Origin: Sphingomonas sp.
GTDB taxonomy: Bacteria; Pseudomonadota; Alphaproteobacteria; Sphingomonadales; Sphingomonadaceae
Assembly: GCA_042096015.1 (NCBI GenBank)
Contig: JBELMF010000001.1
Location: 1 to 43,433 of the forward strand
DNA: 43,433 nt
Direction: 5' to 3'
Below, piece by piece: positions 1 through 43,433 of the stretch (positions within the stretch are counted from its first letter, which is position 1; each line of letters opens with the position of its first letter). The position numbers were made by a program, and so were the translations under genes. The notes under the pieces are model-generated. The model saw only the letters and a list, made by a program, of their open reading frames with translations, ran no database searches and was not told where the DNA came from.

Positions 1-1526
1 CGAACACGCCCGATGATGTCGGCCGCCCGCCGCGCCGCGGACAGCGTATGCCGGGAGATGCGATCCAGAGCATCCATGTTCGGCGACTCCCGCGCGAGCG
101 AGCGGATCAGCGTGTCGGCGTTGGTGACCACTGCGGAGAGGGGCTGGCTGACCTCGTGCGCGACAGATGCCGCAAGCTCCCCGAGCATGGCAATGCGCGA
201 GGCATGGGCGAATTCCGCCTGCAGCCGCTCCATGCGCTGCTGCGACCGGACCCGCTCGCCGATGTCGACGATCGCACATAGGACCGGCCGGTCGGAACGG
301 CGCTCCGGCTCCGCCCAGATGGTGAAGCTGACGTCGATCTCCTGCCCGTCCATGCGCCGCAGGCGGGTCTCGACAGGCTTCATCGTCTGCTTGCGATAGC
401 GGCCGGCGATCGCCTCTGCGACGATCGGGTAGGCATCCGGCGGCCACAGCCAGCGCAGGCTGGACGGCAGCCTCTCCTCACGCCCGACGCCGAAGGCCTC
501 CAGTGCGCGCTCGTTCATCGCCACGATCCGGACGGCGTCCAGCATCCCCAGCATGCGCCGCTCATCCGCGAGCAGATGAGCGGCCAGGTCCTTCACGCCC
601 TCGGCCCTGTAGCGGGCGAGCAGCACGTCCGCGGCCGCGAAGTCATACTCGAGCAGACCGATCGACATCGCGTCGAACATGTTCCGGAACTTCGCTTCGC
701 TCGCGGCCAGTTCGGCGAAGGCACGGTTCCTGTCGCCGAGATCGATGACGCCGACGATCATCACCCCGCGCTTGGCGCTTTCCGGCGACCATGCGACCGT
801 GAAGAGGACGTCCAGCAGCCGACCGTCGAGCGCCTGGAGCCTCGTCTCGCAGACGAACTGCGGCTTCTTCTCGATCACCGCCATCAGCGCGTCGACGTAG
901 TCGGGGATGCTCTCGTCCGGCCAGTATCGCGAGCTGCGGGGCCCGCGCAGATCGGCCGCCTCGTCGGCGGCGAACAGCGTCACCGCGGCCCTGTTCACGT
1001 CCACGACGTTCTCGAGGTTCATCAGGCGGCGCACTAGCGAAGGGTCCGCGAGCAGATGGCCGCGGAGATCCGTCACGCCCTCGTCACGCAGCCGGAGGAG
1101 CTCGCCACCGACGCGCCGGAAGTCCGTCTGGAAGAAGCCGACCGCGAGCGACTGGAACAGGTTCTCGTACCTGAAGGCGTTCTCCCGCGTGGAGGTCCGG
1201 AGGTCGCGAAGTTCCTGCGCTTGCCTGCCGACCTCGATGATCTCGGTCACCTCTCCTCCGTCATCGCGCCGGATGGTCCAGTGCAGCTGGATCAGCGCCG
1301 GGCCAGCAGCGGTCGTCCGGATCGCCTCACCCCGCCAGCCGTCTCCCATCCCGACCCGCTCGGCCCATTCGGAGCCCTCCTCCATGAGGAGCGACCTCAC
1401 GTACTCGCCGACGGCAGCGTCCCGTGCATGGCCGTACAGGGTCTCGGAAGCGACGTTCCAGCCGAGTATGCGACCCGTCCCATCAAATCGGAGGACGCTG
1501 TCGTTCAGCAGGTCATAGGGATCCAC
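1..1526 (-). CDS. Multi-PAS sensor histidine kinase (NodV/FixL-like), 3' end runs off the window
   Basis: Manual translation from GTG at 1526 (GGAGAA upstream): DPYDLLNDSVLRFDGTGRILGWN.. (PAS), two further PAS-like repeats, then H-box 'RIAMLGELAASVAHEVSQPLSAV'. Open to position 1, so absent from the ORF track. Confidence 0.88.
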   Translation of the reverse strand, partial: MDPYDLLNDSVLRFDGTGRILGWNVASETLYGHARDAAVGEYVRSLLMEEGSEWAERVGMGDGWRGEAIRTTAAGPALIQLHWTIRRDDGGEVTEIIEVGRQAQELRDLRTSTRENAFRYENLFQSLAVGFFQTDFRRVGGELLRLRDEGVTDLRGHLLADPSLVRRLMNLENVVDVNRAAVTLFAADEAADLRGPRSSRYWPDESIPDYVDALMAVIEKKPQFVCETRLQALDGRLLDVLFTVAWSPESAKRGVMIVGVIDLGDRNRAFAELAASEAKFRNMFDAMSIGLLEYDFAAADVLLARYRAEGVKDLAAHLLADERRMLGMLDAVRIVAMNERALEAFGVGREERLPSSLRWLWPPDAYPIVAEAIAGRYRKQTMKPVETRLRRMDGQEIDVSFTIWAEPERRSDRPVLCAIVDIGERVRSQQRMERLQAEFAHASRIAMLGELAASVAHEVSQPLSAVVTNADTLIRSLARESPNMDALDRISRHTLSAARRAADIIGRV

Positions 1527-1623
1527 GCGCTTCTCCGGTGCCGGCCGCAGCACTCCTGCGCCCGATCGCACCCACGGGGATCGCACGTTCCGTCCGTCCC
1601 TGCGAACGGTCCGACCACGTGGA

Positions 1624-1827
1624 CTAGCCCCGGAGATCGATCCGCACTCCGGCTGCGCGCGGTCTGGCCGAGATCATGTCCGGCAAATACTCCTTGCCAG
1701 CGTATTTCCGGTGATAGGCATCGTCGATCGCGCCGGCAAGACGGTCGTCGGCCGGCGAGAACAGGACGTCCTGGACCAGCCCCGCCGCGACGATGCGCCC
1801 TTCGCTTCTCGCCATGGCGGCGCGATA
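1624..1827 (-). pseudogene. C-terminal half of a DUF2255-like protein (5' part deleted)
   Basis: YRAAMARSEGRIVAAG..IDDAYHRKYAGKEYLPDMISARPRAA resembles, from memory, the DUF2255 C-terminus. It is preceded in frame by TGA and abuts the truncated enolase-family gene. Confidence 0.65.
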
Positions 1828-2627
1828 TCACGCGGTCCGTAGAGGTTCTCGCCCATCTGGAGCGGCGTGCGCACCTTCGCGGCGAGATCCGCATAGCCCC
1901 GCACGTTGTCGTAGGCGATCGGCTCCTCAAGCCAGTAGAGCCCCTCCCCGTCCAGGTCGCGGCAGCGCCTGATCGCGTCCCCGATACCGAGCGCCTGGTT
2001 GAAGTCCACCATGAGGTCGATTTCGACGCCAAGAGCGTCGCGCACAGCCCGGATCGCGGCGAGATCGTCGGCGAGCCGTTCGTTGCCAAGCCGCAGCTTC
2101 ATGGCCGTGAACGCACCATCGGCGGCGAGTTCGACCGCCTCGGCGCCGAGCGTCTCCACGCCATGCCGCCACAGGCCGTTGCTGTTGTAGGCGCGAACCG
2201 GGCCCACCGTTCCACCCAGCAGCGCTGCGAGCGGCCTGCCGGCCTCCTTCGCCAAGGCGTCCCAGACGGCCATGTCGAGCGCCGAGATGGCGATCCGCGA
2301 GATCCCACCCGTGCCGACGACGTTCAGCGCGCCGGCCTCGGAACGGAGGAGATCGATCGGAGCGGCGGGTGCGTCCACCATCCCCTCGGCGATGTCCCTT
2401 ATCTCCGCCACGACCGCGGCCACCGCTCCTGCGCGGTAGGGTGCGACGTAGGCGTGCCCGATAGTCCCTCCGCGCAGCGTCACGTCCACCAGGACCAGCG
2501 GCCAGTCGACGAAGCGGCCGATCGCCGCGATCACAGGCCGACGCAGCGGCACCCGAACGGCGCGGACCCGGACGGAGCCGATCGCCGGCGTTGTGGTGAC
2601 GAACCCGGTGTTCGCGATCGCGTCCAT
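1828..2627 (-). pseudogene. Mandelate racemase/muconate lactonizing enzyme family, 3'-truncated
   Basis: ORF 1674..2783, likely start ATG 2627. Motifs SALDMAVWDA, KLR, MVDFNQ, WLEEP, QMGEN. Homology-like sequence stops at 'GPRD' and the frame runs into unrelated sequence. Confidence 0.8.
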
Positions 2628-2702
2628 GCGTTGCCCTTGGGGGTTAGGTAAGCCGCCGCTGCGGCCGGCATCGGACTGCGCCCGGACGCGGCCGCATGCA
2701 CT

Positions 2703-2718
2703 CCCGACACTGGTATGG
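2703..2718. promoter_or_regulatory. Palindromic operator candidate CCCGAC-ACTG-GTATGG
   Basis: Degenerate copy of the recurring CCATAC-N4-GTATGG motif in the divergent racemase/dps intergenic region. Confidence 0.45.
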
Positions 2719-2914
2719 GATCGACGTCCGCGCGTCGTGGTGCCGCCGAACCGAGCCGGCACGGTGCGCGGCCAGACGACCAACGTCTGCCGGCACTCAA
2801 CCTCGGTGTGATGCCCGTGGTGGCCGTTCGACCCTATGAACGTCCCGACAGGCGCTCCGGTGCGGCGGATGCCAGTCCGACCAGGCGTCGAGCGCGCAAG
2901 GGAGCGAGGCCACG

Positions 2915-3442
2915 ATGAGACTTCTGAACCCCGACGACACGCGGTCCGACCGGTTCCTCGCGACCCCGAGCGATCTCGGAGCCGAGGCGGTACGCGACAT
3001 CTCGGCCGCGCTCGGCGCGCTGCTCGCGGACGCCTTCGCGCTCTACGTCAAGACCAAGAACTTCCACTGGCATATGAGCGGGCCGCACTTCCGCGACCAC
3101 CACCTGCTGCTGGACGAACAGGCCGGCGAGATCTTCGCGATGACCGATCCCATCGCCGAGCGGGCGCGCAAGATCGGCGGGCGGACGATCACGTCAATCT
3201 CCGACATCGCAGGACGCAAGCGGCTGCTGGACAACGACGCGCCCTACGTCGATCCGCAGGACATGCTGGCCGAACTGGACGGCGACAACCGGCAGATCGT
3301 CACCGAGATGCGGCGTACGCACGAGCTGTGCGGGGAGCACGCCGACGTAGCGACCGCCAGCCTGCTCGAGAACTGGATCGACGAGGGAGAACGGCGGGCC
3401 TGGTTCCTCTGGGAGACCGTGCGCAGCCACCGACGCGCCTAG
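2915..3442 (+). CDS. dps: Dps family DNA-protection/ferritin-like protein
   Basis: Motifs KTKNFHWHMSGPHFRDHHLLLDEQ, DPIAERARKIGG and ENWIDEGERRAWFL. Confidence 0.93.
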   Translation: MRLLNPDDTRSDRFLATPSDLGAEAVRDISAALGALLADAFALYVKTKNFHWHMSGPHFRDHHLLLDEQAGEIFAMTDPIAERARKIGGRTITSISDIAGRKRLLDNDAPYVDPQDMLAELDGDNRQIVTEMRRTHELCGEHADVATASLLENWIDEGERRAWFLWETVRSHRRA

Positions 3443-3494
3443 CTCGAAGCCCTCCCTGTCAGAAACGCAGCCACCACTAGGACCAGGAGCCCCC

Positions 3495-5204
3495 ATGACC
3501 CGAACCGTAGCAGATGTCATGATCGAGACCCTCGAGCAGGCGGGGGTCAGCCGCTGCTACGGCGTCCCCGGCGACACGCTCAACCACGTGACGGAGTCGA
3601 TCCGGCGCAGCGGCATCCGCTGGGTGCACGTCCGGCACGAGGAGGCGGGCGGCTTCGCCGCCGGTGCCGACGCCATGCTGACCGGGGAACTCGCGGCCTG
3701 TGCGGGATCGTGCGGCCCCGGCAGCCTGCACTTCATCAACGGCCTCTACGAGAGTCATCGCAATCGCGCGCCGGTCGTGCTCATCGCCAGCCAGATCGTG
3801 CGCGACGAGCTAGGCTTCGACTTCCCGCAGGAGGTCGACTTCAAGCAGGTCTACGCAGGATGCAGCGTCTTCTGCGAGGAGATCCGCACGCCCGAGCAGG
3901 CGCGCCGCAAGACGGCGATGGCCGCACAGGCTGCCCTCGCGAAGCGGGGCGTCGCCGTGCTGATCGTCCCCGCCGACGTCTCGTCCGCCAAGGCGGCGGA
4001 CGAGCCCGCGTTCGCCGTCCACCGCGCCTCGCCACGCGTGCTGCCGTCGATGGAGGAGCTCGCAAGCGCTGCCGCGCTGATCAACGCCGGCGAGCGCGTC
4101 GCAATATACGGCGGCTCCGGGTGCGAGGACGCGCACGATCAGGTCGTCGCGCTCGCCCGCGCCCTGCAGGCTCCCGTCGCCCACACCTCGCGCGCGAAGG
4201 ACTTCCTGGAGCACGACAACCCCCACGTGGTCGGAATGACCGGCGTGTTCGGCTCCGAGGCCGGCTTCCATGCCTTGATGGAGTGCGACACCCTGGTCCC
4301 GCTAGGCTGCGACTTCTGGCGGCAGTTCTATCCTTCCGGGGCGAAGATGATCCAGATCGACATCGACGGTACCCACCTCGGACGCCGCCACCCGGTCGAC
4401 CTCGGGATGGTCGGGACGGTGCGCGACACGCTCGATGCACTCATCCCCATGATCGAACTGCGTGACGCGACCGACTTCCTCGACGAGTGCCTTGCGCACC
4501 ACGAGCGCTCCGTCGTAGCCCAAGGCAGGCACGCACGCCGCGAGGACGGCCAGGCGATCCATCCGCAATACCTCACGCAGGTCATCGCCGCCCACGCGGC
4601 GCCCGACGCCGTCTACACGGGGGACGGCGGATCCCCGATGGTCTGGCTCCTGCGTCACGTTCCCTCTACCGGGCGGAACCGGACCGTCATCTCGCTGACC
4701 CATGGCACGATGGCGAACGCCATGCCCCAGGCCTTGGGCGCCAAAGCCGCCTATCCGGAGCGGCAGGTGATTTCGCTGTCGGGCGACGGCGGCATCGCCA
4801 TGCTGATCGGGGATCTCCTCACCGCGGTGCAGGAGAAGCTCGCCATCAAGGTCTGCATCTTCAACAACAGCTCGCTGGGCTTCGTGGAGCTCGAGCAGAA
4901 GGTCGAGGGACTCCTGGACAGCTACACCGATCTGCAGAACCCGGACTTCGCCGACGTGGCCCGCGCGATGGGCCTCTGGTCACGCCGAGTGGAGGAGAGC
5001 GGCGAGCTGGACGACGCCGTGCGTCAGTGGCTGGCCGAGCCGGGGCCCGCGCTGCTCGACGTCGTGACCGACCGCTACGAGCTCGCCATGCCGCCCAAGG
5101 TCGAGGCCAGACAGATCTTCGGGACGGCGCTGTATTCGGCCAAGGCAGTGCTGTCGGGCCGCGGCGCGGAGGTCGCCGGCCTCGTCAGGAACGCGATAAC
5201 CTGA
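3495..5204 (+). CDS. poxB: ThDP-dependent pyruvate dehydrogenase (quinone)/pyruvate oxidase
   Basis: GVPGDTLN, VRHEEAGGFAAGA, GSCGPGSLH, HGTMANAMPQALG and the ThDP motif GDGG..NN. RBS AGGAG. Confidence 0.88.
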   Translation: MTRTVADVMIETLEQAGVSRCYGVPGDTLNHVTESIRRSGIRWVHVRHEEAGGFAAGADAMLTGELAACAGSCGPGSLHFINGLYESHRNRAPVVLIASQIVRDELGFDFPQEVDFKQVYAGCSVFCEEIRTPEQARRKTAMAAQAALAKRGVAVLIVPADVSSAKAADEPAFAVHRASPRVLPSMEELASAAALINAGERVAIYGGSGCEDAHDQVVALARALQAPVAHTSRAKDFLEHDNPHVVGMTGVFGSEAGFHALMECDTLVPLGCDFWRQFYPSGAKMIQIDIDGTHLGRRHPVDLGMVGTVRDTLDALIPMIELRDATDFLDECLAHHERSVVAQGRHARREDGQAIHPQYLTQVIAAHAAPDAVYTGDGGSPMVWLLRHVPSTGRNRTVISLTHGTMANAMPQALGAKAAYPERQVISLSGDGGIAMLIGDLLTAVQEKLAIKVCIFNNSSLGFVELEQKVEGLLDSYTDLQNPDFADVARAMGLWSRRVEESGELDDAVRQWLAEPGPALLDVVTDRYELAMPPKVEARQIFGTALYSAKAVLSGRGAEVAGLVRNAIT

Positions 5205-5357
5205 TCGACGGACCTCCGACTACCCGACGCCGTCACAGGCGCCGGGTAGCCGATGCGTGACGGCGCGCGCGAGGCCACCGTGGTTCGATAGCCCCGCCCT
5301 CGATGGATCTGAGCCCCATTGACCCAGCCTCCCCCAGGGCGGAACGTCGACGGACCC

Positions 5358-6962
5358 TCACGCTCGTCTTCGAGCGAGAGGTAGACGGAAAGAGACGCAC
5401 GCACCGGAGAGGGTCGCGCTTCGTTCCAACTCCAGCGCCCCTCGATGCAGTTCGATTATGGACTGGCTGACGGCGAGGCCGAAGCCCCTCTGACCGGAAC
5501 GGCCGACACCCGGCCCACCCACGTCCTGGGCCATGACCTCAGCCATCCCCGGTCCGCTGTCGCTCACGGCGCAGCGGGCGAATCCATCCTGGACGTCGAC
5601 GACCACCTCGACGCGGCGCGAGTCACCACCCGACCGCTCCAACGCCTCGATGGCGTTCGTCACCAGGTTCACCACGACCTGCCCGATCTGGTTCCTGTCC
5701 ATGGCGACGAGGTCCTCGCCCGAACCCGATCTGAAGAAGATGGAAACGTCCGCCGCCCTCGCCTCGGCTTCCACGAGCGGCATTGCGGCCCCGACCACGG
5801 CGCCCAGGGACTCCGGACAGAGATCGGGAGCGTGGCTCCACGCCATCTCGCGTAGACGGTCTATGATGCCACTGGAGCGAACGGCGTAGGCGACCACGCG
5901 ATCGAGTGCCACGCGCGCCTCGTCGATCACAGGCTCGGACCGGTCCAGCCACCGGCGACCGGACATACCCGCCGCGACGATCGCGGCGAGAGGCTGGCTG
6001 ATCTCGTGTGCGAACCAGCCGGAAACCTCGCCGAGCAGCGAGAGCCTGTAGGACTGCGCGAACTGCGCCTGCAGCCTGATCAGATCCGCCTGCTCCGATA
6101 GCCGATCCCCGATGTCGACCATGCCGATGATGGAGGCGCGCCGTCCGTCCTCACGGACGCTCGCGCTCGCGAGGATCACCTCGCTGGTGCCGCCATCCAG
6201 ACGGCTGAGGCGGACCTGGCACTCCTGGTTCAGCCCCAGCACGCCCGCGGCGAGCGTCTCGGCGAAGCGCTCGGGGGTCTCGCGCCACGCGAAACCGACG
6301 GCCCGACCGACGAGATCGTCGGCGCTCCGGGCGCCCAGGATCCGGACGGCTTCGGAGTTCACCTCCTCGATCACGCAAAGTTCGGCCGCGCGCTCCACCA
6401 CGTCTGGGCGGCTGCGGAGCAGCGCCTGCACGTCCGCCCCCGGGCCTATGCCGAGGGACTCGTAGAAGGACGTGAGCCGGTCACCGTTCACGCGGCAGAG
6501 CCCGAGCGGCAGGTTGCGGAACAGCGAGTGCTGGGACGCCACCGCGTAGGACAGCCCCTCGACCACCGGCTCCAAGCCCCGCGCGTCAACGAACTGCGTA
6601 ATCAAAAGAACCCGCTCCCCACCGGGCCGCGCGAGACGCGCCGACAATATGCCCGGTACCGTCGTGCCGTCGAGCGTCTTGAGCTGGACTGACCGCCTGA
6701 TGCCGGCGCCGTCCGGTTCACCACTGAGAACGAGATCCGCGAGGTCGACCAAACACGCATGCGGCCAGATGGACGCAGGGGTCAGCACGTCGAGCCGATC
6801 CGAACGGACCTGGAGCAGTTCAACTGCGGCCCCGTTCAGCGATACGATGGACGCAGCGCCCAACTGCACCGCTGCCGACGCGGAACCACCAGCCGGCTGC
6901 TTCCCCCGCGCCGACGCCGACACCAGGTCCGTGACGTCGATCATGATGGCGGCGGCGGGCAT
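5358..6962 (-). CDS. Cytoplasmic PAS sensor histidine kinase
   Basis: ORF 5358..7094, probable start ATG 6962. H-box 'LLGEVSGWFAHEISQPLAA', N-box NLVTNAIEA, G1 DSGPGM, G2 GFGLAVSQSII. Confidence 0.88.
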   Translation of the reverse strand: MPAAAIMIDVTDLVSASARGKQPAGGSASAAVQLGAASIVSLNGAAVELLQVRSDRLDVLTPASIWPHACLVDLADLVLSGEPDGAGIRRSVQLKTLDGTTVPGILSARLARPGGERVLLITQFVDARGLEPVVEGLSYAVASQHSLFRNLPLGLCRVNGDRLTSFYESLGIGPGADVQALLRSRPDVVERAAELCVIEEVNSEAVRILGARSADDLVGRAVGFAWRETPERFAETLAAGVLGLNQECQVRLSRLDGGTSEVILASASVREDGRRASIIGMVDIGDRLSEQADLIRLQAQFAQSYRLSLLGEVSGWFAHEISQPLAAIVAAGMSGRRWLDRSEPVIDEARVALDRVVAYAVRSSGIIDRLREMAWSHAPDLCPESLGAVVGAAMPLVEAEARAADVSIFFRSGSGEDLVAMDRNQIGQVVVNLVTNAIEALERSGGDSRRVEVVVDVQDGFARCAVSDSGPGMAEVMAQDVGGPGVGRSGQRGFGLAVSQSIIELHRGALELERSATLSGACVSFRLPLARRRA

Positions 6963-7219
6963 CCCGTCTTCCACGAGGCGGGGTCCGGTCGGGCCGTTGT
7001 GAGAGGACGTCGGGTCATCCCTCCCCGAGCGGAAGGCGGGCCCGGGTTCCGCAGTCGACGCGGCACCCTCCGACGGTCGCCCCCTCGTCAGCATTGGACA
7101 ATCCGCACAGAAGTTCAGACCTCTCGTTCGGCGAGACCCTCGGCCTGCCCCCGCCGGACGGCTCCACGAATGGCCAGCGCCTATCCAACGAAGTTAGCGG
7201 CTGATCGGTGATCGCCATC

Positions 7220-7235
7220 CCATACACCGGTATGG
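7220..7235. promoter_or_regulatory. Palindromic operator candidate CCATAC-ACCG-GTATGG
   Basis: Perfect 6-4-6 palindrome upstream of kinase 5358..6962. Confidence 0.65.
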
Positions 7236-7328
7236 CCGCGGTCGGCGCTGTGTCTCCCGGAACGCCGGAGCGAAACGGCTTCGGATTGGGACCGACGGTT
7301 CTGCGGTGAAGGGCCTCCAATGGCCTCC

Positions 7329-8036
7329 TCAGGATCGCGACTGACGGGCGCAGGCGCCAGAGGACCGCGGCTCAACCACGATCTGCGCGGGCCCTCCCGT
7401 CATCCCCGCCAGATCCTCTCCCCACATCAGGAACCGGGTACCCGGACTTCCAGTCTCCCACCGATGCCGCGCCCTGAGCTGGTGAGAGGTGACCTGGATG
7501 ATGTGCGAGCCAAGTCCCCGGGTGCCACCACCGTGGTGGTCCATGCCGACGCCATCGTCCTCCACCGTCAGGCTCCAGGCACCGGCTGGGTCGACCGAGA
7601 ACACCACCCTCACCTCCCCTGGCACATCGACACCGTAGGCGTGCTTGCAGGCGTTCCCGACGAGTTCGGTCACCAGGATGGCCACCGCGGCCGCATGCTC
7701 ATTCGCCAGGTCAAAGTGGTCAGCCCGCACACTGATCCTGCGCGCTTCGCCGCCGTCGGAGACGATGATGCGAAGCGAGTCCGCCAGTTCGTCGAGGAAC
7801 ACCCCGAGATCGACGGTGAGCGCGCTCGGCTCGCGGTAGAGGTGCCTGTGGACGTCGGCGACGGCACGGATCCGGCGCTGCGTCGCCGCGAGCACAGCGA
7901 CGGCCTCCGGATCCCGCACCGAGCGGCTGTCCAACTCGACGATGGCGGAGAGCAGGGCCAGGTTGTTCGCGATCCGGTGGTTCATCTCCGGCGCGGATCG
8001 GGCATCCTCGACGGATTGCAGCGGGCGTGGCGTCAT
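7329..8036 (-). CDS. HisKA_2-type histidine kinase without a sensor domain
   Basis: EMNHRIANNLALL H-box about 15 aa after the start (ATG 8036, GGAGAA upstream), then ELVGNACKHAY, DDGVG, GLGSHII. Confidence 0.85.
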   Translation of the reverse strand: MTPRPLQSVEDARSAPEMNHRIANNLALLSAIVELDSRSVRDPEAVAVLAATQRRIRAVADVHRHLYREPSALTVDLGVFLDELADSLRIIVSDGGEARRISVRADHFDLANEHAAAVAILVTELVGNACKHAYGVDVPGEVRVVFSVDPAGAWSLTVEDDGVGMDHHGGGTRGLGSHIIQVTSHQLRARHRWETGSPGTRFLMWGEDLAGMTGGPAQIVVEPRSSGACARQSRS

Positions 8037-8216
8037 CGTGCGTTCTCCGGTCACCCCGTCCGACGATCGATGGCCGCGTGCATTCGGCAACCACACCGGT
8101 TCGCACCGAGTAGCCACCGATGTCCGCGAACGAGACTGCCGAAGGGGCCTTGTTCACCTCGGGAACCCTAAGTGGCCCGCACGCCCGTTGGCACCGAGAC
8201 TCCCGGCTCGGGCGGA

Positions 8217-8232
8217 TCATACAATGGTATGT
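8217..8232. promoter_or_regulatory. Palindromic operator candidate TCATAC-AATG-GTATGT
   Basis: Motif copy upstream of the HisKA_2 kinase. Confidence 0.6.
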
Positions 8233-8272
8233 GCACGGTCCGGATCCGATTCGGACGCTCCACCACGCGCCA

Positions 8273-9895
8273 TCAGGCGACGCCCGGGTTGAGGTACTCC
8301 CACACCTGCGAGATCACCACGGAGCCCTCCCCGACCGACGAGGCCACCCTCTTCACGGACCGCGCGCGCACGTCGCCGACCGCGAAGATTCCGGGGCAGG
8401 ACGTGCCGAACGACTGCCGGGCCATCGCTGCCTCGCCGGTGACCACGAAGCCCTTGTCGTCAAGCGAGATCAGGTCTGACAACCATCCGGTGTTCGGCGC
8501 GGCGCCCACCATGATGAAGAGCGAGCAAGCGTCCACGCGCCGTTCCGTCCCGGTCGTGACATCCCGAACCGACACCTCTTCGAGCCGTTCTCCCCCGTGG
8601 AGCGCCGAGACCTCTGCCCCGTACTCGATCGTGATCGCGGGATCGGCCTCAAGCCTGCCGGACAGATAGCTCGACATGGACGCGGCGAGCGAACGGCCTC
8701 GCACGAGGACGCGCACACGGCGCGCAGAGCGGCTGAGAAACATGGCGGCCTGACCGGCCGAGTTCCCGCCGCCGATCACGACGACCTCGCCGCCGTGGCA
8801 GGACCGGGCCTCGTTCTCCGTCGCGGCATAGTAGACGCCAGCCCCCTCCAGTGCAGCGAGCCCTTCGATGGGCAGTCTGCGGTACTGCACGCCGGTTGCG
8901 ACGACTACCGCGCGGGCCCGGACCCGCTGACCGCTGTCGAACGTGGCGCAGAAGTCCCCGCCCTCGAGCCGCTCGAGAAGCTCGACGCGCCTCGGCACCG
9001 CGAAGCGGGTGCCGAACTTCATTGCCTGGACCTCGCCGCGCCAGACCAGGTCAGCGCCGGAGATCCCGGTCGGGAAGCCCATGTAGTTCTCGATCCGGCT
9101 GGAAGTGCCGGCCTGCCCGCCGACGGCGGTGTCCTCAACCACAAGCGCCCGCAATCCCTCGGCCCCCGCGTAGACCGCAGCCGCCACGCCGGCAGGTCCC
9201 CCGCCGATGATCACGACATCGAACGTCTCGTCGTCTGCCAGCTCGCGTCCGAGCCCCAGCAGGCCGGCTATCAGGCTCGGCGTCGCGTCCGCCACGACGG
9301 TCCGCCCGAAGATGACCATGGGGCCGCCCTCCGCACCGGAGCAGACCCGCGCTGCCGCGAGCGCCGCGTCGCTGCCCGCCTCCAGCGAAGCGTAGGGAAT
9401 ACGGTTGCGGCTTGCGAACTCGGCGATCCGTCGCACGGAGCGATCCATCTCCTCGCCGATGAGGATCAGCGAGCCATCGTGCGACTCGAGCTGACGGCGG
9501 CGGCGCGCGGCCAGCACCGTGATCACGATGTCCGACATCTCCGGGATCCGGGCCATCAGCTCCAGCATCGCCCGGCGCTCGACCTCGATGACCCGGGTGG
9601 AACGGGCGGTCCGGAGCGACATCGACCAGTTGCCCCCGTCCAGTAGGGCGATCTCCCCCATGAACTGGGTGGGGCCGAGCGTCGATGGCAGGTGCCGCTC
9701 GTCCGTCAGCGGATTGACCACTTCGATCTCGCCGTCCTCGACGTAGATGAAGCGATCCGCGGGCTCGCCGGTCCGGGCAAGGAACGTCCCCGCGGGGTGC
9801 TCCCGGATGACGCCGACGCGCCTCAGCGCGTCCACGTGGGCCGGTGCCAGCGGTATCCGCTGCATCTCACGCAGGTCGCGGCCGATCGTTTCCAT
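8273..9895 (-). CDS. Cyclic-nucleotide-binding domain fused to thioredoxin-reductase-like FAD oxidoreductase
   Basis: N-terminal CAP/cNMP-like segment (QFMGEIALL), then GGGPAG, SSRIENYMGFPTGISG, GGGNSAGQAA, FAVGDVR. Confidence 0.9.
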   Translation of the reverse strand: METIGRDLREMQRIPLAPAHVDALRRVGVIREHPAGTFLARTGEPADRFIYVEDGEIEVVNPLTDERHLPSTLGPTQFMGEIALLDGGNWSMSLRTARSTRVIEVERRAMLELMARIPEMSDIVITVLAARRRRQLESHDGSLILIGEEMDRSVRRIAEFASRNRIPYASLEAGSDAALAAARVCSGAEGGPMVIFGRTVVADATPSLIAGLLGLGRELADDETFDVVIIGGGPAGVAAAVYAGAEGLRALVVEDTAVGGQAGTSSRIENYMGFPTGISGADLVWRGEVQAMKFGTRFAVPRRVELLERLEGGDFCATFDSGQRVRARAVVVATGVQYRRLPIEGLAALEGAGVYYAATENEARSCHGGEVVVIGGGNSAGQAAMFLSRSARRVRVLVRGRSLAASMSSYLSGRLEADPAITIEYGAEVSALHGGERLEEVSVRDVTTGTERRVDACSLFIMVGAAPNTGWLSDLISLDDKGFVVTGEAAMARQSFGTSCPGIFAVGDVRARSVKRVASSVGEGSVVISQVWEYLNPGVA

Positions 9896-9938
9896 GGTTG
9901 CGGTTCCCTGTTCGGTTCAGGCGGGGCTGCCCCCGCCG

Positions 9939-10331
9939 CTAAGGTCGCGCTCGCTCCGAAAGGACGCGTTCGATGCAGTCGATCAGCTCCGACGGATCGA
10001 AGGGCTTACGCATGAAGCAGCGCACGCCCTCCTCCCTCGCCTGACGCTCGACGTCCGCGCTGGGGAAGGCCGTGATGAGTATCACCGGCATCCGCCGCTC
10101 ACGAAGGAGACGCGCGAGCTCCAGACCGCTCGTGCCCGGCATCTGCACGTCGCTGATGACCAGCTCAAACGGCATATCAAGGTGCGGAATGAATTCGTCC
10201 GCGGAGGAGAAGGTGCGTCCGGCGAGGCCCATGCTGTCCACGAGGCTGAAAAGCGCCGCCGCCACGTCCTCGTCGTCATCGACGATCGCGATCAAGGAGG
10301 GATCCGAGTAGGTCGCGCTCAGTTCAACCAA
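9939..10331 (-). CDS. Single-domain response regulator (receiver only)
   Basis: IVDDD, ISDVQMPGTSG, ITAFP, RKPF. 130 aa with no output domain. Confidence 0.9.
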   Translation of the reverse strand: MVELSATYSDPSLIAIVDDDEDVAAALFSLVDSMGLAGRTFSSADEFIPHLDMPFELVISDVQMPGTSGLELARLLRERRMPVILITAFPSADVERQAREEGVRCFMRKPFDPSELIDCIERVLSERARP

Positions 10332-10449
10332 CGGATGGTCCTCTCAAAGCATCGACCATCCCGTGGCGGATCGACCTGGTTGAACAACACGCCGTCGGGC
10401 ATACCCGACGACAAATCAGACCCTAGACCGTCGTGCCGCCCCACCCGAC

Positions 10450-10465
10450 CTATACCGTGGTATTG
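10450..10465. promoter_or_regulatory. Palindromic operator candidate CTATAC-CGTG-GTATTG
   Basis: Motif copy upstream of the single-domain receiver/TrxB unit. Confidence 0.55.
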
Positions 10466-10579
10466 GTTGGCGGGACAATCGGCGTGCGGGTACGGTAACA
10501 ATACGCCGTGGACCAAGCCTTCGGCGTGGTGACGGACCAGCAATCCCCCGCGTGGCAGGCGCCGAACCGTGGCCCATTT

Positions 10580-11794
10580 CTAGCCGGCCCGTCCGGGCGG
10601 CCTCATCAGGAGGAGCAACGGCAGGACGCTCAGCGCCAGACCAGTCCAAGCGACCGCGTTCCAGCCCCAATTCGACCAGAGCACCGGAGTGAGGAACGAG
10701 AGGGCACCGCCCCCAAGGAATGTCCCGGCCGAGTAGACCGCGTTCAGCCGCATGCGGATCTCAGGCGCTAGTCCATATAGCGCCGTCCTCAGCGTCACGT
10801 CCGTCCCGATCGCACCCACGCCGACCAGCACCATGCCCGTCAAGACGCCGACATAGCTCCGTGGCAGCAGAAGGAGCGCAAGCCAGCCCATCGCGGCGAC
10901 GACGAACGAGACGCGAACGGCCCGATCCGCCTCCAGCCTGTCCGCGAGCCGCCCCAGCCAGGGCGCTGCAAGCGCGGCGGTGACCGCCACCAGTGCCAGC
11001 ATCCCGATGGCGCGTGTGTCCAGCCCGAAGGGCGGCTGCTGCAGATGCAGGGTCAGCCCCACCCACAGCGCGTTGAAGCCACCGAAGCTCAACGCCTGGA
11101 GCAGCGTCGCCCGCCGGAGCTCCGGCTGACGACGCACCAGATCGACGAGGGATCGGAGGAGCACGCCATATCGCTCCTGCCGAAGACCGGGGGTCGCCGG
11201 CATGACGCGCGCCATGACACCTGCCATGGCGAAGGTGGCCAGCGCCGCCGCGGCGTAAACGACGCGCCAGCCGACCTCGTGTCCGGCGATCCCGGCCAGC
11301 GAGCGGCCCAGCATGATGCCGGTCAGGATGCCGGTCGCCAGCGCTCCGGTCACCGCGCCGCGCCGCGCGGGCGGGACCAGCCGGGTCGCAAAGGCCGGGA
11401 GGAGGTAGGTCACTATTCCGCAGACCCCCGCAATTAGGCATGCCGACATGAACAGGGCAGGTCTGCCCGTCACCGCCATGACCGTCATCGAGAGAGCCTG
11501 GGCGGTAAGGAGCAGCCTCACGATCCGCCGGTTGTCGATACGGTCGCCCAGCGGCAGCAGCAGGAGCATGCCGACCGCGATCCCCACCTGCGTCAGCGTC
11601 GGCACGACGCCCGCCATCGATCGCGGCATGCCCAGGTCGTGCCCGATCTCGATCAGCAGCGGCTGGCTGTAGTAGTTGTTCGCGACGCAGACCGCGCAGG
11701 CGATGCCGATCAGCACCAGCGTCAAGCGGCCGAGACGGTCCGCGGGTGGTATCGGCACGGTCACCGCCGGCACTGCCGCTACCGCCGAGCTCAT
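10580..11794 (-). CDS. MFS transporter
   Basis: About 12 hydrophobic segments, VANNYYSQPLL, LPLGDRIDNRR and GRLADR loop motifs. Overlaps the upstream stop (ATGA). Confidence 0.9.
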   Translation of the reverse strand: MSSAVAAVPAVTVPIPPADRLGRLTLVLIGIACAVCVANNYYSQPLLIEIGHDLGMPRSMAGVVPTLTQVGIAVGMLLLLPLGDRIDNRRIVRLLLTAQALSMTVMAVTGRPALFMSACLIAGVCGIVTYLLPAFATRLVPPARRGAVTGALATGILTGIMLGRSLAGIAGHEVGWRVVYAAAALATFAMAGVMARVMPATPGLRQERYGVLLRSLVDLVRRQPELRRATLLQALSFGGFNALWVGLTLHLQQPPFGLDTRAIGMLALVAVTAALAAPWLGRLADRLEADRAVRVSFVVAAMGWLALLLLPRSYVGVLTGMVLVGVGAIGTDVTLRTALYGLAPEIRMRLNAVYSAGTFLGGGALSFLTPVLWSNWGWNAVAWTGLALSVLPLLLLMRPPGRAG

Positions 11795-12672
11795 GCCGCC
11801 GTCCCCAACTCGATCGGGGTGACCAGCGGCGCGTAGCTGCTGGCCCGGGTGACGTCGACCATGGGGTTGGAGATGGCGTCATGGGCGAGCCCGACGATGC
11901 GACCCCCCTGGATCAGCGCCGGAACGTCGTGGCTCGGCAGCAGGAACCGGCTGGTCGCAAGCGCCTTCTTGATCGCCCGCTTCTCCTCCAGCGTGCTCAT
12001 CGCGCGGTTCGCCGTGATCGTCGGCTCGTGCGCCGCCTGGTCGAGGATCGGCTCGATGATCTGGTCCTGGAGGTTGTAGGCGATGTCGCCGCTGATGTTG
12101 GCGATGCCCTCGTCCGTCTCGACCAGCACGGAGATGGAGCCCGGCGTGTGGCCGCCCGACAGGCGCACCGCCACCCCCGGGATGACCTCCTCCTCGTAGG
12201 TGCCGTCCACGTCGAACAGGCGCAGGCTGCCCCGCGAGTGCAGGCGGTCGATCATGTGCTTGGTGTCCAGCGCGGTGAACATGCCGGGGCCCATGATCCC
12301 CGACACCATGAACTGAAGCTCCTGGCGCGACATGCTCACCTGCGTGGTGAGCGGAAAGGTGTGGTCCTGGCCGACATGGTCGAGGTGGCCGTGCGTATGC
12401 ACGATGTGCCGTATGTCCGAGCGCCTGAGCCCATGCACCGCGAGGTGATGATCGATGGTCATCTCCTCGGTCACCTCATAGGGCAGGCCGAACGCTTCGT
12501 ACTGCTCCAAGCTGCGCGAACCGGTATCGACGAGGATCGGCTCCGTGCCACCGAGGATGAGGAAGCCGAGCACGGGTATCGTCACCTGCACGCCGGGGTT
12601 GCGGAAGAGCACGAGGCCGCTCGCGTCGAGCGACATGTTGCCGAGGTTGATCGGATGTATCCTGAGGGACAT
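11791..12672 (-). CDS. Metallo-beta-lactamase-fold hydrolase, N-acyl homoserine lactonase-like
   Basis: LVDTG, HTHGHLDH (HxHxDH), GGHTPG, SGD, PSHD. Confidence 0.82.
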   Translation of the reverse strand: MSLRIHPINLGNMSLDASGLVLFRNPGVQVTIPVLGFLILGGTEPILVDTGSRSLEQYEAFGLPYEVTEEMTIDHHLAVHGLRRSDIRHIVHTHGHLDHVGQDHTFPLTTQVSMSRQELQFMVSGIMGPGMFTALDTKHMIDRLHSRGSLRLFDVDGTYEEEVIPGVAVRLSGGHTPGSISVLVETDEGIANISGDIAYNLQDQIIEPILDQAAHEPTITANRAMSTLEEKRAIKKALATSRFLLPSHDVPALIQGGRIVGLAHDAISNPMVDVTRASSYAPLVTPIELGTAA

Positions 12673-12828
12673 CGTCTAACTCCTTCTCGGGCTCCCGCTC
12701 AGCGGGTGAAAGCCAATCGCATGCGCAGGTCGAACGCGACCGCGCGCACCAGCAGCGGATCGACACCGATCCAGTCCATTGCCACGGCCTCGGCCGCGAG
12801 GAGCAGACGGACGATGGCGGGTGGACAG

Positions 12829-12844
12829 CCATACGATCGTGTGG
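12829..12844. promoter_or_regulatory. Palindromic operator candidate CCATAC-GATC-GTGTGG
   Basis: Motif copy upstream of the lactonase-MFS pair. Confidence 0.55.
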
Positions 12845-12887
12845 ATGCAGCGGAGCGGCGGATCTTGCCTCGAAGCAGGCGCATCGT

Positions 12888-13436
12888 TCAGGCCGCCTGC
12901 GCCGGAACTTCGATCGTCGGGAAGTCGACGTCGGTCCGAACCACGTTGTTGATGAGGTTCGTGAAGAAGTTCTCGGCGACCACCGCTACGATCTCGACAA
13001 TGCGCGCGTCGTTGAAGCCGGCGGCCCGGATCTCCTCCAGATCGGCATCAGTCAACTTCCCGCGGGCCTGCGCCACCTTCCGTGCGAACGCCACTGCGGC
13101 GGCGGCCTTCGGGTCCTGCGAGCCCCCTGTCCTCGCCAGGGCGATCTCGGCGGGGCTGAGGTGCGCGAAGTTGTACCCGGTGTAGCTGTGCGCCGCGTCG
13201 CAGTATTCGCAGCCATTCACCGCGGCGACCGCGAGCGCGATGCGCTCGCGCGTCTTCAGGTCGAGGGTGCGGCCCAGCGCCTGCCCCATCGCGCCGTGCG
13301 CGGAGAGCACGGCCGGGCTGGTCGAGATCGCACGGAAGAAGTTGGGGACCCGGCCGAGTTGCGCGTTCACCGCGTCGAGGATCGGCTTGGCGGTTTCAGG
13401 CGCCTCGTCGCGGGTCGGAATGGTTATGCGGGACAT
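12888..13436 (-). CDS. AhpD-like/carboxymuconolactone decarboxylase family peroxidase-related protein
   Basis: Start MSRITIP at 13436 (AAGGAG RBS). Motifs LGRVPNFF, RERIALAVAAVNGCEYC..AH, TDVDFP. Confidence 0.88.
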   Translation of the reverse strand: MSRITIPTRDEAPETAKPILDAVNAQLGRVPNFFRAISTSPAVLSAHGAMGQALGRTLDLKTRERIALAVAAVNGCEYCDAAHSYTGYNFAHLSPAEIALARTGGSQDPKAAAAVAFARKVAQARGKLTDADLEEIRAAGFNDARIVEIVAVVAENFFTNLINNVVRTDVDFPTIEVPAQAA

Positions 13437-13553
13437 GGTGATCTCCTTGCTCCTGGGACACGTTCGGTCCCGACGGGGCCGGAGATACGTCTTGCCGCGC
13501 CAAGCAATAAGCCGGCACTTTCGCAATGCGGCTTTCCGGAATATGAGAAGGTG

Positions 13554-14495
13554 ATGGATCGCCTGGAAGCCATGTCGCTGCTCGTGGAGACGGTCGAATG
13601 CGGCAGCATGTCGGCCGCCGGACGCAAGCTCGGCGTCCCGGTGCCCACCCTCAGCCGCAAGCTGTCCGATCTGGAGGCGCATTTGAGAGTCCGTCTGCTC
13701 ACGCGCTCCACGCGGCGGCTGGAGCTGACCGACGCGGGCGCTGCCTACCTCGCGGCGAGCCGGATCATCCTCGAGCAGGTTGGCGAGGCGGAACGGGAGG
13801 TCACCGGCGAGTATCTCGTTCCCCGCGGCGAACTCCTGCTGACTGCACCCCTGTCGTTCGGGCGACGGCACGTCCTCCCCGTGGCGAACGAGTTCCTCGC
13901 CCAGCACCCAGACATCACCCTGCGGCTTGCGCTGTCCGACGAGCACATGGATCTGGTCGGACAGCGCGTGGATCTGGCGGTCAGGATCGGCGGGCTTTCC
14001 GACAGCCAACTGGTTGCGCGGCGCGTCGGTGCGATGCCATGGGCCGTCGTCGCCAGCCCCGCCTTCCTCGCGGCGCACGGCGAGCCGAAGACGCCGGACG
14101 ATCTAGCGAAGCTGCCCTGCGTCGGGATCGACTTCATCAATCTGTCGGCGTGGTGGCGGTTCCGCGTCCCGGGTGCCGGCGCCAACCACAACGTGCCGGT
14201 CCGATGCAGGCTCGTCGTTTCGAACGGCGAGAGCGCGGTCGACGCGGCCGTGGCCGGCGTGGGACTGACGCAGATCCTGCTCTACCAGGCGGCCTCGGAA
14301 ATCGCCGCGGGCCGCCTCAAGGTGGTGCTGCGGGACTATGAGGCAGCGCCCCTGCCCGTTTCGATCGTGTACACGGGGAGGGGCAAGATGCCGCTCAAGA
14401 CGCGCAGCTTCCTCGACTTTGCCGCGCCGCGGCTGAAGCGTTCCATCGACATGCTCGACCGCGATCTCGGGCTCGCCGTCTTTCAGGAAGCGTGA
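13554..14495 (+). CDS. LysR family regulator (CrgA/DmlR-like)
   Basis: MDRLEAMSLL..GSMSAAGRKLG..LEAHLRVRLLTRSTRRLELT. Divergent from the AhpD-like gene. Confidence 0.92.
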   Translation: MDRLEAMSLLVETVECGSMSAAGRKLGVPVPTLSRKLSDLEAHLRVRLLTRSTRRLELTDAGAAYLAASRIILEQVGEAEREVTGEYLVPRGELLLTAPLSFGRRHVLPVANEFLAQHPDITLRLALSDEHMDLVGQRVDLAVRIGGLSDSQLVARRVGAMPWAVVASPAFLAAHGEPKTPDDLAKLPCVGIDFINLSAWWRFRVPGAGANHNVPVRCRLVVSNGESAVDAAVAGVGLTQILLYQAASEIAAGRLKVVLRDYEAAPLPVSIVYTGRGKMPLKTRSFLDFAAPRLKRSIDMLDRDLGLAVFQEA

Positions 14496-14501
14496 CGCGC
14501 C

Positions 14502-15342
14502 TCAGTCGGCGTCGGTGCGGGCGGCCGTCTCCGCCTGCGCCTCGACCTCGGCCAGCCGCTTGGCCAGCGTGGCGGCGAGGATGCGGTGGGCGTCGCTGCC
14601 CAGCACGAGCCGGAGCGGCGCCGGCGCCACCGCCACGCTGTCGATGATCGCCTGCGCCATCCGCGCGGGATCGCCCGGCGGCTGGGCCGCCGGATTTGCG
14701 AGGAACTCGCGCAGGCGGCCGATCGACGTGTCCGCATAGGCCGCGACGTTGGCGCCCGCACGCTCGCCGGCCGCACTCCTGAAGCCGGTGCGGGCGCCGC
14801 CCGGCTCCACGATGGTCACGCCGATACCGAACCCGGCGACCTCCTGCGCGAGCGAGTCGAAGAAGCCCTCCAGCCCCCACTTGCTGGCATGGTAAAGCGA
14901 CGCGCCGGGATGCGTCGCCTGCCCACCATAGGAGGAGATCGCGACCAGCCGACCGCCGCCCTGCTCGCGCAGGCGGGGGAGTACCGCACGGGTCAGCTCG
15001 ATCGGCCCGACAAGGTTGGTGTCGATCTGATGGCGGATCTGATCGCTCGAGAGCCCCTCGACGGCACCGAACAGCCCGTAGCCGGCGTTGTTCACGACGA
15101 CGTCGATGCGCCCGAACCGTTCAAATGCCGCGTCGATCACGGCAGGGATCGCGCCACCATCGGTCATGTCCAGCTCGCCGATCCAGAGCGTTTCTGGAAA
15201 CCGTGACGCGAGATCCTCCACCGGATCACGGCGTCGAACCGTGCCGGCCACCCGGTCGCCCCGTGTGAGGAGCGTTTCGGCCAAAGCGCGGCCAAGTCCG
15301 CTACTGATGCCAGTTGATGCCAGTGACGAGCCAGGTCTGCAT
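14502..15342 (-). pseudogene. SDR oxidoreductase frameshifted by a 10-bp tandem duplication
   Basis: GGAGG + ATG 15342 gives MQTWLVTGI. TGATGCCAGT is duplicated at 15305-15324. The downstream frame has TGISSGLG, NNAG and YHASK. Confidence 0.85.
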
Positions 15343-15447
15343 AGTTCCTCCGAAAATCGTTCATGCGGCGGCGGGCCCGACACGCCGGACCAAGCGTCCG
15401 GACCAGGTCTCGTGCCGACAGCGCCACCGGCGCCGCCGGCACCGAAC

Positions 15448-16461
15448 TCAGAAGCCTTCCAGGACCGTCTTGCCGATCGCCGTCCCGCTCTCCACGATGC
15501 CGTGCACCGCCCTGAGGTTCTCGGCGTTGATCGGTGACAGCGTGCGGGTCAGGGTCGTGCGCAGCACGCCGACGTCCACGAGGTGCGACACCTCCTCCAG
15601 CAGCTTGTGCTGCTCGATCATGTCCGGCGTGGCGTACATCGGACGGGTGAACATCAGCTCCCAGGCGACGGTGATCGCCTTGCGCTTCAGCGGCACGATG
15701 TCGAGGCTCTTGGGATCATCGATCAGGGCGATATGGCCCTGCGGCGCAACGATCTTCGGGAAGAGCGGCAGGTAGCGCTCGCTGGCGGTCAGGCCGGCGA
15801 CATAGTCCACCTCCGGATGACCAATGCGGGCGAGTTCCTCATCGATCGGCTTGTGGTGATCGATCACGTGATGCGCGCCCATCTTCGTCACCCACTCGAT
15901 CGTCTCCGGGCGGGAAGCGGTGGCGATCACGGTGAGGCCGGTCAGGCGCCGGGCGAGCTGGATCAGGATCGAGCCGACGCCGCCAGCGCCGTTGATGACC
16001 AGCAGCGAGCCCGCGGCGCGCTTGCTGCCGTACGGTGCGCGGAGCCGATCGAAAAGCAGCTCCCACGCCGTGATCGCCGTCAGCGGCAGCGCCGCAGCCT
16101 CGGCCCAGTTCAACGAGCTCGGCTTGTGCCCGACGATGCGCTCGTCCACCGCATGCAGCTCGGCATTGGTCCCCTGCCGAGTCAGGTCGCCGGCGTAGAA
16201 CACCTCGTCGCCGACCTTGAACAGCGTTACGTCCGGCCCGACCGCCTCGACCACACCCGCCGCGTCGAAGCCGAGGATGCGCGGCGTCCCGTCCGTTCGC
16301 GCGCTCGATCCGCGCACCTTCACGTCAACGGGGTTCACCGAAACGGCCTTCACCCGCACGAGGAGATCCCGCGCGCCCGGCCGGGGGGCGTCGACGTCAA
16401 GGTCGAGCAGGGCATCTGGGCGTTCGATCGCGCCAGCTTCGTTATAGCCGACAGCCTTCAT
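15448..16461 (-). CDS. Zinc-binding alcohol dehydrogenase-like (MDR/quinone-reductase type) oxidoreductase
   Basis: Start MKAVGY at 16461. Motifs AVSVNPVDVK, LGFDAAG, LPLTAITAWE, GAGGVGS, WELMFTR. Confidence 0.9.
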   Translation of the reverse strand: MKAVGYNEAGAIERPDALLDLDVDAPRPGARDLLVRVKAVSVNPVDVKVRGSSARTDGTPRILGFDAAGVVEAVGPDVTLFKVGDEVFYAGDLTRQGTNAELHAVDERIVGHKPSSLNWAEAAALPLTAITAWELLFDRLRAPYGSKRAAGSLLVINGAGGVGSILIQLARRLTGLTVIATASRPETIEWVTKMGAHHVIDHHKPIDEELARIGHPEVDYVAGLTASERYLPLFPKIVAPQGHIALIDDPKSLDIVPLKRKAITVAWELMFTRPMYATPDMIEQHKLLEEVSHLVDVGVLRTTLTRTLSPINAENLRAVHGIVESGTAIGKTVLEGF

Positions 16462-16889
16462 CAGTGCATCTCCATCATCGTGGTCGATCCGGCAGATCGG
16501 CTCTCCGGAAGGCGCTCGCCACGGCCAAGATCGAACGGCCGTCGTGCATTTTCGCATGGAGCGGGGCCGACGCTCTCGATCAGGACCTCCAATTGCTCCT
16601 CGGTGAAGCCCGCGCGCAGGAACGCGCCAACCTCGATAGCCGGCATCCCCCAGCCGCAGCGAAGCGCCACGCCCGCGGTCCTGCGCAGCGTCTCCGGACC
16701 GACCTGACTGGCGTCGCCGATCTCGCCCCCCATCATCCCGAGCAGCGCCCGGCCAAATGGCGAAAGCGACAACGGCACGGATCCGGGCCTCGCTCCCAAC
16801 GCGATCACCAGCCACTCGAGCGGGCTGAAGACCCGATCCCGGTGAGGACAGGAGATGTCGGCGAAGTGCGGATCGACGTGGCTCAGCAT
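16461..16889 (-). CDS. Hypothetical protein
   Basis: ORF 16461..16958, likely start ATG 16889 (GGAG upstream). Its stop overlaps the MDR start (TGATG). Contains FSPLEWLVIALG and FLRAGFTEEQL. Confidence 0.6.
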   Translation of the reverse strand: MLSHVDPHFADISCPHRDRVFSPLEWLVIALGARPGSVPLSLSPFGRALLGMMGGEIGDASQVGPETLRRTAGVALRCGWGMPAIEVGAFLRAGFTEEQLEVLIESVGPAPCENARRPFDLGRGERLPESRSAGSTTMMEMH

Positions 16890-16978
16890 GGCCGTGCTCC
16901 GATGAACGACCGTCATGCGGCCGCGATCATCGTGTCCACCGCCGCGGCATCGCACCATCGTACGCAGGACGGGCCGTT

Positions 16979-16994
16979 GCCTACGGAAGTATGG
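16979..16994. promoter_or_regulatory. Palindromic operator candidate GCCTAC-GGAA-GTATGG
   Basis: Motif copy upstream of the hypothetical-MDR-SDR operon. Confidence 0.55.
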
Positions 16995-17002
16995 CCGGCA
17001 GG

Positions 17003-17896
17003 TCAGAGCTCCTGCGGCAGGATCTCCACGAGATGTTCGATCAGCACCCGCAGGCGGCGAAGGCGGCGCAGGTCCTCATGGTAGCCCAGCCACAGCTCCC
17101 GTGGGGGCGGGGCGTCGCCTCCAAGCCGGACGAGGTCGAGACCGTCACCGATCACCCGGGGCAGGACGGCGATGCCGGCGCCCGCAGCGCAGGCGGCGGC
17201 CTGCGCCTCCCGGCTGTTGCTCCTGAACGCGAGCGTCGCCTCCGGCCACAGACCGCGCAGCCAGGCGACGTCGGGCTGCCGCTCCAAGGCGGCGTTAATG
17301 GTGATCAGCTGAAAGCCCTCCCCCGTCGCGCTGCCCCGTGGGTCGCCTCGCGACTCGACGTAGGCAGCGGCCGCGTAGAGCCCGTAAGAGATCGAGACGA
17401 GGCGGCGCTGGACGATGTCCCCACCCTCGAAGCGGGAGAAGCGTATCGCCAGATCCGCCTCACGGCGCTGCAAATCCAGCATCCGGGAGTCCGCGACCAC
17501 TTCGACGGTCAACCCGGGATGCAGGGCAGCCAGGCTTCCGAGAGGCCCGGCGAGCACGCGAGACGAGACCCAGTCCGATGCGGAGATTCGGAGCGCACCC
17601 TCGACATTTCGTGCGCCGCCGGCGAGCTTGCGCTCGAGCACCATCGCCTCCTCCGACATGTGCTCCGCATGCAGCAGCATGGCCTCGCCCTCGTCGGTCA
17701 GGAGAAAGCCGGACGACGTGCGCTGGAACAGGGCCGAACCCACCGCCCCCTCCAAGGCCCGCAGGCGCCGACCTGCCGTCGGCTGGCTGAGCTTCAGGCG
17801 CTGGGCCGCGGCGGTGAGCGTGCCGACCCGCGCGACCTCGAGGAACAGCCTCAGGTCGTCCCAGTTTACCCTGCCGCCGGAGAGCCTGCCCGCCAT
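17003..17896 (-). CDS. LysR family regulator
   Basis: NWDDLRLFLEVARVGTLTAAAQRLKLSQPTAGRRL HTH and DLQRREADLAIR. Probable start ATG 17896. Confidence 0.9.
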   Translation of the reverse strand: MAGRLSGGRVNWDDLRLFLEVARVGTLTAAAQRLKLSQPTAGRRLRALEGAVGSALFQRTSSGFLLTDEGEAMLLHAEHMSEEAMVLERKLAGGARNVEGALRISASDWVSSRVLAGPLGSLAALHPGLTVEVVADSRMLDLQRREADLAIRFSRFEGGDIVQRRLVSISYGLYAAAAYVESRGDPRGSATGEGFQLITINAALERQPDVAWLRGLWPEATLAFRSNSREAQAAACAAGAGIAVLPRVIGDGLDLVRLGGDAPPPRELWLGYHEDLRRLRRLRVLIEHLVEILPQEL

Positions 17897-17898
17897 GC

Positions 17899-17918
17899 TC
17901 CATTCATTCCTGAATGGA
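17899..17918. promoter_or_regulatory. Perfect inverted repeat TCCATTCA-TTCC-TGAATGGA, likely LysR autoregulatory site
   Basis: 8-bp arms immediately upstream of the LysR start codon. Confidence 0.5.
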
Positions 17919-17952
17919 AGAGGCGGCGCAAGAGCTGAAACCGGCGCCGCGT

Positions 17953-17968
17953 GCATACCATGGTGTAG
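17953..17968. promoter_or_regulatory. Palindromic operator candidate GCATAC-CATG-GTGTAG
   Basis: Degenerate motif copy upstream of LysR 17003..17896. Confidence 0.4.
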
Positions 17969-18641
17969 CTTGGCATACCCAAAACCAGCAGCCACGTTCC
18001 TCGGGAAACCGTGGAGACCGACATGAGCGATGTTCCTGGCAGGCAAGGCGACGAGCGCCGGCACCATCTCGACGACCTCCTCGACGAGGCACTGGATGAG
18101 ACCTTCCCATCGAGCGATGCGGTGCAGCTCAGCGCCCGACCGGAAGCGGCGGTGGCAGAGCATCAGTCCGTCGAGTCCGCCCCATAACCGAATCGTTTGG
18201 TGTCGAGCTTGCCAGAGCCGCGCGGCTCCCGACGCGGGCGACCGAGCCATACCCACGGGAGGTGACCCTCGTTCGAACGACAGCCACCTGCACCGCCCTC
18301 CGGATCAGCTCGTCACGCATCACCAAAAGCCATGATAGCGAGGCCATGCCCCTCACACGCGAGGTGCTTCGCCATCGGCGCGGCATGAACAGCGCGCTAC
18401 CCGACCATCGCGGCCGACGCGCCTGGCCTCGCCGATCGCCGCCGGGAGAGAAATCTCCAGTTCGGCCGATGTGGGCGACACCCGTAACCGCCGCGCCGCG
18501 TCCGTGAACCCACGGGAGGGCACCCTGCCCTCCCGCTTATGTCTTCCGCAAAAGGCATCAAACCTCCCTTCCGACCCCCGGCAGATGCCTGGGGACGGGA
18601 AAGGACAAAGCGCCGGCATGCGCCGGCGCCGCCGAGAGATC

Positions 18642-19487
18642 CTATCGGCCCGCGGTGTCCAGCGCCGCGAACTCCTCGTCCGAGAGCGAGATGTCGAGCG
18701 CCCGGGCGTTATCCTCGAGGTGCGCGACCGACGTGGTGCCCGGGATCGGGAGAACGACCGGACTGCGGCGCAGCAGCCAGGCGATGGCGATCTGCCCCGG
18801 GCTGGCGCCGTGGCGCGCGGCGATGCGGTCCAGGAGCGAGCCGGGCTCGGTCAGCCTCCCCGCGGCGAGCGGGAACCAGGGGATGAACCCGATGCCGTTC
18901 GCCTCGCAATGGTCGAGCACCGCCTCGCTGCCGCGATCGGCGAGATTGTACCGGTTCTGCACCGTCGCCACCGGGAACACCGCCTGCGCCGCTTCGATGT
19001 CGTCGATCCCGACCTCGCTGAGGCCGGCGTGCCGGATCACCCCGGCGTCGATCAGCTGCCGGATGGCGGCGAACTGCTCGTCGCGGGGGACGCGCGGGTC
19101 GACGCGGTGCAGCTGCCACAGATCGATGCGCTCCACGCCAAGCGCCTGCCGGCTCCTCTCCGCCTGCGCGATGAGATAGTCGGGATCGCCGCGCGGAAGC
19201 CACTGGTCGGGTCCGGGTCGGGTCAGCCCGGCCTTGGTGGCGATGTGCAGTCCGGGCGGATAGGGAAACAGCGCCTCGCGGATCAGCGGTTCGGATACGT
19301 CGGGGCCGTAGCTGTCCGCCGTGTCGATCAGGGTGATGCCGAGCTCCGGCACACGGCGCAGCGTCGCCAGAGCCGCCTCGCGGTCGCGCGGCGGACCCCA
19401 GATGCCCGGCCCGGCTAGGCGCATTGCGCCATAACCCAGACGCGACACCGACATGTCGCCGCCGATCGAGAAGGTCGTCGAGATCAT
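18642..19487 (-). CDS. Aldo/keto reductase
   Basis: [51 protein letters not shown]. Start ATG 19487 after GAGGAG. Confidence 0.92.
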
Positions 19488-19498
19488 GGTTTCGCTCC

Positions 19499-20905
19499 TC
19501 ACGCCGCCAGCTTGGCGTTCAGGATGCGCAGCTGGGTGAAGTCCTTCATCCCCTCGATCCCGTTCTGAAGGCCGATGCCCGATTCCTTTGCGCCCCCGAA
19601 GGGCACATCGAGCGGCAGGGCCATGTGCTGGTTCACCCAGATCGTCCCCGTCTCGATCCGGCCCGCGACCTCGATCCCGCGCCGCACGTCGCCCGTCCAG
19701 ATGGTGCCGCCGAGCCCGTACTCCACGTCGTTCGCCTGGGCGATGGCGTCGTCGAGATCGTCATAGACTTGGATCGGCAGCACCGGCCCGAACTGCTCCT
19801 CGCGCACGATACGGGCGTCATTGGGCAGACCGGTCACGATCGCCGGCGCGATGAAGTAGCCGTGGCCGGTCGGATCGCCGCCGCACAGGAACGTGCCGCC
19901 CTCCTCGCGGGCCGAGGCGATGTAGCCCAGCACCTTGTCATACTGCATCCTGTTCTGCAGCGGCCCCATGGTGGTCGCCGGGTCCATGCCGTCGCCCAGC
20001 ACCGCCGAGACGGCGCGCCTGGCCAACGCCGCGGCGAGATGATCCGCGATCGCCCGCGGGGCGTAGACCCGCTTGGTCGCGTAGCAGACCTGCCCGGCGT
20101 TGATGAACGCGGCGGCGTAGATCCGATCGGCCGCCCATTCCACGTCCACGTCGTCCAGCACGATCGCGGCATCGTTGCCGCCGAGTTCGAGGGTGAAGCG
20201 CTTCAGGGTGTCGGCCGCCGAGGTCAGCACCTTCTTTCCGGTCGGCGTCGAGCCCGTGAAGCTGACGTGCGCGACATCCGGGTGCCCGGAAAGGAGCGCT
20301 CCCAGGTCGTTCGCGTCCACCAGCGTCTGGAACACTCCGGCGGGGAAGATGTCCGTGGCGATCTCGCCGAGGATCAGCGTGGCGAGCGGCGTGGTCGGGG
20401 CGGGCTTGGCGATAACGGTGTTGCCGGTGATGAGCGCCGGTCCCAGCTTGAACGAGAGCAGCGTCATCGGACGGTTCCACGGCATAATCGCGACCACCAC
20501 GCCCTGCGGATAGTGCTGCTCGACGATCAGTTCGTGCCCGTTCTCCCGGATCACCCGGTCGTCGATGCGCTGCGAGGCGAAGTGACGGATGGCATCGGTC
20601 GCGCGGGCCACCTCGAAGCGGCAGTCGGAGATCGGCCCTCCGCGCTCGCGGGTCAGCGTCTCCGCGAGGCGCTCGGCATTCTGCGCCATCGCGTCGGCGA
20701 ACCGCTCGAGATACGGGCGGCGCCCGTCATAGCCGAGCGCCGCCCATCCCGCCTGCGCACGGCGGGCGGCCGCTATCGCCGCCTCCGCCTGCGTCACGCT
20801 GGCACGCGGAGCCTGGGCGAACGCCTCTGCGTTGGTCGGATCGATCACGTCCATCGAGTGGGCGCCATCGGTCAGCGCGCCGTCGATCAGCAGACGGTAG
20901 GTCAT
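19499..20905 (-). CDS. NAD(P)-dependent aldehyde dehydrogenase
   Basis: [24 protein letters not shown] (catalytic Cys), EEQFGP. Confidence 0.93.
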
Positions 20906-21786
20906 TGGTGGATCTCCTGTGATGCGAAGGACGACAGCGCCTGTGCGACGTCCTCCGGGTTCTCCTCGGCCAGCCAGTGGCCGGCTTCGGGAATGACGGT
21001 GACGGACACGTCCCGGGCGACCTCATCGAGCATAGGGCCGATGCGGTCCGCATAGCGTCCGCCGGCGCCCGCAAGCGCCAGCACGGGCATGGACAGGCGC
21101 CCCTGTGCCTCCTGCCAGCCGCGATTGTCGGCGGCGTCCCGGGCAAAGCTGCGGTAGAGTTCGAACCCGGCCCGCATGCCGCCCGGTTGCGAGAAGTGGC
21201 GCACGTAGTGGGCGAACGTCTCGGCCTCGATCGCCGAGGCATCGAACGTCATGTCGTGGTAGTAACGCTCCAGGTAGAGCGCCTCGCGACCCTGCGTCAG
21301 CGCCTCGGGCAGATCCGGTGCCTGGTGGAAGTGGAAGTGCCATACCCGGCTGCCATCGCGCGAGACCTCGTCGAACATGGCGGTTCCGGGGATGACAGAG
21401 TCGAGGATCGCCAGGCGCGGCGTCCGACCGGGGAACCGACGTGCGAAGGCGTAGGCGACCATCGCGCCGATGTCGTGACCAACCACGGCGGCCGGCGCAT
21501 CGATTCCAAGGCCGTCGAGCACGCCCGCCATGTCGCCGGCGAGCGTCGCCTTGTCGTAGCCGGACGGCGGACGCGAGGACCCGCCGGCGCCCCGCAGGTC
21601 CGGCATCACGAGCCGGAACCCGGCGGCGGTGAGCGGCGCGACCACCTTCCGCCATGCGATCGCCATCTCGGGATATCCGTGGATGAGCAGCAACGCCGGT
21701 CCGTCCGGCGGACCTGCGGTGAGGAAGTGGATGCGCGCACCCTTGATGTCGATGGCGGACGCACGGATCTCTGCGGTGAACGTCAT
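20902..21786 (-). CDS. Alpha/beta hydrolase, epoxide hydrolase/haloacetate dehalogenase-like
   Basis: HGYP, DLRGAGGS, GHDIG (Asp nucleophile), WHFHFH, AGHWLAEE. Start ATG 21786. Confidence 0.88.
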   Translation of the reverse strand: MTFTAEIRASAIDIKGARIHFLTAGPPDGPALLLIHGYPEMAIAWRKVVAPLTAAGFRLVMPDLRGAGGSSRPPSGYDKATLAGDMAGVLDGLGIDAPAAVVGHDIGAMVAYAFARRFPGRTPRLAILDSVIPGTAMFDEVSRDGSRVWHFHFHQAPDLPEALTQGREALYLERYYHDMTFDASAIEAETFAHYVRHFSQPGGMRAGFELYRSFARDAADNRGWQEAQGRLSMPVLALAGAGGRYADRIGPMLDEVARDVSVTVIPEAGHWLAEENPEDVAQALSSFASQEIHQ

Positions 21787-21793
21787 TTGACCC

Positions 21794-22426
21794 TCATGGC
21801 TGCGGAATGGGATCGGGAAGGCTGACGCGTCCGTGCCCCTCGACCCGCAGCGCATCGTGGACCGATGGCCGCGAGCTCACGAGCCGGAGCAGCGCGGCGG
21901 TGCGCGGATAGGGGTCGAGCGGGATGCCGAAGTAGTGGGTCCAGCTGGCGATCACGAACAGGTAGGCATCCGCCGCGGTGAAGACGTCGCCGGTGAGGTA
22001 GGGTCCCACCATGTCCTGCTCGACAAAGGCCAGTCGGCCGTTGATGCGGCCGAGCACCAGCGCCCGCATCTGCTCGTCGATCGACCAGTTCAGGGGGATG
22101 AAGCTCTTGTGCAGCTCGGCGGCGACGAAGCTCTGCCACTCCATCACGCGGAAGCGCGCAAGCGTCCCCGCCGCGGGCATCAGGTCCTCGCGCCCGGCAC
22201 GGTCGCAGACGTACTGTGCGATCACCAGGTTCTCGGTCAGGTGCGCGCCGTCGTCCAGCTCCAGCAGCGGAACCATGCCCCTGGGCGCGACCGCACGGTA
22301 GTCGCCGCCGTCCGGCCGCCGCTTGGCGGTCACGTCAACTACCTCAAGGTCGAACGGCGCGCCGATCTCGCGCAGCAGGATGTGCACCGAGAGCGAGCTC
22401 GCGCCCGGATGGGTGTAGAGCTTCAC
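21794..22426 (-). CDS. Glutathione S-transferase (beta-class-like)
   Basis: KLYTHPGASSLSVHILLRE, GMVPLLEL, LTENLVIAQY, AELHKSF, FTAADAYLF. Confidence 0.9.
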   Translation of the reverse strand: MKLYTHPGASSLSVHILLREIGAPFDLEVVDVTAKRRPDGGDYRAVAPRGMVPLLELDDGAHLTENLVIAQYVCDRAGREDLMPAAGTLARFRVMEWQSFVAAELHKSFIPLNWSIDEQMRALVLGRINGRLAFVEQDMVGPYLTGDVFTAADAYLFVIASWTHYFGIPLDPYPRTAALLRLVSSRPSVHDALRVEGHGRVSLPDPIPQP

Positions 22427-22439
22427 GGCGATCGTCCCG

Positions 22440-23534
22440 TCAGAACGAGGTGACGACCGAGCGGGCGATCGCGCCGTGCTTCAGGTCCTCATAGGCCTCG
22501 TTGATCTGCGAGATGTTCACCTCGCGGGAGACCAGGTCGTCAAGATTGAAGCGGCCCTGCAGGTAGAGGTCCGCATACATGGGGATGTCGTGCTTGATGT
22601 TGCTCGACCCCATGAACACGCCGCGTAGCTCGACCTGACGGACGATCACGTCGAGACCGGCGACCGGGAAGGTCTGGCCCGGACGGTGCAGCCCGATCAG
22701 GTAGGCGGCGCCACCCGGCCTCACCACCTGGACCGCGAGCTCCGACGTCACCGGCAGGCCGATCACCTCGAAGGCGTGATCGGCACCGCGCGGGAGGATC
22801 GCCTTCACGGCCGCGACCGCGTCGCCCGCGCCGGAGTCGATGAAGTCCGTCGCGCCGAACTTGCGCGCCAGCTCCTCCTTCGCCGGCTGGTTGTCGATGG
22901 CGATGATGTGCGCCGCGCCGGCGAGCTTCGCACCCGCGATGGCGTTGAGCCCGACGCCGCCGATGCCGATCACGACCACCGTGTCCCCCGGCTTGAGGTC
23001 GGCCGAGTTGATCGCCGCACCGGCGCCCGTGATCACGCCGCAGCCGAGGATCGACGCCTGCGGGAACGGGATGGCGTCCGGCACCTTCACAAGCTGGTTC
23101 TCGTGCACCAGCGTCTGCTCGGCGAACGCGGCGGTGCCCCAGCCGGTGTAGACCGGCTGTTCGTCGGACACGCGGGTGAGGCGCTGCCCCTCGTCGGCGG
23201 GCCGCATCGTCTCCTCCGGGTGCTCGCACTGGTAGGTGCGACCGGACAGGCAGGACACGCAGTGCCCGCAGAACTGGACGAGCGAACCGACGACGTGGTC
23301 GCCGACCTTCAGCTCCCGGACGTCGGGTCCGATGGCGCGGACCACGCCCGCCAGCTCGTGGCCGAGCACCGCGGGAAGCGGCGTTCCGTAGTCGGCCTCG
23401 GCCAGATGCAGGTCCGAGTGGCACAGGCCGCAGGCCTTCACGTCCACGAGCACCTCGCGCCCCTTCGGCGCGTCGATGCGCACCTCCTCGATGTCAAACC
23501 GCCCCTCGTTCGCGTTCAGCACTGCTGCCTTCAT
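22440..23534 (-). CDS. Zn-dependent alcohol dehydrogenase (class III/aryl-alcohol-like)
   Basis: GLCHSD, GHE, CGHCVSC..C, LGCGVITG, GIGGVG. Start MKAAVL at 23534. Confidence 0.92.
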   Translation of the reverse strand: MKAAVLNANEGRFDIEEVRIDAPKGREVLVDVKACGLCHSDLHLAEADYGTPLPAVLGHELAGVVRAIGPDVRELKVGDHVVGSLVQFCGHCVSCLSGRTYQCEHPEETMRPADEGQRLTRVSDEQPVYTGWGTAAFAEQTLVHENQLVKVPDAIPFPQASILGCGVITGAGAAINSADLKPGDTVVVIGIGGVGLNAIAGAKLAGAAHIIAIDNQPAKEELARKFGATDFIDSGAGDAVAAVKAILPRGADHAFEVIGLPVTSELAVQVVRPGGAAYLIGLHRPGQTFPVAGLDVIVRQVELRGVFMGSSNIKHDIPMYADLYLQGRFNLDDLVSREVNISQINEAYEDLKHGAIARSVVTSF

Positions 23535-23619
23535 GCCATCTCGTCCCTGATCGGATCGGCACACCGGGGGGGTGGCCGCGTCAGGCTCCGAAGATGACGT
23601 TCCCGCCGGAACGGGGTAG

Positions 23620-23635
23620 CCCTACCCCGGTATGG
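23620..23635. promoter_or_regulatory. Palindromic operator candidate CCCTAC-CCCG-GTATGG
   Basis: Motif copy in the divergent ADH/response regulator promoter. Confidence 0.6.
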
Positions 23636-23676
23636 CGGCGGCGGCATCGGGTATGCCGTCGTCCGGCGGATCCGCC

Positions 23677-23692
23677 CCATACCGAAGTATGC
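23677..23692. promoter_or_regulatory. Palindromic operator candidate CCATAC-CGAA-GTATGC
   Basis: Second motif copy upstream of the response regulator. Confidence 0.62.
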
Positions 23693-23740
23693 TGTCACTC
23701 GGATCGTTTCGGTGGCATCCCGTGGGCTTGGAGGAGCATC

Positions 23741-24412
23741 ATGCTAGCACTGCGCAGGGAGGCCGCGTTGTCGACACAGCCGAAGACGGCCGCCCCCGGC
23801 GGCGGAGCAGATGTGCCGACCGTGCTCGTGGTCGACGACGATCCCGACATCCGTGCCAGCCTCACCGACATGTTCGACTCCGTGGGCATGCGGACGAAGG
23901 TCTACGCCGCGACCGCCGACATGCTCAACGACACGCTGCCGGAGGGGCCGAGCTGCCTCGTGCTGGACCTCCGCCTGCCGGGTTCGAGCGGCCTGGAGCT
24001 CCAGACCCAGCTGGCGAGCCGAGGGATCGACATCCCCATCATCTTCATCACCGGCCATGCCGACGTGCCGACCTCGGTCCGCGCGATGAAGGCGGGTGCG
24101 CTCGACTTCCTCTCCAAGCCGTTCCGGGAACAGGAGCTGCTGGATGCCGTCGCCGACGCTCTGCGGCGAGACGGCGACCGCCGCCAGGCGCATCGCGAGC
24201 GGGACACCGTGCGCCTTCTCGCGCAGCAGCTGACGGTGCGCGAGACCGACGTCCTGAAGGGTGTGGCCCGCGGCCTCCTCAACAAGCAGATCGCCTTCGA
24301 GCTCGGCATCACCGAGGTGACGGTCAAGATGCACCGTTCGAGCGCCGGGCGTAAGCTGAAGTCCGTCTCCGTCGCCGACATGATCCGGAAGATCGAGCTT
24401 CTCGACCTCTGA
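23741..24412 (+). CDS. FixJ/NodW/StyR-type response regulator (REC + LuxR HTH)
   Basis: VVDDD, CLVLDLRLPGSSG, FITGHADVPTSVRAMKAGA, GLLNKQIAFELGITEVTVKMHR. Start is ATG 23741 or TTG 23768. Confidence 0.93.
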   Translation: MLALRREAALSTQPKTAAPGGGADVPTVLVVDDDPDIRASLTDMFDSVGMRTKVYAATADMLNDTLPEGPSCLVLDLRLPGSSGLELQTQLASRGIDIPIIFITGHADVPTSVRAMKAGALDFLSKPFREQELLDAVADALRRDGDRRQAHRERDTVRLLAQQLTVRETDVLKGVARGLLNKQIAFELGITEVTVKMHRSSAGRKLKSVSVADMIRKIELLDL

Positions 24413-24534
24413 GCGCCGGGCGGGGACAGCCGCGTCCCCGCGTCCGTGCAGCGACGCCGCGCCCGAGAGGCGCCCGGAGTTTCCGGCTGCGATCGTCCGT
24501 CCGCCCCTGGTCCCCCTCCCAACGTCACGCCTCC

Positions 24535-24550
24535 CCATACCGCGGTATGT
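24535..24550. promoter_or_regulatory. Palindromic operator candidate CCATAC-CGCG-GTATGT
   Basis: Motif copy about 50 bp upstream of the 2Fe-2S subunit start. Confidence 0.62.
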
Positions 24551-24601
24551 CTGTGCTGCGCTCGCCGCCTGCTCCACCGTTCCGGGCGCTGGGAGGAAGG
24601 C

Positions 24602-25057
24602 ATGGTTGCGATCACGGTCAATGGACAACGACGAGAGACCGAGGTGGACGGCGACACGCCGCTCCTGTGGGTGCTCCGCGACGCGCTGGGGATGACCGGT
24701 ACGAAGTTCGGCTGCGGCATCGCCCAGTGCGGTGCCTGCACCGTGCATGTCGACGGCGTCGCCGTCCGATCCTGCCGTCTGCCGCTGAGCGCCATCGGCG
24801 ACCGGGCGATCACGACGATCGAAGGCGTGGGCGGATCCGACGTCGGTTCGCGGGTGCAACGGGCGTGGCTCGACCTGGAGGTCATCCAGTGCGGCTACTG
24901 CCAGTCGGGCCAGATCATGGCGGCGGCTGCGCTCCTGGCGGCGAACCCGGCGCCGGACGATGCAGCCATCGACGCTGCGATGTCGGGGAACATCTGCCGC
25001 TGCGGCACCTACGTGCGCATCCGCGAAGGCATCAAGCGGGCCGCCACCCGTGGCTAA
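24602..25057 (+). CDS. (2Fe-2S)-binding small subunit of an IorA/CoxS-like molybdo-enzyme
   Basis: [47 protein letters not shown]. Confidence 0.93.
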
Positions 25058-27206
25058 GGCCGCGCTCACCCGCCGCGACGCGCTACGCGCCGGTGCGATC
25101 GGCGGGGCCATGCTCCTCCTGGGCGTCAACCTGCGGACCGCCAGCATCGCCGCGGTGCCGGATCCGTCACGCGCGGCCTTCGCCCCGGACGCCTTCATCC
25201 GCATCGCGCGCGACGGCCGGGCCACGCTCATCATGCCGCAGACCGAGATGGGCCAGGGGATCTACACGGGCCTGTCGATGCTGATCGCCGAGGAGCTGGA
25301 CCTGCCGCTCGAAGGCGTGACGTTGGAGGCCGCCCCGGCCAGCGATGCCCTCTACGGCAATCCGGTCTTCAAGGTGCAGGCGACCGGCGGCTCCACATCG
25401 ATGCGCGGCTATTGGCTGCCCCTGCGCACTGCCGGCGCCAGTGCGAGGGCGATGCTGGTGTCCGCCGCCGCGCGGCGCTGGCGCGTCGATCCGGCCACCT
25501 GCCGCACGCGAGGAGGCGAGGTCATCCACGACGCGAGCGGGCGTCGCGCGGGATACGGATCCCTCGCCGCCGCCGCGATGCGCGAGACGCCGCCCGCCAA
25601 GCCCGAGCTCAAGAGCCCTCAGCAGTTCCGCCTGATCGGCCGCTCCCAACATCGCCTGGACACGCCAGCGAAGACGGACGGATCGCTCCGCTACGGCATC
25701 GACGCCATGCCCGAGGGGGTCCGTTTCGCCAGCCTCCTGTGCGCGCCGGTCACCGGCGGCAAGGTTGCTAAGGTGGACGACACGCAGGCGCGCGGTCTTC
25801 CCGGCGTGCGGCAGGTCATCGTCCTCGATGATCTCGTCGCGGTCGTCGGCGAGACGAGCTGGGCGGCGATGCGCGCGCTGGCGGCGCTGGAGGTTGAGTG
25901 GCACGATGGCGCGTTCGGCGCCCTCTCCACCCGGACCTTGCGCGACGCGCTCCAGGATGCGGGTCGTTCCGAAGGCACGGTCGCCGTGGACACCGGCGCC
26001 GGGCCGAAGCTGGACGGCGACGACGTCCTGACCGAGTTCTACGAACTGCCACTCCTCGCGCACGCGCCGATGGAGCCGATGAACTGCACGGTCCACGTCA
26101 CGCCGGGACGTTGCGAGGTCTGGGTCGGCACGCAGGTCATGACCATGGCGCAGCGCGCCGCCGCCGAGGAGGCTGGCCTCGCGCCCGAGCAGGTCATCGT
26201 CCACAACCATCTGATCGGCGGCGGCTTCGGCCGCCGGCTGGAGGTCGATGGCATCCGCAAGGCCGTCCGCATCGCCGCCCATGTCGATGGCCCGGTGAAG
26301 GTCGTCTGGTCGCGCGAGGAGGACATCGCCCGCGCGCCCTACCGCTCGGTCTACGGCTCCTGGATGCGCGCGCGGGTGGAGGACGGCAAGCCCGTCGCCT
26401 GGGGGCACAAGGTCGCAGGACCCACGGTCGTCGGCCGCTGGCTGCCGCCCGCCTTCGACGGGAAGATCGACATGGACGCGGTCGACGGCGCTGCCGAGAC
26501 GCCATACGACTTCCCCGCATCCTACGTCACTTGGGTGCGCCACGAACCGCGCGGGATCACCACTGCGTTCTGGCGCGGCGTCGGTCCGAACATGAACGTC
26601 TTTGCGACCGAGAGCTTCGTCGACCGCGTCGCACGCGAAGCCGGTCGCGAACCGCTAGAGTTCCGCCGCAGCCTGATCGGCAAGCACCAGCGCGCCCGCG
26701 CGGTGCTCGACATCGCGGCAGCCAAGGCCGATTGGGGTGCCCCGCTGCCGCCGCGGCACGGCCGCGGGATCAGCCTGCAATACGCCTTCGGCACCTACCT
26801 CTGCACCGTCGCTGAGGTCGCGGTCGGCGATGACGGCGCTGTGCGGGTGCTGCGCATGACGACAGCCGTGGACTGCGGCACGCCCGTCAACCCCGACGGC
26901 ATCGTCTCGCAGATCCAGGGCGGACTCGTCTTCGGTCTCTCGGCGGCGCTGCACGGCCGGATCACGATCGCGAACGGCCGGACGGAGCAGAGTAACTTCC
27001 ACGACTATCGCGTCGTCCGCATGGACGAGGCGCCGAGGATCGAGGTCCATGTCGTCCGTAACGCGGAGGTCCCCGGCGGCATCGGCGAACCCGGCACCGT
27101 CTCGGTCCAGGCCGCCGTCGCGAACGCGATCTACGCCGCCACGGGCGTGCACCTCACCCGGATGCCGATCGACACCGCCCTGCTCGCCAAGGGAGCCGAC
27201 GCATGA
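25050..27206 (+). CDS. Molybdopterin-binding large subunit (IorB/aldehyde oxidoreductase-like) with twin-arginine-like N-terminus
   Basis: GTG start overlapping the upstream gene. [42 protein letters not shown]. Confidence 0.9.
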
Positions 27207-28537
27207 CCCGGCCGGGTTCGAGCCGGCTGGCCTTCCTCGCCGCCGCGCTCGTCTTCGGCGGCGTGCTCGCCTGGCGGCTCCTGCTCCTGCCCGACGCCCT
27301 GGCGTTCGCAGGGGGGACCCGCGTCGCGCTCGCGGACTATGCCGGCCCGCCGGTCGGCGGCGTTCCGCAGGAACTCGCCGGCGCGGACCCGCTCACCAAG
27401 GGGCGCTACCTCACCGAAGCCGCGGACTGCGCCGCCTGCCACACGGCGAAGGGTGGCCGGCCGTTCGCCGGAGGGCGGCCGTTCAAGCTCCCGTTCGGCA
27501 CCATCTACACGCCGAACATCACACCCGACCGGGTCACCGGCATCGGCGCCTGGACCGACGCCGAGTTCCTCCGTGCGGTGCACAACGGGATCAGGCGCGG
27601 CGGGGAGCGGCTCTATCCGGCCTTCCCCTACGCCTCCTACACGTTGCTGACCGACGACGACGTCCTGTCCATCCGGCGCTACCTCGCATCGCTGCCGGCG
27701 GTGAGTCAGCGCAACCTGCCGAACACCTTCGCCTTTCCGTTCAACCAGCGCTGGCTGATGTCGGTGTGGGGCGCCTTCTTCAATCCGGGCAAGCGCTTCG
27801 AGCCGATTGCGGAACGCAGCCCGACCTGGAATCGCGGCGCCTACCTCGTGGAGGCCGCCGGCCACTGCGGCGAGTGCCACACCCCGCGCACGCTGATGCA
27901 GGCGATGGATACGCGCCGCAAGTTCGCCGGCGGCCAGGCCGAGGGCTGGAACGCCTACAACATCACCGGAGACCGTCTCAGCGGCATTGGCGAATGGTCG
28001 GACGCGGAAGTCGCGCAGTATCTCGCCAAGGGACACGCGCCCGGTCGCGGCGTCGCCTCCGGACCGATGGCCGAGGCGGTCGAGCTCAGCACCAGCAGGA
28101 TGTCGCCATCGGACATCCAGGCGATGGTCGCCTACCTGCGCACCGTCCCCGCTGTCCGGACCAAGGCATCGCCGAAGATGGCGGGCCCCGCACCGGCGGT
28201 CGCCTCGGCGGGCCCGATGGGCAACGAGCTGGGCAAGCGCATCTTCGAGGGCGCCTGCGCGAGCTGCCACGCCTGGAGCGGACGCGGCGCGATCACCGCC
28301 GACCAGCAGCTGACGGGCAACCGCGCGGTCAACGACGCGACGGCGGCGAACGTCGCCATGATGATCCTGAACGGCACCGGCGGCTCGCCCGAACATGCCA
28401 GAGCCTACATGCCTGCCTTCCGCGGCGCCTATACCGACGCGGAGATCGCGGCCGTCGCCAACTACATCACCGCCCGCTTCGGGGCGAAGCCCTCACGCGT
28501 GACCGCCGCCCACGTCAAGCGGATGCGCGAGGAATGA
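27203..28537 (+). CDS. Tri-heme cytochrome c subunit (membrane-bound dehydrogenase type)
   Basis: Three CxxCH motifs (CAACH, CGECH, CASCH), N-terminal hydrophobic anchor, YTPNITPD, LYPAFPY. Confidence 0.92.
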   Translation: MTRPGSSRLAFLAAALVFGGVLAWRLLLLPDALAFAGGTRVALADYAGPPVGGVPQELAGADPLTKGRYLTEAADCAACHTAKGGRPFAGGRPFKLPFGTIYTPNITPDRVTGIGAWTDAEFLRAVHNGIRRGGERLYPAFPYASYTLLTDDDVLSIRRYLASLPAVSQRNLPNTFAFPFNQRWLMSVWGAFFNPGKRFEPIAERSPTWNRGAYLVEAAGHCGECHTPRTLMQAMDTRRKFAGGQAEGWNAYNITGDRLSGIGEWSDAEVAQYLAKGHAPGRGVASGPMAEAVELSTSRMSPSDIQAMVAYLRTVPAVRTKASPKMAGPAPAVASAGPMGNELGKRIFEGACASCHAWSGRGAITADQQLTGNRAVNDATAANVAMMILNGTGGSPEHARAYMPAFRGAYTDAEIAAVANYITARFGAKPSRVTAAHVKRMREE

Positions 28538-28559
28538 TCCAAGAGAAGGAGTACCACCG

Positions 28560-28907
28560 ATGCACATGATGGACTGGAACGGATATCGCGACCAGGTTCT
28601 TGCCGGCGTGGGCGGCCTCGGCAAACTGACCCCTGACACCACCCGCGGCTATGCGACGCTGAGCGGCGCGGGCGCGAAGACGGGACACCTCGACGCGAAG
28701 ACCCGCGAGCTGATCGCGATCGCCTGCGCGATCACCCTGCGGTGCGACGGGTGCATCACCGTGCACACGAAGGCGGCACGCGATGCGGGTGCCACCGAGG
28801 AGGAGCTCGCCGAGGCGCTGGGCGTCGCCATCGCCCTCAACGCCGGCGCGGGCCTTGTCTATTCCACCCGCGCGATGGACGCCTTCTCGGCGTCCGGCGA
28901 ACTCTGA
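28560..28907 (+). CDS. Carboxymuconolactone decarboxylase/AhpD-like protein
   Basis: LDAKTRELIAIACAITLRCDGCITVH. RBS AAGGAG. Confidence 0.88.
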   Translation: MHMMDWNGYRDQVLAGVGGLGKLTPDTTRGYATLSGAGAKTGHLDAKTRELIAIACAITLRCDGCITVHTKAARDAGATEEELAEALGVAIALNAGAGLVYSTRAMDAFSASGEL

Positions 28908-28922
28908 CAGGAGCCTCCCCAG

Positions 28923-29789
28923 ATGAAGAACTGGCTCGTCACCGGCAGTTCCAAGGGACTTGGCCGCGCCATCGTCGAGCGCGCTCTGGCGGCGGGGGAA
29001 AACGTCTTCGCCACCGCGCGCGACGAACGCTCTCTGTACGATCTCGCCAGCATCCATCCCGGCAGGCTTCGCGTCGGCCGGCTGGATGTCACCGATGCCG
29101 CCCAGGCCCAATCCTGCGTCGCCGCGGCAATCGACGCGTTCGGCAGGCTCGACGTGCTCGTGAACAACGCCGGCTACGGCCTCATCGCACCGTTCGAACA
29201 GACGACCGATTTGAGCTTCCGCGATCAGATCGAGACCAACCTGTTCGGTGTGGTGAATCTCACCCGAGCGGCCCTGCCCGCCATGCGGAAGCAGCGTGCC
29301 GGCCACATCATAAACGTGTCGTCGGTCGGCGGGCGTGCCGGCGCGCCGGGGTTGAGCGCCTATCAGGCTGCCAAATGGGCCGTCGGTGGGTTCACGGAGT
29401 CGGTGTCCCAGGAGATCGCCGCTTTCGGCGTCCACATGGTGTCGCTGGAACCCGGCGGCATGCGAACGGACTGGGGCGCGACCGCCAACGGGGCGGCGAT
29501 TGACCTCCTGCCCGACTATGCGCCGTCCGTCGGAGCCTTCCTCGACATGATGCCCCGATTCGTCGGGAACGAAGTCGGAGATCCCGCCAAGATCGCAAAG
29601 GTCATCCTCGATCTGACGCGCCGGAATGATCTGCCCGCCCATCTGGTGCTCGGCAGCGATGCACTGCACGTGCTCGCGATCGCCGAGGAGGCTCGTCGCA
29701 AGGCGGCCGACGAATGGGTCGCGGTCAGCCGATCGACCGATTTTGATAAAAGCGACATATCCTATCTGGAAGGCAGCCGCTCCAACTGA
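28923..29789 (+). CDS. SDR family oxidoreductase
   Basis: TGSSKGLG, NNAGYG, SSVGG, YQAAK. Confidence 0.92.
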   Translation: MKNWLVTGSSKGLGRAIVERALAAGENVFATARDERSLYDLASIHPGRLRVGRLDVTDAAQAQSCVAAAIDAFGRLDVLVNNAGYGLIAPFEQTTDLSFRDQIETNLFGVVNLTRAALPAMRKQRAGHIINVSSVGGRAGAPGLSAYQAAKWAVGGFTESVSQEIAAFGVHMVSLEPGGMRTDWGATANGAAIDLLPDYAPSVGAFLDMMPRFVGNEVGDPAKIAKVILDLTRRNDLPAHLVLGSDALHVLAIAEEARRKAADEWVAVSRSTDFDKSDISYLEGSRSN

Positions 29790-29994
29790 GGCTTGGCGGG
29801 CGTCGCCCAGCGCCCGTCGCGCGACCAAGAGGGTTGCTGCCCGTGACCTCTCCGGTCCCGTTCGAGCGCTAAGCCCCGCCAGCGCCCGCGCACGCCGGGC
29901 TCGTCCACCCGACACTCGCGACGGATGCGTTCGCCGCATCGGCGGAAGGCTGACCGACGACGGCGGCCGGAGCGACAGCCCCGGCCGCCAGTGC

Positions 29995-30534
29995 CTACTT
30001 TCGAGATGCCGCCACCGACGGCGCGCCGTCCGCCCAGTCCTGTCGACCCGGCGCGAAGAAGTCGATGTCGATCGTGTCCACGGGACAGTGGAACTCGTGC
30101 GGCACGTTGGGCGGGATCACGAGGATGGTGCCGGCAGTCATCGTGAACCTCCTGCCCTGCGAGAAGACGTCGCATCTGCCCGCCACGATCCAGGTGATCT
30201 GTTCGTTGGCATGGTGATGGAGCGGAAAAACGCCGCCGGCCTTCACCGTCCATTTCACGAACGTCGACTGCGCCCCGCTCAGATACTGGCGCTGCACCAG
30301 CGGGTTGATCTGCTCGGCCGGCTGCCGGTCGAGTGCGTACAGGATCGGCAGCGCCGCCGTGTGGCCGCTGATGATCGGGATCACGCCCTTACCGGGGGCA
30401 TCGACCACGGCCGGTGCATCCTCCATCGACGGGGCGACCTGGGCCATGGCGATGCCGTCACTCGCGGGCGACAGCGCCACAAGCAACAGGCCGCCGCCTG
30501 CCTTCAGGGCGGTGCGAGACAGAACGAACTTCAT
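29995..30534 (-). CDS. Cupin domain protein with predicted signal peptide
   Basis: Start MKFVLSR at 30534 overlapping the upstream stop. Hydrophobic leader, then PLHHHANEQ and PPNVPHEF. Confidence 0.82.
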   Translation of the reverse strand: MKFVLSRTALKAGGGLLLVALSPASDGIAMAQVAPSMEDAPAVVDAPGKGVIPIISGHTAALPILYALDRQPAEQINPLVQRQYLSGAQSTFVKWTVKAGGVFPLHHHANEQITWIVAGRCDVFSQGRRFTMTAGTILVIPPNVPHEFHCPVDTIDIDFFAPGRQDWADGAPSVAASRK

Positions 30535-31577
30535 CGCGGGATGGTCCCGGCGGCCTGCTGCCGGCGGATCGCATCGACGAGAGCCTCGACGGAGTCGACC
30601 GTCTCCGTGAAGCCCGCGCGCCGGATCTTGCCCATGTCCGACACGACGTCGAACTCCGCCCCGAAGACGAAATCGCCGAAGCCCCAGCCAATGGCCTCCT
30701 CGTAGGCAAGGGAAAGGTGCTGTGAAGCCGTGAGGCGCTCCCACGCCGGTCGCTGCAGCGGCATGTGCCGGGCCAGCGTGATCGGCAGGGGTGGTCCCAC
30801 GGGAAGGTCAAGGGCCCGGGCCAGGCGTATCCACACCCGCTCCCACCGGAACGGCTCATGGACGTAGTTGAAGGCCTCTCCCTTCGCGGCTGCCGCGGTC
30901 GCCGCCCACAGGCTGGCACGGGCGAGCGCGCGGGCGTCGGTGACTTGCGCGAGAACGTGGCGATACACGCGTTCGGTTCCCGGAAAGCGGAACGCGGCCC
31001 CCTGCTCCCGGCACAAGGCGGCATAGGCGCCGATCACCGTTGCGATGTTCATGGCATTGCCGGCAGCATCCCCTACCACGACGTCGGGCCTCAGGATCGT
31101 CCAGTCCGGCCCGCCATCGCCCTCTCTCCGCACCAGCTCTGCGGCCTGGGTCTGGTAGAAGTTCGGTCCCAGATGCGGCGGGTTGTCGTCCTCGTAGAAG
31201 GGCGAGGCGACGGGCCCGAGATGCACACCGTAGATCTTGGCCCCTTGGTAGAGCACCACCCGTTCCAGCGGCGCACCGACCGCCTTCAGCCCGTCCAGCA
31301 GGTTGCGGAGCATCGCGCCGTTCGCCGCATCCTCCGCCGCGAGATCGCCGCCCGGCGCGTAGGCGGCGTAGAACAGGTGGGTGGTATCGCGTGCCGCTTC
31401 GAGCGCCACGCGGGTCGCTGCAGGATCGCGTAGATCTGCGGCGATGCTCTCGGCCGCGCCTGCGGGCGTGCGGGAGAGACCGCGGACGTGCCAGTCGGGG
31501 CGTTCGAGAATTTCCTCGACGAGCGCCTTGCCGATGATGCCGCGGGCACCGGCGACCAGAGCGATTCGTTGCGTCAT
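30531..31577 (-). CDS. PRISE (progesterone 5-beta-reductase/iridoid synthase-like) atypical SDR
   Basis: GARGIIG, QGAKIYGVHLG, PNFY, WTILRP, GEAFN, DMGKIRRAGF. Confidence 0.82.
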   Translation of the reverse strand: MTQRIALVAGARGIIGKALVEEILERPDWHVRGLSRTPAGAAESIAADLRDPAATRVALEAARDTTHLFYAAYAPGGDLAAEDAANGAMLRNLLDGLKAVGAPLERVVLYQGAKIYGVHLGPVASPFYEDDNPPHLGPNFYQTQAAELVRREGDGGPDWTILRPDVVVGDAAGNAMNIATVIGAYAALCREQGAAFRFPGTERVYRHVLAQVTDARALARASLWAATAAAAKGEAFNYVHEPFRWERVWIRLARALDLPVGPPLPITLARHMPLQRPAWERLTASQHLSLAYEEAIGWGFGDFVFGAEFDVVSDMGKIRRAGFTETVDSVEALVDAIRRQQAAGTIPR

Positions 31578-31589
31578 CCTAATCGCTCC

Positions 31590-31892
31590 TCAGACCAGGC
31601 GACGGAGAGGTTCGAGCCGCAACGGCTCGCCCAGCAGTTCATCGAAGCGCGCGGCAAGCCCGGACAGGCTGGGTGCCTTTGCATGTGCATCCAGCGCGGC
31701 CTGATCGGCCCACACCTCGTACATCACCACGGTGCCGGGGCGCTCCCGGCTGACATGGGGAACATAGGCGATGCAGCCCGGCTCTCCACGCACCGCCGGC
31801 ACGATCGCGAGCACGGCGTCGATCAGCGCCTGCTCCCTCCCCGGGCGCGCGACGAGATGCGCGATGAGCTGGATCTGTCGGTCGTCAGTCAT
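31590..31892 (-). CDS. ABM/putative quinol monooxygenase
   Basis: ARPGRE, VRGEPGCIAY, YEVWADQAALDAH. 100 aa. Confidence 0.88.
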   Translation of the reverse strand: MTDDRQIQLIAHLVARPGREQALIDAVLAIVPAVRGEPGCIAYVPHVSRERPGTVVMYEVWADQAALDAHAKAPSLSGLAARFDELLGEPLRLEPLRRLV

Positions 31893-31901
31893 GGGTCTGC
31901 C

Positions 31902-33035
31902 TCACTTGAGAAGAACGGGGCCGTGGCCGATCGCGACGCGCAGCAACTGATAGGGCTGCCGCCGAAGATCCTCGCCCTGGTGAAAGCCTGCCTGCCGATG
32001 GAGCTGGTTGGCCGTGAAATAGAGGTTGCGGTCCGCCCCGACGGAAAGCGTGTCCGGCCAGAGGATGCGCGGATCGCGGGCGATCGTCTCCCACTTCCCG
32101 TCCGAGAAGCGGCGGACCGCGCCATTCTCGTAGTCGCCTGCGTAGATGTTGCCGGCATCGTCCTCGGCCAATCCATCGGACGGTGCCTTCGGATCGAGAT
32201 CCCTGACCGCAGCCGCGATCTCGGTGTCGGAGACCGCCGGATCGCGCAGCAGAGCGGTGGGGACGGAGTAGAAGTGCCGGCTGGACAGGGCGCAGTAGTA
32301 CAGCGTTCCGCCGTCGGGAGAGATGGCGATGCCGTCGGTCGCGACCAGCCACGGCGTCGGCTTGCCGCCGGCCGGCCGGTTCATCAGCGTCTGCCCCTCG
32401 ATAACCGGCGTGAAGCCTGGATCCGGCATGGTGGTTGGATGGCCGGACAGCCGGCGCATGGCCCTGCCGCTCGCAAGGTCGACGACGATGATGCCGCCCG
32501 GCCCCTTGATCGAGCTGTCGGTGATGTAGGCGACGCCGCCCTCCCCCTGCCGCAGGTCGAAGCGGACGTCGTTCAGATAGGTCGTGGGGAGGACCACGTC
32601 GGGCCCGAGCACGAGCGTCCGCACAACCTTGTCGGTGGCGAGGTCGATGGCCACCAGCTTGGCGCCGCCGGCGGTCGGCGCAGCGAAGCCCGGCGCGGCG
32701 GTGTCCAGCACCCACAGCCGGTTGGCAGCGTCCACCACCACGCTCTGCACGCTGATGAAGTGCTCCGCCGGCCCGCCCTTCGCCACGTCGTTGACGCGCG
32801 CGTCCGGATAGGCCGTGACCTTGCCGTTCTTCAGTTCCCCGACCGTGAACGGCGGCCTGTCGCCCCATTGCGGATAGTTGAGGAAGATGCGCCCGTTCGG
32901 CGCCACCGTCACCCCGGTCGGCATCGCGCCGCGCAGGTCGGCGACGACCTCGACCCGGGGCGACGAGGTCTGTGCAAGGGCGGGAGCGCCCGTCAGGCTC
33001 GCAGCGGTGGCGAGCAGCGGAAAGATTCGGAACAT
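31902..33035 (-). CDS. Major royal jelly protein/yellow (L-dopachrome tautomerase-related) family protein, secreted
   Basis: Signal peptide ending ALA-Q. Motifs PTGVTV, SVQSVVVD..RLWVLDT, YLNDVRFD, AYITDSS, DGIAIS, WPDT, NQLHRQ. Confidence 0.87.
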   Translation of the reverse strand: MFRIFPLLATAASLTGAPALAQTSSPRVEVVADLRGAMPTGVTVAPNGRIFLNYPQWGDRPPFTVGELKNGKVTAYPDARVNDVAKGGPAEHFISVQSVVVDAANRLWVLDTAAPGFAAPTAGGAKLVAIDLATDKVVRTLVLGPDVVLPTTYLNDVRFDLRQGEGGVAYITDSSIKGPGGIIVVDLASGRAMRRLSGHPTTMPDPGFTPVIEGQTLMNRPAGGKPTPWLVATDGIAISPDGGTLYYCALSSRHFYSVPTALLRDPAVSDTEIAAAVRDLDPKAPSDGLAEDDAGNIYAGDYENGAVRRFSDGKWETIARDPRILWPDTLSVGADRNLYFTANQLHRQAGFHQGEDLRRQPYQLLRVAIGHGPVLLK

Positions 33036-33044
33036 GGTGGCCTT

Positions 33045-33458
33045 TCAGACGGGCAGCGGGCGGTTGGGGCTGTCGAGGAACTCGACCGTGACGAACGCTA
33101 TGGGCGCACTGCCGATGTTCGTGAGGTCGTGGACCATCGCCGAGCCGCCGGGGAAGTCGAGGTGGAGGGTCTCGCCCCGATGATATTCGTAGAGCCGGAG
33201 GCTACCGTCGCCGTAGCGCGAGCGTGCCCGGCCGGGCAGCAGCGCCGTCCAGAAGTAGTTCAGCACGTGGCGATGGAAGGGCATGCGTTCGCCAGGCTCG
33301 AGATGCATCATCCAGACCCGGACGAGGTCCGTCTCGGATACGAGCTGCTGCCCCACGCGGCCGTTGAACCATTTGGCTTCGAGCTCCGCGCGCGCTTCGA
33401 CCGGCCAGTCGTCCGGGGCATCGTCGAAGTCGTGCGCCTTCACGCTGACGAGGGGCAT
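33045..33458 (-). CDS. Cupin domain protein
   Basis: VRVW..LEPGERMPFHRH, MVHDLTNIG, FVTVEF. Confidence 0.8.
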   Translation of the reverse strand: MPLVSVKAHDFDDAPDDWPVEARAELEAKWFNGRVGQQLVSETDLVRVWMMHLEPGERMPFHRHVLNYFWTALLPGRARSRYGDGSLRLYEYHRGETLHLDFPGGSAMVHDLTNIGSAPIAFVTVEFLDSPNRPLPV

Positions 33459-33943
33459 CAGAGGATCTCCGCCCAGAGATAGACGAGGCAGGCGCAGTCG
33501 CGCGGCATCTCGGGGTTGGTCGCGATGGCGCGCGAATGGCGGCCGCGTTCACCCAGCACCGTGTTCAGCAGGTTCGATGCTCCGTCCAGCACCTCAGGCG
33601 TGTCGGTGAAGCCGGGCGCGACGTTCAGGACGCCCTCCACCCTCACGAGGCGGACGATGCGGTCCGGCGATCCAGCCGCCGCGGCGATCTGCGCCAACCC
33701 GTACAACGCCGAGAGACGACAGGCGTCGTAACCCTGCTGCGGTGTCAGCGCGGCACCGATCTTCCCCTTGTAGGCCAGCGTGCCGTCCGCGGCCCAGGGC
33801 AGCTGGCCCGACGTGTAGACCATGTTCCCGACCACCGAGTATGCGTCATAGTCCGCCACCCCCGCCGGCGCCGCGGGCAGTGCAAGACCGAGCCGCGCGA
33901 GAGCCGCTTCGACGCTGCCGGACGGAAGCGGTGTGCGGCTCAT
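33458..33943 (-). CDS. RidA/YjgF family protein
   Basis: LGLALP..P..VADY, YTSGQLP, GKIG, GASNLL..VLGERGRHSR. Confidence 0.85.
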   Translation of the reverse strand: MSRTPLPSGSVEAALARLGLALPAAPAGVADYDAYSVVGNMVYTSGQLPWAADGTLAYKGKIGAALTPQQGYDACRLSALYGLAQIAAAAGSPDRIVRLVRVEGVLNVAPGFTDTPEVLDGASNLLNTVLGERGRHSRAIATNPEMPRDCACLVYLWAEIL

Positions 33944-34488
33944 CTCGGCACCACCTCGATCTGCTGGAGGAAGGTCAGATTGTCCTCCAGGTGCCAGTTG
34001 TCCGTGATCCGCCCGTCGCGCACGCGCACGATGTCGGTGGCGATGAAATCGACCGGCTGTCCCTGCCCCGCACGGCCCGCGAAGAACCCGGTGAAATGCC
34101 CGGTGAACCGCAGGTGCGAGACGACCCGATCGGCAACGATCAGCCGCTGGACCACCGTGACTTTCAAGTCCGGCACGGCGCCGAGAAAGGCCTTCGACGC
34201 CGCAGCCGGGCCTGCCGGCCCTTGCGGCCGGCCGGGCGGGAGCGTGTGGTCGACGAAGTCGGCACCGATCGCGCGCGCGAGGAGCGCAGGGCTCCCGTTC
34301 GCCCAGAAGCCATAGAAGGCGTCCACAGGCGCAAGCAGCGCCGCGATGCGGCCGGCCGGAAGGTCGCGCGCGATGATCTGCTCCTGCGGCCGGGTCGCCG
34401 CGATGGCGGCGGCATCCCCGAGCCGTTGCGCCTGGCCCGGTGCCGCCGACGCGACGAGAGCAAACGCGATCAATGCCGGAACTCTCAT
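33940..34488 (-). CDS. SnoaL-like ester cyclase family protein with signal peptide
   Basis: Hydrophobic leader, FVDHTLPPGRPQGPAG, AVPDL, FTGHFTG, ITDNWHLEDNL. Confidence 0.85.
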   Translation of the reverse strand: MRVPALIAFALVASAAPGQAQRLGDAAAIAATRPQEQIIARDLPAGRIAALLAPVDAFYGFWANGSPALLARAIGADFVDHTLPPGRPQGPAGPAAASKAFLGAVPDLKVTVVQRLIVADRVVSHLRFTGHFTGFFAGRAGQGQPVDFIATDIVRVRDGRITDNWHLEDNLTFLQQIEVVPR

Positions 34489-34503
34489 GTCGTTCTTCGC
34501 TCC

Positions 34504-35228
34504 TCAGGCGATCGTCGCGCCGCCGTCGACCGTCAAGGTCGCGCCGGTCGCGAAGGGGTTGGTGGCGAGAAGCAGGATCGCGGCGGCGATGTCGTCCGGG
34601 CTGCCGACGCGCCGTGCAGGCAGACGCGCCGTGCAGGCAGACGCGCCGCGGACCGCTCGAACATCGCGGCCCGGTCCGCGTCTGCCATTCCGGCGTAGAG
34701 CGGCGTGTCGATCAGGCCCGGCGAAACGGTGTTCACCCGGACTGGCGCGCGTTCCAGCGCCAGCCCTCGCGCGAGCGCCTCCAGCGCGGCGTTGATGGCG
34801 CCCTGCAGCACGGAAGCGGCGCTGGGCCGATGCGACAGGAAGCCGGAGACGAAGGTCAGCGAGCCTGCATCCGCGATCCGGGCCGCGCGCCCGATCCGGT
34901 AGGCTCCCCAGAACTTGCTCTCGAAGGACGCCTTGGCATCATCCAGCGCCAGCGCTCCCACCGGCCCGCTCTTCGTCCGGGCCGCCGAGACAACGACGTG
35001 ATCGAAGGGCGCCTCGCGGGCGAACAACGCGTCCACGGCCGCGGCGTCGCCGGTGTCGAGCACCGTGCACCGCACGCCAAGATCGCGCGCAGCCTCCGCC
35101 AGCCGACCCTCATCGCGCGCGCAGATCAGCACATCGGCGCCGGCCTGCCGGAACCGCGCAGCAGTGGCCCTGCCAATGCCGCTGCTGCCGCCCACCACCA
35201 GGACGCGGGTATCTTTCAGGTCGATCAT
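34504..35228 (-). pseudogene. SDR oxidoreductase frameshifted near its C-terminus by a 17-bp tandem duplication
   Basis: Start MIDLKD at 35228, GGSSGIG, RVNTVSPG. GACGCGCCGTGCAGGCA is duplicated at 34606-34639. Removing one copy restores RRVGSPDDIAAAI..TVDGGATIA* (stop at 34504). Confidence 0.85.
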
Positions 35229-35325
35229 CCGTCGCGCTCCTTGCTGCCAATCGGATCTGGCCATTCCGCCTCGGCGTCTCCATGCCGAAGTTCGCATACG
35301 TGCCATGCGGGTGCGCATGGCCCTC

Positions 35326-35523
35326 TCAGGGCTTCCGGCCGCTGCGCTCCTCGGCGCGAAGCAGCACCGACGCGGGCAGGAGCGACCCCAGGCCGGCAAG
35401 GATCGCCGCGATGGGTCGGTCCTCGATGACCGTGAGAGCGGCCGCATAGAGCATGATCCACGTTGCCAGCGTGACCGCCGGCCCGGTGATCCGGTGCGCC
35501 CGGAAGTGTGCCTTCATGGCCAT
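35326..35523 (-). CDS. Small putative membrane protein
   Basis: 65-aa ORF with two hydrophobic stretches, co-oriented between two SDR genes. Confidence 0.35.
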   Translation of the reverse strand: MAMKAHFRAHRITGPAVTLATWIMLYAAALTVIEDRPIAAILAGLGSLLPASVLLRAEERSGRKP

Positions 35524-35582
35524 CCTCGCTGTCCGGCATGCGCCGGTCTCCGGAGCGTCGGCTCCGGAGACCGGAAGCACGG

Positions 35583-36353
35583 TCAGGCCGCGAGCGGCAC
35601 CGGGATCGGCTCTTCCGCCATTGCGGCGTTGAAGCCGTTCACGACTTCGTGCTCATTTGCACCCGGATTGTCGCGGAACGCCTTGATGGCGTCGACGATG
35701 ATCTCCTCATCGTCGCCCGCCAGCTTCGCCATGGTCTCCTCGATGAAGGCGTCGAGCGGCATGGCGCGCGGGTCACCGCTCTTGCCGACGAGATCGGTGT
35801 CCACCCACGGCGGCGCGATCTCCTGGACGCGGACCGAGGTGTCCCGCAGCATGAAGCGCTGCGACAGCGTGTAGGTGTGGAGCGCGGCCTTGCTGGCCGA
35901 ATACACCGCGTTGGTGGCGAGCGGCACGTAGGCGAGCACCGAAGTGTTGTTGATGATCGTGCTGCGCGGCTGCGCCTTCAGATGCTCGATGAGCGCCGAC
36001 GTCATGCGGATCGGACCGAGCAGGTTCGTCGTCAGGATCGCTTGGCTCACGGCATCGTCGATCTCGGTCGAGGGGTCGTCGAACGGCATGATGCCGGCGT
36101 TGTTGATGAGGACGTTGAGCTTCGGAAAGCGGCTCTTCAGCTCGGCCGCCGCCGCGTCGATGCTGGCGGCGTCCGCGATGTCGAGCCGGATCGCCGCCAT
36201 GCCGGGGTTCGCCGCCGTGACCTCATCGAGCAGCGCCTGGCGCCGGCCCGCGATGATGACCTGGTTGCCGAGCGCGTGGAAGCGCTCGGCGAGCGCGCGC
36301 CCGATCCCCGAGGTCGCGCCGGTGATGAAGATGGTGTTGTCGGTCAGTTGCAT
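35583..36353 (-). CDS. SDR oxidoreductase (DltE-like)
   Basis: Start MQLTDNTIFITGATSGIG at 36353 (AGGAG RBS). NNAG, YSASKAALH, EIAPPWVDTDL. Confidence 0.9.
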   Translation of the reverse strand: MQLTDNTIFITGATSGIGRALAERFHALGNQVIIAGRRQALLDEVTAANPGMAAIRLDIADAASIDAAAAELKSRFPKLNVLINNAGIMPFDDPSTEIDDAVSQAILTTNLLGPIRMTSALIEHLKAQPRSTIINNTSVLAYVPLATNAVYSASKAALHTYTLSQRFMLRDTSVRVQEIAPPWVDTDLVGKSGDPRAMPLDAFIEETMAKLAGDDEEIIVDAIKAFRDNPGANEHEVVNGFNAAMAEEPIPVPLAA

Positions 36354-36402
36354 GACGCTTCTCCTATGTTGAGATGTGAGGATCGGTTGTCGTGCGTGCC
36401 GC

Positions 36403-37197
36403 TCAGGCCACGGCTGCGAGATAGCGGGCGCCGGGGCGGGCATGGCCGAGGTCGCTGGTGATGCGGCGGCGCAGCGCCTCATAATCGTCCCACAGCGCGC
36501 CATCCTGCAGCGGCGGGATCGTCACCACCTCGCCCTGATCGAGCCCGGCCAGCGCCGCATCCACCATCTGGTCGGCCGGCATGACCAGGGGGCTGTCGGC
36601 ATATGCGCCGAAGCCGGCGATGTCCCAGAACTCGGTCGCGGTGCCGCCGGGAAGGACGGCCTGGACCCGAACGCCCTTGTCCGCCAGCTCGTGGTGCAGC
36701 GACTGGGTGAAGGCCAGGACGAACGCCTTGGTGCCGCCGTACACGCCGTTCAGGATCTCGGGGCCGATCGCCACGATCGACGAGATGTTGACGATCGTGC
36801 CCGTGCCCCGCGCCGCGAACCCCGGTGCGGCGGCGTAGGTGAGGCGCATCAGCGCGGTGACGTTGAGGTCCACCATCAGCTCCATGCGCTCGACGTCGCT
36901 GCCCAGCAGCGGCGTGACGCCGCCGAACCCTGCATTGTTGACGAGCATGGTGATGGCGGCATTGTCGCGCAGCACCCGCTCGACGCGGAACAGGTCGTCG
37001 GCATCGGAAAGGTCGGCGGTCAGCACGTTGACGGATCGACCGGTGTCGTCGGTGATGCGTTGCGCGACCGCCTGCAGCCGATCGGTATTGCGCGCGACCA
37101 GGATCAGGTCGTGACCACGCCTGGCCAGCCGATCCGCGTAGATCGCGCCGATCCCGCTTGAGGCGCCAGTCACCAGCGCGGTTCCCATCTTGCTCAT
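36403..37197 (-). CDS. SDR oxidoreductase
   Basis: Start MSKMGTALVTGASSGIG at 37197. NNAG, YGGTK. Confidence 0.9.
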   Translation of the reverse strand: MSKMGTALVTGASSGIGAIYADRLARRGHDLILVARNTDRLQAVAQRITDDTGRSVNVLTADLSDADDLFRVERVLRDNAAITMLVNNAGFGGVTPLLGSDVERMELMVDLNVTALMRLTYAAAPGFAARGTGTIVNISSIVAIGPEILNGVYGGTKAFVLAFTQSLHHELADKGVRVQAVLPGGTATEFWDIAGFGAYADSPLVMPADQMVDAALAGLDQGEVVTIPPLQDGALWDDYEALRRRITSDLGHARPGARYLAAVA

Positions 37198-37254
37198 CGT
37201 AAACTTCCTTCTGCCGCCCGATGCGGTGAGGCTGGATCTAGGCTTGCCGCGTCG

Positions 37255-37289
37255 TGTCCGAAATGACATAGAAACGGCATATCTGGACA
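37255..37289. promoter_or_regulatory. Imperfect inverted repeat TGTCC..ATG..CAT..GGACA, candidate site for the adjacent AraC regulator
   Basis: AT-richer patch between the divergent SDR and GlxA genes. Confidence 0.35.
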
Positions 37290-37301
37290 TTCGGAGGTCA
37301 G

Positions 37302-38255
37302 GTGCGCAAGGTCGGTTTCATCCTCCACCCCGGCTACTCGCCGATGAGCCTGGCGGTCTCGACGGTGTTCGAGATCGCGAACCTGCAGGCAGGGGAGCCG
37401 GTCTACGACGTGCGCATGCTCTCCGAGGAAGGCGGCCCCGTTCGAACCTCCGTGGGATTCGAAGTGATGACCGTTGCCTTCTCCGGCGATCCGCTCGACC
37501 TGCTGGTGGTCGGCGGCAGCATGGAGGATGCGACGCCCGAGGTGGTCGCCTTCGTCCGCCGCGCGCCCACCTTCTCCCGCCGCATCGCGGCGCCCTGCAT
37601 CGGCGCGCTGGTCCTCGCCGAGGCAGGCCTGCTCGACGGTCGGCGCGCCACCACCCACTGGATGTATGCGCGCGGCATGGCCGAGCGCTTCCCGCGGGTG
37701 AAGGTGGAGGAGGATCGCATCTTCATCGCCGACGGACCCGTATGGACCTCGGCGGGCATGACCGCCGGCATCGACCTGGCGCTGGCGCTGGTGGAGGAGG
37801 ATCTCGGCATCGAGGCCGCCCGCCACGTCGCGCGCAAGCTGGTCGTCTATCATCGCCGCAGCGGCGGGCAGTCGCAGTTCTCGACGCTGCTGGAGCTGGA
37901 GCCGAAGAGCGACAGCATGCAGGCGGTGCTCACCTTCGCCCGCCGCAATCTCACCACGCGCCTCTCGGTCGAGGACCTTGCCGAGGTCGCCCACCTCTCC
38001 CCGCGCCAGTTCAGCCGCGCGTTCCAGGCCGAGACCGGGCAGTCGCCTGCCAAGGCGATCGAGAACCTCCGGCTGGAGGCGGCGCGCACGCTGATGGAGG
38101 ACAGCAACCACCCGATCGACACGGTCGCCCGGCAGACCGGCTTTGCGGACCGCGACCGGATGCGTCGCGCCTTTCTGCGCGCCTACGGCCAGCCGCCGCA
38201 GGTCCTGCGGCGCGCGGCGCGCGCCGGAACCGACCGGGAGCTTGTGGAGGCCTGA
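37302..38255 (+). CDS. GlxA family transcriptional regulator (DJ-1/PfpI + AraC HTH)
   Basis: CIGA..LAEAGLLDGRRATTHW, WTSAGMTAGIDL, RSGGQSQFS, LSPRQFSRAF, MRRAFLR. Confidence 0.92.
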   Translation: MRKVGFILHPGYSPMSLAVSTVFEIANLQAGEPVYDVRMLSEEGGPVRTSVGFEVMTVAFSGDPLDLLVVGGSMEDATPEVVAFVRRAPTFSRRIAAPCIGALVLAEAGLLDGRRATTHWMYARGMAERFPRVKVEEDRIFIADGPVWTSAGMTAGIDLALALVEEDLGIEAARHVARKLVVYHRRSGGQSQFSTLLELEPKSDSMQAVLTFARRNLTTRLSVEDLAEVAHLSPRQFSRAFQAETGQSPAKAIENLRLEAARTLMEDSNHPIDTVARQTGFADRDRMRRAFLRAYGQPPQVLRRAARAGTDRELVEA

Positions 38256-38528
38256 GCCGCTCGTCCTCATAGAACCCGCAGCCAGCACGCGAGAAGCAGC
38301 GCCAGCAGGCCCGAGGCGTCCGTCACGCAGCGGAGAAGAGGGTCTGGAAGCGGTCTGCCTTGGACGATCATTGCCAGCTTCCATCTCGAGGGTGCCGGGC
38401 CGGCGCTGCAGGGGGGCAGGTGCAGCGTCAGGGGGAGGGGACAAGCCGGCCCGGTCGAACGAAAGATTGGCTCCTCGCGACCATTCGGGACAGCCGTTCG
38501 GAGGTAGGCCCATCCCGTCCGTTGGTAG

Positions 38529-38573
38529 GTATGGGAGCCCACGCACCCATGCGCGCGCGTATGGCGGCCATAC
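38529..38573. promoter_or_regulatory. Cluster of GTATGG/CCATAC half-sites
   Basis: GTATGG at 38529 and 38559 and CCATAC at 38568, upstream of the second yellow/MRJP gene. Confidence 0.4.
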
Positions 38574-38631
38574 GTGTTCGGCCGGTCACAGAGACGTGGC
38601 GAAGGGTCATAATCCAGGCGGAGGACCCGTC

Positions 38632-39719
38632 ATGCCACGATCGAACCGCCTGCTGACCATCGCCGCCATGCTGACCGCCTCGCCCGGGCTGGCACAGGGC
38701 ACCGCTTCGAGCGCACCCGTACCAGTCGCGCAGAGCAAGGCGATGATCTGGAACGCCGTCGCCGTGCAGGGAAGCCGCGTCTTCGTGGCCGGCCCGCGCT
38801 GGACCGGGAGCCGGGGACCGCAGCTGGCGGTGCTCGACGCATCGGGCAATCCCCGCCCCTATCCCGATGCCGGCTGGAACGATTGGAGGCCGGGCTCGTC
38901 GAACGGCGCCGCCTTCATCAACATAAACGCCATCCATCTCGACCGCAGGGAGGGTTGTGGATCGTGGACACCGGTTCGCCCGCGTTTGGCGGCAACCCCT
39001 TGCCGGGCGGTGCCAAGCTCGTGCGCATCGATCCGGCCACCGACCGCGTCGACAGAGTCGTTCCGCTGGGACCCGGGCTCGCCCCGCCCGGCAGCTATGT
39101 CGACGACATCCGCTTCAACGGGAGCCACGCCTATCTGACCGACGCGGGCAAGCCCGGGATCATCGTTGTCGACCTGGTGACCGGCACGGGCCGTCGAGTG
39201 CTCGACGGTCATCCCGCCGCCACCGCGCGCGACGATTGACCGATCGTGCTCGACGGCCGTGCCGTTACCGCACCGGGCGGGTCCCCGCTGAAGGTGCATT
39301 CCGATCCGCTCGAGGTCAGTTCCGATGGCGCATGGCTGTTCTTCGGCCCCCTCGAAGGGCCATGGTCCCGCGTGCCGACCCGCCTGCTCGACGACCCCTC
39401 GGTCGCGCCCTATGTCCTGGCCGCCGCCGTCGAGCCATGGGCGGACCTTCCGCCCGTGGGCGGCACGGCGATGGGCGCGGACGGCAGCCTCTACTTCACC
39501 GAACTCGCGACCGACAGCGTCAAGGTCCGCCGACCGGACGGCCGCATCGAGACGCTGGCCAGCGATCCCGCCCTGCACTGGGTCGACGCGCCCTTCCTAG
39601 CGCCGGACGGTCGCCTGTGGCTTCCCGTCGCGCAGATGGACCGGGTGGCCCTTTTTCACCGCGGGGTGTCGCAGACGCGCTGGCCGATCACCCTTCTCAC
39701 GTTGGAGACGAAACGATGA
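38632..39719 (+). pseudogene. Second yellow/MRJP family gene, disrupted by a frameshift (~38945) and an in-frame TGA (39237-39239)
   Basis: Three consecutive ORF pieces: signal peptide to FININAIHLD; GLWIVDTGSP..SYVDDIRFN..AYLTDAG; then HSDPLEVS..WVDAP. Confidence 0.82.
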
Positions 39720-40447
39720 GCACCATTCGCGTCGGACACATCGACCTGGGTTTCCACGATGCGAGTGCGCTCGAGGTCGAGGCCGTGCTCCGGCGGCACG
39801 GCCACACGATCGAGCGCTCGGCAGCCCCGCACGAGGAGATGTTCCGCCGCATGGGGCGGGCCGAGATCGATGTCCTTGTCTCGGCCTGGCTCCCCGCGAG
39901 CCACGGCGCCTATCTCGCGCCCTTCGAGAACGACGTCCGTAAGGTCACCGTCCTCTACGAGCCCTACTGCATCTGGGGCGTGCCCGACTACGTCCCGGAC
40001 GAGGTCGCATCGGTATCGGACCTGCTTCGGGAGCCGGCGCTGTCGCGCATGGGCCGGCTGATCCAGGGCATAAATCCTGGTGCCGGAATCAGCCGCTTCT
40101 CGCGCACGATCGTCGAGCATTACGGCCTGGCGGATGCGGGCTACCACTTCGAAACCGGCACGGAGGCGCAGTGCTTCGATCGTTTCGAGGCGGCGGTGGC
40201 GGAGGGCCGCTGGGTCGTCCTGCCGCTGTGGCACCCGCAGTACCTGCACGCGCGCCACCGCATCCGCGAACTGGCGGAGCCGGCCGGCCTGCTCGGCGGC
40301 ACCGACCAGGCGACGGTGATCGTGCGCCGGGACTGCGAGGAGCGCGTCGGTGCCGCGGCACTGGCGGAACTCGGCGGCCTGACGCTCGGCAACCAGCGCG
40401 TCAGCGAGCTGGAGGACAGCCTCGTCCGTTCCCGCGTCGTCGACTAG
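39716..40447 (+). CDS. Glycine betaine/OpuAC-type substrate-binding domain protein (orphan)
   Basis: ATG 39716 overlaps the upstream stop. SAWLPASH, LYEPYCIWGVPDYVP, GINPGAGIS, PLWHPQYL. Confidence 0.78.
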   Translation: MSTIRVGHIDLGFHDASALEVEAVLRRHGHTIERSAAPHEEMFRRMGRAEIDVLVSAWLPASHGAYLAPFENDVRKVTVLYEPYCIWGVPDYVPDEVASVSDLLREPALSRMGRLIQGINPGAGISRFSRTIVEHYGLADAGYHFETGTEAQCFDRFEAAVAEGRWVVLPLWHPQYLHARHRIRELAEPAGLLGGTDQATVIVRRDCEERVGAAALAELGGLTLGNQRVSELEDSLVRSRVVD

Positions 40448-41277
40448 GCGTCGAGGAAAAGGCGCGCGTGCTCGAGGAAGAGCTCCGGGTGCTGGAACTG
40501 CGCCGCGTGACCCGCATCCGGATAGATGATCAACTGGGCATCGGGGATGTGCTGCTGAAGATGGAACGAGTTCACCGTCGGCAGCATCACGTCGCGCGTT
40601 CCGTTCACGACCAGGGTGGGAACGGTGATCGCCGCGAGATCCGCGAAGCGCTCGCCATGCGGCTCCGCCCAATCGCGCCCGGCCAGCGCCTGCGCCATGA
40701 TCCCCGCCTGCGCCGTCGGTGGATCCCTGTCTTCGGTACGAGCCATGCGTCGTTCCCAAAAGGCGCGGCCCGCCGCCCGGCCGGTCTCCGAATGTCCGAA
40801 GAACAGCCACACGAAGTCGTCCTGGCTGGCGCTGCCGGTGGCACGCTTGCGCACCTCGTCGATGTAGGGAGAGGGTTCACCACCTCGCGGGCTGGTACCG
40901 CAGAGGATCAGGCGACCGAGCCTTGCGGAGTTGGCCTTGGCGAACGCCTGCGCGACCATCCCGCCGATCGAGAACCCCAGCAGATCGAACGTTTCAAGTC
41001 CGATCGCGTCCACGAACGCGAGGATGGTGGCCGCCATGCCCTCGATCGTCTGCGGCGTGGCGCCCGTCGACCCGCCAATACCGGGAACGTCGACGAGGAT
41101 CACTTCGCGGCCCTTCGCCAACCCGTCCGTCAGGAGCGGATCCCAATGATCCATGCCGCCGGTGAAGTGCTGGAGCAGGACGATGGGCCGTGTGCCTTCG
41201 CGCCCGAAGCGCCGGTACGCGAACGTATCCTCACCGGCGGTAACATTCAGGGTCGGCGCGGTGCGATGGCTGTCCAT
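40444..41277 (-). CDS. Alpha/beta hydrolase
   Basis: Start MDSHRT at 41277 (AAGGAG RBS). LQHFTG, GFSIGG (nucleophile elbow), YPDAGHAAQFQ. Confidence 0.9.
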   Translation of the reverse strand: MDSHRTAPTLNVTAGEDTFAYRRFGREGTRPIVLLQHFTGGMDHWDPLLTDGLAKGREVILVDVPGIGGSTGATPQTIEGMAATILAFVDAIGLETFDLLGFSIGGMVAQAFAKANSARLGRLILCGTSPRGGEPSPYIDEVRKRATGSASQDDFVWLFFGHSETGRAAGRAFWERRMARTEDRDPPTAQAGIMAQALAGRDWAEPHGERFADLAAITVPTLVVNGTRDVMLPTVNSFHLQQHIPDAQLIIYPDAGHAAQFQHPELFLEHARLFLDA

Positions 41278-41325
41278 GTTCTTCTCCTTTCGCGTCAACT
41301 GGCGACTGGGAAGGCATCGGGCGAT

Positions 41326-41341
41326 ATGTACCTTGGTAGTG
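41326..41341. promoter_or_regulatory. Palindromic operator candidate ATGTAC-CTTG-GTAGTG
   Basis: TAC-N4-GTA core in the divergent hydrolase/kinase intergenic region. Confidence 0.42.
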
Positions 41342-41402
41342 GGTGGGTTGGCGGACGGGGGCTGCGCATGGACAAGCGTGATCGATGGGCGGGCGGGGCT
41401 GC

Positions 41403-43433
41403 ATGACGACGGATTGGCGGAAGCAGGCGACGCGCCTGGGCGCGGTGGCGATCGCAGCGACGATCTTCACCATCGACTGCATCGCCGACTTCGACGTATC
41501 CATCTCCCTACTCTACATCGCGGCGCTCGTCGTCGTCGCTACACGAGGCGGCGACACCGAGGTCGTCCGAACGGCTGCGGTGTGCGGAGCCCTGTCCGTG
41601 ACCTCCTGGCTCGTCGTGCATGGCTCCGCGCCCGATATCGCCAGCATCCTGCGGCTCGCCTTCGCGCTGATCGCGATCGGCGTGACGGCCGCGCTCCTCG
41701 TCAGCCGCAAGCATCTGAGCTCCGCACGCCACGCGCTCGAGCGAAGTCGGTCCGACCTTCAGAACTTCACCGACTCCGTTCCTCAGATCCTGTGGAAGAC
41801 CAGCGCCAAGCGGAGCATCGACTTCTTCAACCGGCGGTATGAGGAGCTGCTGGGACAGAGCGTCGAGGAGGCGATCCGGCTCCAGAACTGGACCGAGCGC
41901 TACCATCCCGACGACTTCCCCCGCTTCACCGCAGCGATGGACGAGGCGCGTGAGAACGGGAGCGACCTCCACGTCGTGGTCAGGATCCGCAACGCAGCGG
42001 GAGACTACCGGTGGATGTCGATCCAGGGCCGGCCTGTCGCAGTGCCGACGCCTGATGGCGAGTCGCTCTGCTGGTACGGCGGAACCACCGACATCCACGA
42101 GGAGATCGTAGCACGCGAGGAGCTTCAGCGAACCCGCGCCGCACTGGAGGCGAGCCGCGCCGAGGTGGACCACTTCGCGAATTCGGTGCCCTACATCCTC
42201 TGGCGCAGCACCTCGGACGGGCGCGTCACCTTCTTCAACCGGCGGTGGTCCGAGGTGACCGGGCTCGATCGCGACGAGGCGCTGGTCGATAGTCGCTACA
42301 TGGACATGGTCCATCCCGACGACCTGCCCGGTCTCGTCGAGAGCATCGCCACGGCCGTTTCGGCCAACGGAGTCTCAGACGCCCAGGTCCGGGTGCGACA
42401 GGCGGACGGGACATTCCGCTGGATGCGCCTGTACGATCGTCCAGTCACGTCTCCGGTGACGGGGAAGATCGAACGTTTCGGCGGTGCCGCCGACATCCAG
42501 TTGATCGTGGACGCCCGTCGCGAGGTGCAGGAGCTGAACGAGACGCTCGAACAGCGCGTCGCCGAGCGTACGGCCGAGCTGATGCGCACGGAGGCCCGTT
42601 ACGCGAGCCTGTTCGACGTCAGCAACATGACTTTCGCCGAAATGGATTTCAGCGCGACCGAGACGATACTCGACGATCTGCGCGCCTCCGGCGTCACCGA
42701 CCTGCCGAGCTACATGGCCGAACACCCGGACGTATTGGCCCACACGCTATCGCTCATCCGCACAACCCGCGTGAACGAGGCGCTGGCGCGAATGATGGGC
42801 TACGAAAGCGTGGCGGACCTGGTAGCGAACCCGCCGGCACAGAACGCCGAGGATGTCGCCGCCGTGCTCCTGCGCCAACTCGACATGTACTTCACCGGCA
42901 CCGACCACATCGACGGCAGGACGGTGCTCGTCGGCAAGCACGGGATCAGCATTCCCGTCTACTTCACGGTCAATCGGTTGGCCGAGGGCATCCACCTCTC
43001 AAGCCACCTCGACCTGACGCAGCAGGAGCGAATCGCGGAGATGCAGGCGGCCGCGCAGGAGGAACTGGCCCGAGCCAACCGCATCGCGACGGTCGGCGCC
43101 TTCTCGGCATCGATCGCCCACGAACTCAATCAGCCGATCGCCTCGATGGTCATGGACACGCAGACCGGCCTCCGCCTCCTTCGGCGCGAGCAGGCCGATA
43201 CTGCAGCGGCGGAACGCATCCTCCAAAGGCTCTCCCGCACTGCCCAGCGCGTCGCCGACATCGTCCAGCACACGCGCGACGCCATCGTGGGCGGGCAGCA
43301 GGAGGTCCGACGGATCGACCTCTGCCAGCTGGCGGCTACAACTCACGACCTTCTCGACCGAGAGCTGCGTCGGTCGGAAGTGACCCTGGCGCTCCGATGC
43401 GGGGCCCCCGGGATAGAGGTCGATGGCGATCCC
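41403..43433 (+). CDS. Membrane-anchored multi-PAS sensor histidine kinase, 3' end runs off the window
   Basis: Manual translation from ATG 41403: about four N-terminal hydrophobic helices, two PAS_3-like repeats (FFNRR..HPDD..YRW/FRW), a further PAS, then H-box 'RIATVGAFSASIAHELNQPIAS'. No stop, so absent from the ORF track. Confidence 0.88.
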   Translation, partial: MTTDWRKQATRLGAVAIAATIFTIDCIADFDVSISLLYIAALVVVATRGGDTEVVRTAAVCGALSVTSWLVVHGSAPDIASILRLAFALIAIGVTAALLVSRKHLSSARHALERSRSDLQNFTDSVPQILWKTSAKRSIDFFNRRYEELLGQSVEEAIRLQNWTERYHPDDFPRFTAAMDEARENGSDLHVVVRIRNAAGDYRWMSIQGRPVAVPTPDGESLCWYGGTTDIHEEIVAREELQRTRAALEASRAEVDHFANSVPYILWRSTSDGRVTFFNRRWSEVTGLDRDEALVDSRYMDMVHPDDLPGLVESIATAVSANGVSDAQVRVRQADGTFRWMRLYDRPVTSPVTGKIERFGGAADIQLIVDARREVQELNETLEQRVAERTAELMRTEARYASLFDVSNMTFAEMDFSATETILDDLRASGVTDLPSYMAEHPDVLAHTLSLIRTTRVNEALARMMGYESVADLVANPPAQNAEDVAAVLLRQLDMYFTGTDHIDGRTVLVGKHGISIPVYFTVNRLAEGIHLSSHLDLTQQERIAEMQAAAQEELARANRIATVGAFSASIAHELNQPIASMVMDTQTGLRLLRREQADTAAAERILQRLSRTAQRVADIVQHTRDAIVGGQQEVRRIDLCQLAATTHDLLDRELRRSEVTLALRCGAPGIEVDGDP

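Follow-up and report, generated by a model that had tools for sequence, protein, structure and literature searches.

A palindromic ATAC-N4-GTAT element as the predicted operator of a StyR/NodW-type response regulator in a Sphingomonas island, and a candidate NodW site in bradyrhizobia

Described two-component systems and the regulator of the island

The described systems closest to the locus studied here are StyS/StyR, TodS/TodT and TmoS/TmoT of Pseudomonas, NodV/NodW and NwsA/NwsB of Bradyrhizobium, and FixL/FixJ. StyR activates from a position near -40 (PMC2442086). Nodulation of mung bean, cowpea and siratro requires NodW, and a 2017 review states that how NodW interacts with nod-box promoters 'remains to be clarified' (PMC5793154). 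In this work, these systems were compared with the window, i.e., the whole analysed stretch of 43,433 nucleotides from Sphingomonas sp. (contig JBELMF010000001.1). Its gene at 23741..24412 (plus strand) encodes a response regulator of the StyR/NodW clade with the features of that clade, namely a receiver, a LuxR-type HTH and an E[IV]TxK helix (recognition helix ITEVTVKMHRS), and is the predicted reader of the motif described below. The assembly, which is 88.86% complete and in which the island runs out at both contig ends, has no other StyR/NodW-type regulator. Three window kinases have an H-box of the FixL/StyS/NodV type: the PAS histidine kinases HK1 (3..1586, minus strand, HEVSQPL) and HK3 (41385..43433, plus strand, HELNQPI), each truncated by a contig end, and HK2 (5358..7094, minus strand, HEISQPL), which has a single transmitter.

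StyR is the best solved relative of the window regulator (1yio, E 3.7e-54), and StyR of P. putida S12 is 48% identical to it. The likeness to the StyR system extends to the 6-4-6 geometry, the A.AC-N4-GT.T frame, an activating position near -40, promoters with more than one site and the type of kinase H-box. Unlike StyR and TodT, however, the core in the window is ATAC and not the AAAC of ATAAAC-N4-GTTTAT, and the outer pyrimidines are loose. The helix reads KMHRS in the window regulator and KVHRH in StyR; of the StyR helix residues K175, V176 and H179, the K is kept but V is replaced by M and H by S, so recognition is not readable from StyR. The distance from the last site to the -10 box is 23–25 nt in the window clade compared with 21 nt for StyR, and the window motif stands at many promoters, including those of its own signalling genes, whereas the StyR system serves one catabolic operon. 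In a quick tree, StyR falls outside the 35-row subclade that contains the window regulator (SH-aLRT 93). A TodS-type hybrid kinase with two autokinase domains and an aromatic catabolic operon mark the StyR/TodT systems proper; no sty or tod operon was found in the window. One exact copy of the STY box occurs outside the window (C97:1925), but within a coding region, and was set aside.

The same 35-row subclade holds the regulators of both NodVW-like clusters of the nodA-bearing genome G757, which are 52% and 49% identical to the window regulator; the label 'NodVW-like' refers to gene context and plasmid annotations of similar proteins, not to an authenticated NodW sequence. The window regulator is not an orthologue of NodW, and no nod gene family was found among the window proteins scanned. 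The bradyrhizobial sites also differ from the ATAC core of the window in being mostly hybrid AAAC-N4-GTAT. FixJ has the same REC and LuxR-HTH architecture, but the window regulator scores 165.1 bits with the FixJ equivalog model NCBIfam NF006900, below its cut-off of 255, and the FixJ helix is different (xxRTVE type).

The palindrome and its predicted targets in the window

An earlier note on this DNA had described a palindrome CCATAC-N4-GTATGG in front of most transcription units, and all 11 of the 16-mers quoted in it were found at their coordinates with every letter matching. Nine window sites lie within two mismatches of CCATAC-N4-GTATGG and include nine of these 11, while dinucleotide-shuffled controls gave a mean of 0.50 and a maximum of 3 sites (0 of 100 shuffles reached 9). 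The fixed spacer of 4 bp was specific, since every other spacer from 0 to 12 gave only 0–3 matches. In the 3.39-Mb assembly, five sites have at most one mismatch and every one of them is inside the window; the 27 two-mismatch matches outside it represent background because other spacers yield 24–41 matches genome-wide. When scored by a weight matrix from whose training set the window had been left out, matches of at least 14 bits amounted to 16 per 100 kb in the window versus 0.27 elsewhere. The proposed intergenic bias was confirmed by 7/7 window matches of at least 13 bits and 8/9 of at least 10 bits (p about 5e-8; intergenic DNA is 9% of the window on a hand-drawn gene map), the sole coding match at the latter threshold being at 22573 within the ADH gene. 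The palindrome and its 4-bp spacer thus stand, but not the strict 6-4-6 CCATAC box, as the conserved core is ATAC-N4-GTAT and the outer bases are loose. Seven of the quoted sites are strong (15–20 bits) and that at 23620 is intermediate in score (10.1 bits), but those at 16979, 2703 and 41326 are in the noise range; half-sites are present at 38529–38573, although they form no 4-spaced palindrome and their best pairing has a 6-bp spacer. The words 'most transcription units' proved too broad, because 24.6–38.5 kb holds no promoter-linked 4-spaced site (at most 3 mismatches or above 7 bits).

The operator candidate at 7220..7235, located 5' of the PAS kinase HK2, is a perfect match (15.8 bits) with a predicted -10 box TAACTT (7191–7196, minus strand) 23 nt beyond it. 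The candidate at 8217..8232 (20.4 bits), with a predicted -10 box TAGGGT (8165–8170, minus strand) 46 nt beyond, is 5' of a HisKA_2/HWE-type kinase gene (7329..8117, minus strand), whose orthologue in locus L160 has a site upstream too. This kinase has a different H-box, probably belongs to another pathway, and is a predicted target but not a predicted partner. The candidate at 10450..10465 (17.8 bits) is 5' of a single-domain receiver gene (9939..10331, minus strand), whose product is 43% identical to the receiver next to the NodVW-like pair of G757; a predicted -10 box TAGGGT (10420–10425, minus strand) follows 24 nt beyond, the footprint is retained in genomes G070 and G165, and the site is also found in loci L160 and L161. 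The candidate at 12829..12844 (16.1 bits) is 5' of a predicted target operon of a metallo-beta-lactamase-fold lactonase and an MFS transporter (10580..12672, minus strand); it has no matching -10 box, and no site precedes the single orthologue examined (L036). The candidate at 17953..17968 (15.5 bits, 3 mismatches to CCATAC-N4-GTATGG) is 5' of a LysR gene (minus strand), and its target is uncertain.

The regulator gene is divergent from a predicted target operon encoding Zn-ADH, GST, alpha/beta hydrolase, ALDH and aldo-keto reductase (18642..23564, minus strand). The gap between them contains a candidate at 23677..23692 (16.5 bits), from which autoregulation of the regulator is predicted, and a second, weaker one at 23620..23635, with CATCTT 23 nt beyond it on the ADH side. 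The site at 23677 is retained in G070, G165, G153, L160 and L161 though the flanks diverge, and in G153 this gap likewise has a second site. The candidate at 24535..24550 (15.1 bits), located 5' of a predicted target operon of a 2Fe-2S subunit, a molybdopterin enzyme, cytochrome c and a CMD-family protein (24602..28907, plus strand), is followed 24 nt beyond by the conserved hexamer CACC(G/T/C)T (24575–24580). Weak candidate sites are located between an enolase-superfamily gene and dps-poxB (2703..2718, 7.5 bits), 5' of a hypothetical gene and Zn-dehydrogenase (16979..16994, 9.2 bits), and between an alpha/beta hydrolase gene and HK3 (41326..41341, 7.5 bits). In related loci, a strong site was found upstream of one of two dps homologues, and a 15.5-bit site at one of two orthologues of the alpha/beta hydrolase. 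No site was found upstream of the cNMP-TrxB gene in four orthologous loci. The single regulon of the earlier note is supported but probably has fewer members than it had proposed, given the weak dps/poxB and HK3/abh2 sites; its purpose would be 'stress/detox'.

Distribution, promoter phasing and the reader of the site

An unbiased scan ranked ATAC-N4-GTAT first among palindromes. It was present in 32 copies in 16 of 26 loci whose regulator has the helix xE[IV]T[VAI]K, compared with 0/52 loci of FixJ-type and other outgroup regulators of the FixJ family and 2/80 unclassified loci, and AAAC-N4-GTTT had no copy across the 26 clade loci. Matrix matches were found in 67/77 clade loci versus 4/55 outgroup loci (training loci partly included), and the 170 real matches compare with a mean of 25 and up to 107 for permuted matrices. 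Held-out genomes of the same genera had an exact site in 20 of 30 cases with a clade regulator versus 27 of 90 without (p 4e-4, relatives not being independent), the latter being about the control rate. Moreover, 14 of the 26 held-out exact sites are at most 12 kb from a clade regulator gene, where at most 0.26 would be expected, and 29/34 matches in eight annotated plasmid loci are intergenic (intergenic DNA 16%). Exact YATAC-N4-GTATR is absent from 7 of 22 family genomes that have a clade regulator, and the held-out plasmid locus L166 has no matrix match. The sister subclade with the helix KLHRS at first looked motif-free, but the matrix revealed a conserved one-mismatch site directly behind the regulator gene in most of its 14 loci. 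The counts support a predicted operator that is clade-wide and not island-specific; the clade is large, as of the 8,000 proteins scored 4,615 reach an E value of 1e-50 or lower, and there are 360 plasmid records.

The palindrome is probably the operator of the regulator at 23741..24412, as the earlier note had assigned it. The sole StyR/NodW-type regulator of the assembly and a motif that tracks its clade, and not other FixJ-family regulators, support this assignment. One or more of HK1, HK2 and HK3 would phosphorylate the regulator, and the phosphorylated dimer would occupy the palindrome, centred near -44, against the -35 region, either singly or as the final site of an array that has its stronger sites 21 or 42 bp further upstream. 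Sigma-70 promoters of the regulator's own gene, the kinases, the single-domain receiver and several redox/detoxification operons would then be switched on. The outcome would be a positive-feedback loop together with cargo genes whose products may act on small reactive alcohols, aldehydes or aromatics by oxidation, reduction or conjugation. Since members of the clade share the site, paralogues would cross-activate one another's promoters. The main reader could instead be a paralogue of the same clade that is encoded past the contig ends or absent from the assembly, with the regulator at 23741..24412 as a target or minor reader. The incomplete assembly, the cut HK1 and HK3 genes, the 2–6 clade or FixJ-like paralogues of G070, G165 and G153 and a site common across the clade would fit such a paralogue, but it is unlikely given the single clade member found in this assembly. 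Furthermore, two Novosphingobium plasmids carry the orthologue as their sole clade member, and 4/5 and 5/6 of their exact sites are within ~46 kb of it (plasmid sequences only).

The expected conservation upstream of orthologues was observed in regions with 75–87% protein identity, where the footprint is kept before the regulator, iorA and receiver genes. No window transcription factor other than the regulator is common to all three orthologous regions compared. Another protein, either a LysR or AraC regulator of the island or a global regulator of the host, could read the site, as the window has two LysR genes and one AraC gene, and AraC genes are downstream of 6 sites in related loci. This is very improbable, because the sites persist in the three orthologous regions although none of these has either LysR gene and two of them have no AraC gene, and a global regulator is disfavoured because the remaining genome is at background. 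Related islands are on plasmids next to IS elements, so the copies might even be left over from a repeat, an insertion target or a methylation site and play no part in regulation. The probability of this is close to nil, since the core is conserved across loci that differ in spacer and flanks, -10-like boxes follow the sites at phased distances, and the Rfam scan of the window gave no match.

By comparing the distances of TAnnnT after the site, peaks were found at 23–25 nt (17 observed, 4.1 expected), 44–46 nt (14 and 3.7) and 65–67 nt (12 and 3.1), and troughs at 33–35 and 54–56 nt; these distance windows were picked after data inspection, and the -10 boxes are predictions. Secondary sites peak at +21 and +42/43, and the predicted phasing at about 24, 45 or 66 nt resembles tandem activator sites. 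As a positive control, a StyR plasmid locus contains ATAAAC-CATG-GTTTAT and then TAGCTT 21 nt on, and this box agrees with the published STY consensus (PMC5874301), which also bears out the ATAAAC-N4-GTTTAT quoted in the earlier note. The control likewise agrees with the published position near -40 from which StyR activates (PMC2442086). A clean TAnnnT at a phased distance was found for only 3/8 of the better window sites. The regulator may instead act mainly as a repressor or with mixed sign, as StyR represses via STY1 and STY3 (PMC2442086), only 48 bp separate the site at 23677 from the probable start of the regulator, and a phased -10 box is missing at several window sites. However, the clade-wide phasing places the last site directly upstream of -35, where StyR activates, and repression or a mixed sign is improbable compared with activation.

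The nod element of bradyrhizobia and its meaning

AAAC/ATAC-N4-GTAT was found between the nod box and nodA in 31/33 loci of the bradyrhizobial type versus 0/7 loci of other rhizobia, ~190–250 bp downstream of the nod box. It is usually a triple array of 58 bp with 21-bp spacing, and the predicted -10 box is exactly 24 nt past the third site. In an alternative register, a second site with a 5-bp spacer is at +31 and the -10 box at 37 nt, and it scores about the same as the +42 site. In G757, the element is present at both kinase-regulator-receiver clusters, between nodD and nodA and in the gmd/glmS gap, and is absent near three other nod boxes. The gmd/glmS site, whose noeL-type link is loose, is 678 bp from the gmd start, and the downstream pattern points to glmS. 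An island-wide NodW regulon in this genome was rejected as unsupported, as the matrix matched 7 times in the 360 kb surrounding the nod genes versus a permuted mean of 5.9 and those three nod boxes are without a site. A class-wide NodA search gave no true nodA genome.

The element ahead of nodY/nodK-nodABC is a candidate NodW/NwsB site. We consider it somewhat more likely than not, as one joint proposal, that the NodW-like regulators of alpha-, beta- and gamma-proteobacteria all share A(T/A)AC-N4-GTAT as their operator and that nodABC of bradyrhizobia came under the control of NodW through the capture of a cassette. This cassette would have comprised three sites, a second promoter and a gene for a single-domain receiver, which has since decayed into nodY/nodK. 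In a full-text literature search, neither CCATAC/ATAC-N4-GTAT nor a NodW site was found to have been described; logo-only motifs (e.g., P. aeruginosa DAP-seq, PMC8599809), subscription papers and motif databases were outside its scope. The mechanism itself is ordinary, and the island alone amounts to a sound regulon prediction by a familiar mechanism. If the cassette capture is true, it would provide the site bound by NodW as well as a nod promoter that does not depend on NodD, and it would account for NwsB cross-complementation, because a shared site would explain how extra NwsB replaces NodW (PMC5793154). The defined nod array makes the question of the NodW binding site directly testable. 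In wider terms, the element would give a large and almost uncharacterised regulator clade a sequence tag from which its targets become predictable.

The palindrome in the window and its genes

The palindrome CCATAC-N4-GTATGG (core ATAC-N4-GTAT) is confirmed in the window, where all eleven 16-mers quoted in the earlier note were found as stated. With up to two mismatches, nine sites were observed against 0.50 expected, a number reached in 0 of 100 shuffles, and the palindrome scan showed spacer enrichment at 4 bp only. Scoring with a weight matrix trained on loci other than the window gave 20.4 bits for the site at 8217, 17.8 for 10450, 16.5 for 23677, 16.1 for 12829, 15.8 for 7220, 15.5 for 17953, 15.1 for 24535, 12.1 for 22573 (coding), and 10.1 for 23620. 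Eight of the eleven sites first listed scored at least 10.1 bits, whereas 16979 (9.2 bits), 2703, and 41326 (both 7.5 bits) overlap noise. The copies had been described as intergenic, and this holds for all seven window matches of at least 13 bits, with intergenic DNA representing 9% of bases on a hand-drawn gene map. The assembly (3.39 Mb, 88.86% complete), of which the window is the entire contig C1, contains five sites that deviate at no more than one position, all five inside the window; the proposed genome scan gave background level elsewhere. A perfect StyR-type box, ATAAAC-N4-GTTTAT, lies within a coding region at position 1925 of contig C97, probably by chance.

The window encodes one REC-LuxR response regulator (23741-24412, forward strand), a HisKA_2 kinase, and three kinases with FixL/StyS/NodV-type H-boxes, two of which are truncated where the contig ends. 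A single receiver, two LysR and one AraC regulators, and numerous oxidoreductases and hydrolases are also encoded. A second StyR/NodW-type regulator was not found in the assembly. The three kinases (HK1, 3-1586; HK2, 5358-7094; HK3, 41385-43433) have in common a PAS-like domain that bears an unusual insert, twice in HK1, and that matched no Pfam family; it is likely a sensor or dimerisation module. Upstream of HK1, the tail of a truncated enolase-superfamily (mandelate racemase-like) gene (1674-2627) overlaps a short frame unrelated to it. The half-site cluster at 38529-38573 precedes a second gene (38632-39719) resembling the MRJP-family gene at 31902-33035; it crosses a frameshift and an in-frame stop and is either a pseudogene or an assembly error.

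Association of the sites with one regulator clade

Among named homologues of the regulator, the closest come from Sphingomonadaceae, and its best solved relative is StyR. Orthologues were identified in 3 of 300 family genomes (75-86%), in 2 of 120 same-genus genomes (68-75%), and on two Novosphingobium plasmids, NZ_CP128493.1 and NZ_CP030354.1; because of this patchy distribution, the island is regarded as an accessory module. The regulator is the only window transcription factor common to the orthologous regions of three family genomes (G070, G165, and G153). The sites upstream of the regulator and of iorA, the gene following site 24535, stand there as identity islands in diverged gaps, which bears out the conservation upstream of orthologues that the note had called for, and the receiver site does likewise in G070 and G165. 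Both plasmid loci carry the regulator and receiver sites, and one of them (L160) in addition the iorA and HisKA_2 sites; on the L160 and L161 plasmids, no more than ~46 kb separates the regulator from 4/5 and 5/6 of the exact sites.

Among 80 loci chosen by regulator similarity, an unbiased palindrome scan ranked ATAC-N4-GTAT top, with 32 copies in 16 of the 26 loci with the helix xE[IV]T[VAI]K vs. none in the 52 loci with other helices (two loci were unclassified). In a quick tree of 129 regulators, nearly all site-bearing loci fell into one 74-row group (SH-aLRT 95). Matrix matches at 14 bits occurred in 67/77 clade loci, mostly training loci and with the matchless L166 not counted, compared to 4/55 outgroup loci, and in 6/7 held-out plasmid loci. 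In an independent test on 120 same-genus genomes, the exact site was present in 20/30 with a clade regulator vs. 27/90 without, although related genomes are not independent. Furthermore, 14 of the 26 exact sites in clade-regulator genomes lie within 12 kb of the regulator gene (at most 0.26 expected), and the exact site is absent from 7 of 22 family genomes that have a clade regulator. In eight annotated plasmid loci, three of them used in training and with gene tables lacking pseudogenes, 29/34 matches are intergenic. The motif tracks the clade and its footprints are kept, which supports the proposal that the palindrome is the operator of regulator 23741-24412; from these comparisons we consider that role likely.

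In a sister subclade with helix KLHRS, the regulator gene is followed after ~25-45 bp by one asymmetric site, which often precedes a single receiver (L121, L122, L127, L128, L129, L130, L132, L133, L135, and L139). A Pantoea plasmid (L168:19888-19935) carries three back-to-back sites at 16-bp steps in the gap separating a hydrolase gene from an amidohydrolase gene, a geometry different from that of 21-bp-step arrays.

The StyR box is given as ATAAAC-N4-GTTTAT (PMC5874301), and the P. putida S12 StyR locus returned this box in place of the ATAC core, so the method gives the correct answer for a known member. The window system resembles StyR/TodT in working mode but differs from them in sequence and helix; the regulator also falls outside FixJ and is not orthologous to NodW. 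StyR adjoins a 35-row subclade that contains the window regulator and bradyrhizobial regulators. The motif was not found in a full-text search of openly accessible papers, which covered motifs written out as letters.

Promoter geometry and predicted targets

In 162 de-duplicated gene-facing flanks, with distance windows picked after inspection, TAnnnT started 23-25 nt past the site 17 times (4.1 expected), at 44-46 nt 14 times (3.7), and at 65-67 nt 12 times (3.1), with almost none at 33-35 or 54-56 nt and minor peaks at 16-17 and 37-39 nt. Weaker second sites peaked at +21 and +42/43. From this phasing we infer tandem dimers that would sit in 21-bp steps, the last one centred near -44. The activating site of StyR is placed near -40 (PMC2442086), and TAnnnT lies 21 nt past the box at the StyR locus. 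In the window, sites 7220, 10450, and 8217 are phased to TAnnnT and sites 24535, 23620, and 17953 to CAnnnT only, while no phased hexamer fits past 12829.

Targets were surveyed among the ORFs that follow the sites: 185 were picked heuristically, 140 of these went through a scan, and a Pfam family was assigned to 85. Signalling genes accounted for 46 of the 85 (21 single receivers, 14 regulators, and 11 kinases or sensors), a class inflated by the regulator-centred choice of loci. The others included alpha/beta hydrolases (10), AraC regulators (6), metallo-beta-lactamase folds (4), SDRs (4), and one-off families such as catalase, OsmC, DJ-1, and DoxX. What stays constant seems to be the autoregulation of signalling genes, with the enzymes resembling a cargo that varies; the gene names suggest a role of the regulon in detoxification.

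The element at nodulation genes

The 859-kb symbiotic plasmid of Bradyrhizobium sp. 62B has a single exact site, located in the nodD-nodA gap. We examined nodA in three named Bradyrhizobium plasmids and 30 loci from the genus of genome G644, the best 30 of 52 matches found in 47 of 151 genomes. A site of 15-20 bits, mostly AAAC-N4-GTAT, was present in 31/33 loci, which have a common ancestry and could amount to a single event; those without it were L185, a short contig, and L208. It usually lies 186-250 bp past the nod box, and 66 kb of downstream sequence contained no such site. None of seven nodA promoters from Sinorhizobium, Rhizobium, Neorhizobium, Mesorhizobium, and Paraburkholderia had it. 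In 27 distinct nod copies, identity is 98% over the eight core bases vs. 40% over the 40 bp upstream. Offsets of 0, +21, +31, and +42 give peaks in the mean score, and TAnnnT follows 66 nt past the site, i.e., 24 nt past the third site, in 22/27. Two plasmid copies lack the array and have a single site each.

In Bradyrhizobium sp. 187, the gene between the site and nodA encodes a receiver domain (PF00072, E 8.6e-13) with 37% identity to the receiver beside a NodVW-like pair of G757, a nodA-bearing genome. Immediately before nodA, where nodY/nodK would lie, several other loci have an ORF that looks like a decaying receiver, among them Paraburkholderia sprentiae, which has a fragment but no site; the loci with an intact or seemingly decaying receiver here are L177:2546-2968, L214, L186-L188, L195-L197, L184, L204, and L245:918-1565. 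Further G757 sites accompany both kinase-regulator-receiver clusters and the gmd/glmS gap; its other nod boxes have no site, and the region overall is not enriched. The top score among fetched G757 sites (21.6 bits; L221, G757:C1:5962891) belongs to a site beside a malic enzyme gene, followed by a nod-array-like stretch and far from nod genes.

In a review, the mechanism of NodW is called unclarified, and nodD1, nolK, noeL, and noeI are described as NodW-dependent with no nod box (PMC5793154). We hypothesize, with moderate confidence, that the operator reading extends to nodulation genes through NodW, a label assigned to the bradyrhizobial regulators from context. The wider value of the finding lies mostly in this prediction, which is testable.
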